From Patescibacteria group bacterium (lineage in GTDB: Bacteria > Patescibacteriota > Patescibacteriia > UBA9934 > GWF2-40-263): 56,365 bases of DNA. The position numbers were made by a program, and so were the translations under genes. Positions 1 through 56,365 of this stretch are shown here, one piece after another. Location of the stretch: contig JBBTRQ010000023.1 in assembly GCA_038065075.1 (NCBI GenBank), positions 1-56,365 on the forward strand. The letters are read 5' to 3'. Numbering within the stretch: position 1 is the stretch's first letter; each line of letters opens with the position of its first letter. The notes below the pieces were generated by a model that had not been told where the DNA came from, searched no databases, and saw only the letters and a list, made by a program, of their open reading frames with translations.

Positions 1-2028
1 CATGAGCAGTGTCGACTTGTTCACTTGATACGGGATCTCACTCACAATGATCGCAAAGTTGCCCTTGCTGTCCTCCACGATCTCGGTCTTGGCGCGCACA
101 ACCACACCGCCTTTGCCGGTGGCAAGCGCCGCTTGGATGTCTTTTTGGTTGTAGGCGATGGCGCCGGTGGGAAAATCCGGACACTGCACGATTTGCGCGA
201 GGTCGTCGATGGACGCGTCACGATTCTGAATCAGATGCAAAATAGCATTGGCGACTTCGGTCAGGTTGTGCGGAGGAATGTTGGACGCCATACCCACGGC
301 AATGCCGACCGTGCCGTTAATGAGCAGGTTGGGGAGCTTGGCCGGGAGGACTTTGGGTTCCTTGTGCGTGCCATCAAACGTGGGCATGAAATCCACCGTC
401 CCCTTCTCGATGTCCATGAGGAGTTCCTCGGAGATCTGTTCAAGTTTTGCCTCGGTGTATCTGTAAGCCGCTGCTGAATCGCCGTCGAGAGAGTTATGGA
501 CAAATACCCCGGATGCCAAACTGAAGTTGTGTGTTCCATCGATTGTGAGGTCGTACACATCCTCGCGTTGTTTCAGACATTCAACGGCAACGACCTTGTG
601 GTTGCCGTTCAAGCTTTGCAACACCAGTTCGGAATTATTTTGAAAATACTTCCGGAGTCCAGTCGTCCACAACGGTGCCTTACCGTATGGATACAGGCGT
701 GGTCGACAAAACTCATACGTATCGACCGTCAACTGGCCACAGTCCTCGAGCGCTTTACGGCAAATCGCCAAAAATTTGCGCTTGCCGGTCGAATTGGTCA
801 GGCGATTCCGATTGGCTTTGGTGATCCGTTCATGCATCAGGGTTTGATATTCCGGCTCCTGCCATAGCCGTTTGAGCCGTTCTGTCGTGCGTTGACCGAA
901 TGCTTTACCGAGTTCGGGGTGCGCTTGTTGATAGTCCTTATTGATCAGGCTCAACGCCTCGCTCTTCATCATCCGATAGTCCTCATCCTGCCAGTTTTTG
1001 AGATTCCTCTGTGACATCCGCTCACTCTGTCGCTGACGATTTGCCGGATCGCTCCAAAAGAGCTTCCGACCTGCTGCAATTCGCCGGCGATATTCCGGAT
1101 CCTGATGTTGCTTGGCCGCCTGAGAAAAATGAATCTGCCAATGCTCACCCCAATCTACACGACGGACATTATCAGGATTGTTGTTCAACTTGTTAAAATC
1201 GACGTGGTGTCGAACGCGTCCATTCGACTTCCTATAGACCGCCGCCGATAAATTGTAATTGTCGGCCAGATGATGCGCCGGCACCCACTCTCCCGTGGCG
1301 TTCTGCAGAATCAATAGGTACCCATCGCGGTTCAAACGATCGACCTTTTCCGACAAACGGGAATAAAGTGGCATGAGTGACGTCCCCGGGTCGAGCCGTT
1401 GTGCCTCACAATAAGAACCATTTTTCATCATGAAACGATGGTCCGGCGTGCAACGGATCTCTTCGCCGTTATCCAAGACGACCTTGACCAGCCTGGCGTC
1501 ATGTTTGGTCATCCGTGGGCGTTGGATCTTTGCCATGGCGATCAACCCCTTGCTGTTGATGGTATATGTATAGTTCGTTTTACCAGCCTCAAACTCTTCG
1601 ACCAGCGTCTCAAAACTGACGTCGCGACCGTCCGTCAACCGCACCTTTGTCTCTTTGGTGAAACAACCGAAGTTTCCCTGGCCGCGGATGAGTGGCATGC
1701 GCATGGAAAAATCCTGCGCCATGCGCACCAAGGAATCGTACACGGCCGAATCTCCGTGCGGATGGTATTTTCCCAGCACGTCTCCCACGACCGCCGCACA
1801 TTTCCTAAACTTGGCGCTACTGCGCAAACCCGTCTGCCACATCGAATACAAAATGCGTCGGTGCACCGGTTTGAGTCCGTCGCGAATGTCCGGAAGCGCG
1901 CGGCCCACGATGACGCTCATCGCGTAATCGAGATACGACGTTTGCATCTCTTCGACGAGACTCTGTGACACGATGTTGTCACTCGGAGCGTCTGGTGCTG
2001 ATTCGATAAAGGGTTTCTTCTTGGCCAT
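1..2028 (-). CDS. gyrA: DNA gyrase subunit A, N-terminal part (runs off left edge), interrupted by an intein
   Basis: Absent from the ORF track because no stop lies in the window. Minus-strand translation from ATG 2028-2026 gives [63 protein letters not shown] / intein / [39 protein letters not shown]. The frame stays open to position 1 (676 codons). Confidence 0.9.
493..1665 (-). mobile_element. GyrA intein (391 aa) with HNH-type homing endonuclease module
   Basis: Begins with Cys ([13 protein letters not shown]), has TPDH (block B), and ends [15 protein letters not shown] followed by Ser. Removing it rejoins GNFG|SLDGD. The centre carries [27 protein letters not shown] (HNH signature) plus degenerate PEY/R-rich repeats. 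Confidence 0.85.
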
Positions 2029-2067
2029 ATTCGATCCCCCTCCTTTTTAAGGAGGGGCTAGGGGTGG

Positions 2068-2385
2068 TTACTGGTCTTTTGCTTCTCCTTCCTGTCGCGC
2101 CTTCTCTGCATCATACCCAGCTTTCAGTGCGTCAAACGCGTCTGTTGCTTCCTGCACCTGTTCCTCAGGTTTGAGTTGCGCGTCTTCTATCTCCTCTGCC
2201 GCCCGATCAACCCCTGCCTCCACAGACGCTCGTAATGTGGGAACATCCTCAATGATGTCGCGAATCGTCACCATCCAACCAATCGCGATCACGATCACCG
2301 CGACGGCCATGAGAAGCCAGAACCAACGTCGGTGGGTCGCGCTCAGTGGTCGAAGGGAAATGGGCTTAGGACTCACCGTCTTCAT
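2068..2385 (-). CDS. small membrane-anchored hypothetical protein (105 aa)
   Basis: ORF track. One hydrophobic helix (WFWLLMAVAVIVIAIGWMV) followed by an acidic tail. No family recognised. Confidence 0.5.
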   Translation of the reverse strand: MKTVSPKPISLRPLSATHRRWFWLLMAVAVIVIAIGWMVTIRDIIEDVPTLRASVEAGVDRAAEEIEDAQLKPEEQVQEATDAFDALKAGYDAEKARQEGEAKDQ

Positions 2386-2386
2386 A

Positions 2387-3037
2387 TCATCTCGTAAGCG
2401 AGATGATGACCATATCGTCCTCGGGCAAATCCTTGCGGGTCACTTTATATTTATTCATATCCTCACGGCGGCACGTCCCGAAGGCTTTGCAAAATGCGTC
2501 GACAGTCCCCAGCTCCTCCTTGGCTCCCGCAACCGCATGCGTCATGGGAATGACCACGCGCGGTTCGATCTGCGAAATCACTTCGGCGGCGACTTTGGGA
2601 TCCATTACACGTCCGCCTCCGACCGGGATCATCAAGATATCGATATTCTCAAGCTTCTGAAGTTCCTCATCGGTCAACGCGCGATCCAGGGCTCCAAGAT
2701 GGGCCAGACGCATCCCTTCGGTCTCAATGCGAAAAATCAGATTCGGCACGGGTCTCCCTTTTTCTTCACGTTTGAGTGGCGCGGAAACACCGAACACAAA
2801 AACACTCCGGACTTCAAACTCGCCCGGGAGGTTAATGAGATAAGGATTGCCTGTGACGGCCTCAAGATTATTCGCGTCCTCTTCATCGTGTGACACCAGG
2901 AGCACCTCGGCCTCTAGCGTGCGGGGGAACCGCAGACCCGTCGAATTCTGGTAGGGGTCGGTCACGAGACGGACGTCAGCCCCGGCGGTTTTGGTTGTGA
3001 TCTCAAACGAAGAAAATCCGTTCCAAGAAATTTGCAT
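2387..3037 (-). CDS. MBL-fold/UPF0173-like metal-dependent hydrolase homolog (216 aa)
   Basis: Pattern VTDPY..LLVSHDEEDANN..IPMTH resembles UlaG/YtkL-type beta-lactamase-fold proteins. The start is preceded by the conserved leader GTAGTGAGCCTGTCGAACT. Confidence 0.55.
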   Translation of the reverse strand: MQISWNGFSSFEITTKTAGADVRLVTDPYQNSTGLRFPRTLEAEVLLVSHDEEDANNLEAVTGNPYLINLPGEFEVRSVFVFGVSAPLKREEKGRPVPNLIFRIETEGMRLAHLGALDRALTDEELQKLENIDILMIPVGGGRVMDPKVAAEVISQIEPRVVIPMTHAVAGAKEELGTVDAFCKAFGTCRREDMNKYKVTRKDLPEDDMVIISLTR

Positions 3038-3063
3038 AGTTCGACAGGCTCACTACAGGTAGC

Positions 3064-3750
3064 TTATTCTTCCTCAGAAAAGGTGTCCTTCCAATATTCG
3101 ATTTCTTTCTTGACGATCTCCAGCTCCGGATCAGGTTCGGTGATCAAAAAGCCTTCACGGAACCGCGACACCTTACCCTTGATTTCCGCCTGTTGGTTTT
3201 CGTCGCCGCCCTGCGCGAGCTGTTCAAGTTCAGCAATGGCTGTCTGAATCTTGTCCGCCTCCTGCGTCCATTTGTCGACAAGTGCCTGGTACTGTACGGC
3301 TTGCTCACCCACGCGATTTTTCAAAATCTCGGCGAGCTTGTCCTTGGCGACCAAGATCCCGTCTTCGACTTGGTAGCGTTGCTTGGCATCCAGGGACTCC
3401 GTAAACAAATCACTCGACACGAGGGCTTCCAAACTCACACCCGCGTCGAGGTGCGGCTTGATCACGCCACGAACCGTTTCGTCGACATGGTCTAGCACCA
3501 TCTTTTTGAGCATCTCCTCGGCGGTCGAGCTGGTCAGCTCTTCATACGCACGACGGTAGGGATACTCCTTCATGCCGATCGTATAGAACGCGTGCTTGAT
3601 CGCCGCCTCATCGAGCGCCTCATTTGTTGCGAGGTCATCGTGGATCCTCTGAGCCTCCTCTTTGATCATGGGAGGGAGCGTCGGCACAAAGTGCTTTATC
3701 GCGTACTGAAATTCTTCGAGCATGGACTGGTGTGGATGCATACTGGGCAA
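3064..3750 (-). CDS. hypothetical protein (228 aa, helical/coiled)
   Basis: Long clean ORF with backbone composition. No motif recognised. Confidence 0.55.
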   Translation of the reverse strand: MPSMHPHQSMLEEFQYAIKHFVPTLPPMIKEEAQRIHDDLATNEALDEAAIKHAFYTIGMKEYPYRRAYEELTSSTAEEMLKKMVLDHVDETVRGVIKPHLDAGVSLEALVSSDLFTESLDAKQRYQVEDGILVAKDKLAEILKNRVGEQAVQYQALVDKWTQEADKIQTAIAELEQLAQGGDENQQAEIKGKVSRFREGFLITEPDPELEIVKKEIEYWKDTFSEEE

Positions 3751-3752
3751 AG

Positions 3753-4136
3753 TTAGACTGATTCTGTGTGTAGTTTAAACCATTCTGCGATATCTTCAAT
3801 ATCCAACCTATCCACGACAATCTTCACAGCAAAATCTTCGATGCTCCGTCGTGGGCCATTGAATCGGTAACCGTTGAGTTGGAGAAACGTGATGGCTGTG
3901 CTCATTCCCGTGCGTTTATTCCCATCGACGAAGGGATGGTTCATCATGATCGAACGTGCGTAGACAGCGGCTTTCTGTAAAATCGTCGGGTAAAGCTCCA
4001 ACCCAAACGACGCCTGAAATGGAAGAGCGGCGGCGCTGCGTAGCGAGCTTAGTTCACGAATCCCGTCTGACCCACCCGTTCTACGGATAACGGCGGCGTG
4101 AATCAGCACCATGTGCGCGGCCGTAATCTGTTTCAT
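3753..4136 (-). CDS. doc: Doc/Fic-family toxin (127 aa from MKQITAAH)
   Basis: Fic/Doc motif HPFVDGNKRTG. ATG at 4136 lies 1 nt after the antitoxin stop. The longer 184-aa ORF in the track is an upstream extension. Confidence 0.85.
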   Translation of the reverse strand: MKQITAAHMVLIHAAVIRRTGGSDGIRELSSLRSAAALPFQASFGLELYPTILQKAAVYARSIMMNHPFVDGNKRTGMSTAITFLQLNGYRFNGPRRSIEDFAVKIVVDRLDIEDIAEWFKLHTESV

Positions 4137-4137
4137 G

Positions 4138-4377
4138 TTAACGGTCGGCCAGAGATTCAAAGTCCTCACGATAACGCTCAAGAACATCCAGAGCGATAGA
4201 GAGAACTTCTTTGTCACGTTCTGAGAGAGACACAACGGGTTTGATGGAGACCGCACGTTGTGCCTGATCAAATTCAAGCTCAACCTGGTCGCCGACATGC
4301 AGGCCAAGATTCTCCATCGCGCCTTTGGGGATAGTCACCGCAGCGGATGTTCCGACTTTGATAATTTTCTGTGCCAT
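4138..4377 (-). CDS. AbrB/SpoVT-fold antitoxin (Phd-like partner of Doc)
   Basis: MAQKIIKVGTSAAVTIPKGAMENLGLHVGDQVELEF is a swapped-hairpin AbrB/MazE signature. The gene is coupled to doc. Confidence 0.8.
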   Translation of the reverse strand: MAQKIIKVGTSAAVTIPKGAMENLGLHVGDQVELEFDQAQRAVSIKPVVSLSERDKEVLSIALDVLERYREDFESLADR

Positions 4378-4638
4378 ACTAATCCTATTCTAATGCAAAA
4401 AACCGCTCTCGTCAATTTTACAGCTATTTGTCGGAGACGGAGCCTACGACCTGGTTAGCGATTCTGCATCTCGTTGACATCATAACGAGCGCGACATACG
4501 CTGAGCTTCCTCGCTGGGACCCCCCACGAGACGTGGCAATCCAGCCACAAAGGCGCCCTTAAGTGACCTGATCGATCCGCTGCGGCTATCGAGCTTAGGC
4601 GGTCGAAAAAAGGTGTCACGCGGGGCAAGGAGACGTCG

Positions 4639-5859
4639 ATGGCAAGTGCAGACCCTGTTCGAGTGGATACGAAGCGCCTCCAGTGGCTCCTGGAGCGTGT
4701 GACTGCGGGAGCTGACTGGATCTCGGACGCGCAGGTGGAAGCCTTCGGCCGCAGGCCGGATGGTCCCATCATGCCCAGCTCGCACATCGTGCTGCGTAGC
4801 GTCCGGCTCCTCGAAAGCTACGGGATGGACGAGAACGGCAAGCCGTTCATCAGCCCCGTCACGAACGGACCGGAACTCCCGGTCGTGCAGGTCGCAGCTA
4901 ACCGCGCGGGGGAATGCTTCCTCCTGGCGCGCTGCGCGAGCGGCTACGTGATGGATACCTACGAGCTCGAGGCACCCAACCCCCAGACCATCCTGCACTT
5001 CGGCACGTACGGCCACGAGACCGCACGCGGACACGAGATCGCCACGTACGACCTGACCAGGGCGAGCATCCTGGGCTTCACGGCAGAAGGAGTGCCGGTC
5101 ATGTCCCAGTGGTCCAGTACGCTTGAAAAGGGGGAGGCCCCGCGTTCTTTCACGGGAGTCTGGCAGGGCGACCAGCTCATGGAACACGAGAGCACGAGCC
5201 CGTGGGAGTCCGTCGGCTTCGCGCGTGTCAGCTACGACGGGACGATCCTCTCGACGCTGCGCAACGTGCGTGACCACGCCATCCTGCGCAACGGCAAGGT
5301 GGTCGCTGGCTCGCCGCCCAACCTCGTCTCCATTGACGAGATGGCCGCGACCGCCAACGGCGAGATCTTCACCCTGTCGCGTCCCCACTCCAAAGTGCCG
5401 TACAGCCTGCTCCCGTTCTACGACGCGGTCTGGCAGCAGCCCCTCGTGGTGGGGCGTGGCGCCGAGCTCTTCGACCTCCTCTCCACGCGCCTGGGCGTGG
5501 TCGTGATCGGCAGCGACTACCGTCGTGTACACGCCTACGTTGTGGAGTCGAACATCATCGGTGGCCACTACACCGGCACCGTCATCCACCTGCACGACCT
5601 AGGACCCAAGGACGAGTACCGACGCGGGTACACGCCGCTCTCGGAAACCGACTGCGCCTATGTCCGCCGCTCGCGTGACGGGATGGAGCAGTGGGCGTTC
5701 CGACTGGGCGGCGAGGGCAATGCCGTCTTCTCCCACGGCCCCAGCTTCGACCGCGTGAGCGAACTCTTCCGCCACGGCGACGCCTTCCACTACTGGGCGG
5801 TCGCCGACCGCTACCTCCACCTGGTCAAAATTCCAGACGTTCCTGCGTCGAACCTCTGA
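4639..5859 (+). CDS. hypothetical protein (406 aa) in a GC-rich cassette
   Basis: Longest ORF of a GC-rich block; the 371-aa antisense ORF and several others are shadows. AAGGAG lies 6 nt before the ATG. No family recognised. Confidence 0.6.
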   Translation: MASADPVRVDTKRLQWLLERVTAGADWISDAQVEAFGRRPDGPIMPSSHIVLRSVRLLESYGMDENGKPFISPVTNGPELPVVQVAANRAGECFLLARCASGYVMDTYELEAPNPQTILHFGTYGHETARGHEIATYDLTRASILGFTAEGVPVMSQWSSTLEKGEAPRSFTGVWQGDQLMEHESTSPWESVGFARVSYDGTILSTLRNVRDHAILRNGKVVAGSPPNLVSIDEMAATANGEIFTLSRPHSKVPYSLLPFYDAVWQQPLVVGRGAELFDLLSTRLGVVVIGSDYRRVHAYVVESNIIGGHYTGTVIHLHDLGPKDEYRRGYTPLSETDCAYVRRSRDGMEQWAFRLGGEGNAVFSHGPSFDRVSELFRHGDAFHYWAVADRYLHLVKIPDVPASNL

Positions 5860-5894
5860 CCCTCTCTCCGGTGTCCCTCGCGACACCGGGCTCG

Positions 5895-5922
5895 CCCGCC
5901 ATAGCTTCACAGCGACGGCGGG
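5895..5922 (+). terminator. CCGCCATAGC..GCGACGGCGG hairpin element copy followed by a T-run (likely terminator of ORF 4639-5859)
   Basis: CCCGCCATAGCTTCACAGCGACGGCGGG followed by TTTTCATTTT. Confidence 0.55.
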
Positions 5923-6132
5923 TTTTCATTTTCCGCCCATTTGTCGGTGGCCCCGCCTACGACCTGGTTGAAACAACCTCATCCCAATCTATCGACGTAC
6001 CAGAAGATCCTCCCATCATTTGCGCGTGAGTCGCCGATACGTTCAGGAAAAAGAGAAGGGAGACGATGACGGTGATGGTTTTTCTCATATTGATGATGAT
6101 GTTGTGTGTGTTCTGACGGATCCGGAACGTGG

Positions 6133-7260
6133 TCATGTCGCCACGATTACCTGGGGCTTTTCAAGTTTGCCTTTGTATCGCGCGCCAATTTGCACCGTTC
6201 CAACCACAGATCGTGGCGCCACACCATATTGCTTTCCTGGTTTACCAGCCATGGCATGCTGATGACTGGGATCGAAGATGACGCCTCGTTTCGGAACAAG
6301 TAGTTCGATCTTCGCATCTGGCAGGAGTTTATTCAGGAGCGTTGTAACAGCCTCCAGCCACAATTCTCTTGTCTCATCCGTATAGTCTGGTGCGGATCCA
6401 TCTATGTGGGAAAAAAGATGATTCTCGTCCAGCGGTTCTGTATCGTTCAACTCTGCAAAACCACGACCAAGGCGTCTAAAAATATTCCCGATCATTGAGA
6501 TGTTGAGTGTTTTGTCTCTTGTCCAATCATCAAGTATGGGTTTCATGTCGATATCCACACCTTGCGCCGTAAGCCATTTCTCGGGAAAATCGAACGTCTT
6601 TTCCATATCACGAATGAGCTCTTTTTGTTCGGGTAGTAAATTGGCTATTCTCTCATATTGCTTAGCCATTTCAATATTTGTTTGTTTATGCGGTTGTGCT
6701 TCTACCACCTCATTGTCTGGCTCTGGCGCGTCTACACTGGCTTTGCTGCCTTCCCGGGTCATCATGTACCACTTGATCCATTGTCGCAGGTTGTCGACAT
6801 CCATCCTATCAATGACGGTTTTTCGGACGGTCGGATCCTCCTTGAACATACTAAGCAAGACTGTCCGATCATGTCCGGCAAGCTCTTCCATGATCTGGCG
6901 GCGTCCATCCTCATCCGCATTACGTCCATAGTGGCCTGCAATCCACCCACGCAATTTTTGATCGTCCATGTTTTCAACAATGGCATCCTGCAAGTCCGCT
7001 TCCTCTTCTATCAGCTCGATTAAATCTTGCCTCTCGTAGGCCGCAAGCGCCTCATCAATCTCATCTTGTTCTCGGTCAGGATTCGTCTGCTTTGGGTCGC
7101 TTCCCCTAGCTCGCTCCCCCGCGAATGTTTCTGGTCGCATAGATGTGTAGATAGAAGTTATCAGAGACCTCTGCAAAAGATCTGTGTAGTCATCTTGCTT
7201 CAACCATTCAATGATCTTAGCCAAGTCTGTGAGATAAAGCCAATGTCGTCTCCGCTTCAA
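6133..7260 (-). CDS. hypothetical protein with GrpE-like C-terminal domain (375 aa)
   Basis: The C-terminus AKIELLVPKRGVIFDPSHQHAM..VVGTVQIGARYKGKLEKPQVIV resembles the GrpE beta-domain (FDPxxHxA..GY..G..RPA.V.V). The long acidic N-terminus is unassigned. The ORF appears to begin with TTG, so the start is uncertain. Confidence 0.45.
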   Translation of the reverse strand: MKRRRHWLYLTDLAKIIEWLKQDDYTDLLQRSLITSIYTSMRPETFAGERARGSDPKQTNPDREQDEIDEALAAYERQDLIELIEEEADLQDAIVENMDDQKLRGWIAGHYGRNADEDGRRQIMEELAGHDRTVLLSMFKEDPTVRKTVIDRMDVDNLRQWIKWYMMTREGSKASVDAPEPDNEVVEAQPHKQTNIEMAKQYERIANLLPEQKELIRDMEKTFDFPEKWLTAQGVDIDMKPILDDWTRDKTLNISMIGNIFRRLGRGFAELNDTEPLDENHLFSHIDGSAPDYTDETRELWLEAVTTLLNKLLPDAKIELLVPKRGVIFDPSHQHAMAGKPGKQYGVAPRSVVGTVQIGARYKGKLEKPQVIVAT

Positions 7261-7317
7261 GGGTGTACGGCATGTTGGAGGCGAAACCTCCGCCCCGCTT
7301 AGAGATTCTGCATCTCG

Positions 7318-7346
7318 TTGACATTTTGCCTCCTCCTGGCTACACT
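7318..7346 (+). promoter_or_regulatory. sigma70-like promoter of rpsA
   Basis: TTGACA-17 nt-TACACT, about 85 nt upstream of ATG 7431. Confidence 0.5.
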
Positions 7347-7430
7347 CCCTCCGTCATTAATTACTTAACCCCGCGTGAGCCCTCCACCAAAGCCTTGGCG
7401 ACGGTGGACCGCTTGCCGGCATATTTTTAT

Positions 7431-8579
7431 ATGACACAGCAGACCCAGACAGCAGGATCCGAGTTCGAGACACTCATGCAGGAGGGCGGTTACTTGAATC
7501 TTCCTCAAGTCGGTGACGTCGTCACCGGCACGGTCATCGGCACAGGCCGACGGGAAGTGCGCATTGACCTCGCCGGTATCGCCACCGGCGTCGTGCGCGG
7601 CAAGGAACTCTTCGCGGAATCCAGCGAGTACGCCAACATCGAACCTGGCTCCCAGGTCGAGGCAACGGTCATGGAACTTGAAAATGAGAACGGCGAAATC
7701 GAACTTTCGTTCCGCTTCGCTGGACAACAGAAGGCGTGGGAAGAAATCCGCGCCCTGTTCACGACCGCCGAGACGATCGAAACGAAAATCCTGGAAGCCA
7801 ACAAGGGCGGACTCATCGTCCGCGTGGGAACCGTAAACGGATTCTTGCCCGTCTCACAACTTTCTCCGGAGCACTATCCACGCGTGAGCGGCGGGGACAA
7901 GAACAAGATCCTCGAGAAGCTCAAGAGCTACGTCGGCAGTAAAATGAAGGTCATCGTCTTGGACGCGAACGAGGCCGATGAGAAGCTCATCGTCTCAGAA
8001 AAAGCGGTATGGGAGGATCAACAGAAGAACGTGCTCTCGCAGTTTAAGGTCGGCAATACTGTTGAAGGCGAGGTGACCGCGCTGGCGGACTTCGGTGCCT
8101 TCATCAAATTCGGCGCGCTGGAGGGCTTGGTCCACATTTCCGAGATTGCCTGGCAGAGAATTGATCATCCGCGCGATCTCCTTAAGATCGGACAACAGGT
8201 GAAGGCGGAGATCATCGGCATCGAAGGCAGTAAAATCTTCCTCTCCATGAAGAAGCTCATCCGCGACCCATGGCAGAACGTCTCCGAACGCTACAAGGTC
8301 GGCGACACCGTGGAAGGAACCGTGCTGAAAGTAAACCCCTTTGGATTCTTCGTGGAACTTGATCCGGAAATCCATGGCCTCGCCCATGTCTCTGAACTCT
8401 CCGACAAGCCCGTCACGGACGTGACCCAAATTGGGAAAGAGGGTGAGCGCATGAAGTTCAAGATCGTTTCGATCGAACCCCAAGAGCATCGCCTGGGCCT
8501 CTCGGTCAAAGCCCTCACACAGACAGACACTCCCACTCCAGAAGAAGTGAAACCAGCCACTGAAGAAGTAGTCACATAA
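7431..8579 (+). CDS. rpsA: 30S ribosomal protein S1 (four S1 domains)
   Basis: Repeated S1 motifs (GDVVTGTV.., VEATV.., GNTVEGEVTALADFGAFIKF, GDTVEGTVLKVNPFGFFVEL). The start is set at MTQQTQ; the track ORF from 7263 runs through the promoter. Confidence 0.85.
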   Translation: MTQQTQTAGSEFETLMQEGGYLNLPQVGDVVTGTVIGTGRREVRIDLAGIATGVVRGKELFAESSEYANIEPGSQVEATVMELENENGEIELSFRFAGQQKAWEEIRALFTTAETIETKILEANKGGLIVRVGTVNGFLPVSQLSPEHYPRVSGGDKNKILEKLKSYVGSKMKVIVLDANEADEKLIVSEKAVWEDQQKNVLSQFKVGNTVEGEVTALADFGAFIKFGALEGLVHISEIAWQRIDHPRDLLKIGQQVKAEIIGIEGSKIFLSMKKLIRDPWQNVSERYKVGDTVEGTVLKVNPFGFFVELDPEIHGLAHVSELSDKPVTDVTQIGKEGERMKFKIVSIEPQEHRLGLSVKALTQTDTPTPEEVKPATEEVVT

Positions 8580-8584
8580 GGCTT

Positions 8585-10396
8585 ATGAAGCCACTCTCAA
8601 AAAACATCATCTTCGCCCTGGTGGCGGTTCTCCTCATCTCAGCCATCTTTTCGGGCTATACCCTTAATGGGAACAAGCCCGAGGAAATCGGCATGACGAC
8701 GCTGGTGGAAGAAATTCAGACAGAGTCCGTCCAGATGATCGAGATCGAAGGCTCGGAAATCACCATCACTCTGAAGGATGGCCGGGAGCAGACAACGCGC
8801 AAAGAGTCTGCTGTCGCACTCTCAGAAGAGCTCATCAGCTATGGCGTCACGGCCGACCAACTCAAGACGGCCCAGATCACCATCAAGGATCGATCCACTC
8901 GCTCGTACATCTTGGGGGTCATCCTCCCCTCGCTCCTGCCGCTGTTCCTGCTCATTTTCATCTTCTGGTTCATGTTGCGACAAATGCAGGGCGCCAACAA
9001 CAAGGCGATGTCCTTTGGCATGAGCAACGCCCGCGAGATCAAGGACACCAAACAGAAAGTCACGTTTGCGGACGTAGCCGGTGACAAAGAAGCCAAGATA
9101 GAATTGGAGGAGGTCGTCGAGTTCTTGAAGAATCCAAAAAAGTTTTCCGACCTGGGAGCGAAACTGCCAAAGGGCCTCCTGCTCATGGGTCGACCCGGAA
9201 CTGGAAAAACGCTCCTGGCTCGAGCTGTCGCTGGAGAAGCCGGCGTGCCGTTCTATCACTTGAGCGGTTCGGAATTCGTCGAGATGTTCGTCGGCGTGGG
9301 GGCGTCACGGGTTCGTGACCTCTTTGCTCGCGCAAAAAAAAGCGCCCCCTGCATCGTCTTCATTGACGAGATCGATGCCGTCGGTCGCCAGCGCGGAACG
9401 GGACTTGGTGGATCGCACGACGAGCGTGAACAGACTCTCAACCAAATCTTGGTGGAGATGGACGGGTTTGATCCCAACATCGGTGTCATCGTGATTGCCG
9501 CGACCAATCGTCCGGACGTGCTTGACCCAGCCCTTCTGCGCCCAGGTCGCTTCGACCGTCGTGTGGTCTTGGATCTTCCAGACATCAACGACCGAGAAGA
9601 GATTCTGAAAATCCACGCGAAGAACAAACCCCTGGGACCTGACGTGAACATTCGTCGGATTGCCGAGCGCACTCCAGGTTTCTCGGGCGCGGACCTCATG
9701 AACCTCCTCAACGAAGCCGCGATCCGTGCCGCACGACGCAATGACAACAAGATCATCCAAGAAGACGCAAACGACTCTGTCGAAAAAGTCCTCCTGGGCC
9801 CCGAGCGCAAGAGCTTCGTCATGAACAAGGAGGAGAAAAAGATCACGGCCTATCATGAGGCAGGCCACGCGCTGGTCGCTCACATGCTTCCCAACTGCGA
9901 TCCGGTGCACAAAGTCTCGATCATCTCCCGCGGCATGGCTGGCGGCTACACGCTCAAACTCCCGTCGGAAGACAAACGCCTGCATAAGCGAGCGGAATTC
10001 ATCGACGACATGGCGATGATGCTCGGCGGCTTCGTCGCGGAGAAGGAGACCTTCGGCGACGTCACGACCGGGGCGTCGGACGACTTGCGCAAGTGCACGG
10101 GACTCGCGCGCGAAATTGTCACACGCTACGGCATGAGCGAAACGCTGGGTCCACGCGTATTCGGGGATAGCCAAGAGATGGTGTTCCTGGGTCGCGAGAT
10201 TCACGAAGCACGCAACTACTCCGAGAAGACCGCCGAAGCCATCGACCAAGAAATTGAAAAGCTGGTGAATAGCGCGATGGAGACAGCCCGTGATATCATG
10301 AGAACGCAAAAACCAAAGCTCGACCGGATCGCACAGAAACTTCTGGAGGCCGAGACGATTGAGAAAGAAGCGTTCGAAGAATTGTTAAAGCAATAG
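8585..10396 (+). CDS. ftsH: ATP-dependent zinc metalloprotease FtsH
   Basis: Walker [26 protein letters not shown] region, HEAGHAL zinc motif, and two N-terminal TM helices. Confidence 0.95.
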
Positions 10397-10419
10397 GTCC
10401 TAGAGGGCCTATAGGACCT

Positions 10420-11409
10420 ATGTCAGGAGGGAAAAAATCCACAATGCTCTACCGTCCGTTTTTGCGTGAGGCTTGGCGTCTCACGTGGGAGCACAAGAGC
10501 TTGTGGATTTTTGGTATCTTCGCGGCGCTCATCTCGACCGGCGGAGTGGTGGACGTGGTGTGGCGAGCGTTGGAAAAAGTCACACGAACAGAATCACTCC
10601 TAGAGAACCTGGCGGACGCATCTTTCCTGGGCTACGACGTCGCCGCAAGCTACATCGGTCAGCTCGCCGTGCTGGGACCTGAGCGGACAAGTTTCATCGT
10701 GATCGTCTCAACGCTCACGGGAATCCTTCTCATCATCATCGCTACACTTTCACAAGGCGCGCTCCTTCTGGGAATCCAAACAAAGACCCCGAAAGATCCT
10801 TATGCCCTTCGTCGAGAAGCAGGTACACATTTCTGGAGTCTGTTCCTGATCGGCGTCCTGAACAAACTGTTGATGCTCATCTTGGTCGTCCTCATGACCC
10901 TCCCGCTCCTCTTGGTCTCCCTCTCCACAAACCTCGGCCACAGCCTCCTCTTCCTCGCGCTCATGCTCCTCTTTATCCCCGCGACGATCATCCTCAACAT
11001 CGTCTACATGTTCGCGCTCATCGACGTCGTGGAAACAGACGCCCATCCCCTATCGGCCATTCACACGGGGCTGAGACTCTTTGCAAAACAATGGCTCGCC
11101 ACCCTCGAGTACGGCATTATTCTCTTCCTGCTCGTCTTTGGCGCGGGACTACTTCTCCTGATTGGGGTGAGTCTCTTGCTGGTGCCTCTCTCGATCGTCT
11201 ACGCCGCCACCCTCCTTACGGGTTCCTTCTCGTTCTTCCTCGCCTTCAACGTGGTCGCGGCGCTCCTCGTCTTTGCCATCATCCTCACTTTCGGCGGCGC
11301 GTGCGTCACCTTCCAATACAGCGCCTGGTACCACTTCTACAAACACGGCCTGCACAAGGTGCATGGAAAAAAGGTGTTCTCAAAAATCCTGCGGTTGGTG
11401 AAGCGATAG
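10420..11409 (+). CDS. polytopic membrane protein, unknown function (329 aa)
   Basis: Six or more hydrophobic segments. No catalytic motif recognised. Confidence 0.6.
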   Translation: MSGGKKSTMLYRPFLREAWRLTWEHKSLWIFGIFAALISTGGVVDVVWRALEKVTRTESLLENLADASFLGYDVAASYIGQLAVLGPERTSFIVIVSTLTGILLIIIATLSQGALLLGIQTKTPKDPYALRREAGTHFWSLFLIGVLNKLLMLILVVLMTLPLLLVSLSTNLGHSLLFLALMLLFIPATIILNIVYMFALIDVVETDAHPLSAIHTGLRLFAKQWLATLEYGIILFLLVFGAGLLLLIGVSLLLVPLSIVYAATLLTGSFSFFLAFNVVAALLVFAIILTFGGACVTFQYSAWYHFYKHGLHKVHGKKVFSKILRLVKR

Positions 11410-11450
11410 ACGCTAAAAAATCCTTTCAAGAACAGAATCATCATTCCGTC

Positions 11451-11488
11451 AAAAAACAATTCTGTCCGACCGGACACAATTGTTTTTT
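11451..11488. terminator. bidirectional intrinsic terminator
   Basis: AAAAAACAATTCTGTCCGACCGGACACAATTGTTTTTT: an A-tract, a near-perfect palindrome and a T-tract. Confidence 0.6.
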
Positions 11489-11538
11489 GATTCACTCACA
11501 GATTCACAATATTACAAATACCTACGTATGATCACAGA

Positions 11539-11572
11539 GATACAATAGTGTCCGATCGGACATTATTGTATC
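11539..11572. promoter_or_regulatory. 34-bp near-perfect palindrome (candidate operator or recombination site)
   Basis: GATACAATAGTGTCCGATCGGACATTATTGTATC has one mismatch and no flanking T-run. It shares the core TGTCCGAYCGGACA with 11451-11488. Confidence 0.35.
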
Positions 11573-11588
11573 TGGTCCGTGACACCCT

Positions 11589-11616
11589 CTCTGGACAGAA
11601 TCATCGTTTTGGTCTA
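11589..11616 (+). repeat. left direct repeat flanking GC-rich cassette
   Basis: CTCTGGACAGAATCATCGTTTTGGTCTA compared with 12179-12205. Confidence 0.8.
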
Positions 11617-11678
11617 GTCTTCCAAGTCGTTCATCGACAAACGGGCACCATTCCGGTGTCCTAGACAGGAGTGCTCCA

Positions 11679-12092
11679 ATGAAGGCTCGTCTCCCCGCCG
11701 CGCTGTCCGTTGCAATCTTCCTCTCCTTTGTTGTCTGCGGCGCTTCGGCGGTCGCGGACGACTACCCGACCTGCAGGAACGACAACTCGATCCTGCGGGA
11801 TCGCGATCAGATGATCCCGCTCGCCGAGCAGGGCTACGAATCGGCTCAGTCGAAGGTCGTGAGCTTCGACATCCAGATCCACGAGATCTGCCTGTGCACG
11901 CAGGTCGAGTGGGATCGACTCGATGCCGAGTACACCGAGACCACCATCGCCTACGCCGATGGCCGAGGCATGCCGGTTCGCCTGGCCAAGCCGGTCGTCA
12001 TCAGCCAGCCACGCCCCGAATGCGTCGCTCCCGCGAAGCGCTCGTGGCATGAGCAGGAGCCGGTGACCGAAGTGGACCCGATCGAGAACTAG
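11679..12092 (+). CDS. small secreted protein (137 aa), GC-rich cassette
   Basis: Signal peptide MKARLPAALSVAIFLSFVVCGASAVA. AGGAG lies 7 nt before the ATG. Confidence 0.6.
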   Translation: MKARLPAALSVAIFLSFVVCGASAVADDYPTCRNDNSILRDRDQMIPLAEQGYESAQSKVVSFDIQIHEICLCTQVEWDRLDAEYTETTIAYADGRGMPVRLAKPVVISQPRPECVAPAKRSWHEQEPVTEVDPIEN

Positions 12093-12122
12093 CCGCCTGT
12101 CTCTCGCCGTCCACGCCTCAGT

Positions 12123-12152
12123 CGCCCCGACTCCCTACGGGCGGCTTTTTTG
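12123..12152 (+). terminator. intrinsic terminator of cassette ORF
   Basis: CGCCC-11 nt-GGGCG followed by GCTTTTTTGTTT. Confidence 0.6.
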
Positions 12153-12178
12153 TTTCCAGGCACGACACAAAAGTCAGA

Positions 12179-12205
12179 CTCTGGACAGAATCAACGTTTG
12201 GTCTA
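12179..12205 (+). repeat. right direct repeat flanking GC-rich cassette
   Basis: CTCTGGACAGAATCAACGTTTGGTCTA differs from the left copy by one substitution and one T indel. Confidence 0.8.
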
Positions 12206-12213
12206 AGAACCTC

Positions 12214-12504
12214 TCAAAAACTCTCCTGCATGTAATCGATCACAATTGAAATAATGCGTCTCACGGTAAGATTGCAATTTTTGAAGTGAAGTTTTTCGAT
12301 CACCTCGACGCCCTCTTGCCGAATCACGTCACTGATAAGTGCGTGAATAAACGATTGCGTCGCTCCATTAATTCCATCAAAATCTATAATAATTTCCTTT
12401 CCTTTGGACACGATCGGCAGGATGTCCTTCAAGCGGATGTCCCTGGCAACATCCTTATTTTCAGCAAAAGATCCTACCAAAGAAGCGAGGCTGATAGTCT
12501 TCAT
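12214..12504 (-). CDS. STAS-like (DUF4325-type) protein (96 aa)
   Basis: IIIDFDGINGATQSFIHALISDV is the typical DUF4325/STAS-like pattern. The gene overlaps the upstream ATPase gene by 4 nt. The unit is low in GC (~40%). Confidence 0.6.
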   Translation of the reverse strand: MKTISLASLVGSFAENKDVARDIRLKDILPIVSKGKEIIIDFDGINGATQSFIHALISDVIRQEGVEVIEKLHFKNCNLTVRRIISIVIDYMQESF

Positions 12505-13568
12505 ACAAATCTTGGCTCGACTTTACGTCGAGCTTTTTTTCTTGCACGAACGGCGGCGCTGTACACTTCTCTTAATGACTCGAGTAACTGGTCAAACTCA
12601 TTTGTTGCATCCAGGGAGATATCAATGCCGACAACGGTTCCTTGCCATCGTGGTAATCCTTCCTTGACTGTGTGGCGATCATCAAATGGATCCGCGTGAA
12701 GTTGGAACGCCTGATCTTTTTTGTATTTTAACAGCTTGTACAGCGCATCCCCGCTATAAAGCACAAAGTGGGTTCGGTTCACCGCCGCAATGGACTTGGT
12801 AAAAAATAAGCCCGCACCAGCATTCCGTTCGGTTCCCCCTTCGCGGGCTGTGGTTCCGGTGATACCGGGCATAAGCGCCAGTCGGATTGCTTCTAGATCC
12901 GAATGAACGAGGTATGATTGTGAAATGGTTTTTTTGATCCCTACACCTATATCCGCGATGCCGATTCGAATCATGTTGCTTCGTGCGTGATACTGCGCCG
13001 ATAAGACTGCCCCTTGTTTTGACTGCGCATGCTCAAGTACGTTTCTCACCATTTCGCTAAAAACATATTGAATCGGCTCAGCATGCTTGGGACTCAGGTG
13101 AAGCAACGGGATAATTTCCGTAAGTACACCGACTAGCTCGCCCGTATTTCGAATCTGTCTGAGAGGAATAAAGCGACCCGCTGGTTCGTGTAATGTAATA
13201 TTCATGCCTGACTCGATACCCAAAAACTTAAACAGACCCATGCGTTCAAGATAGTGCTTTGACGTGGCCTCAAGCTTCTCACAAAAAACAGACTCATCCC
13301 GCACACCCAAACCCAAAATAGCGATCATGGACAAAACGAGCGGATGGAGGGATATCCATTTTTTGTTCGCCGTTATCTCTAGCGTTCCCGGATTCAAAGG
13401 ATCAAAACCTCTAAAAAAAGCTTCGATGTTCCCGATAAACGCACTATTAGGAAGATGTATCTTCATGTCAATAAAATACCAGGATTTTCGTTTTTCGTCA
13501 AAATATGCAAATCCCGGTAAATTTCGCATAAAGCGATCCACTTCCCTGTTGTAAGGAATAAAAGACAT
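12501..13568 (-). CDS. GHKL-superfamily (histidine-kinase-like) ATPase
   Basis: N box EMVRNVLEHA, G1 IADIGVGI, G2 GTERNAGAGLF. The start is set at MSFIPYN (ATG 13568); the track extension to 13646 runs into GC-rich foreign DNA. Confidence 0.7.
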   Translation of the reverse strand: MSFIPYNREVDRFMRNLPGFAYFDEKRKSWYFIDMKIHLPNSAFIGNIEAFFRGFDPLNPGTLEITANKKWISLHPLVLSMIAILGLGVRDESVFCEKLEATSKHYLERMGLFKFLGIESGMNITLHEPAGRFIPLRQIRNTGELVGVLTEIIPLLHLSPKHAEPIQYVFSEMVRNVLEHAQSKQGAVLSAQYHARSNMIRIGIADIGVGIKKTISQSYLVHSDLEAIRLALMPGITGTTAREGGTERNAGAGLFFTKSIAAVNRTHFVLYSGDALYKLLKYKKDQAFQLHADPFDDRHTVKEGLPRWQGTVVGIDISLDATNEFDQLLESLREVYSAAVRARKKARRKVEPRFV

Positions 13569-13653
13569 GGATCTCCTCACGCTGGAGGAGGCGAACCAGA
13601 TCACCGACATCAACGACAACACCATCTTCCGCGCGCTGGTCTCCAAGCGGTAG
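13567..13653 (+). CDS. 28-aa ORF resembling the N-terminus of excisionase/MerR-type HTH proteins (possible remnant)
   Basis: MDLLTLEEANQITDINDNTIFRALVSKR* in a GC-rich patch. It is followed by a terminator similar to that of cassette 11679-12092. Confidence 0.3.
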   Translation: MDLLTLEEANQITDINDNTIFRALVSKR

Positions 13654-13726
13654 CCCAGCCTTCCACGCGCCTCCCTCTCCAGGGCGGCTTTTTTGTTTTA
13701 TCGATTCCCTGGTAAACTAGAGCCAC

Positions 13727-13773
13727 AAAAGATTGCTTCGTCCCCCTCGAAAGCTCGGGGTCCTCGCAATGAC
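13727..13773 (+). repeat. REP-like hairpin AAAAGATTGCTTC-(GC hairpin)-CTCGCAATGAC
   Basis: The same termini occur at 38287-38340 with a different central hairpin. Both copies lie just upstream of gene starts. Confidence 0.7.
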
Positions 13774-13784
13774 GAGGAAAAATT

Positions 13785-15527
13785 ATGTCAAATGATATCC
13801 ACTCAATCGAAGACCTCCTGAAATACACCGGCGCGAATGCGGCGACGCAGACACCGTCCAAAGCCGGAGACCGTTCGACTGTCGAGAAGTTTGACGAAAA
13901 GATGCACGACGTGCGGCTCAAGGAAAAAGAGACGGAGGCACAGGCACAAGCACAGACGCTGGGAGTCTCTTACGTGAACCTCAAGGGGTTCCCGATTTCT
14001 CCAGAGGCACTGCGCCTTGTTCCTCAGGAGCGAGCCGAGGCGTTAAAGACGGTATGCTTTTTGTTTACGGGTCCTGAAATCCGCTTGGCGTCCCTCAATC
14101 CCACTGACCAAGCGGTGAAAGATCTGCTCTTCGAGTTGCAGGAGCGCCACAAAGCCAACGGTGGTGTCTACAAAATTACCGATGAAAGTTACCGCGTCGC
14201 GCTCAAGGCCTATGACACGCTCCCCAAGATCAAAGAAATCGTGAAGGGCGTGAAAGTGACCGACGACGAGCTCGAAAAATTCAAAAGCCAACTCACGGGG
14301 TACGCGGACGTCCAAAAAGTGATGGACAACGCGAGCGTCACGGACATCATGACCATCGTCATGGCCGCGGGTCTGCAATTTGGCACCTCCGACGTTCACA
14401 TCGAAGCCGAGCAGTCTAAAATTGTCGTGCGCTTCCGTGTGGATGGTGTCCTCCAAGAAGTCGCCAGCCTTCCCCACGACTTCTGGAAAAAAATCATCGC
14501 TCGCATCAAACTCATTTCCGGCCTTAAGATCAACATCACGGATCGACCACAGGATGGACGATTTACCATTTTTTTGAAAACAGGTGACACCGACGTGCGT
14601 GTCTCCACCATTCCGACCACCTGGGGCGAGTCGGTCGTGATGCGTATCTTGAAGCCCAGCGCCATCAACGTTGAATTCGAACAACTTGGTTACCGACCAC
14701 TCGCGGCCGCAAAACTCTTGAAAGAAATCGAGAAGCCACACGGCATGATCATGACCACCGGTCCAACCGGCTCTGGAAAAACGACGACGCTGTACGCGAT
14801 CCTGCGAAAACTCAACACGGCCGACGTGAAGATCATCACCTTGGAAGATCCCATCGAGTACAAACTGGAAGGCATCAACCAATCTCAGATCGAACAGTCC
14901 AGAAACTACACGTTCGCCGGAGGACTACGCTCCATCCTGCGACAAGACCCGGACATCGTGATGGTCGGAGAAATCCGTGACCTTGAAACCGCCGAGGTGG
15001 CGATCAACGCGGCACTTACGGGACACCTCATGCTCTCGACCTTGCACACCAACGACGCCGCGGGTGCCATCCCGCGCTTCATCTCCATGGGCGTCAAACC
15101 GTTTCTCCTTGCTCCCGCGCTCAACGCGATCATCGGACAACGCCTGGCTCGCAAAGTCTGCGAGAAATGTAAGGAGCTTGTGACCCTGACCCCGGAAGAA
15201 CTCGAGCTCGTCCGAAAGGTCGCCACACAAATTCCACCTGCCTCAGGCGAAAAAATTGCCCCCGAGAGCGAGTGGAAATTCTACAAAGGCAAGGGATGCG
15301 AGGTCTGCAATGGAACCGGGTATAAGGGTCGAGTCGGCCTCTACGAAATTCTCACCATGAGCGACTCCATCAAGGGCGCCCTCTCCGAATCCATTTCTGA
15401 ATACCAAGTCCGCGAGCTCGCCAAGGAACAAGGCATGACCACCATGCTTCAAGATGGCATCCTCAAGGTGCTCGACGGAGTCACAACGGTGGAGGAAGTA
15501 ACGAAAGTCGCCGGACAAGGAGAATAA
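13785..15527 (+). CDS. pilB: type IV pilus assembly ATPase PilB/GspE family (580 aa)
   Basis: Walker A GPTGSGKTTTLYA, Asp/His boxes, a CEKCKE..CEVCNGTG tetracysteine motif, and an N-terminal GspE_N-like domain. Confidence 0.85.
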   Translation: MSNDIHSIEDLLKYTGANAATQTPSKAGDRSTVEKFDEKMHDVRLKEKETEAQAQAQTLGVSYVNLKGFPISPEALRLVPQERAEALKTVCFLFTGPEIRLASLNPTDQAVKDLLFELQERHKANGGVYKITDESYRVALKAYDTLPKIKEIVKGVKVTDDELEKFKSQLTGYADVQKVMDNASVTDIMTIVMAAGLQFGTSDVHIEAEQSKIVVRFRVDGVLQEVASLPHDFWKKIIARIKLISGLKINITDRPQDGRFTIFLKTGDTDVRVSTIPTTWGESVVMRILKPSAINVEFEQLGYRPLAAAKLLKEIEKPHGMIMTTGPTGSGKTTTLYAILRKLNTADVKIITLEDPIEYKLEGINQSQIEQSRNYTFAGGLRSILRQDPDIVMVGEIRDLETAEVAINAALTGHLMLSTLHTNDAAGAIPRFISMGVKPFLLAPALNAIIGQRLARKVCEKCKELVTLTPEELELVRKVATQIPPASGEKIAPESEWKFYKGKGCEVCNGTGYKGRVGLYEILTMSDSIKGALSESISEYQVRELAKEQGMTTMLQDGILKVLDGVTTVEEVTKVAGQGE

Positions 15528-15534
15528 CAAAACA

Positions 15535-15600
15535 CCCTTCGACGGGTTCGACAGGCTCACCGTGGTGAGTTCATCGAACCACAAGCTCAGGGTGTTTTTT
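15535..15600 (+). terminator. compound REP-type hairpin plus T-run after pilB
   Basis: CCCTTCGAC..GGTTCGACAGGCTCACCGTGGTGAGTTCATCGAACC..CTCAGGG followed by TGTTTTTT. Confidence 0.5.
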
Positions 15601-16032
15601 CTATTCGATCGTGATGGTGTGACTCCCAGGCGCAGCGACAAATGAGATCGTGTGAGTCGGTGTGAATGGAGTCGGAACCGACTCTGGCCACTCGATGAAC
15701 GTCACGGTGTCGGCACGGCCGGTTTCTTCCTCCAGCGCGAGCGGCGCGATTTCTGCAGGATCGTTGATGCGGTAAAAATCGACGTGGAGAATCTGCTTGA
15801 TATCACCGTGAGATACGGAATAGCGGTTCACAAGCGTGAACGACGGGCTACGCACTGGCTCGTGGAATCCGAGCGACTCGGCGACTCCACGTACAAACGT
15901 CGTCTTGCCGCTACCTAGATCACCAGAAAGAAAAACCACTTCGCCACCGACAAGCCCGCCTGCAAACTCTGCGGCAAGTTTTTTTGTTTCCTGTTCTGAG
16001 TGAGAAAGATGTTTCATACAATTTTGTGTCAT
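15601..16032 (-). CDS. tsaE: tRNA t6A biosynthesis ATPase TsaE
   Basis: GDLGSGKTTFVRGV P-loop; the length fits the family. The true start may be MKHLSH (16017) because the first ATG lies inside a REP arm. Confidence 0.8.
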   Translation of the reverse strand: MTQNCMKHLSHSEQETKKLAAEFAGGLVGGEVVFLSGDLGSGKTTFVRGVAESLGFHEPVRSPSFTLVNRYSVSHGDIKQILHVDFYRINDPAEIAPLALEEETGRADTVTFIEWPESVPTPFTPTHTISFVAAPGSHTITIE

Positions 16033-16110
16033 CCCGAGCGACCAACGGGAGTCGAGGGATCTCTAACCGTGAGGGATCCCTCCGCTCGCTTCGCTCGGTC
16101 GGGATGACAC
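16026..16110. repeat. 85-nt compound palindromic (REP-like) element between tsaD and tsaE
   Basis: GTGTCATCCCGAGCGA...TCGCTCGGTCGGGATGACAC outer arms with a GAGGGATC/GATCCCTC inner hairpin. Confidence 0.7.
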
Positions 16111-16111
16111 A

Positions 16112-17257
16112 TCAGGCTAATCGCATATTCGGATCAGCCTTAAGCGTGAGCGGATCCACGAATTCTCCTCGAGCCGCTTTCATAAGTCCGGCCGCGCCGA
16201 TCATCGCGGCGTTATCGCCGGTGAGAGAAAGATCGGGTGCGTGAAAGGTCACCAACGGGTCGAGCTCGAAGAGTTTTTGTTTCAGCGTTTCGCGCAGAGC
16301 TCGGCTCGCTGACACGCCTCCAGACAGGATCACCGACTTGGGACTCGTCGCCTGAACGGCCTTGAGGGTCTTGTGTACCAACACGTCGACGACGGCCTGG
16401 AGGAAACTGGCAGAGATATCCGCGACGGTTACCGCACCACTGTGATCTGCGGCCTCCCTCCCACCCCCCCTAGCCCCCCCTCGGGCAGGGGGGGAACCTC
16501 GTCCTGAATCAAGATAGACTCGCACGGCGGTCTTCAACCCAGCGAAGCTGAAATCGAAATCGTCCGAGTCGATCATGGGGCGAGGAAACGCGACAAAGGC
16601 GGAATCTCCGTCACGAGCGGCCTTCTCAATCTTGGGTCCACCCGGATACTCCATCCCCAAGAGCTTCGCGACTTTGTCGAATGCCTCCCCTGCGGCGTCG
16701 TCACGTGTCATGCCCAGCAACTCGTACTTCCCATGGTCGCGCATGAGGATGAGCTCGGTGTGCCCGCCGGAGACGAGGAGGCACAGGGCGGGAAACCGAG
16801 GATTCAAACGCCCTTCAGGGCGGTCGAATGCAGACGCCCCTCCCGCCGTCGCCAAGGCTATGGCGGGCAGGAAAGGGGCTTTGAAATCAGACAGCCACAC
16901 AGAATAAATGTGTCCCTCAAGATGGTTCACGGCTACAAGAGGTTTCTTCCACGCCCACGCGAGGGTCTTGCCGAGCTCGACTCCCACACGCAGAGCCGGC
17001 ACGAGTCCCGGTCCTGCTGTCACCGCAACCGCGTCGATCCCGGTTCCATCGTGCGCGATGCCTACTTCCTGCAGGAGCGGAATGATCCACGCCGCGTGCT
17101 CGCGCGCCGCCACTTCCGGCACCACGCCGCCGTACTGGGCATGAATCTTTGCTTGGGAGGACGTGATATTTTTTTCGATCACAAACACACCATCGGTCAG
17201 CGACACGACCGCGATGGAGGTTTCGTCACAACTGGTTTCGATGGCGAGGATACGCAT
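16112..17257 (-). CDS. tsaD: tRNA N6-adenosine threonylcarbamoyltransferase TsaD, with two in-frame repeat-derived insertions
   Basis: MRILAIETSCDETS, VSGGHTELI and the Kae1/TsaD fold are present. The start is set at ATG 17257; the track ORF extends to 17308. Confidence 0.9.
   Translation of the reverse strand: MRILAIETSCDETSIAVVSLTDGVFVIEKNITSSQAKIHAQYGGVVPEVAAREHAAWIIPLLQEVGIAHDGTGIDAVAVTAGPGLVPALRVGVELGKTLAWAWKKPLVAVNHLEGHIYSVWLSDFKAPFLPAIALATAGGASAFDRPEGRLNPRFPALCLLVSGGHTELILMRDHGKYELLGMTRDDAAGEAFDKVAKLLGMEYPGGPKIEKAARDGDSAFVAFPRPMIDSDDFDFSFAGLKTAVRVYLDSGRGSPPARGGARGGGREAADHSGAVTVADISASFLQAVVDVLVHKTLKAVQATSPKSVILSGGVSASRALRETLKQKLFELDPLVTFHAPDLSLTGDNAAMIGAAGLMKAARGEFVDPLTLKADPNMRLA
16836..16879 (-). 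repeat. hairpin element copy inside tsaD coding sequence
   Basis: Sense strand GCCCCTTTCCTGCCCGCCATAGCCTTGGCGACGGCGGGAGGGGC is translated as ..FLPAIALATAGGA... Confidence 0.8.
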
Positions 17258-17304
17258 AGGAATGAAAAGGCCCCGCAGGTGCAGGGCGCGTGTTGGAGCG
17301 ACGG

Positions 17305-18180
17305 TCACGCCGCTTTCGTCGTCGCTCTCCTTGTGAGAGAGAGCGCGTTCTGAAGAAGCCGGAGGCTCACCTGGAAGTTTTCCATCAGGAGGTTTCCCAC
17401 CTTCCGGAGGTAACTTCCGCGACGTTCCCGTCCGACGACGACTCGTCCGAGGAGCTCGTCGTACCTGTAGTCCAGGTCGAGAAGCTCTTTGTAGTCGCCA
17501 TGAAGCGAGGAAAACTCCGGCTCCGCGAGGAACCGCGAGATGACCTCAGCCTTGCCGTCGTCCGGCAGGACTCCGTGGAGCCACCACAGGAGCCAACGGC
17601 CGATGACGATGTGTCGTCGCAATGGACGGAAGTTTGCCTCCCAATTCCTTTGGAGCCAGGCCTCCAGGTTGTGGTCGCAGCCGAAGTGCCGGCTCATGAA
17701 GATTCCGCCGCGGGCTTGAGTCGAACGCAGATTCGACACGAGCTTCTGCAACATTTCTTCCTGGACTGAGCCGTAAGGAACTTGGAAACAATCTGCCAAC
17801 GGCTTCCCGATGGCGAAGCGCCCCAATTTCCTCGGAAACGTCTGAAGGTACGAGGGGCCGTACATGTGCCGTCCGCAGGCTGCGTCGTTGGCGTTCCAGA
17901 GCCAACTGCTCAGGGGAACGGCGCGCTCGGTGGCCAATCGACCGAACTGACGCTCAAGTGCTTGCGCGCGAGCGAACTTGCTCGGCCGTGCGACAAGGAT
18001 GAGATCCAGGTCGCTGCCCCATTGCAGATCACCGCGAACCAGCGAGCCGACGAATGCGACCCCCTTGAATACCCGCTCTTGGTCGGCCAACTCGAGGATG
18101 TCATGTGCTACTTCCTCGAAGTCCGTCTCCGACGGCACATTGCCCTGGCGAGCGAGTCGCCAGGGGAAGATCATTCCCAT
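17305..18180 (-). CDS. Pol-beta-superfamily nucleotidyltransferase domain protein (GC-rich cassette)
   Basis: GVAFVGSLVRGDLQWGSDLDLILV matches the GS-x9-12-DxD NTase motif. The start is set at ATG 18180, which is preceded by GGGAG. Confidence 0.65.
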   Translation of the reverse strand: MGMIFPWRLARQGNVPSETDFEEVAHDILELADQERVFKGVAFVGSLVRGDLQWGSDLDLILVARPSKFARAQALERQFGRLATERAVPLSSWLWNANDAACGRHMYGPSYLQTFPRKLGRFAIGKPLADCFQVPYGSVQEEMLQKLVSNLRSTQARGGIFMSRHFGCDHNLEAWLQRNWEANFRPLRRHIVIGRWLLWWLHGVLPDDGKAEVISRFLAEPEFSSLHGDYKELLDLDYRYDELLGRVVVGRERRGSYLRKVGNLLMENFQVSLRLLQNALSLTRRATTKAA

Positions 18181-18324
18181 GGCGTTCTCCCAGGACAAAA
18201 GGTTGGATCACGTAGACACCTCCACGGCTGCACGGTACCCTACATGGGCACCAGGAGCATCAGCTCGACACCGCGACTGTACGCAGGTCCTCTCAAAGCG
18301 TCAAGCAAATAATCTGCATTTCCT

Positions 18325-19341
18325 ATGATTAAACTGAGCTTTCAAACCTTTGCCCAATTGTGCGAAATGCTCAAGGGGCTCTACGGCGTTGTGTCCGTAG
18401 CAGACTTGCGATCCATTGGTGGCGGATTCACGACAGAAAACTTTTTGTTCTCCGATGGAGAAGCAACGTATTTTCTCAAACGCTACAACACGACAGACAC
18501 GGCCCGAATTCACGACATCGCTACGGCTTATGAACGATTTTCCCAAGGAGGAATCCCCGTCATCCAGCCCATCAAAAATACACAAGGAGAATCCTGCTTC
18601 TTCCTGGATGAGACCTGGTGGGGCGTATTCCCATTCGTGGATGGAATCACAAAAACTTCCACTGAACTTACCTCGCATGATGTGGCAGAACTGGGAAATA
18701 TGCTTGGAAAAATCCATCAGGTCGGACAGTCATGCCTCCTTCAGGACATTCAGCCGATCCCCCTGTGGAACAAGGACGTCTTCACTTCAGAAAAACGACT
18801 TCTTGAATATACCTACCATCACGAAATACAAAAACGCGAGATCGAGACACTCGCGATAGAAAACCTGACAACGAAGGAACGGTTCCTCTCCTCCCACGCG
18901 GACTTTATCGCCAGCCTACATCCATTGAACAACTGCCTCATCCATGGCGACTTCATCCATAACAACGTGTTCTTCTCCCCGGACGGCCAGATCAAGGCAA
19001 CGTTTGATCTGGACAAGGCCTGCGTCGCTCCGCGTTCCTACGAAGTTGCCCGCTCGATGTTCATCATCTGTTTTGACCATGGCTGGGACGAAACAAACTT
19101 CACCCTGGCTGACACTTTCTTGCGTCACTACCTGGCCATCCACCCAATGAGCTTTGAAGAATTCCAATCCGGGTTGTACACCTACACCGCCAACTTCTCC
19201 CACATGACCTGGGTGGAAAAAAAGGTGATTCTCTACAAGGACCCCAGACGCGATAAACATCTGCGTTCATCCAACATGCGAATCAAGCACTTGGCGGAAG
19301 AGTTCCCCACGCTCGCTGAACGGCTCTTTCCCCACACGTGA
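18325..19341 (+). CDS. APH/choline-kinase-fold phosphotransferase (338 aa)
   Basis: LIHGDFIHNNVFF (HGDxxxxN) and FDLDKA (DxD) motifs. Confidence 0.75.
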   Translation: MIKLSFQTFAQLCEMLKGLYGVVSVADLRSIGGGFTTENFLFSDGEATYFLKRYNTTDTARIHDIATAYERFSQGGIPVIQPIKNTQGESCFFLDETWWGVFPFVDGITKTSTELTSHDVAELGNMLGKIHQVGQSCLLQDIQPIPLWNKDVFTSEKRLLEYTYHHEIQKREIETLAIENLTTKERFLSSHADFIASLHPLNNCLIHGDFIHNNVFFSPDGQIKATFDLDKACVAPRSYEVARSMFIICFDHGWDETNFTLADTFLRHYLAIHPMSFEEFQSGLYTYTANFSHMTWVEKKVILYKDPRRDKHLRSSNMRIKHLAEEFPTLAERLFPHT

Positions 19342-20552
19342 CCTGTATGCTCAAATCCCTCACCAAGTTTCAAAAACGCCTGCTCGCTTCTTTTTTTCTT
19401 TTTGGCCTGGCGGCTCCCATGGTGGTCGTGTATGCCAACACCTTTCTGTGGCGGCAGTCGGCGGACGTGGTGGTGCTCGCCATTTTCAACATCGGTAACT
19501 ACGCAGGCATCTCGCTGGGATTTCTCTTCAACGCGTACCTCCTGCGATTTTTCGAAAGTGGGAAGCTCTACGCACTGGGGTGTCTGCTCCAAGGCGTTGT
19601 CCCGATCCTCATGGTCGCCATGGGCGCGCAGGCAGACACCTACGCGTTGGGACTGGGTTTCATTTTGGGAATCGCCCAAGGATTTTTCTGGGGCAACCGC
19701 AACGCGCTCACGAGCAAGTTCACGCAAGGTCCACAGCGGTATCAGTTCATCAGTGTGGAGACAGCGATAGGAATTCTCGCGGGCGTGATCTCCCCTCTCT
19801 TGATCGGCTGGTTCATCGCTTTTGGAGAAACGCTCCCAACCTACACCGTCGACCAGGCCTACCAGATCACGTCCGTCATCGGATTTGTCTTGCTCCTTAT
19901 CTCAGGATTCCTTGCATGGCCGTTTGCGATGGAGCCGTTCACCCCCAAACACTTCTTTCTCACAAAAGCCAGCTCGCTTTGGAACAAGCAACGACTCGTC
20001 GAGGGCGTAAACGGCATCGCCAGCGGAATCGAAAGTGTACTCCCGCTGGTGATCATCCTGTTGTTCCTCGGCCAAGAGGAGGCTGTCGGGTCGGTCAAAG
20101 CCATGACCGCCATTCTCTCCGCCGTCGCGATCTACGCGATCGGCAAGCGCGTGCGTCACAACCATCACGCGCTCCTGTTCAGTCTTTGGATTCTCCTGAA
20201 CCTGACCGGCGGAATCATCTTCGCGATTTTTTACTCCCCGGGTGCCGCGCTGACCCTCTTTATTTTGGGCGGACTCGTTGGCTCCTTGCGTTGGTCCTCA
20301 TTCGCCGCGGTCATGTACGAGATCGTCGACAAAGAAACGGGGCGCGAAGGCTCGCATCGTTTCCTTTATCTGCTTGACCGTGAGTTCTTCCTCAACGCAG
20401 GTCGAGTCCTGGGTCTGGGACTGCTTGTCCTGGTGTACTGGTACAGTCCTGAGGCCCTCATACGATTCGGCCCCATTGGCATCGCCCTCGTTCAAATTCC
20501 GACACTCCTCCTCTTGCACAATCTCACCAAAAACATTAGCCATTCCGCCTAA
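19338..20552 (+). CDS. MFS-like 12-TM transporter (404 aa)
   Basis: About 12 hydrophobic segments. The start overlaps the APH stop by 4 nt. Confidence 0.55.
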   Translation: MTCMLKSLTKFQKRLLASFFLFGLAAPMVVVYANTFLWRQSADVVVLAIFNIGNYAGISLGFLFNAYLLRFFESGKLYALGCLLQGVVPILMVAMGAQADTYALGLGFILGIAQGFFWGNRNALTSKFTQGPQRYQFISVETAIGILAGVISPLLIGWFIAFGETLPTYTVDQAYQITSVIGFVLLLISGFLAWPFAMEPFTPKHFFLTKASSLWNKQRLVEGVNGIASGIESVLPLVIILLFLGQEEAVGSVKAMTAILSAVAIYAIGKRVRHNHHALLFSLWILLNLTGGIIFAIFYSPGAALTLFILGGLVGSLRWSSFAAVMYEIVDKETGREGSHRFLYLLDREFFLNAGRVLGLGLLVLVYWYSPEALIRFGPIGIALVQIPTLLLLHNLTKNISHSA

Positions 20553-20627
20553 AAACAAGAGAACAGGGTTGACAAAACCCTGTTTTTTTGATATTTTTGA
20601 GCCGCAACCTGAAACCTGGAGACTCTG

Positions 20628-21074
20628 ATGAAGTTCGAAAAGCTGCTGCTCTCCCTCCTCGTTTCTCTCATCCTGCTCATGTCCACCGGACTCGTCTCCC
20701 GTGGCATCGCCAAGGTCGAGCGGCGCGTCGAGGTGTTTCCGATCATCTCGGAGAGCACCGTCACGCTGATGGAGAAGCTCGGGGCGTCCAAGGACGACTT
20801 CGGTCGCGCCTGCGACTGCTACAAGAAGGGCGCCCTGGCGACGGCGTACGACGGAACCTCCTGCGAAGGGATCGCGAACGAAGCGGCCCTCACGCAGGCA
20901 ACCGAACGCCGCATGCAGGCTTCCGCCGAACTCGACCCGAGCCTCCTCATGGCCTGGGTGCTCGGGGTCGTCGACAAGACCCACTCCACCTGGCAGTGCT
21001 CCGGCACGGCCTACGAGTCGGTCTTCGACTTCAACATGAGCCTCTCGCCCACGTACGACCTCCCGGCCTCCTAG
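20628..21074 (+). CDS. small secreted protein (148 aa), GC-rich cassette
   Basis: Signal-like N-terminus MKFEKLLLSLLVSLILLMSTGLVSRGIA. GGAG lies 6 nt before the ATG. Confidence 0.55.
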   Translation: MKFEKLLLSLLVSLILLMSTGLVSRGIAKVERRVEVFPIISESTVTLMEKLGASKDDFGRACDCYKKGALATAYDGTSCEGIANEAALTQATERRMQASAELDPSLLMAWVLGVVDKTHSTWQCSGTAYESVFDFNMSLSPTYDLPAS

Positions 21075-21167
21075 GAGGCCCCACTCTCCTCGCACCCTGC
21101 GAGGCAAGGACGCCCCGCGCCTGCCTCGTAGGTGCGTCTTTGTTTTAGGATCTCCTTGGCGCGCGAA

Positions 21168-22799
21168 CTACCCCATCTGCTCCAACGCTTTCAAAACCGC
21201 TACGGCGTCCTTGGGGCGATTTTCTTGATCTTTTTCAATCATCGAGCGAAGCAGCGCCGCCATTTTGCGTCCACGCTCTCCCCCGCCAAGCTCCGTCACC
21301 ACGTCCTCGCGCTCAAAGAAGCCACTGTTGGCAAGCAGGACATGCCCCTGCATCGCCGATAGATTGCGTCCATATCGTCGCTCAACCGCAACCGCAAGCA
21401 GCTCTCCAACGGAAATGCCCAAGGCATACACGTCCGAGGCAGTGGTTGGGCGTCCTTTCCGAGCATCAAAGTCAAGAAAAAAAACCGTGCCGACAATGTG
21501 TGGCGCTTGTTCTCGAGCCTTCATCGTCTCACGTTCTACCGGAAACTTGGCCATGGGCGGGAGCTTCTTCACAAGCCTGTCCACGCGCTCATCCAAGGCA
21601 ACGCCCATCCGCTCCTCCCCGCTCTCAACGCGATCCAAAAGCGCCGCAAGCTCCAGCCAGGCCTCCTCCGCTTTCGGAGCGAACTGATTGATGTATGACA
21701 ATTCAAGCAGCTGTTCGCGCAACGTGTGTACCGCGACAGAGAGCTCTCCGCGCATGAGAAGCTGATGATAATCCCAGTCCATCGCAATGCCCATGTCCGT
21801 CAGTTTTGCTTCAACCAAACCCAGTTGAGGAAACGAAACCATGATATTGCTAGGCTTCACATCGCGGTGCAGAATGCGCACTTCATGGAACGCGGAAAGC
21901 GCCTGCGCGATTTGGCGTGTGAGGTTCACATAGGTGTCGGGCGTAACCGATTCATACGTGGCATCTGTGTGAATCGCCTCATCCAAATTCTCTCCTTGCA
22001 CCCGCTCCATGGCTATGGCGATGTACTCTTCCTCCTTGCGCTCCTGCGACGTGACCAGAACGCGCGTCGCGCCCAAAAAGCCGGGGATGCGGTCGGTCGT
22101 GCGTGCCTCGCGAGAATGTGTCCGCGCCAGACGCAACGCGTTCAACAGTCCGGCATCGGCATCGGGCAAGGGATTGAACATCGCCATCGCGCTGATCTCT
22201 CGCGCGGCGTATGACAATGTCTGATTCTTGGACGTCTGACCGAGCACGGGAATAAACTTGATCACATAGGGTCCGGCTTCGACAACCGTGCCCATTCCGC
22301 CCTTGCCCAACAGCTCACCGACTTCCAGTCGTTTACCGGCAATGAACAGACTCTTGGGAAACACGTGCTCTGTTTGATATCTGCGCCTCTCATCGTCTCT
22401 GTTCACAATAATGCGCACCACTGTCTCATGGGTCGTGTGACGCTCAAGGCTGTCCAGCGCGATCTCTCCCAGCAACAAATCTCGCGCCGCATCCTCGCGA
22501 CGCGGTGCCATGTACGGCGTTTCAGGCGATGTCTCGTGGATGGAGGCGAACGCGCGGTGCAAGTCGCTACGCCTTTGTGCGCGCTCAAAGGCCGACACGT
22601 GCCGCGCTTCCTCGTCGATATCGGGTTCGCCGGTCGTGTCCGGCGGCCGCCATTGGCGGGTCGCCCCGGGTCGTTCTTTCCGACCCCAGGGAATGAATCG
22701 CTCAAGCATATACTGATAGCGTACTAGATCATGCCGCAATAATAAAGGAACGAAACCTCTCTCAAAAGGAGTCCCCGTAGAGATTCCTTTATTGACCAT
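21168..22799 (-). CDS. Ser/Thr protein kinase (Hanks type) with long N-terminal region
   Basis: G-loop GKGGMGTVVEA, VIKFI, HRDVKPSNIMV, DMGIA, and SDVYALGISVGELL after a large activation-segment insertion. Confidence 0.8.
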   Translation of the reverse strand: MVNKGISTGTPFERGFVPLLLRHDLVRYQYMLERFIPWGRKERPGATRQWRPPDTTGEPDIDEEARHVSAFERAQRRSDLHRAFASIHETSPETPYMAPRREDAARDLLLGEIALDSLERHTTHETVVRIIVNRDDERRRYQTEHVFPKSLFIAGKRLEVGELLGKGGMGTVVEAGPYVIKFIPVLGQTSKNQTLSYAAREISAMAMFNPLPDADAGLLNALRLARTHSREARTTDRIPGFLGATRVLVTSQERKEEEYIAIAMERVQGENLDEAIHTDATYESVTPDTYVNLTRQIAQALSAFHEVRILHRDVKPSNIMVSFPQLGLVEAKLTDMGIAMDWDYHQLLMRGELSVAVHTLREQLLELSYINQFAPKAEEAWLELAALLDRVESGEERMGVALDERVDRLVKKLPPMAKFPVERETMKAREQAPHIVGTVFFLDFDARKGRPTTASDVYALGISVGELLAVAVERRYGRNLSAMQGHVLLANSGFFEREDVVTELGGGERGRKMAALLRSMIEKDQENRPKDAVAVLKALEQMG

Positions 22800-22829
22800 C
22801 GTCTTACGTTTCTATATATTGTAAGACGT

Positions 22830-23081
22830 ATGGGAAAAACAACCGTCTCCACAAAATACCAAATCGTCATTCCCAAAGACGTACGAAAAAAACTCGACAT
22901 CTCACCCGGAATGGAGCTTGACATTGAGGTCGTCGACGGCGATCGAGCCGTAGTGCACACCAAAGACGTCAGCTCGGTACAGGCATTGAAAGGACTGGGG
23001 AAAGAGACCTGGAAAACACTCGGTGGTGGTGACCACTACCTCAAACAAGAACGAAACACATGGGACGCCTCATCGGGCTAG
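22830..23081 (+). CDS. AbrB/SpoVT-type antitoxin (VapB-like)
   Basis: MGKTTVSTKYQIVIPKDVRKKLDISPGMELDIEVV. Confidence 0.75.
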   Translation: MGKTTVSTKYQIVIPKDVRKKLDISPGMELDIEVVDGDRAVVHTKDVSSVQALKGLGKETWKTLGGGDHYLKQERNTWDASSG

Positions 23082-23311
23082 ACACATCGGTACTGATTTA
23101 TCTCCTCGAAGAACACCCTCGGTACATGAAGCAGACACAAAAACTGCTCACACGAATCGAGCGCGGTTCTGCACGAGGAATTTTTTCAATTGTTGGAATG
23201 ATCGAGCTATTGACAGGAGTTAAGCGTCAAGGACGGCGAGATCTGGCACAAGACTACAAAATCCTCCTCTCTCGCTTTCCAAACCTCGATTCCAATTCAC
23301 AGCCCCTTTAG
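23060..23311 (+). pseudogene. PIN-domain (VapC-like) toxin, apparently C-terminally truncated (83 aa)
   Basis: LIGLDTSVLIYLLEE is a PIN N-terminus. The ORF stops after ~83 aa, where two GC hairpins (GCCCCTTTAGGGGC, GGGGCTAAAGCCCC) begin; typical PIN toxins are ~130 aa. Confidence 0.5.
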
Positions 23312-23352
23312 GGGCGTCCGTATGAGACGGGGCTAAAGCCCCTATGAATATT

Positions 23353-25194
23353 TTATGATTTGTTTTGTTCTCGCTTGCGCTTCACCGAATCCAGAATCGC
23401 TTTGCGGATGCGGAGGTTCTTTGGTGTGACTTCCAGAAGTTCGTCGTCGCCCAGAAACTCGAGGTTCAATTCCAGCGTCATGTCACGAGGCGGTTCAAGG
23501 GCAATACTCGCCCCATCCCCTTTGGATCGCATGTTGGACAACTTCTTTTCTTTGCACGGATTGACCTCCATGTCCTCTTGGCGAGAATTTTCTCCAATGA
23601 CCATGCCCACATACACCTCTGTACTTGGACCCACAAACAAACTTCCGCGCTCCTGCAGGTTGGCGAGCGAATATCCCATGGTGATTCCATTCTCCATGGA
23701 AATCATCGCCCCGTGACCCGTGGCGGTGATGTCGCCTGCCTTTTCGCGGTAACCAAGCAAAAGCGTGTTGAGAATGCCCTGCCCCTTGGTGTCGGTCAAA
23801 AATTCACTGCGGTAGCCGATGAGTCCGCGGGTTGGAATTTCAAATTCGATGTACGCCGTTCCCTGGCCTGAGCTTGTCGAAGGCTCAACAAGCATGTCTT
23901 TCATTTCTCCGCGGCGCTTGCCCATTTTTTCAATGACGGTTCCTGTAAACGCTTCCGGACACTCAATCGACACGGCCTCGTATGGCTCCATGGTCACGCC
24001 GTCCACTTCTTTGAAGATCACCTGAGGACGCGAGACCTGCAGTTCGTATCCTTCGCGTCGCATCTTCTCGATGAGGATTGCCAGGTGCAACTCGCCACGA
24101 CCGGAAACGACAAACTGGCTGTCGCCCTCGCCTTTCTCAATCTTGAGTGCGACATCGTTCAAGAGTTCCTTTTCAAGTCGCTCTTTCAAGTGTCGTGCAG
24201 TCGAAAATTCTCCTTCGTTCCCAGCAAACGGAGAGGTGTTGGCGCCAAACGTCATCTTCACGGTCGGCTCCTCGATGTGGAGAACCGGCAATGCCTTGCC
24301 TTCGACAGGGTCGACGAGCGATTCTCCAATCTGCACGTTCTCAATCCCCGCGAGAACCACGATCTCTCCTGCCTGCGCTTGTGGAACATCCGTGCGACCG
24401 AGTCCATCGTAAATCTGCAGAGCCGTGATGCGGGCCATCTTTTCTTTTCCCTCGCGGTCGATGTGCTTGATCTGCGCGCCTTGTTTGACAATTCCATTCA
24501 CGACACGGCCCACCGCAATGCGTCCTTTGTAGTTATCGTAAAAAATGTTCACGACCGGGATCTGGAGTGGCTGATCTTTATCGCCTGTCGGCCCGGAGAT
24601 GTGATCGACCACGGAATCAAGAACGGGGGCGATGCCTGTCATCTTGGTGATGTCAGGCTCAAGTCCTGCCACGCCGTTGATGGCACTCGCGTACAACACA
24701 GGGAAATGTGCCTGCTCGTCGGTCGCTCCAAGATCGATAAACAAATCAAACGTCTTGTCCAAGACCCACGCTGGGCGCGCGTCCTTCTTGTCGATCTTGT
24801 TGATGACGAGGATCACGCGGTGGCCGGCCTCCAGCGCATTCTTCAAAACGAACTTCGTCTGCGGCATGGGTCCCTCTTTTGCGTCCACCAAGAGCAAGCA
24901 GCCGTCCACCAGATTCATGATGCGTTCCACTTCTCCGCCGAAGTCGGCGTGGCCAGGAGTATCGACGATGTTGATCTTGCGTCCTTTCCAGTCGATGGCG
25001 GCGTTCTTGGCAAAAATGGTAATGCCGCGCTCACGCTCGAGCTCATTGGAATCCATGATCGTCGTACCCATGGCACTCGCGTCGCGAAAAGTATTACTTT
25101 GCTTCAAAAGCGCATCGACCAGGGTGGTCTTCCCATGGTCGACGTGCGCGATGATCGCGATGTTTCGAATGTCGTCTCGTGTCGTTTGTGTCAT
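23353..25194 (-). CDS. typA: translational GTPase TypA/BipA
   Basis: IRNIAIIAHVDHGKTTLVDALL, DTPGHADFGGEV, NKIDK. The start is set at MTQTTRDD (ATG 25194). Confidence 0.93.
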   Translation of the reverse strand: MTQTTRDDIRNIAIIAHVDHGKTTLVDALLKQSNTFRDASAMGTTIMDSNELERERGITIFAKNAAIDWKGRKINIVDTPGHADFGGEVERIMNLVDGCLLLVDAKEGPMPQTKFVLKNALEAGHRVILVINKIDKKDARPAWVLDKTFDLFIDLGATDEQAHFPVLYASAINGVAGLEPDITKMTGIAPVLDSVVDHISGPTGDKDQPLQIPVVNIFYDNYKGRIAVGRVVNGIVKQGAQIKHIDREGKEKMARITALQIYDGLGRTDVPQAQAGEIVVLAGIENVQIGESLVDPVEGKALPVLHIEEPTVKMTFGANTSPFAGNEGEFSTARHLKERLEKELLNDVALKIEKGEGDSQFVVSGRGELHLAILIEKMRREGYELQVSRPQVIFKEVDGVTMEPYEAVSIECPEAFTGTVIEKMGKRRGEMKDMLVEPSTSSGQGTAYIEFEIPTRGLIGYRSEFLTDTKGQGILNTLLLGYREKAGDITATGHGAMISMENGITMGYSLANLQERGSLFVGPSTEVYVGMVIGENSRQEDMEVNPCKEKKLSNMRSKGDGASIALEPPRDMTLELNLEFLGDDELLEVTPKNLRIRKAILDSVKRKREQNKS

Positions 25195-25305
25195 AGTTCG
25201 ACCATTCAATACTTCATGGTCGCCCTGAGTTAGATCGAAGGGCGACAGGCTCACTACCTGTAACGGCGGAAGGATACAAAAAAACAGCGGATCAGTCAAT
25301 GCACG

Positions 25306-25695
25306 CTAGAATGATACGACTCGCTCCCAACTGCTCACCTGCGGCGGTTCGTCTGCCGTCAGTCCTATGTGAAGGCGGTAATAGCGATCCTGCACGTTCG
25401 CTTCCACATCGATAAATTGACCTGAAATCGGAAGGATCGTGCAGGTTTCCCCCTGGATCGTAATGGTTTCATTTCCCGCATACTGGGTGTCGATCGAGCG
25501 CTTGAGCAGAGCCTCCTGCGCGCACCCCTGGGCAAGCGCTTTTGCTTGCAACTGGTGGTTCAAATCAAGAGCCGTAAAGGAACTGTCCTGGACTCGGCGC
25601 GCGCTCACCGTCGCCAACATCACCAACACCGTGGCGATCACAACCACGCTCACAAGCAATGCATATCCTTTCTGGTTGTGTTTCACGCTACTCAT
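25306..25695 (-). CDS. pilus-operon protein with pilin-like N-terminal helix (129 aa)
   Basis: MSSVKHNQKGYALLVSVVVIATVLVMLATV; located in the pilus operon. The start is set at ATG 25695. Confidence 0.5.
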   Translation of the reverse strand: MSSVKHNQKGYALLVSVVVIATVLVMLATVSARRVQDSSFTALDLNHQLQAKALAQGCAQEALLKRSIDTQYAGNETITIQGETCTILPISGQFIDVEANVQDRYYRLHIGLTADEPPQVSSWERVVSF

Positions 25696-25711
25696 AGTTC
25701 GATGGAACTCA

Positions 25712-26212
25712 CTACTGGTAGAACGAAGAAAAACTGTACACGTTTGTATATTCAATAGTCCGCCCAATAGAGGTATCCACTTCGTAAGAAATCTCAACAC
25801 GAACCGTATCTGCATTTCCGGAAAGACGCGTGACGTCAAAACGCGTCACGCGGATCCCTAACGAGTTGAGCGTCCCTGTTTCCAGAAGACTCGTGGAATA
25901 GACAAGATCCGTCCCCGAACGCTCCACCGTCACCGATCCTCCCTCGAGTGTTGAGAAGATCAGTTGTTGGGTGGTCCCCGTCGCCGGAACTTGAATGGAG
26001 GGAGACGACGTGAGCCATGACTCGAGTGTCGCGAGAACGAATTCATCTACGTACACGACGCGCTGTTGGGCATCCACCAACGTACGAGAACGTAATCCTG
26101 AAAAATAAATCGAACTCACCGAAAGCAGGAGGATGGAACCCACCGCCGTGAAAATGAGAATCTCGACAAGCGTCGTCCCCTTATGGGGTTGGTTGGATGA
26201 CTTGAAACGCAT
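25712..26212 (-). CDS. minor (pseudo)pilin with prepilin-type N-terminal motif
   Basis: KG|TTLVEILIFTAVGSILLL. Confidence 0.7.
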   Translation of the reverse strand: MRFKSSNQPHKGTTLVEILIFTAVGSILLLSVSSIYFSGLRSRTLVDAQQRVVYVDEFVLATLESWLTSSPSIQVPATGTTQQLIFSTLEGGSVTVERSGTDLVYSTSLLETGTLNSLGIRVTRFDVTRLSGNADTVRVEISYEVDTSIGRTIEYTNVYSFSSFYQ

Positions 26213-27581
26213 CGTTGCTTCTTAAGGCGATAAAAATCGTATTGTTGTCAAACGTAATCCCGGTGGCGACTTGCGCCATATTGATCCCGGCCGTGTAGGC
26301 CATCGTCCAGTTGGATCCCGCTTCCCAGATCTGAAATTCCAGATTACTCACTCCCGTGGCAAGGTACACATACGGACCAGCCGTTGCGATTTGGTTAATT
26401 TCCCCTCCGACGTCGATCGCGTTCTTTTGAACGAGGGCAACGGGATCTGTTCGATCAAATTGATACAATTCCGGATTCGTACTCGAATTATTCTCGCGCC
26501 CGACATAGAGCTTGTCCCCATTAATGCTCAAGGAAGCGGCATCCGTGGAACCGGAGAGATCGTAGGAACCCGCCACCGTGAGGCTCGTCATTTGCGCGAG
26601 GGAAAGAATGAGAACCTCCTGCGTGTTGGACGATGTCGCGGCATACAGATAGCCATCGGAAACGGCCAGATCGCGTACCTCAGCCCCCACGGCGTACTGC
26701 GAGACGAGCGTCGGTGAGGATGGAACGGACACGTCGTATACCTGGATGTCACTTTCTGTTCCGACAAAGACATACGACCCGTCCGCCATCACCCTCAGCC
26801 CCTCCTCTTCAATGGCGACCGTTGTCAGTAATTGAAGATTGTAGGGATCCGAAACGTCAAAGACGAGCATCTCGTTGCTGTCACCAACGACATAGAGGTA
26901 GGTATCGGCAACCAAGGCGAGACTCGTGAGGCTATCGTAGGTGATGTACGAATCGATAATCGTCGGATGCGCTGGATCTTGAATCGTGATGGAGAAAAGA
27001 CTCGGGCGATTTCCCGAACTAGTGGTGGCGGTCAAGAAAGCAAAATTCCCTTGGCGAGCAACACCCGTCGCTTGCCCTTGCGGTCCAATGTCCAATGACC
27101 CAACGATGATCGGAACCCCCCAATTCCCCCAGACTTCCACGTTCTGCCAATTTGTCAGCCGGGTTGTTGCGGATCGGGAGATGAGCCTTCCCCAATAATT
27201 CCAGTAGACCTCGATGACGACATCCTTTGTGCTCGTATCAATCTCCTGGATGGTAACCGTGCGAAAAAATGTTCCATCCGTCACGTCTGTATCCCCAGAA
27301 AACGACCACGACCCGTTGACGTAATTGAGCCCATGCTGGCCCACCGCGAGAGATGCCCAATCGCTTGATCCGATAAACCGGGCTCCATCAAGAGCTTCCT
27401 GGAGAAGGGTATTTGCCCGCGCCTGTTTCAAAAGACCGTTACTCTCCGTAATGGAAGAACCAAACAACACAAACACCGCGACGACAAGAATCGCGAACAG
27501 GGCCATGGAGATAATAACCTCAAGGGCCTGGACTCCCTGCTGTGACTTGTAACACTCCATAGGAAGAAATTGAAATGTCAT
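26181..27581 (-). CDS. large minor pilin-like protein with repeated beta-propeller (LVIVD-type) C-terminal repeats
   Basis: N-terminal helix QALEVIISMALFAILVVAVFVLF. Repeats such as YLYVVGDSNEMLVFDVSDP, YVFVGTESDIQVYDVSVP, YLYAATSSNTQEVLILSL and YVYLATGVSNLEFQIWE. Confidence 0.55.
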   Translation of the reverse strand: MTFQFLPMECYKSQQGVQALEVIISMALFAILVVAVFVLFGSSITESNGLLKQARANTLLQEALDGARFIGSSDWASLAVGQHGLNYVNGSWSFSGDTDVTDGTFFRTVTIQEIDTSTKDVVIEVYWNYWGRLISRSATTRLTNWQNVEVWGNWGVPIIVGSLDIGPQGQATGVARQGNFAFLTATTSSGNRPSLFSITIQDPAHPTIIDSYITYDSLTSLALVADTYLYVVGDSNEMLVFDVSDPYNLQLLTTVAIEEEGLRVMADGSYVFVGTESDIQVYDVSVPSSPTLVSQYAVGAEVRDLAVSDGYLYAATSSNTQEVLILSLAQMTSLTVAGSYDLSGSTDAASLSINGDKLYVGRENNSSTNPELYQFDRTDPVALVQKNAIDVGGEINQIATAGPYVYLATGVSNLEFQIWEAGSNWTMAYTAGINMAQVATGITFDNNTIFIALRSNDAFQVIQPTP

Positions 27582-27975
27582 ACACTCGGTCCCCTAATTG
27601 CAATGACACAAGGACGGGCTGACTCGGGGAGAGATCCCCCACGGGAAACACGATCTGTGTATCCCCCGTAACCGTAATGTTCGCGGGCATCTGGAAGCTG
27701 ACATCTTTTTCAACCTGACGCAACGCATACGAATCTCCTGTGAACCGTGTCACCGTCTGTGAAGAAATGTTCACTCCATGCGACTGATCGTCGACCTGTG
27801 TATACGACTCCATCTGTGCCAGGGCAATCTGCGAGGTGACCAAGTTGGTGTTATTCAGAAGCGATTGCCATCCCAAAAGCGCAAACGTGGCGATGGCGCC
27901 GGTCGCGGCCAAGAGAAGAATCAACCCAATGACCGTGAGTGTCTCAATAAAAGAAAATCCACGATCCGCGCGCAT
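27520..27975 (-). CDS. minor pilin with prepilin N-terminal motif (151 aa)
   Basis: RADRG|FSFIETLTVIGLILLLAA. Confidence 0.7.
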   Translation of the reverse strand: MRADRGFSFIETLTVIGLILLLAATGAIATFALLGWQSLLNNTNLVTSQIALAQMESYTQVDDQSHGVNISSQTVTRFTGDSYALRQVEKDVSFQMPANITVTGDTQIVFPVGDLSPSQPVLVSLQLGDRVYDISISSYGVLQVTAGSPGP

Positions 27976-27978
27976 ACA

Positions 27979-29073
27979 TCAGCCGATGCCGCTTGTTAAT
28001 TGGTAGATCGGCGTGATCACGGCAAGGGCGACAAACCCTACCAATCCTCCGATCATAATCATCAGCAGTGGTTCAAGAAGAGTCGTCATCACCTTGATCA
28101 CTTCATCGATTTCTTCCTCCGTAAACTTCGCGATGAAGAAAAAACTTTTATCCAGCCGTGCCGTCTCTTCGCCCACGCTTACCATTTGGGTTACGAGCGG
28201 AGAAAACAAGACGGGATGGGCCTGCAAATACAGTCCGATATTTTCCCCTCCCTGAATGGAGGCGGCAATCTTCTCCAGAGATCGTCGGTACACGGGATGT
28301 TCAATGGACTCGGCCGCAATCTTAAACGCGGGAACGACCGACACACCGGAAGCAAGTAGGACTCCGAGCATCTGTGAAAATCGCGCGACCTGAATCTTCT
28401 TGATCAAGGTATTTACCAGCGGGATATACAAGGTGAGGGAATGGAAGGCATAGCGAAACCGATGGATCTTCAAGGCAAAATAAAACGCGATGACTCCGAA
28501 AACCAACAACGCGACCATCCACTTCCAGTACGTCGTGACAAATTCTGCCGAGAAAATCACAAACGTCGTGGACGCAGGAAGATCTACGTTTAGGGAAAGA
28601 AAGAGCGGCGTAATCTGCGGGAGCAAAACAAACACCAAGTACGCCACGGTTCCAATCGTCCCGGCCACAACAATGAATGGGTAAATCAGCGCTGAAAGAA
28701 CCTTCTTTCGAAGTTCTCCCGCCTTTTCAAAATGATCGTTAATCCTCACGAGGGAATCGGACAAGGTTCCCGTCTTCTCTCCAACGGAAATAAGATTAAC
28801 AACAAGCTCATTAAAGATATGCGGCATCTTCTTCATGCTTGAAGAAAGCGTCTCACCGGAATCCAAATCTTTCACAAGGGAATGGAGGATTCGATGGAAC
28901 GACTTGGAGCGTGTTTGTTCGTGGATGGCCAAGAGTCCTTTCTCAAGGGGAACCCCGGCTTCAATCATGGCGGCAAGATGCTTAAACAAGACAAGCCGTT
29001 CTTTGGACGTCATTCGATCGAAAACGCGTATTTTCGTCGGCCAAGGTTTTTGCTCCGGTTGGGGCTTTGCCAT
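27979..29073 (-). CDS. pilC: type IV pilus platform protein PilC/GspF family
   Basis: 364 aa with a duplicated GspF-type domain and three TM segments. The gene is adjacent to the ATPase. Confidence 0.8.
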   Translation of the reverse strand: MAKPQPEQKPWPTKIRVFDRMTSKERLVLFKHLAAMIEAGVPLEKGLLAIHEQTRSKSFHRILHSLVKDLDSGETLSSSMKKMPHIFNELVVNLISVGEKTGTLSDSLVRINDHFEKAGELRKKVLSALIYPFIVVAGTIGTVAYLVFVLLPQITPLFLSLNVDLPASTTFVIFSAEFVTTYWKWMVALLVFGVIAFYFALKIHRFRYAFHSLTLYIPLVNTLIKKIQVARFSQMLGVLLASGVSVVPAFKIAAESIEHPVYRRSLEKIAASIQGGENIGLYLQAHPVLFSPLVTQMVSVGEETARLDKSFFFIAKFTEEEIDEVIKVMTTLLEPLLMIMIGGLVGFVALAVITPIYQLTSGIG

Positions 29074-29076
29074 ACC

Positions 29077-30366
29077 TTATTCTTGAATCACACGCACGAC
29101 TTCCGCGAGGGATGTCAGTCCCGCCGCGGCTTTCCCAAGCCCATCAGATACCATCGTGGTCATCCCTTCTTCGATCGCCACCTTCTGAATTTCAGTCGCG
29201 TTCTCGCGCTTCATAATCAACCGCTTCACCGTTTCGGACATTTCTAACACTTCATAAATTCCCAGGCGCCCCACGTACCCCGTTTGACTACAAGAGGAGC
29301 ATCCTTGGGGCAAGTAAGAAAACACAATCTCATTCATTTCTTTTTCCGAGACGAAATTGGAAAGACTCTCCCGCTCAATGTCAGACATCTTTTTCTTCTG
29401 CGCGCACTCCTTACACAGTCGACGGACAAGCCGCTGACCAATGGCCAGGTTGATGGTCGACGCGATCAGAAACGGCTCGATTCCCATATCGAGTAACCGA
29501 GGAAGAGTCACGGAGGCGCTATTTGTATGCAGAGTGGTAAGAAGCAAGTGACCCGTCATGGCCGCATTGATTGAAATGCTCGCCGTCTCTTCATCTCGGA
29601 TCTCTCCCACCATGATGATATTTGGATCTTGTCGGACGATGGTACGCAGTCCCTTGGCAAAGGTCAGGTCCGTACGTGGGTTGATCTGAATTTGTGTGAC
29701 CCCTGGAACGGTATATTCAATGGGATCCTCAATGGTGATAATGGAACGCTCGCGGGAGTTGAGAACATCCAAAATCGCATACAGCGAGGTTGTCTTTCCT
29801 GATCCCGTTGGCCCGGTAGCGATCACCATGCCGTAAGACTTCTGAATGTTTCTCTTGATGCGTTTAAGATCCTTCTCAGAAAACCCCAGCTCTTCCAGCG
29901 CGAGCGCGCTCGTCTGACCGATCAACAATCGGATGACGGTATTCTCTCCAAAAAAAGTCGGGGAAATGGAGACCCGCATGTCGACGGGCGTGTCACCAAG
30001 CGTCATGCGAAAGCGACCATCCTGCGGGGCATAGTGTTCATCTGTCCTGAGCTCGGACAACACTTTAATGCGGGTGACAACCTTAAAATGAACCTCCGGC
30101 GTGAGTAACAATACGTCATGGAGAATTCCATCAATGCGGAACCGAATGACGGTTCCCCCCTCAATGGGGTCGATATGAATGTCCGATGCGGTCGATTTGT
30201 ATGCGTGTTCAACAAGCCCATCAACCAACTCTTTGATCGAGGCTTTCTCCAACGCGTCCATCCCCTGGAGCGAAACGATTTTTCTGCTCTCGTTGACATG
30301 CCGCGCGAGCTCCTGGAGGAAGGATTCGTCCTGTGTATGATTTTTTGTCCCAACGCGTTGACCCAT
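29077..30366 (-). CDS. second GspE/PilB-family secretion ATPase (429 aa)
   Basis: GPTGSGKTTSLYA, CKECAQ..CSSCSQTG. It is shorter at the N-terminus than the PilB encoded at 13785. Confidence 0.8.
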   Translation of the reverse strand: MGQRVGTKNHTQDESFLQELARHVNESRKIVSLQGMDALEKASIKELVDGLVEHAYKSTASDIHIDPIEGGTVIRFRIDGILHDVLLLTPEVHFKVVTRIKVLSELRTDEHYAPQDGRFRMTLGDTPVDMRVSISPTFFGENTVIRLLIGQTSALALEELGFSEKDLKRIKRNIQKSYGMVIATGPTGSGKTTSLYAILDVLNSRERSIITIEDPIEYTVPGVTQIQINPRTDLTFAKGLRTIVRQDPNIIMVGEIRDEETASISINAAMTGHLLLTTLHTNSASVTLPRLLDMGIEPFLIASTINLAIGQRLVRRLCKECAQKKKMSDIERESLSNFVSEKEMNEIVFSYLPQGCSSCSQTGYVGRLGIYEVLEMSETVKRLIMKRENATEIQKVAIEEGMTTMVSDGLGKAAAGLTSLAEVVRVIQE

Positions 30367-30420
30367 ATGTTTGTGTTTGTGCTATAATTGTAGCAAATAA
30401 CTTTAACGAAACCTATTCCT

Positions 30421-30885
30421 ATGCGCTCACTTTCATCACAACGAGGGTTCACGCTCGTTGAAATCCTCATCGTTCTCGCCCTGATCGCCATCTTAGTCGG
30501 TGCCGTTCTCGTCGCTCTTAACCCAGGTCGACAGTTTGCCAGTGGACGCAATTCAACGCGCTACTCGCACCTCAACACCATCATGAATGCGATCAGCTCC
30601 AATGCCGTGGAAAACAATGGGGTATTCACCTGCGCCTCCGCCGGAACGATTCCCGCAACCGCGACGGAAATGGGAAGCGGGGTAGGACTTTATGATATCG
30701 CCCCCTGTCTGGTAACCGAGTATCTTCCATCGGTGCCGGTCGATCCATCCGATGCCGACGCCGCTTGGACATCTGAGACAAGCTACGCCACCGGATACAC
30801 TATTGCTCAGAACGCTACGACAGGAGCTATCACGATCTCGGCTCCAACCGCGGAGTTGAGCGCGGCCATCAGCGTTACTCGATAA
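30421..30885 (+). CDS. type IV major pilin candidate
   Basis: MRSLSSQRG|FTLVEILIVLALIAILVGAVLVAL. Confidence 0.8.
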   Translation: MRSLSSQRGFTLVEILIVLALIAILVGAVLVALNPGRQFASGRNSTRYSHLNTIMNAISSNAVENNGVFTCASAGTIPATATEMGSGVGLYDIAPCLVTEYLPSVPVDPSDADAAWTSETSYATGYTIAQNATTGAITISAPTAELSAAISVTR

Positions 30886-30996
30886 ATCTCGTTCACAAAA
30901 GAGAAGCCTTCATCCTGGGCTTCTTTTTTTCACAGTATTTCAACGACCTCCGTCATGGGTTATACTTTTCTGGTATATCTTAATCTAACCATCCTT

Positions 30997-31428
30997 ATGA
31001 AAAATGCCTTCCTCCCTTTGTCTCTCTTGAGTCTCGTCCTGATTGGTGGTGGTTGTTTCAACGCCGTGACCGAGACAGCGATCGAACGGGGAATCGAATC
31101 TGAAACGGGCGGATCCTCTGATATCTCACTCCCAGACGACTTCCCCACGGACTTCTTTGTCTACGATGGTGACATCACGATCATCAGCGCGGCAAACATC
31201 CCCGATGAGGGCGTGTCTCTCATGTTCTCAAGCGAGGACTCTCTGAGTGTTGTCGCCGCGTGGTATGAAGCAGAGCTCACCAACGAGGGTTGGGTGAAGT
31301 CCCAAGACTATACCCTTCAAGGCAGCGTTGTGCAGGCTTACACAAAAGCAGATCTCATGACCGCTGTTTCCCTTTCGGAAACTTCAGGCGTAACAACGGG
31401 CACGATTGTTCGATCACAACAGGAATAG
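30997..31428 (+). CDS. lipoprotein, unknown function
   Basis: MKNAFLPLSLLSLVLIGGGC lipobox. A plausible coding continuation exists in another frame up to 31541. Confidence 0.55.
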   Translation: MKNAFLPLSLLSLVLIGGGCFNAVTETAIERGIESETGGSSDISLPDDFPTDFFVYDGDITIISAANIPDEGVSLMFSSEDSLSVVAAWYEAELTNEGWVKSQDYTLQGSVVQAYTKADLMTAVSLSETSGVTTGTIVRSQQE

Positions 31429-31600
31429 AAAGCGATGAGCCTCCCCCAACAACAGAGGGGGCAGACTGGTTCCCAGGGATAGGGACTTATACCCTCGACG
31501 AAATCGATGCCATGTTCCAGACCATCAAGCCGGTTCGATAAGATTCGACGCACAACATGAAAACAAAACAATCCCGACAGGGATCGTTTTACAAAGACCT

Positions 31601-31837
31601 TTACAACAGTTTGAGAAACTCTTCGACTGACAGCCCGGCCTGTTTGACGATGTCCATCAGAAGTCCTTTCTGAATGGTTTCCCCTTTATGGACAGGCACA
31701 ACCGTCTGGCATTTTCTCTGCGGATGTTGCATCACGACGTGACTGCCTTTTTGACGATCTTGGACGAATCCGGCTCTTTCGAGGGCTCGGATTACCTTGC
31801 TGGCACGTACAGACGGCAGGAGGTGAAACGCAGTCAT
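31601..31837 (-). CDS. hicA: HicA-family mRNA interferase toxin
   Basis: KVIRALERAGFVQDRQKGSHVVMQHP. Confidence 0.8.
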   Translation of the reverse strand: MTAFHLLPSVRASKVIRALERAGFVQDRQKGSHVVMQHPQRKCQTVVPVHKGETIQKGLLMDIVKQAGLSVEEFLKLL

Positions 31838-31843
31838 ACCCGA

Positions 31844-32098
31844 TTAGGGTTGGATCATAACCGAGCTCACAAAGACACGTTGTTCTTTCTTCGGAAGACT
31901 TGTGCGATGGGTGGCGAGGCTTTCCAGATATACCTCGATAGCTTCGGTAATACGCGACTCGGCTTGGGCGAGCGTCTTACCCTGCGTGTGACAGCCGGGA
32001 AGCTCTGGCACGGTGGCAATGAACCAACCGCCTTCTTCACGGTACACAACCTGGAAGTTACGATTCACAGGAAAAGTCTTATTCATATACCTGCACAA
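31844..32098 (-). CDS. hicB: HicB-family antitoxin
   Basis: GGWFIATVPELPGCHTQGKTLAQAESRITEAIEVYLESL. Confidence 0.8.
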   Translation of the reverse strand: MCRYMNKTFPVNRNFQVVYREEGGWFIATVPELPGCHTQGKTLAQAESRITEAIEVYLESLATHRTSLPKKEQRVFVSSVMIQP

Positions 32099-32164
32099 TA
32101 ACAGATATCGTTTGGTTCCTCAATTTCTTCCATCCCCTTTCGACAAGCTCAGAGAGTCCGAATC

Positions 32165-32214
32165 AAAAAGACGCATACATGACTGGTAGCGAAAAAGTCA
32201 TGATGCGTCTTTTT
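32165..32214. terminator. bidirectional hairpin terminator next to tRNA-Glu
   Basis: AAAAAGACGCATACATGAC-loop-GTCATGATGCGTCTTTTT. Confidence 0.6.
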
Positions 32215-32215
32215 G

Positions 32216-32290
32216 TGGTGACCCCAGGGGGAATTGAACCCCCGTTACCAGGATGAAAACCTGATGTCCTAACCATTAGACGATGGGGCC
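32216..32290 (-). tRNA. tRNA-Glu (anticodon UUC), CCA encoded
   Basis: The reverse complement GGCCCCATCGTCTAATGGTTAGGACATCAGGTTTTCATCCTGGTAACGGGGGTTCAATTCCCCCTGGGGTCACCA folds as a cloverleaf. Anticodon loop is TTTTCAT and T-arm is GGGGG-TTCAATT-CCCCC. Confidence 0.9.
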
Positions 32291-32413
32291 AGAAGATAAA
32301 TGCGGCGGTATCATAAGAAAAAAGGAGAGTCACGTCAATGCCACCGCACGTTAACGACCATGTGATACACTTGAATCAATAACTCGCGCAGGCTAAAGCC
32401 TGCGGCTACCTCT

Positions 32414-33469
32414 ATGCCTTCCCAACCATCCCACATGACCATCGAGAAGTGGTTCTTCCTTCTCGTCATGGCCGCCGTGCTCTTTCTCTTTTGGAAAATA
32501 CTCGAGCCGTTTATTTTGGTCATCATCGTCGCGATCGTCGTGACGGTCATCTTGTCGCCCATCGACAAGCGCCTCAAAAAAATTCTCAAGCGCCCACGGC
32601 TCTCCGCCGCGCTACTCTCAGTTGCTACGTTCTTTCTCGTCTTCGTCCCAATCTTGACCGTGCTCTTTCTCATGGTCACGCAGGCCTCTGATTTAGTCCG
32701 CACGGCAGCATCGGACACCGCCTGGCTGGACGAGCTCAAGGCCACGGCCACGCCGCTCATCCAGACGCTCCCCACACCCGTGCAAGACGAACTCGCCGCC
32801 GTCGACCTTTCCGCGATCGGCAAGTCCGTCGCCACCTGGGCGTTCCAAAACGTCGGCAACGTGTTCTCCTCCTCGACCCAACTCATCCTCAACACGTTCA
32901 TCTTCTTCATGTGTCTGTACTATCTGCTGACCAACCGTGAACATCTCTACAATGAAGCCCTCGCCCTCTCCCCGCTCGCCAACGAGACGGACAAGATGCT
33001 CCTTAAGCGCATCGTGAACACGATCCGCGGCGTGGTGTTTGGTGTCCTGTTGGTCGCGATCATCCAGGGCATCATCGCGGGCATCGGCATGACGATCTTC
33101 CATGTCCCTGGTTCTCTCATCTGGGCCGCCCTCACGGCGGTCGCCGGCCTTGTGCCGATTCTGGGAACCGCGATCGTCCTCATCCCTGCCATCCTCTATT
33201 TGTTCTTCACAGGCTCGACCGCGGCGGCCATCGGACTCCTGATCTGGTCTCTCGTGTTTGTCTCGATGATCGATAACCTCATCGGCCCCTCCCTCATCGG
33301 CGGCCGCGCGCATCTGCATTCGTTCCTGGTCTTAATCGCCGTCTTGGGAGGCTTGGCCGCGTTCGGCAGTGTGGGCGCCATCGCGGGTCCCACGATCCTG
33401 GCCGCCCTCTTGGGACTCATCGAACTCTACAAGTCTGGAATCTTATCGACTGGTCGAGTGACAACGTAA
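32414..33469 (+). CDS. AI-2E/PerM (UPF0118) family transporter
   Basis: 351 aa with ~8 TM segments and the characteristic length and topology of the family. Confidence 0.6.
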   Translation: MPSQPSHMTIEKWFFLLVMAAVLFLFWKILEPFILVIIVAIVVTVILSPIDKRLKKILKRPRLSAALLSVATFFLVFVPILTVLFLMVTQASDLVRTAASDTAWLDELKATATPLIQTLPTPVQDELAAVDLSAIGKSVATWAFQNVGNVFSSSTQLILNTFIFFMCLYYLLTNREHLYNEALALSPLANETDKMLLKRIVNTIRGVVFGVLLVAIIQGIIAGIGMTIFHVPGSLIWAALTAVAGLVPILGTAIVLIPAILYLFFTGSTAAAIGLLIWSLVFVSMIDNLIGPSLIGGRAHLHSFLVLIAVLGGLAAFGSVGAIAGPTILAALLGLIELYKSGILSTGRVTT

Positions 33470-33508
33470 ACCCCAAACCAAAACAGGCCGCAAAGCCTGT
33501 TTTGTTAT

Positions 33509-34627
33509 TTACTCGATGCGGTCGATGCGGATCGCGGTCCCTCCACCGCCGCCGTCCCATGTCGTGATAAGGAGGTCTCCCACGAGTGCCGTATGTGGGC
33601 GATGGGCATCAGTGCCTTCGTAGAGGTACTCCGTTAAGATGAGTTCACCTTCTGGATTGAATACGTACCGCACGATGTTCCCGCCGTCGTCGGTGAGGAC
33701 TCCTGGCGTGGGAGGAGGTGGCATCTGCCCACGAGCGTATGCATCAACATTCACCCGCGCGTGCATCACGAGACTCCCGTCGTTCAGATACACACCGCTC
33801 GTCATCCCCGCGGACTGTTTATCCTCGTCCACGAGCCGAGTCGTATCGACGAGCTCCCAATCTTTATCGTAACGCAGGCGCGTCACGCCGCTTTGCTGGA
33901 GGTGCATGATCGTGTCCGCGGCCAGTACATCGAATCCATCTTGTGTTTGAATCGCGCTCGAGCCGTTACCATGAACGATCTCTCCCCCGCCGATCGTGAC
34001 GGTGTCGAAGACCTCGAGATCTTCATCCATCCGAAACACCTTGTGGCCGATCGTCGGGAGGAAAAACGCCGCCGCGATCCCATCCTCTTCAGGCACGAGG
34101 AACATGTCGTTGGTGACGAGGAACTCGCCTCCCATCGGAGGACGCTCCGATGCCGGAACTTCGTACCGATCGATGATGTGCTCCATGGCCATCCGATTCA
34201 AATCGCGATCGACCTTCACGGCGTACGCCGAGTCGGCAGATGGTTGGGAAAAGACAAGATAGTGATAGCCGCCCGCAAAGACGTGCCAGTGGTCTGCGAC
34301 TCCGCCAACTTCATCGCGCGACACGATCGTCTTCCAGTCGAGTGTTGCTTCAGGATCTTCGGGATCGAAAAAGGCCATGTCGATGCCTTGATTGCGCTCG
34401 GCGGACAAAACGACTTGACCCTCATCGTCGGCAACGCCAAAGAGCCAGAGGGGAGCGTCGACCTGGTCCTCATAGAGTTTCTCAAACACGACCTCACGGA
34501 CTGGCTCCGTCTGTTCGGATACAGAGGCCGTATCGGTCGAATCGGACCTATCGGTCGTATCAACCGGTGACGCGCACCCAAACCCCAGGAGCGCCAGCAT
34601 GAAAAAGACGGGAAGAAATTTTTTCAT
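33509..34627 (-). CDS. lipoprotein, unknown function (372 aa)
   Basis: MKKFLPVFFMLALLGFGC lipobox. The start overlaps the ribE stop. Confidence 0.6.
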   Translation of the reverse strand: MKKFLPVFFMLALLGFGCASPVDTTDRSDSTDTASVSEQTEPVREVVFEKLYEDQVDAPLWLFGVADDEGQVVLSAERNQGIDMAFFDPEDPEATLDWKTIVSRDEVGGVADHWHVFAGGYHYLVFSQPSADSAYAVKVDRDLNRMAMEHIIDRYEVPASERPPMGGEFLVTNDMFLVPEEDGIAAAFFLPTIGHKVFRMDEDLEVFDTVTIGGGEIVHGNGSSAIQTQDGFDVLAADTIMHLQQSGVTRLRYDKDWELVDTTRLVDEDKQSAGMTSGVYLNDGSLVMHARVNVDAYARGQMPPPPTPGVLTDDGGNIVRYVFNPEGELILTEYLYEGTDAHRPHTALVGDLLITTWDGGGGGTAIRIDRIE

Positions 34628-35244
34628 AGAGATGTCTTTTCAGAAAGGACTCGCTCGACCGTCTCGACGATGACCTGCGTCTGGGGATCGATCTCCACGT
34701 TCACATGATCGCCGATTTTTTTTGTGCCGAATCGTGTGAGCTTGAGCGTCTCGGGAATAAAGTGAACCTTGAACGTCCCCGCCTTTGCGTCGGCGTCCAC
34801 GACGGTGAGGCTCGCGCCGTCCAGACCGATGAACCCTTTGGAGAAGATGAAGCGCATCCACGACGGGTTCACCTTGAATGTCATCGACTTGTTGTTCTCG
34901 CTCTCTGCCACGTCGACAATTTCTGCCATCGTCGACACATGACCGCTCATGGGGTGCCCGCCGATCTCGTCTCCCATCTTGGCCGAGCGCTCGACATTGA
35001 CCGAGTCGCCAGCCTTGAGCGAGCCGATGGTCGTCTTTGCGAGCGTCTCTTGCATCGCATCAAAACTCACGCGCGCGCCGTCAATCTTGGTCACGGTGAA
35101 ACACGTTCCATCAATCGAAACGCTCGCACCAATCTGGAGGCCGTCGGCGAGCCTTGTCGGCATCTCGACCGTAAATGATTTAAGTCCCGGCTTGTCGATC
35201 ATCTCGACTACGGGACAAAGCGCTTGGATAATGCCGGTGTACAT
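34624..35244 (-). CDS. ribE: riboflavin synthase alpha chain
   Basis: MYTGIIQALCPV.., duplicated lumazine-binding halves. The start is set at ATG 35244. Confidence 0.8.
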   Translation of the reverse strand: MYTGIIQALCPVVEMIDKPGLKSFTVEMPTRLADGLQIGASVSIDGTCFTVTKIDGARVSFDAMQETLAKTTIGSLKAGDSVNVERSAKMGDEIGGHPMSGHVSTMAEIVDVAESENNKSMTFKVNPSWMRFIFSKGFIGLDGASLTVVDADAKAGTFKVHFIPETLKLTRFGTKKIGDHVNVEIDPQTQVIVETVERVLSEKTSL

Positions 35245-35349
35245 AGGGTGAATCGTGAAACGTGAATCGTGGAGCGTGTTGTCAGTACGCTTCACGTTAC
35301 ACGCTACACGTTACACGATTCATGCCCCACCTTGCTATACTATCCTCAT

Positions 35350-35853
35350 ATGCCACCTGAACGACGCGGCGGGACACCGCCAGAAACTATGCTCGAGAAA
35401 CAAACTAAAAAAGTCGAATTCGACTGGGAGCGCGGAGAGATCCCCGAGACGGAGGTTCGCTTTACCACCAGTCGAGGGGGCGGACCCGGAGGACAAGGGG
35501 TAAATACGACCGACTCGCGCGTGGAATTGCGATGGACGATTGGGTCTTCGTCGTTGCTCTCAGAGGAACAAAAACAGGCCTTGCGAGAACACGCTAGAGA
35601 AAACGCGCGTAAGAGAATCCTCGAAGAAAGCGACGAGTTGAAATTCGTCTGCATCTCGGAACGCTCACAGCTTCAAAACAAACGTGATTGCATTGATCGA
35701 CTCAACGCCTTCTTGCGCGAGGCCCTCACGCCAATCGAGGAACGCGTCGCAACGAAAAAAACAAAAGGCGTGAAGGCTCGTGAGCGTCGCGCAAGTGAAG
35801 CCGACAAGCGCCGCAAGCGAGCTCGCGGCCGCGTGGGGGACTGGGACTCGTGA
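35350..35853 (+). CDS. arfB: peptidyl-tRNA hydrolase ArfB / class-I release-factor-domain protein
   Basis: GGQ motif SRGGGPGGQGVNTTDSRVELRW and a basic C-terminal tail. The start is set at ATG 35350. Confidence 0.8.
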   Translation: MPPERRGGTPPETMLEKQTKKVEFDWERGEIPETEVRFTTSRGGGPGGQGVNTTDSRVELRWTIGSSSLLSEEQKQALREHARENARKRILEESDELKFVCISERSQLQNKRDCIDRLNAFLREALTPIEERVATKKTKGVKARERRASEADKRRKRARGRVGDWDS

Positions 35854-35867
35854 TACACTAGAGTCAT

Positions 35868-36557
35868 ATGACCGCATTTCTCCTTACATCGATTATCTTG
35901 TTTGTCATCTGGCTCGCGTTGTTTTTGTTCTCAAGTGAAACGCGTCACGAGCAGATCATCATGAGCATCGTCGGTCTTGTTCTCTCGCCGGGAATTCTCT
36001 TGATCGCCGCCTACGACTTCCGACAAATTGTCTCCGACGAAGTCGCGGCGGTAGGGATCGAGGATTTCCTCTTCGCATTTTCGTTCTTTGGAGTAGCGGC
36101 CGTGATCTACCAAGTGCTCATCGGCAAACACGCGCACAAGATTCGTGGCTCACGATACGAGATGAAACATCTTGGCCACTGGGTGGGACATCTTCTGCTC
36201 ATCCTCGGACTCTGGGCGTTCGCCGCGCTCCTGCTCATCGAGGTCTTTGATCTCTCGAGCATCCAAGGCCTCATCATCGGTGGCCTCTTGGTGGGCATGT
36301 ACATCATCGCGGACCGCCATGACCTCACGATGAACGCGCTTCTCTCAGGGCTTTTCATGGCCGCGCTCGTCTTCATCGTCGAACAAATTTTCTTCGTGCG
36401 CCTGTTCCCCATCGACGCCGCCTCGTTCTGGCAATTCGACGCACTCTCCGGCTTCATCATCGGCGGCATTCCGCTGGAGGAAATCATGTGGGCCGCTGTG
36501 GTTGGCTTCACGATCGGACCGTTGTACGAGTGGCTGAGGAAGTATCAGTTAAGATAG
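35868..36557 (+). CDS. polytopic membrane protein (229 aa)
   Basis: About seven hydrophobic segments. Family not assigned. Confidence 0.55.
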   Translation: MTAFLLTSIILFVIWLALFLFSSETRHEQIIMSIVGLVLSPGILLIAAYDFRQIVSDEVAAVGIEDFLFAFSFFGVAAVIYQVLIGKHAHKIRGSRYEMKHLGHWVGHLLLILGLWAFAALLLIEVFDLSSIQGLIIGGLLVGMYIIADRHDLTMNALLSGLFMAALVFIVEQIFFVRLFPIDAASFWQFDALSGFIIGGIPLEEIMWAAVVGFTIGPLYEWLRKYQLR

Positions 36558-36566
36558 GCAAGTAGT

Positions 36567-36785
36567 ATGGCAACGAAGAAACCAAAAATTTCCTACGATT
36601 CTGAGGCACAGATTCTCTCAATACGACTATCTCCACAAAAGAGTGTTGATTCGGATATCTACGGAAATGTTATCGTCGACTACGGCAAGGATGGCCACAT
36701 GGTAAATGTTGACATCATGGATATATCTCTTTCTGAATTCAAACGGGAACCCGCGATGCGAAAATTGATTGCTGTAACTGCCTAA
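36567..36785 (+). CDS. DUF2283-family small protein
   Basis: KISYDSEAQILSIRLS...VIVDYGKDGHMVNVDIMD. Confidence 0.65.
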   Translation: MATKKPKISYDSEAQILSIRLSPQKSVDSDIYGNVIVDYGKDGHMVNVDIMDISLSEFKREPAMRKLIAVTA

Positions 36786-36806
36786 AAAATTCAGGCTGAT
36801 TTTTTT

Positions 36807-37325
36807 ATGCTGAAGCCACTGAATATAGCATTCGAGAAGGGTCTGAGACTCTTGTCCACACACATGCCTGTCTCAGACGAAAATACGAGAAAGCCTGTTT
36901 TCTTCCATGACGTACGAGTGGGTGTTTATCTATACGAGAATCACTATTCTCGAGAGATTATTCTCGCTGGTCTGCTACACGACACGCTTGAGTTCAGCAA
37001 CATCACCGAACAAATTCTCAAAGACGAATTCGGTGAAACGGTCTTGAGACTGGTGCAAGCAAGTACTAAAGATGACTCCATCCAGGATAAGGAAGAGAAG
37101 ACAAGAGAACTGATCCGTCGCGGTGTTGAAAACGGACAGGACGCGCTCATTGTAAAAGCGGCAGATATTCTTGATAGCTTCAAGTTCTACACCGCCACCA
37201 AAAACGTCGGCGAGATCGAGTACTGTATGAGAAACGCGCGAGCCATCTTCCAGTTCATGCCTCCCGAGTTCAACGACAAGATTTTTGTTGAGTTGAAAGG
37301 ATGGATGGAGAAGCATCCATCGTAA
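36807..37325 (+). CDS. HD-domain phosphohydrolase
   Basis: HDVRV..AGLLHDTLE. Confidence 0.6.
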   Translation: MLKPLNIAFEKGLRLLSTHMPVSDENTRKPVFFHDVRVGVYLYENHYSREIILAGLLHDTLEFSNITEQILKDEFGETVLRLVQASTKDDSIQDKEEKTRELIRRGVENGQDALIVKAADILDSFKFYTATKNVGEIEYCMRNARAIFQFMPPEFNDKIFVELKGWMEKHPS

Positions 37326-37395
37326 ATTCTGTGTTTGAAAACTTTTGTCGAGATTTTAAAATGCCCGAGGGTTGCGTGCCTTCGGGCTTTGCGTT

Positions 37396-37830
37396 TTAGT
37401 CTCCCAGCACCTCCTTGAGGCGGGCGAGGGCGACGGCATGGTCGAAGGCCATGCGGGTGAGATCGATCTGGTCGAGATCGACGAGATGGACGGCGGCGGC
37501 ATCGGAGGCAGCGTGTGCCATCCCGATGGTGTCCGAATCGACGCGGCACCAGAACACGTGCGCGGCCGTGTGGCCGGGACGCGGATCGCGGCCTGGAGTG
37601 TCCAGCACGATCATGGGCTCGAGGACTTCACAGGAGAGGACAAGCCCGACCTCTTCCTCGAGCTCACGCACGGCCGCATCGACCAAGCCTTCGCCTGGAT
37701 CGACCCGTCCGCCTGGAAACGCGAGGCACCCTTTGAAAGGATCTTTCGCACGCTCGATCAGGAGGACACGGACGCCGTCCGTGAGCACGACGTCGACGGT
37801 GAGCTGATCAGTCACGGGCACCTCCTGCAT
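37396..37830 (-). CDS. NUDIX hydrolase (GC-rich cassette)
   Basis: Nudix box [24 protein letters not shown]. The start is set at MQEVPV (ATG 37830). Confidence 0.8.
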
Positions 37831-38086
37831 CAGCACAGCGCTTGTCGGGGATGCTCGAGTCATTGGGACCGCGGTAGTCGATGTCTGTCTCGACACCGCA
37901 GGCAACGCACGAGAACGTGACATACATGTCATGGCCACCGCCGTAGTCGTAATGGTGCGTGTGGTAGAGGTCGCCGAATTCCACGAGGAGCTTGGCTCCA
38001 CACCCACCACCACCGTTTCCCTTGCCAGTACAATCGAACTCTCCAGACCAACCCTTCTGCGGGCGACCCTTCTTGAGCACCTTCAT
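37808..38086 (-). CDS. small Cys/Gly-rich (zinc-ribbon-like) protein, co-transcribed with the Nudix gene
   Basis: [16 protein letters not shown]...[15 protein letters not shown] lies 6 nt before the ATG. The gene overlaps the Nudix start. Confidence 0.5.
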
Positions 38087-38120
38087 GACGTTCTCCTTTG
38101 AATGAGCGACCGAGGGGGGT

Positions 38121-38150
38121 GCACATAGGTGCCGATCGGACCTTATGTGC
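38121..38150. promoter_or_regulatory. imperfect palindrome upstream of the Nudix operon
   Basis: GCACATAGGTGCCGATCGGACCTTATGTGC, extended by GAGGGG../..CCCCTC. The centre CCGATCGG is shared with 11539-11572. Confidence 0.3.
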
Positions 38151-38286
38151 TACCCCTCACTCGCAGGATCATCATGCCAGTCACACAGAAATTACTCGAC
38201 GAAAAATCGTCTTGAAATTGACTCAAATCAAAAAAGTGTCATAATTTAGGCAAATGATGTAAAGGAATCGCTACGAAATAAATCGT

Positions 38287-38340
38287 AAAAGATTGCTTCC
38301 CGCCACGCTTCGCTCGCGGTTTCGGCGCGCTCGCAATGAC
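38287..38340 (+). repeat. REP-like hairpin AAAAGATTGCTTC-(GC hairpin)-CTCGCAATGAC
   Basis: The termini are identical to 13727-13773. The element overlaps the annotated TrmB start. Confidence 0.7.
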
Positions 38341-39139
38341 ACAAGCTATGAACCTCTCACCGCTCGAACAAAAAGAAATCACGGAGGTCCTTACGTCTTT
38401 TGGCTTTAACCCTAAGGACCAGGACGTCTATATGGCTCTGCTTGCCCAAGGACAGACGACGCTCACCCCGCTCGCGAAAGTCCTTGGGATTCCTGTGAGT
38501 ACCGTCCAGTCCTCAATCAACCGACTCGTCGACCGGGGAGTCGTGGAGGTCAGCAAACAAAAAAGCCGCTCCTTGTATGAGGCGAGCGACCCGGATGTGT
38601 TCCGCGTGATTCTCAAAGAGCAGGCAAGCGGTGTGGCTGGAATTCTCCCCCTCTTGGAGAAGCTCAAAACGGAAACGCATACCACCCCAAAACTGCGCGT
38701 GTACCAACGCGATCGGGTCGCCGAAATTTTCAACGCAAGCCTGGAATGCAGAAGTGGGGTTGTGTACGAGATCGTCTCCGCGGATGACTTTCAGCACATC
38801 ATTGGCGAGAAGTACCACTATTCCCGTCGTCGAGTGAAGGCGGGCGTCCAGCTTAAAAGTCTTCGCGTCCGCAGTCATGAAATCAAGAAGTACAGCCTCG
38901 CCACACACAAACGCGAACTACGCGAGGCCCGTTTCCTTCCATCTGAGCTCACGTTTCGCACAAGCATTTCTTTCTGGGACAACACGGTCGCCTTTTTCAC
39001 GACCAAGGGTGAGGGCATCCACTGGACGATCGAAAGCAAAACTCTGCGCGAAATGGTTGAGCAGATCTTTGAACTGCTCTGGAGCGTCTCAGGCAGAATG
39101 GAAACGCTAGTCGAGCCATCGACAAATAAGGTACAATGA
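38336..39139 (+). CDS. TrmB-family transcriptional regulator
   Basis: N-terminal wHTH FNPKDQDVYMALLAQGQTTLTPLAKVLGIPVSTVQSSINRLVDRGVV. An alternative start is MNLSPLE at 38348. Confidence 0.65.
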   Translation: MTQAMNLSPLEQKEITEVLTSFGFNPKDQDVYMALLAQGQTTLTPLAKVLGIPVSTVQSSINRLVDRGVVEVSKQKSRSLYEASDPDVFRVILKEQASGVAGILPLLEKLKTETHTTPKLRVYQRDRVAEIFNASLECRSGVVYEIVSADDFQHIIGEKYHYSRRRVKAGVQLKSLRVRSHEIKKYSLATHKRELREARFLPSELTFRTSISFWDNTVAFFTTKGEGIHWTIESKTLREMVEQIFELLWSVSGRMETLVEPSTNKVQ

Positions 39140-39146
39140 GCGCGTT

Positions 39147-39533
39147 ATGTCCGAGCTTGATCACTCCCTCAATGTCTCCGACTGGCTTTCGCAAACCGAA
39201 GGTAAACTTTCGGTTGACGTGGTGGAGACACAAGATGAGATCGTGGTTCGATCGGCTATTGCCGGTGTGCGAACCCAAGACCTCGACATCACCCTCTCCG
39301 ATGACACGCTCACGATTCGAGGAGTGCGCAACCATGCGTGTGAAGAATCTACGCGCGATCAAGTTCACGTCCAAGAATGCCACTGGGGATCGTTCTCGCG
39401 CACCATCATCCTTCCCTGTTCGGTCGACGCCGACTCGGTGGACGCCACCCTGCGACGCGGCATCTTGACGATCCACATGAAAAAAGTTGAGATGGACAAA
39501 AGCATTACCGTGCTCGAATTGGACGATCTATGA
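39147..39533 (+). CDS. Hsp20/alpha-crystallin small heat-shock protein
   Basis: Alpha-crystallin domain ..LTIRGVR..SFSRTIILPCSVDADSVDATLRRGILTIHMKK. Confidence 0.85.
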   Translation: MSELDHSLNVSDWLSQTEGKLSVDVVETQDEIVVRSAIAGVRTQDLDITLSDDTLTIRGVRNHACEESTRDQVHVQECHWGSFSRTIILPCSVDADSVDATLRRGILTIHMKKVEMDKSITVLELDDL

Positions 39534-41377
39534 CCTGGACCATCAAAGTCGTGTTGTATTCAACCCTCGTGGGCATCACGATTTTTTGTTTGGGCATCTA
39601 CCTCTGGGCGCATGACTACGAGGGACGATTGCCACCCAGCACCCACATCGACGGCGTCGAGGTGGGCGGAATGGATCCAGAAGAAGTACGCCAAGCCTTG
39701 CAGGGACGCATCGACGCCATCCTTACCGACGGTGTCGAGGTGGTGGTTGGTGATGAATCTCGAACATTGAGCCTTGTCACGTTGTCCTCTGGTGACGCGG
39801 CACAGGATGTTGACTTTGCGCTGACGGAAACACTCGACTCCCTCATGGCAGGGCACAAGGACGGCTCCATTGCCGATGCCGCCGCGATGTTCCTCTCGCT
39901 CCTGTCTCCACGCGCGGTCGCGATTCCGGTCACGCTCCAAGAGGACCGTATCCAAACAAACGTGCTCGCGCTCTTCCCTGATACGGAGGTCCGCGCACAA
40001 AACGCCACGTTCACCATCTCGTGGAATGCAGAAAAAAACATGTGGTCGATTGGTGTGGTCGATGGAACTCCTGGGAAGGAATTCCAGTGGGATCCATTCT
40101 TTAGAGAGCTGGAGGAACAACTCGTGACACTTCAATCGTCTCCCATCGTGCTTGAACTTACGCAAGTGACGCCTCGCGTCTTTTCCGAAGAGGAAAAACA
40201 CGAGCTCGCCAGTAAGGCCGCGACCGCTCTACAAACAGGCTCGCAAAGAATTTATGCCACCTACGAGGATCAAACCTGGAAATTAACCGGAGATGAGCTC
40301 GGCGCCATGCTCGCCCCGGGAGACGATCTGCGATTGACGTTCTTAGAGGAACCCCTCCTCACCTGGATCACAACGATCGCACAGGACGTGAACCAAACCG
40401 CTCGTGATGCCCGGCTCACCATTGAGAACGGACGCGTCGTTGACTTTGTTGAAAGCCTCGAGGGAAGAACCCTCGATGAGGAACAATTGAAGGAGGACCT
40501 GCTCGCGCTGATCGCGGTTGTTCAGGAAGAACCGCTTCTTCCCATCGAACTCCTCGTAGACATTGTTCCACCCACCATCACTACCGGCGACGTCAACGAC
40601 TTGGGCATCGACGAAATCCTAGGCGTGGGCACATCTAGTTATCGCGGAAGCCCGACCAACCGCCGCGGCAATATCCAAAACGGTGTCGATCTTTTGAATG
40701 GAATCCTCATCGCACCGGGAGAGACATTCTCGCTCCTTGCCGCGCTTTCCCCGTTCACCTACGAGAATGGCTATCTCCCCGAGCTCGTCATTAAGGGCGA
40801 TAAGATCACGCCTGAGATCGGCGGAGGCCTCTGCCAAATCGGCACGACGACCTTCCGCGCGGCCATGGCTGCGGGGCTCCCCATCGTCGAGCGCCAGAAC
40901 CATTCGCTCGTCGTCTCGTACTACAACGATCCGGCCAACGGGAACCCGGGGACAGACGCGACGATCTACGAGCCGGCACCGGACTTCAAATTCCTCAACG
41001 ACACGGAGAACTACATCCTCTTCCAAGCCGAAAACGTGACGGATACACAGGAGCTGCGATTTACCTTCTGGGGCACTAACGATGGTCGCACGGCCTCGTA
41101 CTCGCCTCCCATTGTCTCGCGTTGGATTCCCGTGGGTGAAACGCAATACATCGAGACACTCGATCTCGAGCCAGGTGTGGAACAATGTCAGGGATCGCAT
41201 ATTGGTGCGGATGCATCGTTTGTATACACAGTCGTGAGCGCACAAGGAGAGACTACAGAGACGACGTTCGAATCGCACTACCGGCCACTGCCACGTATCT
41301 GTCTGATCGGCGTGGAGGAACTCACTCCCCCTCCCTTATCCACAGAAATTCTTGCACCTGATTCTGACGCGCCGTAA
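39530..41377 (+). CDS. VanW-family protein with N-terminal TM anchor
   Basis: GGGLCQIGTTTFRAAMAAGLPIVERQNHS is a VanW signature. Confidence 0.75.
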   Translation: MTWTIKVVLYSTLVGITIFCLGIYLWAHDYEGRLPPSTHIDGVEVGGMDPEEVRQALQGRIDAILTDGVEVVVGDESRTLSLVTLSSGDAAQDVDFALTETLDSLMAGHKDGSIADAAAMFLSLLSPRAVAIPVTLQEDRIQTNVLALFPDTEVRAQNATFTISWNAEKNMWSIGVVDGTPGKEFQWDPFFRELEEQLVTLQSSPIVLELTQVTPRVFSEEEKHELASKAATALQTGSQRIYATYEDQTWKLTGDELGAMLAPGDDLRLTFLEEPLLTWITTIAQDVNQTARDARLTIENGRVVDFVESLEGRTLDEEQLKEDLLALIAVVQEEPLLPIELLVDIVPPTITTGDVNDLGIDEILGVGTSSYRGSPTNRRGNIQNGVDLLNGILIAPGETFSLLAALSPFTYENGYLPELVIKGDKITPEIGGGLCQIGTTTFRAAMAAGLPIVERQNHSLVVSYYNDPANGNPGTDATIYEPAPDFKFLNDTENYILFQAENVTDTQELRFTFWGTNDGRTASYSPPIVSRWIPVGETQYIETLDLEPGVEQCQGSHIGADASFVYTVVSAQGETTETTFESHYRPLPRICLIGVEELTPPPLSTEILAPDSDAP

Positions 41378-41705
41378 TATCCATACGTCATAAAACAAAA
41401 CGACTCGCTCGCGCGAATCGCCTGCCAGGCCTTCAGCCGGGTTTGCTCATTCCACAGAATGATCTGCAGGCAAGAAATTTCATGCGTGGACAGATCGAGC
41501 GCAATGCCTGATGTATCCACGTTATGAAATCCCATGCTTGTCGTGCCTGCAGATCACTCTGAACAATTGCCGGGATGACCAGAGAAAAGAACAGGACTGT
41601 AGGGTAACGCCACAGTCTACCTACTGAATGAAAAGTTGTCAAGTATCTGAACACGATCATGATACCTTATCCACAAATGCCTGGCAATAGTGAACCGATC
41701 CAACC

Positions 41706-41731
41706 AAAAATGGGCAGAACGCCCATTTTTT
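41706..41731. terminator. bidirectional intrinsic terminator downstream of clpP
   Basis: AAAAATGGGCAGAACGCCCATTTTTT. Confidence 0.7.
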
Positions 41732-41780
41732 GAATATTCGAGAAATCTCATCCACGACCTATCCCCGCTCTGTCCCCTGC

Positions 41781-42401
41781 TTATTTGATCACCTTATCAA
41801 CCAATCCGTACTTCACCGCTTCATTGGCCTCGAGGAAATAATCGCGCTCGGTATCGCGTTCCACGTCCGATTTTTTCTTTCCCGTGTGCTGGGCGAGGAT
41901 GTTGTTGAGTTGGTCCTTAATCTTCAAAATACGCTCGGCATGGATTTTGATATCGGTTGCCTGTCCTGATACACCGCCGAGGACCTGATGAATCATCACC
42001 TCCGAGTTTGGAAGCACAAAACGCTTTCCTTTCGCGCCCGCGGCCAAGAGAACCGCTCCCATGCTCGCCGCCATGCCCACGCAAATCGTCGACACATCCG
42101 GCTTCACGTACTGCATCGCATCGTAGATCGCGAGTCCCGCGGTAACGGAACCTCCCGGGGAGTTGATGTAGATCTTGATGTCCTTGGTCTTATCCTGGCT
42201 CTCCAAGAACAACAGCTGGGCGATCACCAAGTTCGCGACGACGTCATCAATTTCTGTTCCCAGAAAAACGATGCGGTCTTTCAAGAGACGTGAATAGATG
42301 TCATAGGCTCGTTCTCCGTCATGAGATTTTTCAATGACGGTTGGAATCAAGATCGAGTCGATGGGGTCGTGGAATGTGGAGGTGATATCAAGGTTATTCA
42401 T
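41781..42401 (-). CDS. clpP: ATP-dependent Clp protease proteolytic subunit
   Basis: [19 protein letters not shown].., [14 protein letters not shown] (catalytic Ser), MIHQ. Confidence 0.95.
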
Positions 42402-42413
42402 ACGCAGGTCATT

Positions 42414-43391
42414 CTAGCGTGTTTGTACGAGCTTTTCCACCCGCCAACATCCATCCTCCCCACACATGAGCCTAGACTCTGGAATGATATAGCCGGCCGC
42501 ACGTTTGTGTCCCCCGCCGCCCTGTGCCTTCGCAATCTCCGAGACATCACGCGTAAGCGATCGCATGGAGACCTTCACATGACCGTCCGCTGTCTCACGG
42601 TACACGCGCAGGGTGTCGATATCCGTGACGAGGTTAAGGAAATTAGACAGCCCGTCTATCTCGTCATCGCTGACTTGATTGTCTTCGATGTCCGCTCGTG
42701 TGAGGTACGTGCTGATCATGTTCTGCTCGCGATCTTCCTCGATCCGCTCAAGCGCCACGCCCCACACGCGCAGAGCCGAAACGGAACGATTGTGGAACAT
42801 GGCATGAATCACATCCTGCACGCGCGCGCCACTCAGTACCAATTTGGAGGCGGCATCCAGCGCCCGTTCATCCGTCGCGGCATTCGAGAACGCCGTCGTA
42901 TCAAAACACAGTCCTGTAAGCAGACACGTCGCCGCGTCTCGAGAGGGAACGATCTGATTCTCTTCGAAGAATCGATGAACAATCGCGGCGGTGGCAGGCG
43001 CTCCGTCCACAACTTGGTTCACATGGCCATAGCGACTGTTGGTGGTGTGATGGTCGATATTGATGACTTGGGGGTTGCCTGGAATTCTCTCAACAAGACC
43101 TCGAACAAATTCCGCATCGGAACAATCAAACACGACCACGAGGTCGACCTCTGGATTATCAAAAATCTGAAGGCTCGTCGTGCACTGGTGGGCGCGAGGA
43201 AGCCGACGATATTGTTCTGGCACGGTAGTCGCCACATACACCGGCACGGTCTTCCCGAGCGTCGCCATAAAATCCGCCATCGCGAGAGCGGACCCAAGGC
43301 TATCACCATCGATCCGTTCATCCGAAATGAACACCGGTTCATGAGCTTTCACGAGCAGATCGTAGATTTGTTTGTGGAGATAGGATTCCAT
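42414..43391 (-). CDS. nrnA: DHH/DHHA1 phosphoesterase (NrnA-like oligoribonuclease/pAp phosphatase)
   Basis: DGDSLGS, NIDHH and GGGHKRAAG motifs. Confidence 0.85.
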   Translation of the reverse strand: MESYLHKQIYDLLVKAHEPVFISDERIDGDSLGSALAMADFMATLGKTVPVYVATTVPEQYRRLPRAHQCTTSLQIFDNPEVDLVVVFDCSDAEFVRGLVERIPGNPQVINIDHHTTNSRYGHVNQVVDGAPATAAIVHRFFEENQIVPSRDAATCLLTGLCFDTTAFSNAATDERALDAASKLVLSGARVQDVIHAMFHNRSVSALRVWGVALERIEEDREQNMISTYLTRADIEDNQVSDDEIDGLSNFLNLVTDIDTLRVYRETADGHVKVSMRSLTRDVSEIAKAQGGGGHKRAAGYIIPESRLMCGEDGCWRVEKLVQTR

Positions 43392-43476
43392 AGTTCGACA
43401 GGCTCACTATCTATAGGGAGCCGCACACTCTATCCTACCCCAAAGCGATGGTCAACCATGTTATAATCGTTTCACT

Positions 43477-45798
43477 ATGCACCTGATGAAATTGGAGCTC
43501 CAGGGTTTCAAGACGTTCGCCAAAAAAACCGCGCTTTCTTTTTTGCCCCCAACCGATGTGCGTTCCCCTATTACCGCCGTGGTGGGCCCAAATGGTTCTG
43601 GAAAATCCAACCTCGCCGACGCCATCCGCTGGGTCCTGGGCGAGCAGAGTTTGAAGCTCCTGCGTGGCAAGGAATCGCAGGATGTTATTTTTTCGGGCTC
43701 GCAAGGAAAGGGTCGTGCAGGGTTTGCCGAGGTGAGCTTGAGCCTTAATAATGAGGACGGCTCCATGCCCATTGACTATGGCCATGTGACCATCACGCGT
43801 CGCCTCTTCCGCGATGGCACCAGTGAATATCTCTTGAACGAATCTCACGTCCGACTCCAAGACATCCAACTTCTGCTCGCCCAGGCCAACGTCGGCCAGC
43901 GCTCGTACTCCGTGATCGGCCAGGGGATGATCGATCACATCTTGGTCTCGACACCCGAGGAGCGCAAAGCGTTCTTTGATGATGCGACAGGTGTGAAGCC
44001 GTTTCAGTTGAAGCGCCATGAGGCCGTACTCAAACTCAAACGCACGCACGAAAACTTAGCGGATGTCGAGATGCTCTTGCGCGAGATTGAACCGCGCCTG
44101 CGTTCCCTCAAGCGCCAGGCTCAACGGCTCGAGCAACGCGATGAGATCGAACAAAAACTTCACGCGCTGGAAGCCGACTACTACGGCGCGCAGTGGTGGA
44201 CGCTCATCGACCAACTCGACGCCGTGAAGCGACAGTTCGAGGAGGCCGATGATAAAATCAAACTCGAGCGCAAAGAGTTGACGGACTTGGAGCGCGCAGC
44301 AGAGAAACTTGAAAAGTCAGAGACCGGTGACGACGGCCTCGCGGCGCTCCAGACTTCGTATCGCGCGGTGCAAAAAAAACAACATGAGAACCGCCAAGCG
44401 CAATTTGAGACCGAGAAAGAAATCGAGCTCACCAAGGTGCGCGCGCAGAGTAACTGGGCGCCTCTGCCGCTGCTGAAGATCGTCGAGGAGGTGGGGGCGA
44501 TCACGGAGGGGATCAAGGGACTCAAAGGCTTCAAAGGCGTCGAGGAAATTCACAAGGCTGTCGACGAACTTCTTAAGAAATCCTCGAGCCTGCGCAAACA
44601 CCTCGAGCGGCCAAATCCCGAGGACATCAAGCCCGATCCCAAGCTCCTCGAGAAACTCAAAGACCTCAAAGCGCAAGAGAGCAAGATCCAAAAAGAGCTC
44701 ACGGGCCTGGAGGCGCAGATCGACGCGTACGCCACCCAGGAAAGATCGGAGCGAACCGAGCTCATCGAACAACAAAAGACTCTACGCGAGAAGCAACGAC
44801 AGATTCATCTCTTCGAAAACCGACGCAATGAATTACAAATCGACGTGGCACGCTATGAGGAGCGCCAACAGGCTCTCACTCGCGAGATGAACGAGTTCAT
44901 GAAAGACCGCGCGGTAGAGGTTCGGTCGCATCGTCTGGACACTTCACGCTCCACGACTCACGATTCAGACTCCTACGCCGAAATCCAGCGCCTGCGCTAC
45001 AAACTCGAGCTTATCGGCGGCATCGATCCGGAGATCATGAAAGAATACGAGGAGACGCGCACGCGCCACGCGTTCCTCGACGGCCAAGTGAGCGATCTCC
45101 ACAAGGCTCTGCGCGACACGGAAAAAGTCATTGTGGAACTGGACGAGCAGATCGAGAAACAGTCCAAGGCGGTGTTTGGGAAAATCGATCGTGAGTTTGA
45201 ACGGTATTTCAAATTGCTGTTTGGGGGAGGATCGTGTCGGTTGGTGAAGCTCACACGCGAGGATGCAGATGAGGTAGCCCCAGGCTTCCCTGCCCGCCAT
45301 AGCTTTAGCGACGGCGGGAGCCTGGGCGAAGCCGAAGGTGTGACACCGGATCGCGCCTTTGCCGATACGGGCGAAGGAGAGCGAGACCGGGAAGACATCA
45401 TCGCCAAGAAACTGCAGAAGCACCAAGACCCCGTGATCGGCATCGACATCCAAGCGACGCCACCGGGGAAAAAACTCAAGGCGCTCAATCTGCTCTCCGG
45501 CGGCGAGCGCGCGCTCACCTCAATCGCGCTCATCAGCGCCATCATGGCCGTGAACCCAAGCCCGTTCGTGTTGCTCGACGAGGTCGATGCGGCACTGGAT
45601 GAGTCCAACACCATCCGCTTTGCCTCCATCCTGCAAGAGCTCTCAGAAAAATCTCAGTTCATCATCATCACGCATAACCGCGCGACCATGGAACAGGCTG
45701 ACGTCCTCTACGGCGTCACGATGGGCGATGAGGGGATCTCCAATCTGCTGTCGATTCATCTGGAAGAAGTCTCAAACGGCGCAACGGCAAGACGATAA
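43477..45798 (+). CDS. smc: SMC chromosome-condensation ATPase, unusually short (773 aa), carrying an in-frame hairpin element
   Basis: N-head VVGPNGSGKSNLADAIRWVLGEQS..LRG..DVIFSGS; C-head PPGKKLKALNLLSGGERALTSIALI..VLLDEVDAALDESN. No hinge-type segment was recognised by eye. Confidence 0.85.
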   Translation: MHLMKLELQGFKTFAKKTALSFLPPTDVRSPITAVVGPNGSGKSNLADAIRWVLGEQSLKLLRGKESQDVIFSGSQGKGRAGFAEVSLSLNNEDGSMPIDYGHVTITRRLFRDGTSEYLLNESHVRLQDIQLLLAQANVGQRSYSVIGQGMIDHILVSTPEERKAFFDDATGVKPFQLKRHEAVLKLKRTHENLADVEMLLREIEPRLRSLKRQAQRLEQRDEIEQKLHALEADYYGAQWWTLIDQLDAVKRQFEEADDKIKLERKELTDLERAAEKLEKSETGDDGLAALQTSYRAVQKKQHENRQAQFETEKEIELTKVRAQSNWAPLPLLKIVEEVGAITEGIKGLKGFKGVEEIHKAVDELLKKSSSLRKHLERPNPEDIKPDPKLLEKLKDLKAQESKIQKELTGLEAQIDAYATQERSERTELIEQQKTLREKQRQIHLFENRRNELQIDVARYEERQQALTREMNEFMKDRAVEVRSHRLDTSRSTTHDSDSYAEIQRLRYKLELIGGIDPEIMKEYEETRTRHAFLDGQVSDLHKALRDTEKVIVELDEQIEKQSKAVFGKIDREFERYFKLLFGGGSCRLVKLTREDADEVAPGFPARHSFSDGGSLGEAEGVTPDRAFADTGEGERDREDIIAKKLQKHQDPVIGIDIQATPPGKKLKALNLLSGGERALTSIALISAIMAVNPSPFVLLDEVDAALDESNTIRFASILQELSEKSQFIIITHNRATMEQADVLYGVTMGDEGISNLLSIHLEEVSNGATARR
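45279..45326 (+). repeat. hairpin element copy inside smc
   Basis: CCCAGGCTTCCCTGCCCGCCATAGCTTTAGCGACGGCGGGAGCCTGGG is translated as APGFPARHSFSDGGSLG. Confidence 0.85.
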
Positions 45799-45821
45799 TA
45801 AAAAACGACCCGTGGTGGTCG

Positions 45822-46034
45822 TCATGAGGAGAGGAGGGCGATAGCAACGAGCATGAGGACGTCCAGAAAGATCGCCAGAGGAAGGAGGGCGAGAGCCTCC
45901 TTGACCTCCTTGCGCCACCACTGGGCGGCCATGCCCTCCCGCTCAATGGGGTCGTTGAAGCTCCGAAAGAGCGGGTGGCGTTCCTGGGAGAGGAGCGCCG
46001 CGAATAGCCCGAGAAGCGCGACAAAGGTCAACAT
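45822..46034 (-). CDS. small membrane protein (70 aa), GC-rich unit
   Basis: Two hydrophobic segments. A GGGGTGAG-type SD precedes the ATG. Confidence 0.4.
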   Translation of the reverse strand: MLTFVALLGLFAALLSQERHPLFRSFNDPIEREGMAAQWWRKEVKEALALLPLAIFLDVLMLVAIALLSS

Positions 46035-46139
46035 GACTCACCCCTTTCGCTTGGCCACTTGTCTATAATAGAGCTAACCACGACGCACAACTTTGTACAA
46101 CAAAACACACCCCAGAGATGGGATGTGTTTTGTTTATGT

Positions 46140-46197
46140 CCTCAACTGAGTCTTCGACCCTGAGTCTATAGAAGGGTCGACTTCTCGGTTGAAGAGG
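46140..46197. repeat. attC-like imperfect palindrome E1
   Basis: CCTCAACTGAGTCTTCGACCCTGAGTCTATAGAAGGGTCGACTTCTCGGTTGAAGAGG. Confidence 0.8.
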
Positions 46198-46198
46198 C

Positions 46199-46450
46199 AT
46201 GGGTGGCATGCTATTCTTTTCCTATATGAAGAAACACGTCGTGAATGATTATCCTGTCATTGTGCACACGGACGATTCTGTCGGCTACTGGGTTGAGTGT
46301 CCTGTCTTTGAAGGTTGTTACAGCCAGGGTAAGACGATCGATGAAGCGCTCAAGAACATCCAGGAAGCGATCGAACTCTGCGCAGAAGAGTTACCAAAAA
46401 AGGCGGTGAGACAACGACGCGAGATAGGCGTCCATTTTGTTCGCGTCTAA
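46199..46450 (+). CDS. hicB: HicB-family antitoxin
   Basis: GYWVECPVFEGCYSQGKTIDEALKNIQEAIELCAEEL. The start is possibly MKKH at 46226. Confidence 0.8.
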   Translation: MGGMLFFSYMKKHVVNDYPVIVHTDDSVGYWVECPVFEGCYSQGKTIDEALKNIQEAIELCAEELPKKAVRQRREIGVHFVRV

Positions 46451-46454
46451 GTCT

Positions 46455-46682
46455 ATGACAGAGCTTGCAGGAATCTCCGGAAAGCGGATGATCCGTGTCC
46501 TCGAGAAACTCGGCTATCAGATTTTACGTCAGAAAGGTAGTCACGTCCGTCTGAAGCACCATCGAGATCCGACCAGACGACCTGTCACCGTTCCCCTTCA
46601 CAAGGAGCTCGGCGTTGGACTCGTCCATAAAATGATCCGAGACGCCGGTATCAGCCTAGAAAGTTTCATCGAACTGCTCTGA
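46455..46682 (+). CDS. hicA: HicA-family toxin
   Basis: RMIRVLEKLGYQILRQKGSHVRLKH. Confidence 0.8.
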   Translation: MTELAGISGKRMIRVLEKLGYQILRQKGSHVRLKHHRDPTRRPVTVPLHKELGVGLVHKMIRDAGISLESFIELL

Positions 46683-46700
46683 GGAGCAGTTCTTTATTTT

Positions 46701-46742
46701 CCTCAACTGAGTCTTCGAGGTAACTCGATTCCTCGGTTGAGG
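46701..46742. repeat. attC-like imperfect palindrome E2
   Basis: CCTCAACTGAGTCTTCGAGGTAACTCGATTCCTCGGTTGAGG. Confidence 0.8.
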
Positions 46743-47469
46743 ACCCCGGCAGTCGACACGTGATTGGCGCTTTCGCACCACGTCGGCCGGGGCAGGTCGT
46801 CTAGAGGCCCCGGTCGACTTCACAAGTCGTGCCGGGATCCTCGTTCCCCTGACTTTTTGGCGCGCGCAGGGGGGGCGCAGATCAATGATCCCGCAGGAAG
46901 GACATCGTCCCTCCTTTCCTTGCTCAGTGCCCGGGTGATAACCTAGTGGGCAAAGGGATGAGGTCGCTCATCCTCCGAGTCGATGCGTCGACCAGCGTGT
47001 CGTTAACCTCCACGAGCCAGGAGTATTCAGATTAACCCGACTTCATCGGGAGGCCTAATACTGAAGGCCTGTTTTCCCATGCTTTGGCGCGACCCTTTAG
47101 GACGTTGCCGTCCACCGACGCCTCAAGGTTTCCCTCGAGCGGTTGCTCCAACAGGTTTGCTACGTACTCAGGTGCTGTCCCCTTTCCTCACGCTCTGTTG
47201 TGCAAACCGGCATAGTGCGCCGGGTTGTCTGTATTATCCGCGTCTGGGCGACAACTTGGTCTTACGACCCCCAGACGTTTCCTAGTGTTGCTCGGGCATG
47301 AACCCTCCTCCATACCTGGTGGTTCAGAACGTCACGACGACCAGGATTTCGTCGAGACACCAGACATCTCGCTCATGGTCGGCGAGCCACGTGTGGCCGC
47401 GGACCGAGAGGAGACGTCCGAAACGAATCACCCCGTTCGAGAAGACAACCATGCTCAGCATGATCTCCT

Positions 47470-47524
47470 CCTCAACTGAGTCTTCGACCCTGAGTCTATC
47501 GAAGGGTCGACTTCTCGGTTGAGG
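47470..47524. repeat. attC-like imperfect palindrome E3 (near-identical to E1)
   Basis: CCTCAACTGAGTCTTCGACCCTGAGTCTATCGAAGGGTCGACTTCTCGGTTGAGG. Confidence 0.8.
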
Positions 47525-47565
47525 AGCCCGGCGCGAGGACGGACTCCTCGGGTCGGGCGCGTGGG

Positions 47566-48207
47566 TCAGTTGGTGCCGGCGTCCCATGCGTCGGCGTCAA
47601 ACCCGTTGTTGGTGAGGTCGTCGAGGTAGTCCGCGTCGTCGGTGACATTCGGGGCGAGGACGACCGCGACGGCCGCCTCGATCTCCTCGCCATCGACCAT
47701 CGCGAGGAGTTCCTCGCGGAGGCGGGCTTCGACGATCGCGGGGTTGTCCTCCGGGTCGGGCTCCGGGTACGGCAGGTCGACCATGTCGCGGGAGTAGCGG
47801 GTGAAGGCGTGGCCGATGGCCGAGGGGTCGAGCCGCGGGACGGGGATCACGATGAAGGCTGTGCCCTCACCGTCCGAGACCCGGACGAGCTCGTAGTGCT
47901 CCCCACCGTCGTCGGTGAGGTAGGCAACGCTCACCGCCAGCCGGAGATCCTCGTTGAAGAGGAGGACGGCGACGATCTTGTCGACGATCTCGAGGCACCC
48001 GGCCAGGTGGGCACGGACGCCCAGACCGATCAAGGTGGCGGCGAGCTGGGCGGAGTTGGAACGGTTCACGATGATTTCTTTCTGCGACCTCTGGCCGCGT
48101 GGGGGGTGCGTGTCGGGAACTGTTTCATCCCAAGAGTCTTGAGGCAGAACCTCCAGACTTCTGAGATGAAAAAGCTGATTACCAGGTACCTCGTCGGAGA
48201 TACCCAA
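47566..48207 (-). CDS. hypothetical acidic protein (213 aa), GC-rich
   Basis: Longest ORF of the GC-rich block. The ORF appears to begin with TTG, so the start is uncertain. No family recognised. Confidence 0.5.
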   Translation of the reverse strand: MGISDEVPGNQLFHLRSLEVLPQDSWDETVPDTHPPRGQRSQKEIIVNRSNSAQLAATLIGLGVRAHLAGCLEIVDKIVAVLLFNEDLRLAVSVAYLTDDGGEHYELVRVSDGEGTAFIVIPVPRLDPSAIGHAFTRYSRDMVDLPYPEPDPEDNPAIVEARLREELLAMVDGEEIEAAVAVVLAPNVTDDADYLDDLTNNGFDADAWDAGTN

Positions 48208-48416
48208 TAATCAGCTAAGGAAGGCCTTGCGGCTTCCTCGGATGAACATCAGGTCTCTCTCCCCAATGAGTTCGATTGTAATGGTGCAATACTATCACTT
48301 TTTGACCGTTTTGTCAAGAGGAGTGTGTGCTTTTTGAGCTGAATTTAGTCAAAATTTGTGACCATAAGCAAAAGCCGGGTGGAGGCAGTTCTGTGTCTAT
48401 GTTATTCTTTGTTTGT

Positions 48417-48701
48417 ATGAAGTCTCAACAACTCTCTTATACGGCCGTGATCCAGCAAGATGAAGACGGAAACCACCTTGTTTCTTTTCCCTCTCTTCCC
48501 GGGTGCGTCACTTTTGGACGGACTTATGAGGAAGCTTTGAAAATGGGACAAGAGGTGCTCGAATTATGGATCGAAGAACTTGTTGAATCTGGGGAACCAC
48601 TCCCAGAAGAAGGTCGATCAAGTCTGACGATCCTGAACACACCGCGCCCGACTCACAAACGAACTCGTGCCTATGCATCCGCTCGCACCCAAAGAGCTTG
48701 A
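48417..48701 (+). CDS. hicB: HicB-family antitoxin
   Basis: YTAVIQQDEDGNHLVSFPSLPGCVTFGRTYEEALKMGQEVLELWIEEL. The start is set at MKSQQ. Confidence 0.75.
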   Translation: MKSQQLSYTAVIQQDEDGNHLVSFPSLPGCVTFGRTYEEALKMGQEVLELWIEELVESGEPLPEEGRSSLTILNTPRPTHKRTRAYASARTQRA

Positions 48702-48885
48702 ACGCATTCTCAAAGCTCATGGGTTTGTTCTCTCGAGGGAACGTGGTAGTCACCGAATCTATCGGCATCCAGAAACCGGCTCGATCGTGCCGATCCCCTT
48801 TCACGGAAAAAGCAAACCATTGCCAATCGGAACGTTCATGGCAATCGTCAAACAATCTAAGCTCCCGAAGGACGTCTTTAAATGA
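48667..48885 (+). CDS. hicA: HicA-family toxin
   Basis: LERILKAHGFVLSRERGSHRIYRHPE. Confidence 0.8.
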   Translation: MPMHPLAPKELERILKAHGFVLSRERGSHRIYRHPETGSIVPIPFHGKSKPLPIGTFMAIVKQSKLPKDVFK

Positions 48886-48910
48886 GACGTCCTTTGTTTT
48901 GGAACAAGAT

Positions 48911-48953
48911 AAAACCGCTCTGTGAGGAGCGGCTATGCGTGCGTCGATCGCCA
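48911..48953 (-). terminator. shared 3' module/terminator (copy 1)
   Basis: Minus-strand sense TGGCGATCGACGCACGCATAGCCGCTCCTCACAGAGCGGTTTT. It matches 50234-50275 apart from a 1-nt indel. Confidence 0.65.
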
Positions 48954-48978
48954 CACCCGGCGGGGCGTGTTGGGGGTG

Positions 48979-49446
48979 CTACTTGTCGTGCTCGCGATGG
49001 GTGAAGACGATCGTCTTCCCGGTGAGATCCCCGCAGATACGGGTGAACTCACCCACCCCAGGGAGCAACCCGTCGCCGTCAACGGCTCGGGACAGGACCT
49101 GATCCTTGTCCTGGCCGCGAACCCGCCCGCTCGCCAAGGCGACCAGGTTGTTGTTGGCGTCCACGAGCATGAAGCTCGTGTCCGCCCAGACGAACTGGAG
49201 CTCGGGAAGCGTGCTCCTCGTCGCTCCCTCGGAAGAGCGGTAGGCGAACCGGTACTCGATCCGGTACTTGCCCGAGAGGCCGCTCGCCCTCAACCCGGTC
49301 TGCACGCACACGGCGAGCGGCCGGCCTGGCATCCACACCGTGTCGCCGTGGTAGATCTCCACGGTAGCGGTGGCGGTGAGCTGCTGCGCGAGGGCGAAGG
49401 TGGGGGTGGAGAGGAGAAGGGCGAGGAGGACGGGGATGAGGCGCAT
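48979..49446 (-). CDS. secreted protein (155 aa), GC-rich
   Basis: Signal peptide MRLIPVLLALLLSTPTFALA. AGGAG lies 5 nt before the ATG. Confidence 0.6.
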   Translation of the reverse strand: MRLIPVLLALLLSTPTFALAQQLTATATVEIYHGDTVWMPGRPLAVCVQTGLRASGLSGKYRIEYRFAYRSSEGATRSTLPELQFVWADTSFMLVDANNNLVALASGRVRGQDKDQVLSRAVDGDGLLPGVGEFTRICGDLTGKTIVFTHREHDK

Positions 49447-49487
49447 GACGTCTCCTGGGGGTTGGGTACAACTTCACCGTGAAGTTT

Positions 49488-49535
49488 CCCTCAACTGACA
49501 CGTCGAGATTTCGCTCGACGGTTCGGTTGAAGGGG
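49488..49535. repeat. attC-like imperfect palindrome E4
   Basis: CCCTCAACTGACACGTCGAGATTTCGCTCGACGGTTCGGTTGAAGGGG. Confidence 0.75.
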
Positions 49536-49546
49536 CGCCACAGTCT

Positions 49547-49816
49547 GTGCTATGCTCAAATTGTATGGATCAGGAGCAAGCCATCAACGATATCCTCGAG
49601 ATCGTCTCGGCGATAAAAGACGAAATGGTTACGCATGATGAACTACATCAGGCATTGTTTGAGACGAGGTCAGAAATCATGAGCCATGTTGACAGCTTCA
49701 TCCATCTGCACAATAAGCTCGACACGGAGCTCACGGCTTTGCGGGGAAAGTACGACCGACTCGAGGGTTTCGTAAAACAGCTTGCCGCCCACGCCCATAT
49801 CACTCTGGAATATTAG
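49547..49816 (+). CDS. small coiled-coil protein (89 aa)
   Basis: Clean ORF with backbone-like composition between E4 and E5, followed by the terminator GCAACCTCGCAAGAGGTTGTTTTGTTT. Confidence 0.5.
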   Translation: MLCSNCMDQEQAINDILEIVSAIKDEMVTHDELHQALFETRSEIMSHVDSFIHLHNKLDTELTALRGKYDRLEGFVKQLAAHAHITLEY

Positions 49817-49848
49817 CAGTAGCAACCTCGCAAGAGGTTGTTTTGTTT

Positions 49849-49892
49849 CCCTCAACCGACGCGCCAAGCGACACTTAGCGAGTCAGTTGAGG
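49849..49892. repeat. attC-like imperfect palindrome E5
   Basis: CCCTCAACCGACGCGCCAAGCGACACTTAGCGAGTCAGTTGAGG. Confidence 0.75.
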
Positions 49893-50233
49893 ACCCCGGC
49901 CGACGTGGCGCTTGAGCGCCACGAGCGTCCCCGTGAGTACGAAATCCTCGAGGACGACCTGCACGACTTTGGCCGTGAGAGCCGCCTTGAGCGCTCTGTT
50001 TCCCGGCTTACTCTGGCAATGCATTGGGTCTCCTTCCCAACCAACGCTGGCTGAAAAAAAATTGGATGTCGTCAAACACCTGCTCGACGTACGTGGAGGG
50101 CAGATCGCAAATAACGATCTGCCCTATGCGCGCGTGGTCAAGCAAGAGACGACAAGCTACCATTTTTGCACGTTCTGTCAAGACGGGTGCTTGAAATATC
50201 CCATTATTTCAGCCGATTTTTTGGCCAATAGAA

Positions 50234-50275
50234 AAAACCGCTCGTGAGGAGCGGCTATGCGTGCGTCGATCGCCA
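50234..50275 (-). terminator. shared 3' module/terminator (copy 2)
   Basis: AAAACCGCTCGTGAGGAGCGGCTATGCGTGCGTCGATCGCCA on the plus strand; on the minus strand it reads as a hairpin plus T-run. Confidence 0.65.
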
Positions 50276-50295
50276 GACGCGGTAGGCGTCGGCGA

Positions 50296-50859
50296 TCACT
50301 CCTTGCTCATCACGAGCCGGTCGAGCGCGCGGTGGAACGTGAGCTTGTTGGGCTGGTTGTTGACGATGACGGGACCGTCGAGGGCCATGAGGTCGGGGAT
50401 GTTGGCGTTGCCGGCGAGCTGTTCGATCTCCCGGAAGCGCTGGCCCGTGAGCCCCTGCTCCCCCATCCGTTGCCGGCGGCGGGCGCGGGCGAGCCGGACG
50501 TTGAAGTCGGCTTCGAGCTTCACGAGCTGGAAACCGTGCAGGTCGTTGTAGACCTCGACCTCGGCGAGGTTGCGCACCCCGCTGACGACGACCAGTCGCC
50601 GGGGCTCGCGCGTCCAGAGCTCGACGACGGCCTCCTGTACCTGCCGCGCGATCCAGCCGTAGCCTTCGTTCGCGGCCCGCTCTTCGAAGAGCGCAGAGAG
50701 TTGGTCGGTCGTCGGACTCCAGTTGCCGCTCTGCGCGGCGAGCTTGCGGATGAAGTCCGAGTGACCGAAGCGCTGTGCCCCGTGAACCTTCTGCAGGTAC
50801 TCAGCCGCTTCGTCCTTGCCGGCACACGGCCAGCCCACGAACCCGATGACACGTCTCAT
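50296..50859 (-). CDS. P-loop kinase-like protein (dNMP/dephospho-CoA-kinase-like), GC-rich
   Basis: VIGFVGWPCAGKDEAAEYL Walker A. GGAGGTG lies 5 nt before the ATG. Confidence 0.55.
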   Translation of the reverse strand: MRRVIGFVGWPCAGKDEAAEYLQKVHGAQRFGHSDFIRKLAAQSGNWSPTTDQLSALFEERAANEGYGWIARQVQEAVVELWTREPRRLVVVSGVRNLAEVEVYNDLHGFQLVKLEADFNVRLARARRRQRMGEQGLTGQRFREIEQLAGNANIPDLMALDGPVIVNNQPNKLTFHRALDRLVMSKE

Positions 50860-50931
50860 GAATTCACCTCCTCTCCAGAATCTCTGGAGCCACCAACCTA
50901 GCAGGGAAAAGACCGCTCGTCAATCCATTTC

Positions 50932-50960
50932 TTGACGAAAGAAAGGAAATCTCGTATTCT
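50932..50960 (+). promoter_or_regulatory. candidate rpsP promoter
   Basis: TTGACG-17 nt-TATTCT, about 75 nt upstream of ATG 51037. Confidence 0.4.
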
Positions 50961-51036
50961 GCCGCCATCCCCCCTACGCCAAGGCTTCGGGGGGCAAGCC
51001 GTCAAACACGCTCATGTTTAGACGAACAATACCCTT

Positions 51037-51465
51037 ATGATTACTATTCGACTCTCCCGCGTTGGAACCAAGCGCGCCCCGGTCTACCGCGTGGTCGTTC
51101 AGCCAAAGCACAACGACCCGTGGGCCATCGCCACCGAAATTCTCGGCCACTTCAACCCCCGCAAGGAACCACGCGAACTCGTCCTTAATGTCGAGCGCGT
51201 GAAATACTGGCTTAGTCAGGGCGCCGAGGCCAGCGACACCGTGTGGAATCTTCTCTTGGACGAAAAAATCGTTGAAGGCAAGAAGCGTAGCGTGAGCCAT
51301 ATCTCTGGCACGCGCACCAAGAAGCTGGCGGATAAGGCCACCGAGGCAAAGGCAAAGGCTGACGAAGCCGCCACCAAGACTAAGCAAGTCGCTGAAGCCG
51401 CAAAGGCCGCCGCAGAGGCACCAGCACCAGAAGCTCCAGCACCAGAAGAACAACCAGCATCCTAA
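51037..51465 (+). CDS. rpsP: 30S ribosomal protein S16 with Lys/Ala/Pro-rich C-terminal extension
   Basis: MITIRLSRVGTKRAPVYRVVV.. with tail KAKADEAATK..APAPEAPAPEE. Confidence 0.9.
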   Translation: MITIRLSRVGTKRAPVYRVVVQPKHNDPWAIATEILGHFNPRKEPRELVLNVERVKYWLSQGAEASDTVWNLLLDEKIVEGKKRSVSHISGTRTKKLADKATEAKAKADEAATKTKQVAEAAKAAAEAPAPEAPAPEEQPAS

Positions 51466-51494
51466 GACCTAGGCGGGAGTCCATCTCCCGCCTA

Positions 51495-52607
51495 TTGGTT
51501 TATATGATCCAGTCACGCCACGAACAATTTGAAACACTCTTTCCCTCCGAGCCTGCGTTTCGATGGAAGCAAATCGAAGGTGCGTTTTTTTCGTCGGCAA
51601 AAAGTTGGGACGACGTGACGACCATCTCAAAGTCGATGCGCGAGAAGCTGGCAGTCATCCCATGGATGAGCGTTACCTCACAGACAGTTCAAGTCAGCGG
51701 TAACGGGGACACGCACAAGGCGCTTCTCAGAGTCGAGGGCGACAAGGAAATCGAAACCGTCCTCATGAAAAACCGTGCGGGTGCCTGGACGATCTGCGTC
51801 TCATCTCAAGTGGGCTGTGCCATGCGCTGTGGTTTTTGCGCGACCGGCAAGATGGGTCTCACACGCAGTCTCATCGCCGACGAGATCGTGGACCAGTATC
51901 GATTTTGGCAACGATATCTGGTAGACCCGGGCTTTCCTGCCAGCCATAGCTTTAGCGACGGCGGGAGCCCGGGCGCACCCAGGCTGAAGCCTGGGACTAC
52001 CGAGAGAATCAGCAACATCGTCTTCATGGGCATGGGCGAGCCGCTCGCCAACTACGAGGAAGTAAAGCTGACGCTCAACACCCTTTTGAAATTTACCGAC
52101 CTTGGCGAGACCCGCCTCATGGTCTCCACCGTGGGCGTGCTCCCACGACTCGAACAGCTCCTCACGGACCCAGAGTGGCCACACGTGCGTCTGGCCGTTT
52201 CGCTTCACTCCGCTATCGAAGAGACACGCAAAAAAATCGTACCAACCAGTTACGACGAATTTCTTCCTAAACTATCCGACTGGGCGAAGCGCTACCTTCA
52301 AAAATTCGGCAATCGCCGTCACCACCTCACCTTTGAATACGTCATGCTCAAGGGCGTGAACGACTCACCCGCGCATGCCAAGGCGCTGGCCGTCTTCGTG
52401 AACCGCATCGGACGGATCAAGGTCAATCTCATTCCCTACAACCTTACGGACTGCGAATATCAACGGTCAACGGACACGACGATCACCGCCTTTCTTGATA
52501 CCCTCGCGCGCAATCACGTCACGGCCACCATCCGCCACACGATGGGTGACGACATCAATGCCGCCTGCGGACAGCTCATCGTCAATCAAACGGCCACGAC
52601 CGAGTAA
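51495..52607 (+). CDS. rlmN: 23S rRNA/tRNA adenine-C2 methyltransferase RlmN (radical SAM), carrying an in-frame hairpin element
   Basis: CAMRCGFCATG, NIVFMGMGEPLANY and a C-terminal ..CGQL motif. Confidence 0.9.
   Translation: MVYMIQSRHEQFETLFPSEPAFRWKQIEGAFFSSAKSWDDVTTISKSMREKLAVIPWMSVTSQTVQVSGNGDTHKALLRVEGDKEIETVLMKNRAGAWTICVSSQVGCAMRCGFCATGKMGLTRSLIADEIVDQYRFWQRYLVDPGFPASHSFSDGGSPGAPRLKPGTTERISNIVFMGMGEPLANYEEVKLTLNTLLKFTDLGETRLMVSTVGVLPRLEQLLTDPEWPHVRLAVSLHSAIEETRKKIVPTSYDEFLPKLSDWAKRYLQKFGNRRHHLTFEYVMLKGVNDSPAHAKALAVFVNRIGRIKVNLIPYNLTDCEYQRSTDTTITAFLDTLARNHVTATIRHTMGDDINAACGQLIVNQTATTE
51926..51973 (+). repeat. hairpin element copy inside rlmN
   Basis: CCCGGGCTTTCCTGCCAGCCATAGCTTTAGCGACGGCGGGAGCCCGGG is translated as DPGFPASHSFSDGGSPG. 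It is followed by the short hairpin CCCAGGCTGAAGCCTGGG (51978-51995). Confidence 0.85.
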
Positions 52608-52666
52608 CCCATTGAGCTTGACAGCCGCGGCGGGGCTGTGCTAGTCTCTAAGCACAACTGAAGAAA

Positions 52667-52785
52667 ACGTATTCAGAGTGTAGCGAGGGAACTAGCCCGA
52701 TGACCTGCCCGCAACCTACTCGCAAGAGCAAGGTGCGACCTCTAGCCCCGCAAGGGGAAAGATGCAACGGCAAAGCTGAATACGT
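52667..52785 (+). promoter_or_regulatory. SAM-I (S-box)-like riboswitch aptamer
   Basis: P1 is ACGTATTCAG/CTGAATACGT. The core AGAGTGTAGCGAGGGAACTAGCCCGATGACCTGCCCGCAACC..GGTGCGACCTCTAGCC..CCCCGCAAGGGGAAAGATG matches the conserved S-box string GAGGGA-CUGGCCCGAUGA-CC-GGCAACC..GGUGC..GAAAGAUG. P3 covaries (CGCAACC/GGTGCG). Confidence 0.65.
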
Positions 52786-52913
52786 CGCCCACAAGGCGAT
52801 CGTTTTGTTTAGACGATCCCCCTGCAGGCGACGTATTCGCCAAACCGTCTGATTAAGCGCGTCTTTCCATCATGGGAAGGCGCGTTTGTTCTTTCACAAC
52901 CAGGGAGGACGGC

Positions 52914-53153
52914 ATGACCGACCACAACCCAGAGCCCGACGACTTCGTCTTCAACGACACGGCGCCGGCCGGACTCGCGCGATCGCCATACGGCTGCGCA
53001 GACGAGGACGCACTCATCCGCGAACTGGACTTCCGCCGCGCCCGTGAACGGTTAGAGCAGGGTCTGGATCCGCTCACCGGCAAGCCCTACAACCGCTCGG
53101 TGGATCCCTTCGCCACCACCTGGGATCTGGAGCCGATCGAGGAGTCATTGTGA
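52914..53153 (+). CDS. hypothetical acidic protein (79 aa), GC-rich
   Basis: GGGAGG lies 5 nt before ATG 52914. It is the first ORF after the riboswitch and its hairpins. Confidence 0.5.
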   Translation: MTDHNPEPDDFVFNDTAPAGLARSPYGCADEDALIRELDFRRARERLEQGLDPLTGKPYNRSVDPFATTWDLEPIEESL

Positions 53154-53374
53154 TCCTCTTCCAACCCTGTTCGTACCATTATCCGGAACTACTCGGATAC
53201 GAGCGACTCGAGTGGGCCGCGAGCATGGGTCGAGCGCATGATCGCAAGACGCGGTGTCTTCCTCGTGCCCGAGAAACCTGGCCGCCTTGAAAAACGACGC
53301 GGTCGTGAACACCTCACGACCCTTTTCCCCGCCCTGCGACATTCCGTCGTAGGGCGGGGACGAAGGAGCCCATC

Positions 53375-53806
53375 ATGTCCGTCATCGCTCTGGAACGTCC
53401 GGCTATCGAGGCTGTGCTCATCCGTGTTGACCCTCAAGAGTTCGAGCGTCAGCGTTTGCGCTTCACATCCGGTCTGCGCGTCCCTGGCCTCGCTCGCTAC
53501 GAACTCCGCGGCACTCCCGTCCGCTTCGCAGGAGTGAGTCAGGGTGGAGGAATCGACTCGCACTCGAGCAAGCGCGTCGGTGTGTTCGTGGAACGGTCAG
53601 GAGCATCTGGACTCTACGAGCCGCCGCACGAAGCAGTGCGCTCGTGCGATCTTCTCGTCGTCGTGCGTGCCCCAACAGCACGAGAACGAGCGGAAAGCCC
53701 ACTCAAACTCAGCGCCCTGAGGATCGTCGAGGCCGTTCGACTGCGTCCGGGCTCGCTCGAAGGCTTGGAAAGCCTTGAGATCACCGAACCGTTCGTCGTC
53801 TGCTGA
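53375..53806 (+). CDS. hypothetical protein (143 aa), GC-rich
   Basis: AAGGAG lies 6 nt before the ATG. No family recognised. Confidence 0.5.
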   Translation: MSVIALERPAIEAVLIRVDPQEFERQRLRFTSGLRVPGLARYELRGTPVRFAGVSQGGGIDSHSSKRVGVFVERSGASGLYEPPHEAVRSCDLLVVVRAPTARERAESPLKLSALRIVEAVRLRPGSLEGLESLEITEPFVVC

Positions 53807-53890
53807 ACCAACGAGCAGCGGTACGATCCGCTGCTTTTTCTTGACGAGCGACGCTGGATTCTCTAGGCTCCCCTTGAAAGGAGAGAGCCG

Positions 53891-54313
53891 ATGAGTCTCA
53901 CCGAACGTCCCAAGTGGCGCATGACCCGCTGCGAAGCGCAGGTGATCCTGGATCTGGAGGCGCTGAATCGCGCCCTGCGCGCGCCCGAGCGCTGGGTACC
54001 AGAGCCGCTCATCACGCTCTTGATGAGTGCGCGCAAGGGCGGCCGACCGCATGTCACTCTGCGTACGCTCAAGAAGCAGGGCTATGTCGAGTACGACCCG
54101 ACCCAGCTGGCCTGGCGCCGAACCGGCAAGCCGGTTCCTCGACCCGAAGTGCTGTCGGGCGACGCGCCCAACCCGATCCCGCAAGACGCCATGAGCCGGC
54201 TCGCGACTGCATGGAGACGCGGACGTCGCTCCTTCACGCTGGAGGATCTCGCCGCAACGCCGCCGGATCTCAAGGGCGTTCCCAAGTCCAGTCCCAAACG
54301 CGGCCGCGCATGA
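53891..54313 (+). CDS. hypothetical basic protein (140 aa), possibly wHTH, GC-rich
   Basis: AAGGAG lies 7 nt before the ATG. The segment ..VTLRTLKKQGYVEYD.. is winged-helix-like. Confidence 0.45.
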   Translation: MSLTERPKWRMTRCEAQVILDLEALNRALRAPERWVPEPLITLLMSARKGGRPHVTLRTLKKQGYVEYDPTQLAWRRTGKPVPRPEVLSGDAPNPIPQDAMSRLATAWRRGRRSFTLEDLAATPPDLKGVPKSSPKRGRA

Positions 54314-54358
54314 GCCGCAAACGCAAAGCGGCCCTTCGATCAACTCAGGGTCGCCTCG

Positions 54359-54388
54359 CCCGCCATAGCTCGTCAGAGCGACGGCGGG
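54359..54388. repeat. hairpin element copy at the convergent junction, overlapping the last codons of trmD
   Basis: CCCGCCATAGCTCGTCAGAGCGACGGCGGG. The trmD end ..KKYPPSL* is encoded by its right arm. Confidence 0.8.
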
Positions 54389-55044
54389 TATTTCTTTTTG
54401 GATTCTTCCTCTCGCCACTGGGCGATTTTTTTGTGATCGCCGGAGAGAAGAACCTCGGGGACCTTCCAGCCTTTGTAGTCTTCCGGCTTCGTATACTGCG
54501 GATATTCTTGATAGCCTTCCTCGCTGTGCGATTCCTGTTTGAGCGACTCCGCCTCAATGACACCGGGCACCATCCGGGCAACGGCATCGATCATGACCAT
54601 GGCTGGAAGCTCGCCACCGGTGAGCACGTAGTTCCCGATCGAGAGCGCCTCATTAGCGATGTGCTCGGTTACGCGGTGGTCGATCCCCTCGTAGCGCCCG
54701 CACAGGAAAATGAGTTGATCGTATTTCGCTAAACGTCTGGCATCTTCTTGCGTGAACGTCTTTCCCGAAGCCGCCGTCACGATGACTCGCGTTTTTTTCA
54801 ACCGTCGTTTCACCTTCTTCACCGCTTTCTCAAACGGCTCCACCTTCATGACCATGCCGGCGCCGCCCCCATAGGGTGTGTCATCGACTTTGTGATGTTT
54901 GTCCGTTGACCAGTCACGTAACTGGTGGGCACGCACCTCAATGAGTTTCGCCTTCTGTGCCCGACCCAAAATCGACGCGCCCACGTAGGGCTCGACGACT
55001 TCGGGAAAGATGGTAATCACATCAAATTGAATCCTTTTGCGCAT
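54373..55044 (-). CDS. trmD: tRNA (guanine37-N1)-methyltransferase
   Basis: FDVITIFPEVVEPY.., GRYEGIDHRV, LSIGNYVLTGGELPAMVMIDAV. Confidence 0.92.
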   Translation of the reverse strand: MRKRIQFDVITIFPEVVEPYVGASILGRAQKAKLIEVRAHQLRDWSTDKHHKVDDTPYGGGAGMVMKVEPFEKAVKKVKRRLKKTRVIVTAASGKTFTQEDARRLAKYDQLIFLCGRYEGIDHRVTEHIANEALSIGNYVLTGGELPAMVMIDAVARMVPGVIEAESLKQESHSEEGYQEYPQYTKPEDYKGWKVPEVLLSGDHKKIAQWREEESKKKYPPSL

Positions 55045-55096
55045 ACAAAAAATCGGTCAGCCTTAGCTTAACCGATTTTTTGATTTCACTCTAGGT

Positions 55097-55477
55097 TTAG
55101 ATCCCTAAGTCATCTACAGACGTATCGTCGTCCGAACTGCGGGATTCCTCGCGTGGCGCTCGGTCATCGCGATCTTCGCGATGTTCACGAGGTGGGCGGC
55201 GGGAACCTTCTGGCTCATAGATCTTGAGGTTGACGCGGGCATTCTCCTTGGCGCCAACGATCTTGAGCAAAGTGCGAACCGCGCGAGCTGTCTGACCCTG
55301 TCGACCGATCACATACCCCATGTCTTCCTGGTTGATGTGAAGAGTGATGAGAACTCCGCGCTCGTCAACGATGCGCTCTGTGGTAACGTCATCTGGATGA
55401 TTGACGATGCCGCGAATGATGTACTCAACGAACTCCTGGTCGTGGTATTTCTCAGCCATAGCTGTTACTACCTTCAT
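55097..55477 (-). CDS. KH-domain RNA-binding protein (UPF0109/KhpA-like) with Arg/Asp-rich tail
   Basis: VIGRQGQTARAVRTLLKIVG is a KH GXXG region. The start is possibly MAEKY. Confidence 0.8.
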   Translation of the reverse strand: MKVVTAMAEKYHDQEFVEYIIRGIVNHPDDVTTERIVDERGVLITLHINQEDMGYVIGRQGQTARAVRTLLKIVGAKENARVNLKIYEPEGSRRPPREHREDRDDRAPREESRSSDDDTSVDDLGI

Positions 55478-55596
55478 TACTGTTTCGAAATGTCATCCCT
55501 CGTCTTGTCTCTCGACCGCGGCAGCATGGCGCCACCTAAAGACACGAGGGAGGAACATTCATAGGATAATCCAAAAAAAGATGGGGAGTCAAGCTA

Positions 55597-55625
55597 TTGA
55601 CAGTATTTACGGCCTTTTATACAAT
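55597..55625 (+). promoter_or_regulatory. rRNA operon promoter candidate
   Basis: TTGACA-17 nt-TACAAT, about 210 nt upstream of the 16S 5' end. Confidence 0.6.
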
Positions 55626-55837
55626 GCCCGCGCTCATTACAACTAAATCTTCTCCAAATCATACACATGGCTTGTAAGTAGCCATAAGACAACTTGTCTT
55701 TTGTATGATTGCAACGTTTATTCCCCGCCCGCCGTAGCTCGCAAGAGCGAAGGCTGGGCAGTCCGCCATAGCCCGCAAGGACAACGGTGGACGAAATAGC
55801 AGAGCCCTTCGACCGAGCATAGCTCGGCTCAGGGCAT

Positions 55838-56365
<528 letters not shown>

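Follow-up and report, generated by a model that had tools for sequence, protein, structure and literature searches.

Small GC-rich genes with Shine-Dalgarno sequences in an Uhrbacteria genome look like members of a lineage-wide cassette pool rather than thefts from a foreign host

The window (i.e., the whole stretch of 56,365 nt that was analysed) comes from the genome of a groundwater bacterium, a Candidatus Uhrbacteria of the candidate phyla radiation (CPR). An earlier note on this DNA had described eleven GC-rich segments as cassettes, and GC is indeed raised in all of them (0.560–0.653), with matching peaks in a sliding profile: 4481–5938 (0.651), 11617–12178 (0.625), 13567–13700 (0.590), 17258–18300 (0.606), 20600–21165 (0.643), 37380–38160 (0.621), 45799–46139 (0.560), 46743–48210 (0.619), 48900–49487 (0.653), 49893–50900 (0.619) and 52850–54357 (0.631). 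Pooled, they reach 62.6% GC vs 53.3% for the rest of the window; the note's three hand counts (40/60, 31/60 and 23/60) were exact on recount, and stacked sense and antisense ORFs do occur within the segments. ORFs within the segments display 59–67% GC with a GC3 of 0.64–0.91, vs 54.8 +/− 2.4% and 0.65 +/− 0.05 for the backbone genes (n = 32). Note that tsaD, a backbone gene, is itself 60% GC. Two segments need correction, since 13567–13700 is no cassette but consists of a duplicated terminator and the 5′-terminal part of an ATPase gene of low GC, and 45799–46139, with an overall GC of only 56%, contains one genuine GC-rich gene of 70 aa.

The first gene of this class, hyp406 (4639–5859, plus strand; GC 0.655, GC3 0.85), encodes an orphan of 406 aa, carries a Shine-Dalgarno sequence (SD, AAGGAG) 7 nt before its ATG and is followed by a terminator hairpin, CCGCCATAGC...GACGGCGG with a T run (5896–5925, plus). 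No homologue except itself was found among 5.8 billion proteins, nor any Pfam, PHROG or PADLOC match; the gene was not found in the relatives, where the site is empty, hyp228 adjoining rpsA directly in L086 and L091 (L numbers denote loci of relatives). The small protein sec137 (11679–12092, plus; GC 0.638, GC3 0.84, SD AGGAG) has a signal-peptide-like N terminus; its terminator (12139–12155) has a duplicate copy at 13682–13698, and hyp329 adjoins pilB in five relatives (L086, L091, L093, L096 and L101). A nucleotidyltransferase-like gene (NTase, 291 aa; 17305–18180, minus; GC 0.604, GC3 0.74, SD GGGAG) has its own terminator (17270–17287), 12 nt short of the true start of tsaD (17257), and belongs to a family (n = 13) whose source-named members are all Uhrbacteria or Patescibacteria; it occupies the same slot in L086, L099, L091, L092, L096 and L110. 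The small secreted-type sec148 (20628–21074, plus; GC 0.642, GC3 0.91, SD GGAG, strong terminator) has homologues (26–31% identity) in the same neighbourhood of L086, L088 and L093, each with a higher GC than its backbone.

Further along, the gene of a Zn-ribbon protein (37808–38086, minus; SD AAGGAG) overlaps that of a Nudix hydrolase (37396–37830, minus), which has a terminator. The orthologous pair, GC-rich and with GGAGG SDs, adjoins TrmB-hsp20 in L081/L140 and L083 and is absent in L002 and L009, in which LycCyc adjoins hsp20. The closest relatives of the Nudix protein are from other Uhrbacteria. The last GC-rich block is directly preceded by a SAM riboswitch aptamer (52666–52768, plus; 47.3 bits vs a gathering score of 44.4), also present 3′ of rlmN in L012 and L013, and carries hyp79 (52914–53153), hyp143 (53375–53806) and hyp140 (53891–54313), all on the plus strand with GGAG-type SDs, ahead of a terminator hairpin (54358–54388, plus). 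Homologues of hyp143 (L012, L007) and of hyp140 (L013) lie in the same rlmN-hyp223 interval, a gap of just 0.5–0.7 kb in L004 and L009.

The smc-rpsP slot, whose nature as a hairpin array had been overlooked in the earlier note, reaches about 31 kb in BH28. It holds orf70 (45822–46034, minus; GC 0.62, GC3 0.80), a small membrane-type gene of 70 aa with an SD-like AAGGGGTGA and a terminator, which is also called as a gene on an independent assembly, and a hicB-hicA pair (46208–46682) bracketed by the hairpins E1 and E2. The adjacent stretch 46745–47467 (minus), previously counted within the GC-rich cassette 46743–48210, contains no ORF; it is conserved at the nucleotide level in eight relatives, matches no Rfam family and is probably a structured RNA, with the minus strand favoured. 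Next come hyp213 (47566–48207, minus; GC 0.648, GC3 0.83; start uncertain), with no clear SD and no tblastx homologue in the fetched loci of relatives, and the secreted-type sec155 (48979–49446, minus; GC 0.667, GC3 0.90, SD AGGAG), with a homologue (34% identity, GC3 0.86) in the same slot of L009. The hyp89 module (49547–49816), bracketed by E4 and E5, is also found in L001, L004, L012 and L013. Finally, the AAA_18 P-loop kinase-like gene (AAA18; 50296–50859, minus; GC 0.668, GC3 0.89, SD AGGAGGTGA) shares a terminator repeat with sec155 (50244–50282 and 48922–48960, both minus) and is kept beside rpsP in L001, L002, L006, L008 and L010 (51–70% identity), always GC-richer than the backbone.

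All nine SDs quoted earlier are in place, before 4639, 11679, 18180(−), 38086(−), 49446(−), 50859(−), 52914, 53375 and 53891, to which GGAG before 20628 and the imperfect AAGGGGTGA before 46034(−) are added. Thus a GGAG-type SD, 5–9 nt upstream of the ATG, precedes 11 of 13 GC-rich genes, a tally that depends on the analyst's start choices and counts the imperfect AAGGGGTGA site, vs 5 of 47 others (Fisher p = 8e-7; about 60 genes of one genome, scored by hand). The claim that backbone genes have no SD holds for most of them but fails for gyrA (AAGGAGG), pilB and the solo hicB at 48327, possibly also for Fic, and for hyp329 from an alternative start. When the independent assembly is read with the gene calls of a public pipeline, every backbone-type gene lacks an SD; the lone motif match, before HicB, was rejected as the 3′ arm of hairpin E1. 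A −10 box lies 8–10 nt upstream of the predicted start of several core genes, whose mRNAs are accordingly predicted to be leaderless or nearly so. For two relatives, L081 and L083, public gene calls exist, and the same split in composition and SD use recurs in both: GC-rich genes flanking the Zn-ribbon/Nudix slot carry GGAGG SDs. Since the 16S rRNA anti-SD is intact in four relatives and gyrA uses AAGGAGG, the genome's own ribosome can read SDs, and SD use is therefore no mark of foreign origin.

An own terminator, ascribed earlier to every unit, was found for 10 of 12 GC-rich genes. The note saw no recombinase in any unit, and none was found in the 56-kb window, among the largest ORFs of the L006–L008 and L010–L013 arrays (ten ORFs, Pfam) or among the genes publicly called for L140, the only exception being an IS200-like gene in L013. 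The segment ends 4481, 5938, 11617 and 12178 coincide with short direct repeats, which place second copies of promoter and terminator sequences right at the borders of modules. As an example, the repeat A1 (4427–4456, plus) and the promoter-like P1 (4460–4480, plus; ending in TTGACAT and abutting 4481) lie upstream of hyp406, a copy of A1 (A2, 5940–5969, plus) follows its terminator, and copies of both (A3+P2, 7273–7324) form the rpsA upstream region. Similarly, segment 11617–12178 fits exactly between the promoter-like X1 (11585–11616, plus; TGGACA-17-TAGTCT) and its second copy X2 (12177–12205).

Five attC-like hairpins, all on the plus strand, punctuate the smc-rpsP slot: E1 (46138–46196; CCTCAAC...TCGA...TCGA...GTTGAAG), E2 (46699–46744), E3 (47468–47526; 97% identical to E1), E4 (49487–49534) and E5 (49848–49894). 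Hairpins of this type are 41–59 nt long, stand head-to-tail and combine an invariant outer box (CCTCAAC/GTTGAGG) and an inner box (TCGA), separated by an unpaired spacer of 2–3 nt, with a variable loop. Their pattern gave 8 matches (both strands, five loci) vs 0 expected, and their pairing is supported by covariation (88.7% of cells paired vs 28–44% when slid; 10 pairs changed on both sides). They occur in 14 genomes, including that of the window, at the smc-rpsP locus only; a covariance model found them only upstream of rpsP in the 1.03 Mb searched, always with the higher score on the plus strand. In relatives, the ORFs between successive hairpins are small and GC-rich (GC3 0.77–0.96, GGAG SDs), one per interval, and are transcribed in one direction; in the window the hairpins mostly bracket non-GC-rich units (hicBA, hyp89 and the RNA-like block), and the GC-rich genes outside this slot have no such hairpin.

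The slots lie between syntenic core-gene blocks, with a content that varies between species, some being empty, a size that ranges at one junction from 0.1 to 5 kb between close relatives, shuffled module order and short direct repeats flanking the modules; judged from such comparisons, they are recombination hot spots. What the earlier note described as repeated capture into intergenic gaps is thus retained as far as the self-contained units, the hot spots and the empty sites are concerned (synteny places hyp228/rpsA, hyp329/pilB and LycCyc/hsp20 side by side in relatives), and its high-GC, SD-using host donor is not. Indeed, NTase, AAA18, Zn-ribbon/Nudix, sec148, hyp143, hyp140 and sec155 have family members in the matching slots of other species; AAA18, Zn-ribbon/Nudix and partly NTase look vertically inherited, and many units are long-resident or circulate within the lineage. 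Homologues in these slots are GC-richer than their own species' backbone in 17/17 comparisons, by 6–15 GC points, over backbones of 41–58% GC (GC3 0.32–0.71) and at protein identities as low as 26–70%, so that the higher GC belongs to the gene class as such.

Chimeric joins or mis-binned fragments might be suspected in a metagenome-assembled contig with abrupt shifts of composition, but this origin is extremely improbable: window proteins recur on 3–7 contigs from NCBI, ENA and Logan assemblies (one of 389 kb), the architecture is found in many separately assembled relatives, and an independent ENA contig, colinear and 99.9% identical over 29303–47830 (18.5 kb), spans and reproduces the junctions of 3 of 11 segments, so that chimerism is effectively refuted for the 29.3–47.8 kb stretch. 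It is also unlikely that each unit was captured recently and independently from a high-GC, SD-using organism (e.g., a host), retaining composition and ribosome-binding site. Such capture would account for sharp-edged, self-contained units at hot spots that are unoccupied in relatives, for the species-specific hyp406, sec137 and hyp213, and for Streptomyces as the next named Nudix matches beyond Uhrbacteria, at only about 46% identity. However, no outside donor was found for the tested proteins, which are orphans, as hyp406, or limited to Uhrbacteria/Patescibacteria, as the named NTase members; recent import of all units conflicts with the families residing at the same slots elsewhere. Moreover, the GC excess persists across diverged homologues and backbones, and a donor signal should therefore have been erased by amelioration; the anti-SD is retained by the cassette-carrying genome's ribosome, and GC-poor, SD-less accessory genes (6133–7260, 12501–13646 and 36567–37325) occupy the same hot spots.

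A less improbable, though still doubtful, alternative dispenses with mobility: these would be vertically inherited, fast-evolving lineage-specific genes whose GC and SDs reflect another expression mode (leadered, SD-dependent, possibly regulated, e.g., by the SAM riboswitch), perhaps with local mutational or conversion bias, the hairpins acting in RNA stability or processing. Families that keep their positions and their GC offset across many species, the negative recombinase search, the conserved riboswitch before one block and symmetric hairpins between codirectional ORFs all agree with it. Against it stand the empty sites, the slot sizes, the shuffled modules and the border repeats, as well as NTase identities that do not track the neighbouring gene (L091, PilB 84% and NTase 32%; L099, 75% and 52%); in addition, the hairpins are confined to a single locus, whereas RNA stabilisers would be spread over the genome. 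We favour, with a probability of roughly 55%, the reading in which small accessory genes of a separate class, portable expression cassettes from a pool common to Uhrbacteria, are kept in a few fixed slots that separate conserved core blocks, and the GC-rich stretches represent what this genome carries of them. Such cassettes would carry their own SD and terminator because a transplanted gene could not use the promoter-coupled, SD-less start of core genes; they may owe their movement to recombination, site-specific or homologous, at boundary elements, with a recombinase encoded elsewhere. Their GC excess would persist because GC-rich cassettes are exchanged among themselves or because gene conversion at the hot spots is GC-biased, and would not be an unameliorated trace of a foreign donor. 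The recombinase search, negative save for the IS200-like gene, the non-GC-rich content between the window's hairpins and the vertical look of AAA18 and Zn-ribbon/Nudix count against this pool.

As for the smc-rpsP slot itself, it looks like an integron-type cassette array by its sequence organisation. The hairpins recall integron attC sites in their outer and inner boxes, unpaired spacer and variable loop, but are short and nearly symmetric with no obvious extrahelical bases, and no integrase was found near the array. Chromosomal integrons carry toxin-antitoxin (TA) modules inside their cassette arrays, and TA modules are likewise located within the smc-rpsP array.

Two classes of genes, which differ in composition, initiation signal and location, share this stretch of a Candidatus Uhrbacteria genome, whose overall GC content is 54.8%. 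Indeed, the eleven GC-rich segments delimited in the earlier note reach, when pooled, 62.6% GC vs. 53.3% outside, with GC profile peaks where that note had placed them, and its three hand counts of GC proved exact. Coding frames within the segments show 59–67% GC and a GC3 of 0.64–0.91, and the 32 backbone (core) genes show 54.8 +/− 2.4% GC and a GC3 of 0.65 +/− 0.05; tsaD, a backbone gene, is at 60% GC. Among the segments, 13567–13700 turned out not to be a cassette, 45799–46139 encloses a real 70-aa gene but has only 56% GC, and 46743–48210 includes a stretch without any ORF (46745–47467). The nine quoted Shine-Dalgarno (SD) sites were all found at their starts, and two further ones were added. 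Using curated start choices, a GGAG-type core lies 5–10 nt upstream of the start in 11/13 GC-rich genes vs. 5/47 others (Fisher p = 8e-7), and in an independent assembly of the same organism, annotated by a public pipeline, no backbone-type gene from 30.4 to 46.7 kb has an SD. Note that a crude gene caller applied to 16 loci placed an SD before 52% of GC-rich, 25% of backbone and 6% of GC-poor ORFs, with ~20% expected by chance; because these figures are noisy, the curated and public gene calls were relied on instead. The proposal that the backbone lacks SDs is right for most genes, but gyrA, pilB and a solo hicB carry one. A GC-rich hairpin followed by a T run was found after 10 of the 12 GC-rich genes, and, as claimed, no recombinase domain was detected by Pfam in the window ORFs tested.

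A −10-like hexamer (TATAAT, TAGAAT, TACAAT or TACACT) ends 8–10 nt before the ATG of smc, clpP, hsp20 and LycCyc (upstream of 43477, 42401 on the minus strand, 39147 and 35868, respectively). These hexamers are conserved in four loci from relatives (L081, L083, L084 and L140), and their conserved position suggests that several core-gene mRNAs would be leaderless or near-leaderless. The final bases of the 16S rRNA are GGATCACCTCCTTT in four relatives, whose ribosomes can therefore read SDs. Among the backbone genes, gyrA (1–2028, minus strand), which also holds an intein, is the clearest case of a strong SD (AAGGAGG). The idea that the SD is a foreign ribosome-binding signal was rejected, since the anti-SD is kept in relatives and gyrA itself uses this strong form.

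All segments fall within variable intervals (slots) of an otherwise conserved gene order, which reads LycCyc-hsp20-VanW-clpP-DHH-smc-[variable]-rpsP-rlmN-[variable]-hyp223-hyp126-16S on the rlmN side and hyp105-MBL-hyp228-[variable]-rpsA-ftsH-hyp329-[variable]-pilB-tsaE-tsaD-[NTase]-APH-MFS-[variable]-typA on the pilB side. Presence in these slots is patchy, with empty sites at four junctions. The hyp228-rpsA gap is 105–132 nt in two relatives (L086 and L091) and 3.5 kb in the window, where it holds Fic, hyp406 and a GC-poor gene; the hyp329-pilB gap is 25–200 nt in five relatives and 2.4 kb in the window (sec137 and a GC-poor ATPase); hsp20 directly adjoins LycCyc in L002 and L009; and the rlmN-hyp223 gap is 0.5–0.7 kb in L004 and L009 vs. 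1.76 kb in the window. Given such intervals and empty sites, the picture of units wedged between housekeeping genes is right. The slots also take a second compositional kind of cargo, since GC-poor (42–48% GC), SD-less accessory genes occupy the same hot spots: an unknown 375-aa protein (6133–7260, minus strand), a HATPase-like protein (12501–13646, minus strand) and a DUF2283 plus HD-domain pair (36567–37325, plus strand), and the GC-poor group further includes a solo HicB (48327–48701, plus strand).

Slot borders are marked by repeats. The hyp406 unit is bracketed by a 30-nt repeat (4427–4456 and 5940–5969), a third copy of which lies upstream of rpsA (7273–7303), together with an identical 21-nt promoter-bearing piece (4460–4480 and 7304–7324), and the sec137 unit is flanked by 29–32-nt repeats (11585–11616 and 12177–12205). 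The segment ends given in the earlier note at 4481, 5938, 11617 and 12178 coincide with these borders. In addition, the terminator that follows hyp329 in relatives with an empty site occurs twice here, at 12139–12155 and 13682–13698, on both sides of the GC-poor ATPase gene. Repeats at the borders are what one would expect if the units had inserted by recombining at a short sequence held in common, a mechanism that we infer here. The stretch between hyp329 and the sec137 unit also contains two related, operator-like extended palindromes (11455–11485 and 11540–11572), both centred on TGTCCGRYCGGACA.

In the 90%-identity cluster that contains ClpP, every member with a source name is assigned to Candidatus Uhrbacteria or Patescibacteria, and a search of 185,579 species genomes found the nearest rlmN loci, at 66–76% identity, in metagenome-assembled genomes of Uhrbacteria. 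The backbone comprises gyrA with its intein, rpsA, ftsH, type IV pilus genes, tsaE, tsaD, typA, clpP, a short smc, rpsP and rlmN, with the start of the 16S rRNA gene at 55837 and tRNA-Glu as the only ARAGORN match. The DHH phosphoesterase gene lies at 42414–43391 on the minus strand, and a 381-aa plus-strand ORF (42321–43466) is merely its shadow. GC jumps of this kind could come from chimeric junctions, a concern raised beforehand. However, an independent ENA contig is colinear with window positions 29303–47830 at 99.9% identity, and the cassette proteins are recorded on 3–7 contigs, up to 389 kb in length, from NCBI, ENA and Logan assemblies, so that a chimera was rejected and an assembly artefact as the source of the GC-rich pieces is extremely improbable.

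The earlier note had suggested repeated capture from a high-GC, SD-using donor, possibly a host. In relatives, though, many of the families occupy the same slots, which does not fit recent import: NTase adjoins tsaD in six relatives (28–59% identity), AAA18 adjoins rpsP in five (51–70%), the sec148, hyp143, hyp140 and sec155 families each recur in their own interval, and the Zn-ribbon/Nudix pair stands beside TrmB-hsp20 in BH28 and bin.251, two relatives with public gene calls. The homologues are GC-richer than the backbone of their own locus in 17/17 cases (GC difference of +0.06 to +0.15, GC3 difference of +0.06 to +0.38), over backbones of 41–58% GC and GC3 of 0.32–0.71. In the public calls of BH28 and bin.251, genes of 56–66% GC mostly have GGAGG 6–8 nt before the start, their neighbours at 44–52% GC lack this SD, and hsp20 has TACAAT 9–11 nt before the ATG. 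An old import should have lost the composition of its donor, yet the cassette homologues remain well above the backbone of their own species in each case, although backbone GC3 has drifted apart among these species. As for homologues outside the lineage, the large-database donor search covered three cassette proteins and returned none as closest match: a search of 5.8 billion proteins gave no homologue of hyp406, all named proteins of the 13-member NTase family come from Uhrbacteria or Patescibacteria, and the best Nudix matches are Uhrbacteria (53–99% identity), with Streptomyces at only ~46%. A phage or defence origin was rejected as well, since the cassette proteins have no PHROG match, PADLOC gave weak candidate-family matches only (for Nudix and NTase), and IMG/VR scans, which reach close relatives only, found neither relatives of NTase, hyp406 and AAA18 nor an exact match to the strict hairpin consensus pattern. 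As the proteins tested are orphans or confined to Uhrbacteria/Patescibacteria, a single foreign donor is unsupported, and capture from such a donor is improbable.

The largest slot, between smc and rpsP, is divided into modules by a structured, locus-restricted hairpin family. Five plus-strand hairpins, E1–E5 (46138–46196, 46699–46744, 47468–47526, 49487–49534 and 49848–49894), stand within 3.8 kb without an integrase, and the motif CCTCAAC...GTTGAGG has 8 matches, both strands counted, vs. 0 expected. Relatives have 1–11 copies each, in one interval and one orientation, with sites 0.4–2 kb apart. In an alignment of 35 copies, the outer stem (7 bp) is invariant and is followed by a variable stem of 4 bp, a spacer of 2–3 nt that is mostly unpaired, an inner TCGA stem and a loop of 3–30 nt, with 88.7% of cells paired vs. 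28–44% when the partner is slid. The outer box CCTCAAC...GTTGAGG is nearly invariant in 35–37 copies (AAC and GTT strictly so), the inner TCGA/TCGA box pairs in 26–35/35 copies, positions 11–12 are mostly unpaired (14–16/37), and ten pairs show compensatory changes on both sides, so the stems vary and the two boxes remain fixed. Most copies measure 41–48 nt (range 41–59), with a symmetric internal loop (2x2 or 3x3), no conserved single-base bulge among the aligned copies and a conserved 8–12-nt tail 3′ of the 3′ box. A covariance model scored the plus strand higher in every copy; across 1.03 Mb of DNA from Uhrbacteria and other CPR bacteria, all its matches lay upstream of rpsP, with none in ~0.6 Mb of other Uhrbacteria DNA. 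As no T run follows the hairpins, their reading as intrinsic terminators was rejected, and an Rfam search with the hairpins and the ORF-less block returned nothing at E <= 1 over 5.4 kb, with chance-level matches only at E <= 10.

Between the hairpins, L006, L007, L008 and L012 have single small minus-strand ORFs with GC3 of 0.77–0.96 and GGAG SDs, and the units of the window hold 0–3 genes on both strands, several with their own terminators. An integron cassette typically has a single, mostly promoterless ORF with a site behind it, all in one orientation, a layout seen in these four relatives. The BH28 interval extends over ~31 kb; in the window, the divergent promoter region of AAA18 and rpsP (50860–51036) closes the array. 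Three HicAB-type toxin-antitoxin loci or remnants occur in the 56 kb (46208–46682, 48327–48701 and, on the minus strand, 31601–32086), of which the full pair at 46208–46682 is bracketed by E1 and E2. A candidate gene called 'hyp137' was discarded as a shadow, the actual feature being a minus-strand hicB/hicA remnant.

Integrons offer the closest comparison. In their attC sites, the outer R boxes pair with a consensus RYYYAAC...GTTRRRY, extrahelical bases mark the recombinogenic strand, and a length of 57–141 nt is typical. Our hairpins match this consensus at 6/7 positions, their outer box ending in AAC and starting in GTT, but they are short (41–59 nt) and almost symmetric and lack evident extrahelical bases. 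Clusters of at least two attC sites with no IntI nearby are termed CALINs, and attC sites combine an R box, an L box, an unpaired central spacer and a variable loop (PMC9024848), an architecture that the hairpins share. Like sedentary integrons and CALINs, the slot has an array of imperfect palindromes in one orientation with, in relatives, single small ORFs of unknown function between sites, a site sequence that varies under a kept structure, near-identical copies within a genome, toxin-antitoxin modules inside the array and, as in CALINs, no adjoining integrase. In contrast to integrons, the array keeps one position, flanked by two housekeeping genes, throughout a CPR family, and its cassettes carry their own SDs and terminators. 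In a complete integron, intI would moreover be accompanied by an attI site and a Pc promoter. No IntI-type tyrosine recombinase was found next to the array in the window, the sampled array ORFs or the L140 public calls: Pfam searches of all window genes and of the ten largest array ORFs of L006–L008 and L010–L013 gave no integrase, nor did the L140 calls and the BH28 locus extended towards smc. With no integrase within reach and such short, symmetric sites, we call the slot integron-like or CALIN-like and not an integron. The sole recombinase-type gene seen near any array encodes an IS200-like Y1 transposase; it borders the L013 array on its smc side (2909–3532) and is present in 1/13 relatives. 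In our literature search, we found no report of integrons in CPR/Patescibacteria.

REP, BIME and REPIN elements, associated with RAYT transposases, are likewise short, conserved, imperfect intergenic palindromes, and an IS200/Y1-type gene flanks the array of one relative. However, our hairpins are confined to one locus instead of being dispersed, with copies only upstream of rpsP, they show compensatory stem variation while two boxes stay fixed, and the Y1 gene occurs in a single one of 13 relatives. The slots also resemble chromosomal hot spots, or genomic islets, of horizontally acquired accessory genes, with variable genes at few fixed intervals of a syntenic core, empty sites and direct repeats at the borders. 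Accessory genes are usually AT-richer than the core, whereas here they are GC-richer, homologous genes keep this excess across species, the initiation signal differs from that of the core, and there is no integrase, tRNA target or transposase. Finally, GeneMarkS-2 describes 'atypical gene' and leaderless classes (PMC6028130), and genomes of mixed initiation have, as here, an SD-less core with several −10 boxes 8–10 nt upstream alongside a compositionally atypical class; unlike in those genomes, the two initiation modes here track two compositional classes and core vs. slot location, a link for which we found no description in the literature searched, where nothing relevant on SD use in CPR turned up either.

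Altogether, the observation behind the earlier note is confirmed and its interpretation partly supported: the system combines integron-like cassettes and hot-spot islets in a CPR lineage, where accessory status, high GC and SD-led translation go together in an unusual and conserved way. We favor, at slightly better than even odds (about 0.55), an explanation in which the GC-rich genes would be portable expression units of a pool circulating within Uhrbacteria. The SD-less starts of the core would depend on local context, either a promoter at the start codon or operon coupling, so that a cassette would need its own SD and terminator; a recombinase encoded elsewhere would move the units, and either exchange among members of the pool or GC-biased conversion at the hot spots would sustain the GC excess. 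The main rival, which we regard as possible but doubtful, takes the GC-rich genes as fast-evolving residents with a different expression mode and the hairpins as acting on RNA. Seven cassette families are conserved in place in relatives despite the empty sites at four junctions; module order varies among species, with the positions of the hyp89 module and the RNA-like block exchanged. Beyond the portable-cassette explanation, we tentatively propose, as a rather speculative possibility, that the smc-rpsP slot is an undescribed cassette-capture platform of Uhrbacteria, in which minimal attC-like hairpins would be served by a recombinase other than a neighboring IntI, with a conserved structured RNA travelling as one module and a lineage-wide pool of GC-rich genes, equipped with SDs and terminators, that also seeds other slots. 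If so, SD-less core genes vs. SD-led cassettes would be a functional signature of core vs. mobile genes in reduced genomes.

CPR genomes are tiny, and gene gain and exchange in them are poorly understood. If confirmed, an integron-like array fixed across a CPR family would extend integron-type capture to a group for which we found no reports, and since many of its cassettes encode small secreted or membrane proteins, it would provide a concrete locus to mine for host-interaction genes. With an accessory class that is stably GC-rich across species, questions on cassette pools, GC-biased conversion and SD-independent initiation would become open to direct tests. In practice, neither an SD nor a sudden rise in GC can be taken, in genomes like these, as a sign of foreign origin or of faulty assembly, and a gene finder that has learned from the core will place starts wrongly in one class or the other.

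The ORF-less block at 46745–47467, bounded by two hairpins, is located inside the smc-rpsP array in all its carriers and shows 70–82% nucleotide identity in eight Uhrbacteria, with homologous blocks in L001 (5298–5967), L012 (3922–4621), L006 (5598–6296), L008 (6173–6788), L002 (7956–8684), L009 (7817–8522) and L013 (6372–7072). Its minus strand folds more stably than the plus strand (−80.3 vs. −58.8 kcal/mol), has more pairs with compensatory changes (45 vs. 34) and is the only one with invariant G-U pairs. No Rfam family matched the block, which we consider a candidate new structured RNA of roughly 430–720 nt.

A GC-rich palindromic element with core CCGCCATAGC...GACGGCGG is inserted in frame in three essential genes, smc (45273–45333), rlmN (51920–51980) and, in reverse orientation, tsaD (16843–16866), and resembles Rickettsia palindromic elements. 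It adds ~17–20 residues, reading PGFPA(R/S)HSFSDGGS in SMC and RlmN and another peptide in TsaD; an alignment shows that it is absent from the RlmN of L001, and SMC is ~20 residues shorter in relatives. The same hairpin doubles as a terminator after hyp406 and hyp140, and three further tandem hairpins of this type within ~200 nt (55727–55935) lie immediately upstream of the 16S rRNA start and overlap it. Between the radical-SAM gene rlmN and the small GC-rich genes, a SAM riboswitch aptamer is conserved in at least three species (52666–52768 in the window, 11080–11185 in L012 and 13370–13474 in L013). In L011, a group I intron is located inside the 16S rRNA gene (19307–19580).

Follow-up and report, generated by a model that had tools for sequence, protein, structure and literature searches.

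The segment between a conserved 228-aa gene and rpsA is a genus-wide hotspot of gene gain and loss. Its layout in the genome under study probably reflects a variable hotspot with REP-type relics at the module borders, to which a separately duplicated 26-nt piece of the rpsA promoter has been added. The window, meaning the whole stretch of DNA that was analysed, is 56,365 nt long and belongs to genome G000 (1.09 Mb, mean GC 54.4%; contigs labelled C4, C8, C9, C22, C29, C33, and C39); G002 to G008 served as comparison genomes. The repeated elements are labelled A (4415–4480), B (5928–5969), and C (7273–7324), and R denotes the 26-nt right half. The features are as follows.

3064–3741, minus strand: conserved 228-aa gene, left border of the hotspot, aligning with all same-genus relatives as far as 3738
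3753–4136, minus strand: doc toxin, module 1 (Pfam Fic/DOC, E 1.3e-16; TIGR01550 DOC_P1, 66.8 bits, above cut-off)
4138–4377, minus strand: phd/AbrB-type antitoxin, module 1 (PF04014 MazE_antitoxin, 30.2 bits; TIGR02609 doc_partner, E 1.2e-9)
4387–4415, minus strand: promoter-like site for phd-doc, TTGACG-17-TAGAAT (consensus scan, 10/12 matches)
4415–4456, plus strand: REP-family hairpin copy A, core 4429–4456 reading TGTCGGAGACGGAGCCTACGACCTGGTT; top G000 match (E 2.7e-6) to an HMM of other-species copies
4455–4480, plus strand: R copy 1, TTAGCGATTCTGCATCTCGTTGACAT, duplicating the upstream part of the rpsA promoter together with its -35
4474–4502, plus strand: candidate hybrid promoter TTGACA-17-TACGCT for the GC-rich ORF, read from the sequence
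4639–5859, plus strand: foreign GC-rich ORF of 406 aa, module 2, a predicted 7-bladed beta-propeller of an unnamed family (composition and structure model)
5868–5932, plus strand: 3' hairpins of the GC-rich ORF, namely CCGGTGTCCCTCGCGACACCGG at 5868–5889, a C-run/ATAG hairpin copy at 5895–5922, then a T-run
5928–5969, plus strand: REP-family hairpin copy B, core 5942–5969 (E 9.1e-5, HMM of other-species copies)
5958–6089, minus strand: 43-aa ORF with a signal-peptide-like N-terminus, module 3, from the ORF list and its translation; its 3' end overlaps copy B
6133–7260, minus strand: 375-aa ORF, module 3, C-terminus weakly GrpE-like, GC 0.48
7273–7300, plus strand: degenerate REP-family copy C, TGTTGGAGGCGAAACCTCCGCCCCGCTT, 20/28 identical to A in register and forming a 5-bp stem
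7299–7324, plus strand: R copy 2, in the native rpsA promoter; its TCGTTGAC also occurs in the G002 rpsA promoter
7318–7346, plus strand: rpsA promoter TTGACA-17-TACACT (consensus scan)
7431–8579, plus strand: rpsA with four S1 domains (Pfam S1, E 1.2e-46), right border of the hotspot

The hotspot beside rpsA and its cargo

Synteny with relatives was broken at 3738 and 7318. In four same-genus genomes with an empty site (G003, G004, G005, and G008), the 228-aa gene lay only 75–125 bp from the rpsA promoter, and therefore all of 3742–7300 falls within the variable hotspot. Unrelated cargo occupied the same place in G002 (~1.0 kb), G007 (~0.9 kb), and G006 (~1.8 kb), and G002 retained just the last few doc codons. 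The rpsA orthologues of the genus were 86–91% identical, while the 228-aa gene, whose start codon is 11 nt from the doc stop codon, matched nothing in Pfam or NCBIfam. The initial annotation had proposed an insertion hotspot, and the empty sites and differing cargo of the sister genomes agree with it. It had also suggested reconstructing the empty site from related genomes; the compared empty sites contained neither half of the 55-nt site, and no relative carried the GrpE-like gene and both half-sites without the GC-rich unit.

A, B, and C were all present at the coordinates listed above. Logan contigs from 8 groundwater runs, representing at least three studies, spanned the three junctions with no alternative joints, and an independent 135-kb ENA contig (L141) was collinear with the locus at 99.07% identity. 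The layout as a whole is no assembly artefact and is fixed in the population sampled by these eight metagenome runs and the one independent assembly.

Searches for related loci disclosed no sister strain with an empty or intermediate arrangement, no other record of the exact rpsA protein, no R 21-mer in JGI metagenome contigs, and metagenome Doc relatives that were only 34–44% identical. Rfam gave no match in 3700–7600 at E up to 1. L141 was the only near-identical contig; it comes from the same population and carries indel errors.

The G000 hotspot holds three unrelated modules (a doc/phd pair, a GC-rich beta-propeller gene, and a lower-GC two-gene module), and each of the three module borders bears one imperfect-palindrome copy (A, B, or C). 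In the first module a small AbrB/MazE-fold antitoxin precedes a Fic-fold Doc in one operon, with one base between them, which is the arrangement of a type II Phd/Doc toxin-antitoxin system.

The second module is a real, compositionally distinct unit, with 65% GC over ~4500–5940 versus the genome mean, and the ORF itself has a GC of 0.66 and a GC3 of 0.85. Neither Pfam nor NCBIfam matched this ORF, and a first homologue search among 5.8 billion proteins recovered the ORF alone; a sensitive search placed it in a small, distant, unnamed family with a best match of 40% identity. The structure model (pLDDT 80, pTM 0.81) predicted a 7-bladed beta-propeller, and a fold search returned WD40/propeller matches, only to generic beta-propellers. 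The unit is missing from all relatives, which together with the distance of its nearest homologue supports the earlier claim that it is foreign. It has its own Shine-Dalgarno sequence and terminator-like 3' hairpins, and the C-run/ATAG hairpin family has at least 40 related copies across the contigs of the genome.

In the third module, the 43-aa ORF, which becomes 59 aa when read from the ATG at 6136, had no family match. The 375-aa ORF matched NCBIfam GrpE models only at E 0.007–0.009 over residues 308–373 and had no Pfam match; translation may in fact begin at the ATG at 7140. Pfam and NCBIfam revealed no transposase domain in 4481–7260, and no integrase was found in the 3.6-kb hotspot region.

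A REP-type hairpin family and its transposase gene in relatives

The left half of A (4426–4456) recurred at 5939–5969 with 26/31 identical positions, all five differences lying inside a 7-nt block, and GCCTACGACCTGGTT was exact in both A and B. The match and the placement of its differences were thus as initially annotated, and the count of 24/31 was not. Further left-half copies occurred in G000 at C9:4781–4811, C9:4049–4079, C33:8464–8493, and C29:23205–23237, giving six to seven weak-folding copies in total, six of them significant and all intergenic. An HMM built without G000 copies retrieved A, C9a, C33, B, C9b, and C29 as its six best G000 matches. Over ~50 nt A and B were 65% identical, which is not above the identity of either to other-species copies (0.71, 0.76). 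HMM score alone did not place copy C significantly in the family (E 6.6); by hand count it was 22/29 identical to a G005 copy with a GCGAA loop.

The same family is present in relatives, with 10 cores in G007, 7 in G003, 5 in G005, 3 in G004, and none in controls. In G007, the gene at L131:2411–3076 matched PF01797 Y1_Tnp at 40.3 bits (cut-off 23), and its sole NCBIfam match was NF047646, REP-associated tyrosine transposase, at 51 bits, below the cut-off of 80. This Y1/RAYT-like gene is flanked by inverted repeat-family copies, and G002 and G005 have orthologues at the corresponding locus, each accompanied by a hairpin variant specific to the species. All three genomes thus place a Y1/HUH transposase gene between inverted copies, the layout of a REPtron (for REP/RAYT biology and this layout, see PMC3116915 (Bertels & Rainey 2011), PMC3337134, PMC5581495, and PMC3733652 (Di Nocera 2013)).

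The G000 copies are, like REPs, short imperfect palindromes repeated in intergenic positions; the genome has no cognate RAYT. It gave no PF01797 match, no match to the G007 RAYT-like protein, and no IS200/RAYT, and its orthologous RAYT locus is empty: Logan contigs of two runs connect C22:1 with C4:49500 across a gap of 2 nt. G000 would have lost its RAYT-like gene, or never had one, leaving six to seven decayed copies. These copies are orphan, decayed REP relics. Copy A folds weakly (-3.5 kcal/mol, z -0.6), as do the G000 copies overall (-3.5 to -5.2 kcal/mol, z -0.6 to -1.2), compared with -20.5 kcal/mol and z -9.5 for one G007 copy. A conserved GTAG or CGTC tag marks one end of REP palindromes (PMC3733652); the complementary strand of the G000 variant reads GTCGTAGGC, so that its GTAG is inside the stem, and the G007 and G003 consensus sequences have no GTAG.

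Five G000 copies share the stem-breaking variant GCCTACGACC, where the G004 orthologue of C9a has GCCGCCGACC. This suggests copying or gene conversion inside the G000 lineage, though no transposase is there now. The G000 hairpin variant was absent from 72 other genomes of the family, and 68 single scattered matches among 185,579 species genomes are taken to be chance and not a donor.

All strong G000 copies adjoin GC-rich segments, at 6 of 7 sites versus ~12% of random positions, and two foreign units, the GC-rich unit and a GNAT unit (C9b, C9a), are each bracketed by direct copies. Neither feature is predicted by a purely passive repeat, and both count against our preferred explanation. In G005 the GNAT unit occupies the corresponding locus but has no hairpins, and G004 has an orthologous hairpin but no GNAT unit; the repeats come and go independently of cargo.

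The duplicated piece of the rpsA promoter

R (TTAGNGATTCTGCATCTCGTTGACAT, 26 nt) is 25/26 identical between 4455–4480 and 7299–7324 and has two genomic copies only. Its 21-mer GATTCTGCATCTCGTTGACAT occurred exactly twice in the window and in none of 100 shuffles, and no third copy appeared in the 1.09-Mb genome even with 7 mismatches allowed over the 26-mer. R starts at the 3' edge of the repeat and ends immediately beyond the -35 box. Comparison of 7273–7324 with 4429–4480 was gap-free over 52 nt at 83% identity, with 20/28 in the 28 nt left of TTAG, and identity stepped from 71% to 96% at TTAG. The recurrence of the right half, the two promoter strings (TTGACA-17-TACACT and TTGACA-17-TACGCT), and a copy of the rpsA -35 region ahead of the GC-rich ORF had all been noted in the initial annotation and are confirmed. 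Same-genus rpsA promoters all keep a TTGAC(A/T) -35, with a matching or near-matching -10 (TACACT; TATAAT in G007).

In the reading we prefer, 26 nt of the rpsA promoter would have been duplicated once, separately from the repeats, and the piece, from the base after the repeat through the base after the -35 hexamer, would now adjoin copy A. Its source was likely the rpsA side. One breakpoint could stem from recombination at the 3' border of a repeat copy, and selection for expression could have kept the -35 junction. Because R meets a foreign TACGCT at 17-nt spacing, the pair could serve the acquired gene as a hybrid promoter, judging from the sequence. TACGCT agrees with the consensus at 3/6 positions, under the scanner threshold, and lies ~135 nt upstream of the start codon; with so weak and distant a -10, any promoter use is putative. 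A second likeness to the rpsA core promoter (~36/47 positions) was found at C29:23114–23162, before another GC-rich ORF.

R also contains an inverted repeat, GAGAT-N5-ATCTC. An operator role for R was considered and rejected, as the genome has no further promoter-associated copies.

R could alternatively be an att-like core at which a 2.84-kb circle carrying the GC-rich gene, B, the 1.3-kb module, and C entered by one Campbell-type crossover. This is unlikely, although a single step would yield the whole layout: the 25/26 direct repeats are exactly 2844 bp apart and bracket all non-TA cargo, and the jump in identity at TTAG is sharp. Such direct repeats would fit an integrase-borne island, but no integrase is in or beside the unit, and one Xer-like recombinase lies far off on C8, with a fragment on C39. 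The unit is a compositional mosaic (65% and 48% GC), and eight runs contained no excised form or empty site. In addition, R reaches into the native rpsA -35, so an incoming circle would already carry host promoter sequence.

The initial annotation had instead proposed that insertion of the GC-rich unit duplicated one 55-nt chromosomal site and that a later 1.3-kb unit split the distal copy between GGTT and AG, an account we now find quite improbable. A does have both halves, a full copy could be reassembled from B and the right part of C, the hotspot itself is well established, and gene conversion among hairpins, as GCCTACGACC suggests, could have blurred an originally identical duplicate. However, the left half of A is no closer to B than to unrelated family members, and the differences are in the loop, as expected within a family. 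Since the palindrome is a REP-type repeat tied to a RAYT in sister genomes, the likeness of the left halves reflects family membership in a dispersed repeat and not target-site duplication. C carries its own hairpin copy contiguous with R, and hence B and C are two separate repeats bracketing the 1.3-kb module, not halves of one site; otherwise the hairpin at the end of the 1.3-kb unit would need to be either a coincidence or a rule. The empty sites of relatives have no such site, and the unit has no transposase or integrase. No insertion mechanism is known to give a 55-nt target duplication, and 26–55 nt is far longer than known target-site duplications.

Integron-like cassettes, with the hairpins as recombination sites and a crossover between G and TT at their 3' edge by an Xer-like or other enzyme, are a very doubtful source of the layout. 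As with attC sites or CALINs, imperfect palindromes stand between consecutive modules of a variable region, three in direct orientation for three modules, and the GNAT unit on C9 is bracketed likewise. Hairpins go with compositional boundaries in G000 and G007, the R breakpoint is at a hairpin edge with its 3' GTT, and the tails GTTAGCG, GTTGAAA, and GTTGAAG loosely resemble GTTRRRY. Known attC sites span 55–141 nt and have RYYYAAC...GTTRRRY boxes, whereas the hairpins here are 33–37 nt, begin with ATTTGTCGG or AACCAGGTCGG instead of RYYYAAC, and have no R''/L'' boxes. There is no IntI (TIGR02249, 141.7 bits against a cut-off of 265); the sole full-length tyrosine recombinase is the Xer-like one, and the short fragment is at the C39 contig end. 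Unlike cassettes, the modules are mixed in orientation and bring their own promoters and terminators, and the repeat family is demonstrably linked to a RAYT-like gene. Hairpins are missing from the G005 locus of the GNAT unit, from the empty rpsA sites, and from ~100 other GC-rich segments of G000.

Chance or promoter-family resemblance for R, which could draw on the consensus -35 box common to many promoters in both copies, is effectively refuted by 17 identical bases upstream of the -35, in a stretch where R has nothing in common with the rpsA promoters of seven sister species, by the shuffles, and by a genome without a third copy or related operator-like site.

Gene renewal at the locus and known systems

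With a hotspot carrying REP-type relics and a separately copied promoter piece as the preferred reading, the locus is ordinary genome tinkering and not a new insertion mechanism. Current ideas are not overturned, and the main value of the analysis is to correct a tempting reading as a long target duplication. One small locus illustrates the renewal of accessory genes in an ultra-small groundwater bacterium: modules of differing origin occupy a fixed hotspot next to an essential gene, the seams are marked by remnants of selfish hairpins, and part of a strong housekeeping promoter has been copied ahead of a foreign gene. The locus would thereby serve as a clean illustration of how promoters are reused following horizontal transfer, and it documents a REP/RAYT-type system in this CPR genus, with loss in one species.

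A bolder proposal, which we hold to be improbable, is that REP-type hairpins in very small CPR genomes are not just passive relics but preferred breakpoints for splicing foreign modules in and out. It would explain why GC-rich islands border every G000 copy and why rpsA-promoter paralogues stand at two acquired genes. If true, crossovers at the 3' border of the hairpins would carry parts of strong native promoters such as that of rpsA in front of new genes, providing a crude platform for capturing and expressing genes that works independently of a recombinase.

Among known systems, REP/RAYT elements are resembled in the ~33–37 nt imperfect palindromes outside genes, in low to moderate copy number with a variant per species, and in the single-copy transposase gene between inverted copies in G007, G002, and G005. 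G000 differs in having no RAYT and only six to seven weak-folding copies, and the genus differs in its 0–10 cores per genome, far below the hundreds in Pseudomonas or E. coli, in the lack of a clear GTAG/CGTC end tag, and in a RAYT match that passes the Pfam cut-off and falls short of the NCBIfam equivalog threshold.

REP-mediated chromosomal rearrangement is reported for Salmonella, in the form of tandem duplications whose join points fall in REP sequences. In both of its positions the 26-mer likewise has one end exactly at the border of a REP-type copy, but here 26 nt are dispersed 2.8 kb apart rather than forming a large tandem duplication. With IS elements, hybrid promoters arise from the juxtaposition of a mobile -35 box and a resident -10 box. 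At this locus only the upstream and -35 half was copied, no mobile element acts as carrier, and the promoter role is putative. Duplication-driven activation of transferred genes is reported by two studies (PMC6614815, PMC11111574), and promoter reuse by putative mobile promoters is documented in "Promoter reuse in prokaryotes" (PMC3575422). In agreement with the latter, the 25/26-nt piece including the -35 lies upstream of two non-homologous genes of one genome, the GC-rich ORF and rpsA, whose proteins are unrelated, and a second, partial rpsA-promoter paralogue precedes the acquired C29 gene.

The accessory interval beside rpsA

With the rpsA protein as query, orthologous regions were retrieved from the same-genus genomes that have it and from two family members of other genera. 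Alignment with these relatives revealed that synteny holds up to position 3738, where a 228-aa minus-strand gene starts, and is restored at ~7318, the -35 box of rpsA; consequently, the sequence from 3742 to ~7300 is all accessory. The two synteny points lie 75–125 bp apart in four sister genomes (G003, G004, G005, and G008), and unrelated inserts of ~1.0, ~0.9, and ~1.8 kb separate them in G002, G007, and G006, respectively. This comparison of the doc-rpsA interval bears out the insertion hotspot proposed in the initial annotation. In the genome studied here (G000), the interval holds the following modules:

doc/phd, a toxin-antitoxin pair
4639-5859, the foreign GC-rich ORF
a module of lower GC that carries two ORFs, one of 43 aa (signal-peptide-like) and one of 375 aa, the latter weakly GrpE-like at its C-terminus (E 0.007)

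The closest relative, G002, keeps the last few doc codons beside the 228-aa gene (window 3742-3769; L038:6830-6857), which indicates that its cargo, including the toxin-antitoxin pair, was replaced at the hotspot. The start of the 228-aa gene in G000 lies 11 nt past the doc stop codon, and the gene presumably has joined the phd-doc operon. The locus is a gene-turnover hotspot beside rpsA whose seams are marked by REP/RAYT-type repeat relics.

Elsewhere in the window, positions 493-1666, which G004 has and most same-genus relatives lack, correspond to a gyrA intein; the gene table of an independent 135-kb contig (L141) has Intein_splicing within DNA_topoisoIV.

Repeats A, B, and C and their hairpin family

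A repeat search of the region recovered three related copies, and the motif TGTCGG-N7-GCCTACGACC recurs at four further places in G000:

4415-4480, copy A
5928-5969, copy B (42 nt shared with A, 79%)
7273-7324, copy C (52 nt shared with A, 83%)
C9:4781-4811, motif copy
C9:4049-4079, motif copy (variant)
C33:8464-8493, motif copy
C29:23205-23237, motif copy

In eight groundwater runs (at least three studies), independently assembled contigs span the A, B, and C junctions without differences and contain no alternative joints there, and L141, taken from a separate assembly, is collinear (99.07% identity, with indel noise). The A-B-C arrangement is real and fixed.

The initial annotation had described a 55-nt target site, complete at A and duplicated, whose second copy was split between B and C. 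Chance is excluded for both half matches. The right half (4455-4480 and 7299-7324) is identical at 25 of 26 positions as claimed, and the left half (4426-4456 and 5939-5969) differs only within the 7-nt block, at five positions, giving 26/31 rather than 24/31. The split itself did not hold up: copy C also matches A in register over the 28 nt to the left of TTAG (20/28), so the distal site is contiguous and comprises more than the right half. Nor did the target site, as neither half occurs in the empty site of any same-genus relative. A local duplication giving rise to A and B was rejected, since their identity (65% over ~50 nt) does not exceed that between A and a G005 copy (71%) or between B and a G007 copy (76%); on these comparisons, the A-B resemblance is one of family membership.

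None of 72 further family genomes contains the exact G000 variant, and across 185,579 species genomes it gave single scattered matches only, which we take to be chance. A looser search of the genus disclosed the same palindrome with perfect stems and the consensus (ATTTG or AACCAG)GTCGG-NGGCTNAGCCN-CCGAC(CTGGTT or AAAT). Core copies number 10 in G007, 7 in G003, 5 in G005, and 3 in G004, with zero control matches, and each species has a distinct variant. When a profile trained on the other species' copies alone was run on G000, its best six matches were A, C9a, C33, B, C9b, and C29 (E 2.7e-6 to 0.003; C9a and C9b being the two C9 copies); copy C by itself was not significant (E 6.6). The folds of the G000 copies are no more stable than those of shuffled sequence (-3.5 to -5.2 kcal/mol, z -0.6 to -1.2), and a copy from G007 reaches -20.5 kcal/mol (z -9.5). 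The stem-breaking variant GCCTACGACC is common to five G000 copies and is not found in the G004 orthologue of C9a, which argues for exchange or conversion among copies within the G000 lineage. Flanks of at least 63% GC adjoin six of the seven G000 copies, versus ~12% of random positions, and three of the seven lie within 2.9 kb at the rpsA locus. These flanks, the clustering, and the common variant go beyond what a passive repeat explains.

Two other palindrome observations were made. One G002-type hairpin (ATTTGTCGGACATCCGATGTCCGACCTAGTTGAAGAAAA) lies between two GC-rich islands at G000 C38:14547-14580. A different, longer family, TCCTCAACTGAG..TCGGTTGAGGA, sits between small units of the smc-rpsP array, with outer ends (CCTCAAC / GGTTGAGG) resembling the tails of the hairpin family of A, B, and C (CCTCAACCAGG / CCTGGTTGAGG in G007):

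46139-46196, palindrome
46696-46750, palindrome
47468-47526, palindrome
49484-49536, palindrome
49845-49900, palindrome

Duplication of the rpsA promoter piece

The 26-nt right half, R (TTAGNGATTCTGCATCTCGTTGACAT), has exactly two copies in the G000 genome. Its left end coincides with the hairpin 3' end at both places, where identity rises from 71% to 96%, and its right end falls one base past the -35 hexamer; beyond it the two flanks are unrelated, save for -10 hexamers that resemble each other and sit at a 17-nt spacing. No relative compared keeps the 17 nt preceding the rpsA -35 box, and G002 has TCGTTGAC in common with G000. Copy C partly consists of native rpsA promoter sequence, so the rpsA side is the most likely source of R at A. 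R is one genuine 26-nt duplication of the upstream half of the rpsA promoter, before a horizontally acquired gene. The earlier suggestion of a duplicated host promoter ahead of the foreign unit is borne out for the upstream half with its -35 box, the only part copied.

With moderate confidence only, we prefer an origin of R by recombination at or near the hairpin edge, after which selection would have favoured the -35 junction. A single crossover within R bringing in the 2.84-kb block also fits the present sequence, as does the long duplication of the initial annotation, afterwards blurred by conversion; an intermediate strain was not found.

The resulting candidate promoter, TTGACA-17-TACGCT, has a weak -10 box and a leader of ~135 nt and could drive the GC-rich ORF. 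At G000 C29:23114-23162 (minus strand), the whole rpsA core promoter has a paralogue (~36/47 overall, with a 16-nt exact match, CGTTGACATTTTGCCT), which precedes another GC-rich ORF (C29:21329-23029, 566 aa, GC3 0.96) and lies 55 nt from another hairpin copy, a second instance in favour of promoter reuse. Promoter reuse is known in prokaryotes (PMC3575422), and activation of transferred genes through duplication has been reported (PMC6614815, PMC11111574).

GC-rich cargo and comparison with known systems

Between A and B, the GC content is 65%, against 54.4% for the genome, and the ORF of this unit has a GC3 of 0.85. The 406-aa product has no match in Pfam or NCBIfam; a sensitive search placed it in a small unnamed family (350–430 aa; best match 40% identical). 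Its confident structure model (pLDDT 80, pTM 0.81) predicts a beta-propeller with generic matches to WD40-like folds. Several small repeats are piled up in the spacer 3' of this ORF: a private hairpin, a CCCGCCATAGCTT..GCGACGGCGGG hairpin, and then copy B. The CCCGCCATAGCTT..GCGACGGCGGG family (window 5895-5922 and 7383-7407, plus at least 40 more sites in the genome) is usually followed by a T-run and itself follows many GC-rich ORFs, with a variant in the rpsA leader. In G000, GC is 0.63 or higher in ~116 segments of 400 bp or more (11.7% of the genome), many of them single genes with GC3 of 0.85–0.96, pointing to a sizeable pool of acquired GC-rich genes.

A GC-rich gene for a GNAT acetyltransferase, equipped with a promoter and terminator of its own, is found between C9b and C9a (G000 C9:4049-4811). 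The same unit, with conserved promoter, leader, and terminator, occupies this locus in G005 (C15; L145) without hairpins, so it is hairpin-flanked in G000 only of these two, while G004 (C44; L137) has the C9a orthologue just upstream of the same conserved gene, with tRNA-Pro and no GNAT unit. The hairpins are not needed for cargo, and this distribution speaks against an integron-like function for them. Further points against it are that the G000 sites are short, that the modules are self-contained and of mixed orientation, and that no integron integrase was found in G000.

A RAYT-like Y1 transposase gene is present as a single copy in three relatives:

G007:C48:5210-5872 (L131:2411-3076), 221 aa, inverted hairpins on each side
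G002:C12:1839-2498, orthologue, own hairpin variant on each side
G005:C16:4002-4625, orthologue, own hairpin variant on each side

The G007 product matches Y1_Tnp (PF01797) at 40.3 bits (cut-off 23), and its sole NCBIfam match, REP-associated tyrosine transposase, falls under the strict cut-off of that model. The G002 and G005 orthologues (57% identical) occupy the same conserved locus. No Y1 transposase is present in the G000 genome, where this locus is empty (two runs have Logan contigs that join C22:1 to C4:49500 across a 2-nt gap). Given the missing transposase, the empty locus, and the weak folds, we read A, B, and C as probable orphan REP relics.

The repeats are confirmed and the split 55-nt target site is not; the phenomena at this locus are of known kinds. 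The transposase gene between inverted hairpin copies in G007, G002, and G005 corresponds to the REPtron layout known for REP/RAYT systems (PMC3116915, PMC3337134).

Follow-up and report, generated by a model that had tools for sequence, protein, structure and literature searches.

In a contig from a groundwater bacterium of the Uhrbacteria (CPR), a short gene for a secreted protein lies between two nearly identical stretches of 27 and 28 nucleotides. This raises the question of how a direct repeat of that length came to bracket a single gene, and whether it is a device for moving the gene or a trace of some other event. The contig of 56,365 nucleotides is referred to as the window. A sequence-only reading had proposed that the gene was acquired by integration of a circular unit carrying a copy of the site, or by recombination between short homologies, and that it would easily be lost again by recombination between the repeats. 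The observation behind this proposal is confirmed and its interpretation of the repeat is partly supported.

The left copy, R, reads CTCTGGACAGAATCATCGTTTTGGTCTA (11589-11616) and the right copy, R', reads CTCTGGACAGAATCAACGTTTGGTCTA (12179-12205). Aligned over 28 positions they agree at 26, much more than chance would give, and differ by one substitution and by one T in a T-run; a 21-nt core is identical at 20 of its 21 positions. The interval between the copies is 562 bp and the period from R to R' is 590 bp. A third copy with up to three mismatches was not found in the window. An 11-mer of the repeat (ACAGAATCATC) does occur once more, as had been claimed, at 11432-11442 and not at 11444-11454, but a match of this length is near chance: GGACAGAATCA with at most one mismatch gives four matches against 1.28 expected. 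That the repeat is an assembly artefact, a collapsed bubble of strain variants, or a product of chance is hardly credible. The same wells do contain several strain variants side by side; the two-copy arrangement nevertheless recurs in at least seven short-read assemblies made independently, in a MAG and in a contig of long-read type with both R and R', and this recurrence refutes the artefact for practical purposes. Sequence identity at the locus is complete or 99.7% for the assemblies from wells H51 and H52, for MAG GCA_964359885.1 and for two Logan assemblies. Chance is rejected, as none of 100 shuffled sequences contained two matches to the repeat.

The locus comprises the following features.

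10420-11409, plus strand: M329, a conserved membrane protein of 329 amino acids, left anchor of the variable locus
11449-11490, no strand: pal1, a 20+20-nt palindrome with an A-run and a T-run, likely a bidirectional terminator of M329
11503-11532, plus strand: a sigma-70-like promoter match (TTCACA-18-TATGAT, 10/12, consensus match only) between the two palindromes
11538-11573, no strand: pal2, a second palindrome of the pal1 family (18+18 nt), ending 15 nt before R
11589-11616, plus strand: R, left copy of the repeat, forming the upstream edge of the portable unit with the ORF
11617-11678, plus strand: leader with a hairpin at 11643-11661 (GGGCACC-ATTCC-GGTGTCC) and the Shine-Dalgarno motif AGGAG at 11667-11671
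11679-12092, plus strand: ORF137, 137 amino acids, with a signal peptide (ASA/VADD) and four conserved cysteines, of an orphan family
12091-12153, plus strand: tC, intrinsic terminator that closes the unit, with GGGCGGCTTTTTTGT (12139-12153) as its 3' half
12154-12178, plus strand: sp', the spacer from tC to R', identical in the gene-less allele c described below
12179-12205, plus strand: R', the right repeat copy, the sole copy in the gene-less alleles c and d
12214-13568, minus strand: low-GC two-gene module of a DUF4325/STAS-like protein (12214-12504) and a histidine-kinase-like ATPase (12501-13568)
13567-13699, plus strand: X', a remnant (28 codons) of a gene for 157 amino acids, intact in another species (L022), with terminator tX
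13700-13784, plus strand: ancestral pilB promoter/leader region (ATTCCCTGGTAAACTAG...), at which the lineage-specific patchwork has its right edge

The description of the interval as one Shine-Dalgarno-led secreted-protein ORF with its terminator held. Together R, leader, ORF and terminator form a unit of 11591-12155, in which tC has an outer stem of 10 bp (12091-12146) followed by T6. No Pfam or PADLOC family was found for ORF137, only three close and four remote relatives were recovered among billions of proteins, and its AlphaFold model (pLDDT 51) is not usable. Two of the remote relatives are likewise single-gene units: in L074 an ORF of 68% GC has its own TTGACA-17-TATATT promoter and terminator between flanks of 40% GC, and in L075 the ORF is bracketed by direct repeats of about 100 nt which include a terminator hairpin and have a period of about 617. 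The unit of the window has no inverted termini, and a search for known RNA families across 11380-12300 returned sub-threshold noise only. The palindromes pal1 and pal2 belong to a widespread, possibly mobile family, whose patterns had no match in IMG/VR; at 29 loci with members of this family elsewhere, R was not found beside them.

The ORF had been called GC-rich in a low-GC host. Its 63.8% GC is correct and the contrast was overstated, as the window has 54.8%, its genes range from 42 to 67% and at least eight others reach 60% or more. The flanks owe their low GC to an AT-rich intergenic stretch (38%) and to the acquired two-gene module (45%), not to the host baseline. Base composition as a sign of foreign origin of ORF137 was rejected, its value being inside the range of the genome's genes.

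M329 and pilB are adjacent, 25-190 bp apart, in about 25 species representatives of the Uhrbacteria, which points to this adjacency as the ancestral state. The 2.3 kb from 11410 to 13700 are a lineage-specific patchwork because the two genes adjoin each other in other Uhrbacteria. Unrelated insertions are found at the same spot in two other species, one of 1.7 kb with ORF181 and X157 (L022) and one of 4.1 kb with duplicated Fic modules (L040). The DUF4325/ATPase module is convergent with M329 and is its resident neighbour in all alleles of the subclade. For gene X no Pfam family was found, and a homologue search with a 39-aa fragment gave only one more fragment.

At least five further versions of this joint, besides that of the window, exist in the same groundwater aquifer. 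They include the first four of the following alleles, which, like the second species treated below, are represented by short contigs only.

Allele a: M329, 7 nt, module (L065, L070, L071)
Allele b: M329, terminator, 22 nt, module (L073)
Allele c: M329, terminator, sp', R', module (L072)
Allele d: M329, terminator, about 83 nt (pilB-promoter-like segment, hairpin and 14 nt), R', module (L067, L069)
Allele e: the window

Every contig with the exact ORF137 or the exact M329 of the window is allele e. Alleles a and b have the module without any R, and alleles c and d lack ORF137 and have a single R' behind the M329 terminator. The variation between strains that had been expected of the unit is thus found in the gene-less alleles (L067/L069, L072), and the small secreted cysteine-containing protein is a strain-variable trait. 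Compared with the window the left breakpoint is 11393/11394; the right one is 12137/12138 for allele c and 12178/12179 for allele d. The breakpoints between presence and absence of the gene are in the 3' end of M329, of which the last 16 nt or so (from 11394) already vary between alleles, and in the terminator (12138), not at R/R', and no observed junction uses both repeats. Against allele c, 11394-12137 is specific to the window, 12138-12252 is free of mismatches and is followed by 11% divergence; against allele d, 12179-12941 is identical and is followed by 8% divergence. One allele a contig (L065) is 99.7% identical over 12209-14006, its M329 3' end only 77-84%. Such sharp identity tracts are signatures of homologous recombination tracts, the recombination events themselves being inferred from them. 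The 15-mer GGGCGGCTTTTTTGT is identical at 12139-12153 and at 13682-13696 in tX, and alleles c and d have it in their M329 terminator.

These alleles do not bear out easy loss of the gene. A precise deletion between R and R' would leave the junction GTGACACC-R-AGAACCTCTC, which was present in none of ten single-repeat or repeat-free contigs. Nor are the single-copy alleles the deletion allele that had been proposed for a search, as they have the M329 terminator and a spacer on the left and not the sequence left of R. It follows from this left flank that R' pre-exists independently of the gene.

A second species (L012/L014) has the unit 11591-12155 with the same ends and with both flanks different, and the portability of the unit is seen here in another context. 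Identity to the window is 75% for pilB, 86% for the unit, 96% for R and 83.5% for the coding sequence, and the 63-nt 3' UTR with the terminator is 100% identical. R and the first part of the leader are 96-98% conserved, above the coding sequence. The pairing of the leader hairpin at 11643-11661 is kept through two one-sided changes, and the leader fold, not significant in the window (z = -1.0), reaches z = -3.4 in L012. Homology to the window begins at 11591. In the second species R stands behind a terminator, 25 nt upstream, and a spacer related to sp'; the left flank of R' is homologous to this left flank of R (p<0.0005). The left flank of R in the window resembles no other R flank (p~0.8), and a remnant of terminator and spacer left of it was likewise sought and dismissed (p~0.8). 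After the unit's own terminator the second species lacks a spacer-R segment. The variable positions within R follow the right-hand module.

Since a terminator lies 25 nt upstream, the ORF of the second species needs its own promoter, and R may be that of ORF137. A possible -35 box TGGACA is found at 11592-11597 and TAGTCT at 11615-11620, with a spacing of 17 nt. It could be argued from here that R is mainly regulatory, a promoter or operator of the ORF, that R' acts as an antisense promoter toward the DUF4325/ATPase operon, and that the duplication was kept, or arose, for regulation with no role in recombination. The conservation of TGGACA-17-TAGTCT, in and just after R, in the second species would suit this, as would TGGACA-16-TAAGAA in R' and the better conservation of R and early leader than of the coding sequence. 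Yet the -10 elements are weak, a promoter scan made no call there, R' faces the 3' end of a convergent operon, and the shuffled flanks are left unexplained, so that a purely regulatory repeat is regarded as improbable.

The repeat is probably a by-product of recombination between strain versions of the joint, by unequal homologous crossover between alleles. R and R' would be two copies of the upstream edge, about 27 nt long, of a self-contained gene unit consisting of a probable promoter, a leader, the gene for the 137-aa secreted protein and a terminator (11591-12155). A gene-bearing allele (...R-leader-ORF-terminator...) would have recombined with a gene-less allele (M329-terminator-spacer-R'-module) within the 15-17 nt shared by their terminators (GGGCGGCTTTTTTGT), with one copy of the repeat from each parent. 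No transposase or integrase would be involved, only general homologous or short-homology recombination on DNA swapped among co-occurring strains. Of the two routes proposed from the sequence, short-homology recombination comes close to this reading, while integration of a circular unit fares worse, with no recombinase family found in the window and breakpoints that are not at R/R'. The direction of events is inferred, as is the gene-bearing parent, which is predicted to read M329-pal1-pal2-R-leader-ORF137-tC directly abutting ACCTCTCAAAAACTC. As an account of R, R' and the ORF unit this crossover is given about an even chance of being right. It is weakened by the fact that the predicted parent, with the ORF unit followed by the module and without sp'-R', was not found among the contigs, and it leaves unexplained why R stands behind a terminator in three contexts and what R does. 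Furthermore, constraint and not recent exchange could have kept the 115-nt tract around R' identical in lineages that otherwise differ by 9-11%.

Allele c can also be read as an empty site. In a Campbell-type event a circle of about 590 bp (spacer-R-leader-ORF-terminator) would have recombined with the resident terminator-spacer-R' joint to yield terminator-spacer-R-leader-ORF-terminator-spacer-R', the left terminator and spacer later being replaced by pal1, promoter and pal2. Allele c is exactly the empty site expected, the second species shows with terminator-spacer-R-leader-ORF-terminator what the left junction should look like, one unit accounts for the 590 bp of the repeat period, the possibly mobile palindromes could have overwritten the left copy, and the remote relative in L075 is bracketed by repeats with a terminator and a period of about 617. 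But an extra replacement event is required, no terminator-spacer similarity remains to the left of R, and the 3' end of M329 differs between the alleles as well. The junction of such a circle would read tC-sp'-R-GTCTTCCAAG; neither a circular form nor an intermediate allele was present among the contigs, and the second species has no spacer-R after its terminator. Taken together this event is rather unlikely.

The starts of homology bear on a further possibility, that crossovers at R are made by a dedicated site-specific recombinase whose gene is elsewhere, R being an att-like head of each exchangeable module, with the ORF unit and the DUF4325/ATPase module as two tandem cassettes of an integron-like array. 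In two independent comparisons, with the second species (11591) and with allele d (12179), the start of homology is no more than 2 nt from the 5' edge of R or R'; a site-specific crossover would likewise yield such precision. All four combinations of left flank (terminator-spacer or other) and right flank (leader-ORF or module) around R were seen, and R and its surroundings are 100% conserved in places where adjoining sequence is 9-11% apart between lineages. Against this, integrase, transposase and recombinase Pfam families, tyrosine and serine recombinases among them, were not found in the 50 scanned ORFs of the window (E<=1e-5; further scan E<=0.1), nor were recombinases among the neighbouring genes listed for the locus. 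R has no dyad symmetry or attC-like fold; as single-stranded DNA, 12090-12215 folds into the terminator hairpin only (z = -0.5). The earlier doubt that R might be a common dispersed motif was checked, and R occurs at one locus in the window and was not found in GTDB species representatives, IMG/VR or a metagenome contig collection, the last of these negatives being weak as that collection includes the Hainich assemblies only in part and missed short contigs known to contain R. Against allele c the break falls in the terminator and not in R, and alleles a and b have the module without R. A site-specific recombinase acting at R is thus judged quite unlikely. Less likely still is that R would be the recognition or crossover site of a CPR recombination system not yet recognised, with its recombinase elsewhere or of an unannotated family; if true, such a system would move modules of one or two genes headed by R, mostly behind a terminator, among co-occurring Uhrbacteria.

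Transposons and insertion sequences have a transposase, terminal inverted repeats and short target duplications of 2-14 bp. Here no transposase and no inverted termini were found, and the repeat of 27/28 nt is imperfect, pre-exists in gene-less alleles and is, as had been stated, too long for a target-site duplication. Islands targeted to tRNA genes have an att repeat from a tRNA 3' end and an integrase. A tRNA-derived att site was considered and rejected, R having no similarity to the tRNA-Ser which adjoins the locus in L012 (p = 0.14-0.8); no tRNA is near the locus in the window and no integrase was found. Each integron cassette has at its 3' end an attC site, whose imperfect palindrome contains R''/L''...L'/R' cores (RYYYAAC...GTTRRRY). 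As in integrons and Vibrio VCR arrays, single-gene units bounded by a repeat are shuffled between contexts, and a circular unit is possible in principle. In contrast, IntI was not found, there is no attI, R has neither attC architecture nor R''/R' cores and contains no RYYYAAC/GTTRRRY pair, the unit has its own leader and terminator, only two copies of R and no array are present in 56 kb, and the breakpoints of presence and absence are not all at R. Unequal or Campbell crossover resembles the locus in that direct repeats flank the gained segment, have the length of the pre-existing homology and make the event reversible by repeat recombination; the homology here is unusually short (15-28 nt) and the parental alleles are only partly observed.

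The best reading of the locus is a moron-like gene unit in what appears to be a recombination hot spot of a groundwater Uhrbacteria (CPR) genome. Phage morons are independent units of promoter, gene and terminator (Cumby, Davidson & Maxwell 2012, PMC3594210). The ORF137 unit likewise has one gene, a terminator and apparently also a promoter of its own, and it lies between two genes that adjoin each other in relatives; the terminator is clear, and the promoter in R is a weak consensus match, kept in L012/L014. It is present or absent between close strains and exchanged horizontally, and in L074 the GC contrast with the flanks is strong. Unlike a moron, ORF137 lies outside any phage or prophage, its neighbours in the window (ftsH, pilB, tsaE and tsaD) include no phage genes, there is no IMG/VR match, and its GC is ordinary for the genome. 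Morons are not defined by flanking direct repeats.

Minimal mobile elements of Neisseria, as defined in the part of PMC3082526 that cites Snyder et al. 2007, offer the other likeness. Conserved M329 and pilB have different whole-gene cassettes between them by strain and species, namely nothing (most species), ORF181 and X157 (L022), Fic modules (L040), or the DUF4325/ATPase module with or without ORF137. No dedicated mobility gene is present, and homologous recombination is what the mosaic identity tracts suggest. Type IV pilus genes occur in the organism (in the window, pilB and other T2SSE/T2SSF genes), natural transformation, a trait of hosts of minimal mobile elements, being hypothetical for Uhrbacteria. 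In contrast to minimal mobile elements several crossovers are apparently in short intergenic homologies (the terminator half of 15-17 nt and the 27-nt R) and not in the flanking genes, and the locus is nested, with module, gene unit and remnants.

The result is not a new mechanism. It provides a concrete, allele-resolved example of gene-content change in the ultra-small bacteria of the CPR, for which, to our knowledge, there are no cultured representatives here and few recognisable mobile elements. At one intergenic joint a few modules are joined at short shared intergenic sequences, and at least six versions coexist in one aquifer. Some identity tracts are far more similar between lineages than the adjoining housekeeping genes, and these tracts, together with versions built from modules, argue for frequent homologous exchange among related Uhrbacteria populations.

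The two direct repeats that bracket ORF137, a gene for a secreted protein of 137 amino acids, were found at exactly the positions given by the sequence-only reading, and one substitution and one T distinguish the left copy R from the right copy R'. Between the two copies lie 562 bp that contain, as had been described, a leader with a Shine-Dalgarno (SD) sequence, a single ORF and a terminator.

Features of the patchwork region 11410-13700 of the window
11449-11573: palindrome pal1, a promoter-like site and palindrome pal2
11589-12153: R, leader, ORF137 and its terminator tC
11589-11616: R, left repeat copy, CTCTGGACAGAATCATCGTTTTGGTCTA
62 nt between R and ORF137: leader
11667-11671: SD, AGGAG
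11679-12092: ORF137, 137 aa, signal peptide end ASA/VADD, four Cys
from the stop codon onward: tC, 10-bp outer stem, then T6
12154-12205: spacer sp' and R'
12179-12205: R', right repeat copy, CTCTGGACAGAATCAACGTTTGGTCTA
12214-13568, minus strand, convergent: DUF4325/STAS-like gene and histidine-kinase-like ATPase gene (the module)
13567-13699: X', a 28-codon remnant of gene X, and terminator tX

The exact ORF137 protein was found on nine contigs, from the Hainich groundwater observatory wells H51 and H52, two Logan assemblies and the MAG GCA_964359885.1. In this region the seven loci that were fetched match the window at 99.7-100% identity, and a long-read-type contig with many frameshifts bears the locus with both repeats, 593 nt apart. 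As the pair is reproduced in independent assemblies and in a long-read-type contig it is not the assembly artefact that had been considered, and the repeat observation is correct and reproducible. With up to 3 mismatches allowed, the 21-nt core of R and R' matches nowhere else in the 56 kb of the window, and none of 100 shuffles gave two core copies. A third occurrence of an 11-mer, previously placed at 11444-11454, actually lies at 11432-11442, and its recurrence is near chance for that length. Searches of GTDB species representatives, IMG/VR and the metagenome contig collection, which covers part of the Hainich assemblies, gave no copy of R, and R shows no dyad symmetry, attC-like fold, Rfam match or tRNA similarity.

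Relatives of pilB, the gene to the right of the locus, place the host in Candidatus Uhrbacteria (CPR). The gene order ftsH, M329 (a membrane protein of 329 amino acids), pilB is found in about 25 species representatives, where the M329-pilB gap is only 25-190 bp and includes a conserved TCCTGGTAAACTAG promoter/leader element. Since this element begins near 13700 in the window, 11410-13700 is a lineage-specific patchwork. At the same spot species L022 carries ORF181 and X157, and another Uhrbacteria species (L040, 2620-6670) carries 4.1 kb; this different cargo in other species marks an accessory-gene hot spot. In the L040 cargo a 251/259-aa gene and a Fic-type-motif gene (HPFVDGNGRIGR, from translation) are duplicated in tandem, one copy being truncated. 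Gene X is intact in L022 (6200-6673, 157 aa, no Pfam family) and shrunk to 45 codons in the species from well H41 (L014 193-330) and to 28 codons in the window (13567-13699). Each version precedes a related terminator, and those of L022 and the window adjoin the pilB promoter. A further 46 nt of the pilB leader (13729-13774) are 81% identical to L021 5886-5930, upstream of M329.

The GC contrast of the cassette had been overstated: ORF137 with 63.8% GC is above the window average of 54.8% but within the range of the window's genes (42-67%), at least eight others of which reach 60% or more. Unusually low GC is found in the two-gene module (45%) and in the 180-nt intergenic stretch left of R (38%). 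The leader contains a hairpin, GGGCACC-ATTCC-GGTGTCC at 11643-11661, just 5' of the SD, the pairing of which is kept in the H41 species via two one-sided changes (G.U to A-U and A-U to G.U).

Alleles of the M329/module joint were recovered by looking up identical copies and closest relatives of the DUF4325 protein. The versions beyond that of the window are counted as five.

Alleles of the M329/module joint
a, L065 (H52) and L070/L071 (H41): M329 stop, 7 nt, module; without terminator and without R'
b, L073 (other site; module 78% identical): M329, terminator (..CCGGGCGGCTTTTTTGTTT), 22 nt, module; without R'
c, L072 (H41): M329, terminator (GTCGCCCACCCGGGCGGCTTTTTTGT), sp' and R' both equal to the window's, module
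d, L067/L069 (H32): M329, terminator as in c, pilB-promoter-like segment (GGTCATTCCCTGTA), hairpin, 14 nt, R', module
e, window: pal1-pal2, R, leader, ORF137, tC, sp', R', module

Gene-less alleles with a single repeat (c and d) thus exist, but neither is the precise product of recombination between R and R', because the sequence left of R' is the M329 terminator (with sp' in c) and not the left flank of R. Compared with c, the window-specific segment is 11394-12137, with the right breakpoint inside the terminator where both alleles have GGGCGGCTTTTTTGT; the two are identical over 12138-12252 and then 11% divergent. Compared with d it is 11394-12178, with identity over 12179-12941 and 8% divergence thereafter. 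L065 is 99.7% identical to the window over 12209-14006, the 3' end of M329 just 77-84%. Identity that switches so sharply is the hallmark of tracts exchanged by homologous recombination between diverged lineages. The earlier interpretation of the repeats as the integration junctions of the unit is unsupported, since R' pre-exists without the gene and the population presence/absence breakpoints lie elsewhere.

The portable, strain-variable single-gene unit that had been proposed is supported by these gene-less alleles and by a copy in a second species. In a collection of 5.8 billion proteins the sole diverged ORF137 homologue was P0002 (75% identity over the aligned 81% of ORF137, 70% full length), encoded on L012/L014 from well H41 by an organism whose pilB shares 75% DNA identity with that of the window. 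Over 11591-12155 the two copies of the unit align with 85.6% identity (R 96%, coding sequence 83.5%, the 63-nt 3' UTR with terminator 100%), and both flanks differ. On its 5' side are the 45-codon gene X remnant, terminator tX and a 16-nt spacer, and on its 3' side unrelated sequence, a tRNA-Ser and pilB. This tX and spacer are homologous to the window's tC and sp' (p<0.0005); no such similarity was found left of the window's own R (p~0.8). The tRNA-Ser(TGA) lies at L012 874-949 between the unit and pilB, where the window has no tRNA; L022 at about 5300-5345, right after M329, keeps the terminator preceding this tRNA and about 9 nt like its 5' end.

Among four kinds of R copy compared, a terminator-spacer on the left pairs with ORF or module on the right, and ORF-side copies have a terminator-spacer or pal2 as left neighbour. 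The variable positions of R (T or A at position 15; T4 or T3) track the right-hand partner. R plausibly holds the promoter of the unit, as suggested by a weak consensus match (TGGACA, 17 nt, TAGTCT) which is conserved in the second species, with a terminator immediately upstream there.

Only four remote relatives of ORF137, two of them placeable, came from a profile search run exhaustively against 1.8 billion representatives. The L074 ORF has 68% GC, its own terminator and a perfect promoter (TTGACA-17-TATATT), and lies between flanks of 40% GC. In L075 the ORF lies between direct repeats of about 100 nt (361-455 and 977-1073), each with a long terminator hairpin, and is followed by an X-like gene 30% identical to X157. 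These arrangements indicate that members of the family tend to move as transcription units of one gene, and duplicated regions with predicted terminators recur around them. The L075 repeats are 87-89% identical with a period of about 617, and the ORF frame has TGA in place of the relatives' conserved Cys codon.

Recombination between alleles would account for all junctions with the fewest events, and this origin of the window joint is given about an even chance. A hypothetical gene-bearing parent (...pal2-R-leader-ORF137-tC-module) and a gene-less parent of type c (M329-terminator-sp'-R'-module) would have undergone an unequal crossover in the 3' half common to both terminators, the exchange on the left falling in the 3' end of M329, and each would have supplied one R copy. 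Such a crossover would reproduce the breakpoints 11393/11394 and 12137/12138 and the identical tract from 12138. Every contig that carries ORF137 or the window's M329 in exact form has allele e. In the main alternative, a circle of about 590 bp would have entered a terminator-spacer-R' joint by Campbell-type insertion, the left terminator-spacer being later replaced by the palindrome-bearing segment; although compatible with allele c, the second species and L075, this reading requires one extra event and is considered unlikely. Still more doubtful is a dedicated site-specific recombination system acting at R, supported positively only by two independent comparisons in which homology begins no more than 2 nt from the 5' edge of R. 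No integrase, resolvase or transposase family was found among 50 ORFs scanned across the window.

The module (12214-13568, minus strand, GC 42-47%) is the resident M329 neighbour in every allele of this subclade, with sharp recombination tract edges. DUF4325 has more than 1000 homologues, with source names including CPR bacteria and DPANN archaea, and both module proteins match the N-terminal part of one PADLOC DrmA model. As GGTCATTCCCTGTA follows the M329 terminator in allele d (L067/L069), GGGCGGCTTTTTTGTTTT....ATTCCCTG.TA occurs on both sides of the module, on the left in d and on the right in the window before pilB (13682-13713), the copies agreeing at about 27/32 positions. A duplicated terminator/promoter segment may thus bracket the whole module, its left side taken from allele d and its right from the window.

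Left of R, pal1 (11449-11490) and pal2 (11538-11573) represent a widespread palindrome family whose members are near-perfect and 28-34 nt long (consensus cgaACAATAATGTCCGATCGGACATTATTGTtcg). Its pattern, with 23 bases fixed, matched 29 metagenome loci (L076-L104), with no match in IMG/VR or in about 600 kb of GTDB Uhrbacteria loci. Copies occur after terminators and, as in the window, in pairs with a distance of 45-75 nt (L078, L103, L090, L095), and also in frame within long ORFs, for example at an equal position of an apparent GTPase gene (G1-type motif in translation) in three diverged contigs (L081, L088, L098: ...LPT-NNNVRSDIIVR-PRTVLVSD...). This distribution suggests that the palindrome is either a small mobile insertion or a DNA/RNA site under strong constraint.

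The locus fails the defining features of an integron cassette, an IS/transposon insertion and a tRNA-targeted island. Phage morons are independent promoter-gene-terminator units inserted between genes adjacent in relatives (PMC3594210), and the ORF137 unit, with its putative promoter, resembles them in this respect but lies outside any phage and does not deviate in GC in this genome. Minimal mobile elements, as defined in PMC3082526, consist of two conserved genes with strain-differing whole-gene cassettes between them, incorporated by homologous recombination. The M329/pilB locus fits this definition, incorporation by homologous recombination being probable here. It differs in that transformation of Uhrbacteria is hypothetical and in that several exchange points appear to lie in very short intergenic homologies. 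Variable islets of this kind are known, and the locus adds another example. The palindrome family left of R may merit a study of its own. The locus matters chiefly for the population genomics of CPR bacteria.

What the first reader, a model, noticed from the sequence alone, without database searches (positions are those of the whole stretch)
45279..45326. GC hairpin element inserted in-frame in smc (RPE-like selfish DNA in a housekeeping protein)
The 48-nt palindrome CCCAGGCTTCCCTGCCCGCCATAGCTTTAGCGACGGCGGGAGCCTGGG lies between the conserved C-head motifs ..LFGGGSCRLVKLT and GIDIQATPPGKK..LSGGE. This linker is normally short. The element keeps the reading frame and is translated as ..APGFPARHSFSDGGSLG... 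Nearly the same core sits in rlmN (same frame, PGFPASHSFSDGGSPG) and in tsaD (a different frame). The outer stems differ between copies but remain complementary (CCCAGG/CCTGGG, CCCGGG/CCCGGG, GCCCCT/AGGGGC). That points to selection on a nucleic-acid hairpin and not on the peptide. The best-known precedent is the Rickettsia palindromic elements, which insert in-frame into protein genes.
Basis: partly seen in the sequence, partly recalled or inferred. Interest (0 to 1): 0.8.

Follow-up and report, generated by a model that had tools for sequence, protein, structure and literature searches.

The report
Nested hairpin repeat translated inside Smc
A 30-base copy of a hairpin repeat found across many bacterial phyla sits inside an older palindromic repeat that was itself inserted in-frame into a floppy loop of the Smc protein of a candidate-phylum (Uhrbacteria) bacterium. 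The same repeat also sits in two other housekeeping proteins and has replaced a helix of the 16S rRNA.

Summary
The 48-nt palindrome lies at 45279-45326, in frame in smc, and its core recurs 5 times exactly in the window (0 expected).

Orthologue comparison shows it is inserted, not ancestral, and it is two nested elements.
- **Outer element:** a GTAG-tagged REP-like hairpin (GTAG-C-CCCAGGCT-TC-AGCCTGGG). Smc of relatives carries it alone.
- **Inner element:** a 30-nt unit (CCTGC-CCGCCATAGC-loop-GCGACGGCGG-G) placed exactly at the 3' edge of that hairpin's loop.

The same 30-nt unit sits at the same relative position (..CT-TY^AG..) in pre-existing hairpins in rlmN and tsaD. Relatives keep the empty hairpins there.

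The inserts fall in the lowest-confidence, unstructured loops of AlphaFold models.

The core is not lineage-specific. Exact copies occur in more than 120 genome stretches from many phyla, in 58 viral contigs and in more than 120 metagenome stretches. Some lie in-frame in real proteins such as MetH and an SNF2 helicase.

In this window the core also serves as two terminator-like hairpins, occurs twice in the 16S leader, and replaces 16S helix 6.

The closest known kind is intragenic REP/REPIN elements; Rickettsia RPEs are an analogue. No transposase was found, so the mobilisation mechanism is inferred.

The parts
43477..45798 (+). smc gene (773 aa, short-coiled-coil SMC typical of Candidatus Uhrbacteria). 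It hosts the insert.
   Evidence: ORF and translation. 120 orthologues at 59-87% identity carry SMC_N/AAA Pfam domains and are named Uhrbacteria.
45274..45326 (+). Outer GTAG-tagged REP-like hairpin. It comprises GTAG (45274-45277), C, stem CCCAGGCT (45279-45286), loop TC (45287-45288) and stem AGCCTGGG (45319-45326). The core unit now interrupts it.
   Evidence: Relatives L123 (P0009) and L121 (P0002) carry GTA GCC CCA GGC TTC AGC CTG GG at this site without the core. L125 (P0004) has neither element.
45289..45318 (+). 30-nt core unit CCTGCCCGCCATAGCTTTAGCGACGGCGGG, inserted between loop TC and stem AGCC and translated as PARHSFSDGG.
   Evidence: The codon alignment of filled and empty sites shows no target duplication. 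Covariance-model hit of 57.4 bits. Residues 601-617 fall in the pLDDT<50 coil 600-623 of the AF2 model.
51921..52000 (+). Inverted REP doublet (REPIN-like) inserted in-frame in rlmN. Unit 1 is GTAG-A-CCCGGGCT-TT-[core 51936-51965]-AGCCCGGG. A CGCA spacer follows. Unit 2 is CCCAGGCT-GA-AGCCTGGG-A-CTAC (51978-52000).
   Evidence: Relative L128 (P0135) has the doublet without the core. L125, L126 and L127 have the 19-24 aa linker without the doublet. The AF2 model shows coil 141-168 at pLDDT 50-69.
16809..16879 (-). Hairpin doublet inserted in-frame in tsaD: GCCCCT-TT-[core 16842-16871]-AGGGGC (16836-16879), plus a second hairpin CGCCCT-GA-AGGGCG (16809-16822).
   Evidence: L130 (P0245) has GCC CCT TTA GGG GCG with no core. 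L129 (P0242) has a decayed core copy. The ancestral linker is 15-17 aa.
5888..5929 (+). Intergenic core copy followed by GTTTTCATTTT. It looks like a terminator and lies just downstream of ORF 4639-5859.
   Evidence: (37.8 bits) and fold. The simple terminator scan did not call it, because the stem is interrupted.
54352..54395 (+). Core copy followed by a U-run. It closes a 1.77-kb island between rlmN and trmD.
   Evidence: (37.7 bits). The terminator-like scan hits part of it.
55899..55942 (+). 16S rRNA helix 6 (V1), made of the exact core (CCGCCATAGC-CCGCAAGG-GCGACGGCGG).
   Evidence: The Rfam SSU alignment places it at helix 6. 16S of relatives L127 (95.5% identical) and L052 have a different helix 6 with a shared tip, GCGATTACATCAA.
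55727..55791 (+). Two degenerate core copies in tandem in the 16S leader (55727-55757 and 55761-55791).
   Evidence: family D1. They are absent from the otherwise conserved leaders of L125, L126 and L127. L052 has one copy in the opposite orientation at the same place.
7376..7415 (+). Diverged core copy with a compensated stem and a retained purine loop (CCACC-AAA-GC..GC-GAC-GGTGG).
   Evidence: Covariance-model hit of 19.8 bits, E=0.017.
50961..51001 (-). Weak, diverged copy (CCCCC-GAA-GC-CTTG-GC-GTA-GGGGG).
   Evidence: Covariance-model hit of 14.9 bits, E=0.22. Low confidence.

Best explanation
The palindrome in smc is two nested, non-autonomous hairpin repeats carried as a translated passenger.

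**Step 1 (shown).** A GTAG-tagged REP-like hairpin (GTAG-C-CCCAGGCT-TC-AGCCTGGG) was inserted in-frame into an already long, variable linker of the Smc C-terminal head. Several relatives still carry it alone.

**Step 2 (shown).** In the lineage of this window, a 30-nt unit was placed exactly at the 3' edge of that hairpin's loop (..CT-TY^AG..). The unit has a 5' CCTG tail plus an imperfect hairpin, CCCGCC-AUA-GC-loop-GC-GAC-GGCGGG. There is no target duplication. The same unit landed at the same relative position in hairpins already present in rlmN and tsaD.

**Step 3 (shown).** The unit belongs to a hairpin family found in many phyla and in viral contigs. Its stems covary, while a 3x3 purine-rich internal loop (R-W-A / G-A-M) is never replaced by Watson-Crick pairs. 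In this genome other copies act as terminator-like hairpins, sit in the 16S leader, and have replaced 16S helix 6.

**Step 4 (inferred).** The unit spreads as a structure-recognised single-stranded DNA hairpin, in the manner of REP/REPIN elements mobilised by HUH/Y1 enzymes, or else by conversion between hairpins. It prefers exposed hairpin apices. Copies survive in genes only where length is a multiple of 3, the frame is open and the site is a disordered surface loop. There they are near-neutral and slowly decay. The enzyme is not identified.
For: **Insertion polarity and exact boundaries.** Smc: (empty, outer-only and outer-plus-core alleles). RlmN. TsaD. A fourth composite copy lies in antisense orientation at another TsaD site in relative L130.

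**Reinsertion or conversion.** Orthologous tsaD copies carry different discrete loop alleles, CTTG versus TTCA. A different 30-nt insert occupies the same loop position in Smc of L124.

**REP-like outer elements.** GTAG tags, an inverted doublet, and TY/GA 2-nt loops. These match the description of GTAG REPs and of intragenic REPs in PMC3733652, and of REPINs in PMC3116915.

**Family breadth.**
- 58 viral contigs.

**Structural constraint.**
- The closing pair covaries: U-A 54, C-G 30, and 11 other standard pairs, out of 125.
- Compensated stems CCACC/GGTGG and CAGCC/GGCTG occur.
- Loop variants are ATA/GAC, GAA/GAA, ATA/GAA, GTA/GAA and AAA/GAC, with no fully Watson-Crick-paired version found.

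**In-frame copies in other proteins.** MetH linker, SNF2 helicase, viral SbcC-like protein and a TPR protein.

**Disordered sites.** Smc residues 600-623 have pLDDT<50. RlmN residues 141-168 are coil at pLDDT 50-69.

**Lineage-specific turnover.** The leader copies and the helix-6 copy are absent in close relatives.

**Decay in genes without compensation.**
Against: - No transposase, RAYT or other HUH gene is seen in the 56-kb window or in about 115 kb from relatives. The evidence is the Pfam labels, and no Pfam hit for the 10 ORFs scanned, which lie next to copies, in the 52.6-54.4 kb island or in the 46-50 kb repeat region.
- A gene bracketed by two copies in L079 translates to what reads like a RidA/YjgF-family protein, not a transposase. 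This is my reading of the sequence; no family search was run on it.
- An identical 20-nt core across distant phyla is not what co-evolving REP-RAYT pairs usually show. It could instead mean selection for a host function.
- Only about 13% of cross-phylum copies sit inside a perfect outer stem of at least 6 bp, against 3% by chance. Apex targeting is therefore a tendency, not a rule.
- The copy number in this genome is known only from one 56-kb window.
- Polarity (insertion versus precise excision) rests on parsimony over orthologue identity ranks, not on a tree.
Confidence: 0.72

Rival explanations
1. The core is a functional RNA module kept by selection in many phyla. Candidate roles are a protein-binding or stabilising hairpin with a structured purine internal loop, or a terminator or 5'-UTR element. 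On this view the genic and rRNA copies are exaptations or by-products, and the similarity between copies reflects function rather than mobility.
For: - The non-Watson-Crick internal loop is conserved while stems and the closing pair covary.
- Two window copies look like intrinsic terminators.
- Across 275 unique copies, a Shine-Dalgarno sequence plus start codon lies within 45 nt downstream on the antisense strand in 43 cases, against about 21 expected.
- The core is present in viral contigs.
- It forms the apical part of helix 6 in a 16S rRNA.
Against: - Positions are not conserved between close relatives. The leader copies, the helix-6 copy and the genic copies are all lineage-specific.
- Copies occur in both orientations inside genes.
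- Genic copies decay without compensation.
- U-runs follow only 12 of 275 copies, which is about the background rate.
- No Rfam family matches.
- Function and mobility are not mutually exclusive. REPs show both.
Confidence: 0.17
2. The palindromes arise locally by replication template switching (quasi-palindrome correction or hairpin extension) at pre-existing hairpins. No element moves, and the sequence similarity between sites is convergent.
For: - Inserts sit exactly at hairpin apices, with no target duplication.
- Orthologous outer stems differ by a paired change: CCCAGGCT/AGCCTGGG in L128 against CCCGGGCT/AGCCCGGG in the window. Intrastrand templating could produce this.
Against: - Local templating cannot produce the same 30-nt sequence, with the same non-complementary AUA/GAC loop and CCTG tail, at four unrelated sites and in hundreds of unrelated genomes.
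- The unit is not templated by its flanks.
Confidence: 0.04
3. The segment is an ancestral, ordinary part of the variable Smc linker, and its palindromy is incidental.
For: The Uhrbacteria Smc linker is long and variable anyway.
Against: - Only the query and an identical fragment (P0069) have the 17-aa segment among 120 orthologues.
- The closest relatives have the outer hairpin only, a different insert, or nothing.
- The DNA is an exact member of a repeat family, with 0 copies expected by chance.
Confidence: 0.02
4. Metagenome assembly artefact: repeats caused chimeric joins, or the hairpins were introduced by mis-assembly.
For: The window comes from a metagenome-type assembly, and the repeat is multi-copy.
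Against: - Both flanks of every copy are collinear with the orthologous gene or rRNA in relatives.
- Independent assemblies carry the same alleles: P0069 Smc fragment, P0121 RlmN at 99% identity, and P0241 seen on 4 contigs.
- The repeat (24-30 nt) is shorter than usual assembly k-mers. This last point is inference.
Confidence: 0.02

Closest known systems
GTAG-tagged REP elements and REPIN doublets (Di Nocera et al. 2013, PMC3733652; Bertels & Rainey 2011, PMC3116915; TnpA-REP/RAYT work, PMC8266576)
   Same: - Short G+C-rich stem-loops with an unpaired GTAG at one end, stems of 6-9 bp and 2-nt TY loops.
- Inverted doublets.
- Sub-families with paired stem changes.
- Documented intragenic, in-frame copies encoding 10-30 aa in known proteins.
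- Some families have large structured loops. Bradyrhizobium GTAG-14 has GCGG/CCGC-ended loops up to 27 bp, which probably is this very core nested in a REP. The L032, L036 and L057 contexts suggest this.
- Imperfect palindromes with a bulge plus a 5' motif are the recognition features of TnpA-REP.
   Different: - The host is a CPR bacterium (Uhrbacteria), a group not covered in those surveys.
- No RAYT gene was found.
- The inner 30-nt unit has a CYTGY tail, not GTAG or CGTC.
- The inner unit has the same sequence across phyla, whereas REPs are normally lineage- or RAYT-specific.
- It behaves as a separate module that enters the loops of other hairpins and an rRNA helix.
Rickettsia palindromic elements (RPE)
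   Same: Palindromic repeats inserted in-frame into housekeeping protein genes, and into RNA genes. They are translated and tolerated at surface sites. PMC3733652 equates RPE-4 and RPE-6 with CGTC-tagged REPs.
   Different: - Different host lineage.
- No sequence relation was shown.
- From my own knowledge, RPE-1 is about 100-150 bp and A+T-rich. Here the units are 18-30 nt, G+C-rich and nested.
Insertion of mobile DNA into REP/BIME hairpins (IS1397, ISKpn1, ISPpu9/10 targeting REPs; own knowledge, with ISPpu9 in REPs noted in the abstract of PMC8450116)
   Same: A hairpin repeat serves as a preferred target for another mobile element.
   Different: Those are full insertion sequences with transposase genes. 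Here the incoming element is a 30-nt hairpin.
Variable and expansion sites of rRNA, and rRNA insertions in CPR
   Same: The tip of 16S helix 6 tolerates insertions in E. coli (PMC2441807). CPR rRNA genes are known for insertions (PMC11270868, abstract).
   Different: Here helix 6 is not expanded by an intron or intervening sequence. It is replaced, at similar length, by a copy of a genome-wide repeat. PMC11270868 does not mention helix 6 or palindromes.
Mitochondrial GC clusters and double-hairpin elements of fungi (own knowledge)
   Same: Tiny G+C-rich hairpin elements that colonise protein and rRNA genes in-frame.
   Different: They occur in organelles, and no sequence or mechanistic link is known.

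Membership tests
GTAG-tagged REP (outer hairpin) | 20-40 bp stem-loop with a 5-13 bp stem and a short loop (often TY) | tested here: met
   CCCAGGCT-TC-AGCCTGGG in relatives' smc and rlmN. CCCGGGCT-TT-AGCCCGGG and CCCAGGCT-GA-AGCCTGGG in the window's rlmN.
GTAG-tagged REP (outer hairpin) | Unpaired GTAG tetranucleotide at one end | tested here: met
   GTAG at 45274-45277 and 51921-51924, and CTAC at 51997-52000. Not met by the tsaD-type hairpin (ATTTCAAA/ATTCAAA flanks) or by the 30-nt core (CYTGY tail).
GTAG-tagged REP (outer hairpin) | High copy number in the genome | tested here: inconclusive
   Three GTAG units and two to three tsaD-type units lie in 56 kb. The rest of the genome is not available.
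REPIN | Two REPs in inverted orientation with a spacer, forming a larger hairpin | tested here: met
   Met in rlmN (51921-52000), in L128 rlmN, and in the tsaD doublet. The smc copy is a singlet.
REP/REPIN-RAYT system | A cognate RAYT (HUH/Y1 TnpA-REP) gene in the same genome, usually flanked by REPs | not testable with these tools
   None is seen in the window or in about 115 kb from relatives. The whole genome cannot be scanned.
Rickettsia palindromic elements | In-frame insertion of a palindromic repeat into protein-coding genes, with the protein kept intact | tested here: met
   Smc, RlmN and TsaD are full-length with conserved motifs on both sides of the insert, and orthologues lack it.
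Rickettsia palindromic elements | Sequence membership in the RPE-1 to RPE-10 families of Rickettsia | not tested
   No RPE consensus was compared. The host is Uhrbacteria, and the unit size (30/48 nt) and G+C content differ from RPE-1 (own knowledge).
MITE | Terminal inverted repeats derived from an IS, plus target-site duplication | tested here: not met
   Filled versus empty sites show no duplication, and the unit is a single hairpin.
Intrinsic terminator | G+C-rich hairpin directly followed by a U-run, downstream of a gene | tested here: not met
   Not met for the smc, rlmN and tsaD copies, which have no U-run and are intragenic. The copies at 5896 and 54360 do have U-runs. Only 12 of 275 cross-phylum copies do.
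Any Rfam 15 family | Match to a curated covariance model | tested here: not met
   No hit on the element at gathering or at E<=10. No hit on the core in 18 loci from other phyla.
rRNA intervening sequence | Extra sequence in an rRNA helix that is excised from the mature rRNA | not testable with these tools
   Helix 6 is replaced at similar length (28 versus 25 nt). Processing would need RNA data.

The most novel reading that the evidence does not exclude
The 30-nt unit is a distinct class of ultra-small hairpin replicator, or a universally recognised hairpin module. It is shared almost unchanged by distant bacterial phyla and their viruses. It is defined by a CYTGY tail and a stem with an obligatory purine 3x3 internal loop. 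It homes to the apices of other hairpins, including other REPs inside genes and helix 6 of 16S rRNA. Its mobilising or binding factor would be a widespread, still unidentified enzyme rather than a lineage-specific RAYT.
Probability: 0.3. Interest if true: 0.8.

Novelty: new variant of a known kind. Interest (0 to 1): 0.6.

Why it matters
In-frame palindromic passengers in essential proteins are known from Rickettsia and from some REP-rich bacteria. This case extends them to the reduced genomes of the Candidate Phyla Radiation. Three housekeeping genes and the 16S rRNA within one 56-kb window are affected.

The filled, half-filled and empty alleles give an unusually clean view of stepwise, nested colonisation: first a hairpin, then a hairpin within that hairpin.

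Practical consequences:
- Such inserts inflate CPR protein lengths.
- They create recurrent pseudo-motifs (PARHS[FL][SG]DGG, PAVA.AMAG) in metagenomic protein databases.
- They alter the V1 region used for 16S typing.

If the cross-phylum core has a dedicated enzyme or binding factor, it would be a new, testable system for structure-specific recognition of DNA or RNA.

Tried and rejected
- **Split smc.** An apparent split of smc (ORF 42321-43466) was rejected. That ORF is spurious, and smc is the intact 773-aa gene.
- **Rfam.** Gathering and permissive scans found nothing for the element.
- **Literal text searches.** Searches for the DNA core and for the encoded peptides found nothing relevant.
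- **Supplements of PMC3733652.** They do not contain the core sequence.
- **Transposase search.** Pfam on 10 ORFs next to copies or in the nearby islands gave no hits. The ORF bracketed by two copies in L079 reads as RidA-like by eye, with no family search run.
- **Structural motif ideas.** I considered a K-turn, the sarcin-ricin/loop-E motif, the 11-nt GNRA receptor and group II intron domain V as identities for the internal loop. None fits the 3x3 A-U-A/G-A-C geometry or the required flanking nucleotides. This was reasoning only, not a computation.
- **Generic terminator.** Rejected. U-runs follow copies at the background rate.
- **Strict sense-orientation rule (RNA-level element).** Rejected. 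Antisense genic copies exist in L130 TsaD and in the L037 helicase.
- **16S helix 6 as the source of the repeat.** Rejected. Relatives have another helix 6, and the core is cross-phylum.
- **Universal apex targeting.** Only partly supported: 13% against 3% by chance.
Full report
**1. Observation**

The 48-nt palindrome is at 45279-45326 on the + strand. It lies inside the intact 773-aa smc ORF 43477-45798 and reads in frame as APGFPARHSFSDGGSLG. Homologue names place the organism in Candidatus Uhrbacteria, within the CPR/Patescibacteria.

The core CCGCCATAGC-N(0-14)-GCGACGGCGG occurs five times exactly in the 56-kb window, against 0.00 expected. A sixth copy, in rlmN, has one substitution. A covariance model built on the core finds six strong copies (34-57 bits) and a few weak ones. 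The composite folds as a nested hairpin as RNA or DNA, with z about -2.8 to -3.0.

**2. Inserted, and made of two nested elements**

*Smc.* Among 120 Smc orthologues (59-87% identity), most share a ~48-aa linker between LFGGGSC.LVKLT and GIDIQATPPGK. Only the query and an identical fragment carry the 17-aa palindrome peptide.

The DNA of relatives gives a clean series:
- L125 has neither element.
- L123 and L121 have GAG GTA GCC CCA GGC TTC AGC CTG GG. This is a hairpin CCCAGGCT-TC-AGCCTGGG preceded by GTAG.
- The window has this same hairpin with 30 nt, CCTGCCCGCCATAGCTTTAGCGACGGCGGG, inserted between the loop TC and AGCC. There is no target duplication.
- L124 has a different 30-nt insert at the same loop position.
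- Other relatives carry unrelated G+C-rich inserts at this site (PPLTKGGLGG-type and GAPLVGAH-type). The site is a hotspot.

*RlmN.* The ancestral linker is 19 aa. The window has 39 aa. Relative L128 carries an inverted doublet, GTAG-C-CCCAGGCT-TC-AGCCTGGG-CGAA-CCCGGGCT-AA-AGCCCGGG-G-CTAC, without the core. The window has the doublet with the core in the loop of the first unit.

*TsaD.* The ancestral linker is 15-17 aa. L130 and others have GCC CCT TTA GGG GCG plus a second hairpin. The window and its closest relative L129 have the 30-nt unit between TT and AGGGGC.

In all cases the insertion point is ..CT-TY^[CCTGC-core-G]^AG... A fourth composite copy lies in antisense orientation at another TsaD site in L130.

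They are not compensatory evolution of one element.

**3. Nature of the outer hairpins**

The outer hairpins have these features:
- an unpaired GTAG tag;
- 6-8 bp stems;
- 2-nt TY loops;
- inverted doublets;
- paired stem variants.

These are the defining features of GTAG-tagged REPs and REPINs. [quoted passage not shown]

That survey also describes REP families with large structured loops. One is a Bradyrhizobium family with GCGG/CCGC-ended loops up to 27 bp. In my genome scan the Bradyrhizobium copies of the core sit inside GTAG-GGTGGGCA...TGCCCACC hairpins. This is probably the same thing seen from the outside.

**4. The core is a cross-phylum hairpin family**

The hits include Saccharibacteria and other CPR, Verrucomicrobiota, Lentisphaerae, Kiritimatiellae, Planctomycetota, Desulfobacterota, Bradyrhizobium, Rickettsiales, Acidobacteria and Bacteroidota.
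- *Viral contigs.* It occurs in 58 of them.
- *Flanks.* They are conserved as (G)CYTGY-[core]-R.
- *Tip.* It covaries (GCUC-GCA-GAGC, GCCC-GAA-GGGC, GCC-UU-GGC).
- *Closing pair.* This pair was not fixed by my search pattern, and it covaries: U-A 54, C-G 30, 11 other standard pairs and 30 unpaired, out of 125.
- *Diverged copies.* They show compensated stems CCACC/GGTGG and CAGCC/GGCTG.
- *Internal loop.* In 1.57 Mb of loci, the CCGCC-NNN-GC...GC-NNN-GGCGG scaffold carries ATA/GAC (189), GAA/GAA (10), ATA/GAA (4), GTA/GAA (4), GAA/GTA (2) and AAA/GAC (1). It never carries a Watson-Crick triplet. The purine 3x3 internal loop is therefore an obligatory feature.
- *Rfam.* No family matches.

In other organisms the core also lies in-frame in genuine proteins:
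- in MetH, between the B12-binding and activation domains (PARHSLGDGGS);
- in an SNF2-family helicase, in antisense orientation (PAVAQGAMAG);
- in a viral SbcC/SMC-like protein;
- in a TPR protein.

**5. Other copies in the window**

- Two copies are followed by U-runs and look like terminators (5888-5929 and 54352-54395).
- Two degenerate copies lie in the 16S leader. They are absent from the otherwise 93-98% identical leaders of relatives L125 and L126, and from L127.
- Helix 6 of the 16S rRNA is the exact core. The 95.5%-identical 16S of L127 and the 84%-identical 16S of L052 both have a different helix 6, and they share the tip GCGATTACATCAA. The whole helix was therefore exchanged for the repeat at nearly the same length.
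- The tip of helix 6 is known to tolerate insertions in E. coli (PMC2441807).

**6. Effect on the proteins**

The AlphaFold2 model of RlmN has a mean pLDDT of 88. The insert is a coil at residues 141-168, and it contains the model's only pLDDT<50 segment.

In the Smc model, the element (residues 601-617) lies inside the lowest-confidence, unstructured segment, 600-623. That segment sits between a head beta-strand and the helix that precedes the signature-motif strand.

This fits passenger peptides in disordered surface loops. Translation itself is not shown.

**7. Selection on genic copies**

The rlmN copy has an uncompensated C-to-A change. The L129 tsaD copy has two uncompensated G-to-A changes.

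Orthologous tsaD copies differ in discrete loop alleles, CTTG against TTCA. Both are common alleles family-wide. This suggests re-insertion or conversion rather than drift.

Genic copies therefore look like near-neutral remnants. The structural constraint seen at family level could come from the mobilising machinery or from function at non-genic sites.

**8. Mechanism**

*Shown:*
- stepwise nested insertion with precise boundaries;
- no target duplication;
- both orientations;
- a preference for hairpin apices in this lineage;
- lineage-specific turnover.

*Inferred:* mobilisation as a folded single-stranded DNA hairpin. An imperfect stem plus a 5' unpaired motif is what TnpA-REP recognises (PMC8266576).

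*Against:*
- No HUH or other transposase gene was seen in any locus examined.
- Only about 13% of cross-phylum copies are nested in a perfect outer stem of at least 6 bp, against 3% by chance.
- Identity of the core across phyla is unusual for REP-RAYT pairs.
- A functional-RNA reading is not excluded. A Shine-Dalgarno sequence plus start codon within 45 nt downstream on the antisense strand is enriched about two-fold.

**9. Verdict**

The insertion interpretation is supported, with corrections:
- there are two nested elements;
- the outer stems are host hairpins;
- REP/REPIN is a closer precedent than RPE;
- the core is a cross-phylum family.

The kind (in-frame palindromic repeats in housekeeping genes) is known. 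The variant is not described in the literature I could search. That variant combines a CPR host, hairpin-in-hairpin nesting, a pan-phylum core with an obligatory purine loop, and replacement of 16S helix 6.

Noticed in passing
window 55899-55942 (16S rRNA helix 6): The V1 hairpin of the 16S rRNA is an exact copy of the repeat core. The 95.5%-identical 16S of relative L127, and that of L052, have a different helix 6 with a shared tip. The helix was therefore swapped for the repeat.
   Followed up: yes
window 55727-55791 (16S leader): Two tandem degenerate core copies lie between the conserved promoter/leader block and the 16S start. They are absent in L125, L126 and L127. L052 has one copy in the opposite orientation at the same spot. 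L127 has a copy just 3' of its 16S (L127 14206-14248).
   Followed up: yes
window 52608-54400: A 1.77-kb island lies between rlmN and trmD. Those two genes are adjacent in L125 and L127; L126 has two small ORFs between them. The island holds a SAM-riboswitch hit (52666-52768, 47.3 bits against a cut-off of 44.4), followed by three small + strand ORFs (93, 143 and 140 aa) with no Pfam match. It ends with a core copy plus a U-run.
   Followed up: partly
window 46139-49900: Five copies of another hairpin family, CCTCAACTGA...TCGGTTGAGGA(C/G)CCCGG, with a conserved outer stem and a variable interior (46139-46196, 46696-46750, 47469-47532, 49484-49536, 49845-49900). A 39-nt repeat also occurs at 48922 and 50244. 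The neighbouring ORFs have no Pfam hit.
   Followed up: partly
window 16415-16522 (tsaD, minus strand): A second in-frame insert in tsaD (GSPPARGGARGGG) is built on a C7/G7 hairpin. At the same site, relative L130 carries a different REP-type insert (CHCEEGIDRRSTKQSRDCFACARNDK). PPL.KGG.GG-type and VIASEAKQS-type inserts recur in Smc and TsaD of relatives.
   Followed up: partly
window 23302-23315: An empty copy of the tsaD-type hairpin (ATTCACA-GCCCCTTTAGGGGC-GTCCG) lies between ORFs. This shows that the outer hairpin is itself a dispersed repeat.
   Followed up: no
proteins P0015 and P0059 (Smc of relatives): Two Uhrbacteria Smc orthologues are 1076-1220 aa long and carry intein and LAGLIDADG domains (PF14890, PF14528). 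All Smc proteins of this clade are unusually short, at about 715-780 aa.
   Followed up: no
window 56320-56345: The 16S has GTGCCAGCAGCAGCGGTAATAC where Rfam's bacterial SSU consensus has GCCGCGG. This may matter for primer matching.
   Followed up: no
loci L195, L285, L286, L014, L093 (other phyla): The core is inserted at a fixed position inside another widespread palindrome type (GTCATTCCG^AGC.AAGCGAGGAATC and GTCATTGCGAGCG..AAGCGAAGCAATCC). That palindrome type also turns up as peptide inserts (VIASEAKQS...) in Uhrbacteria TsaD relatives.
   Followed up: partly
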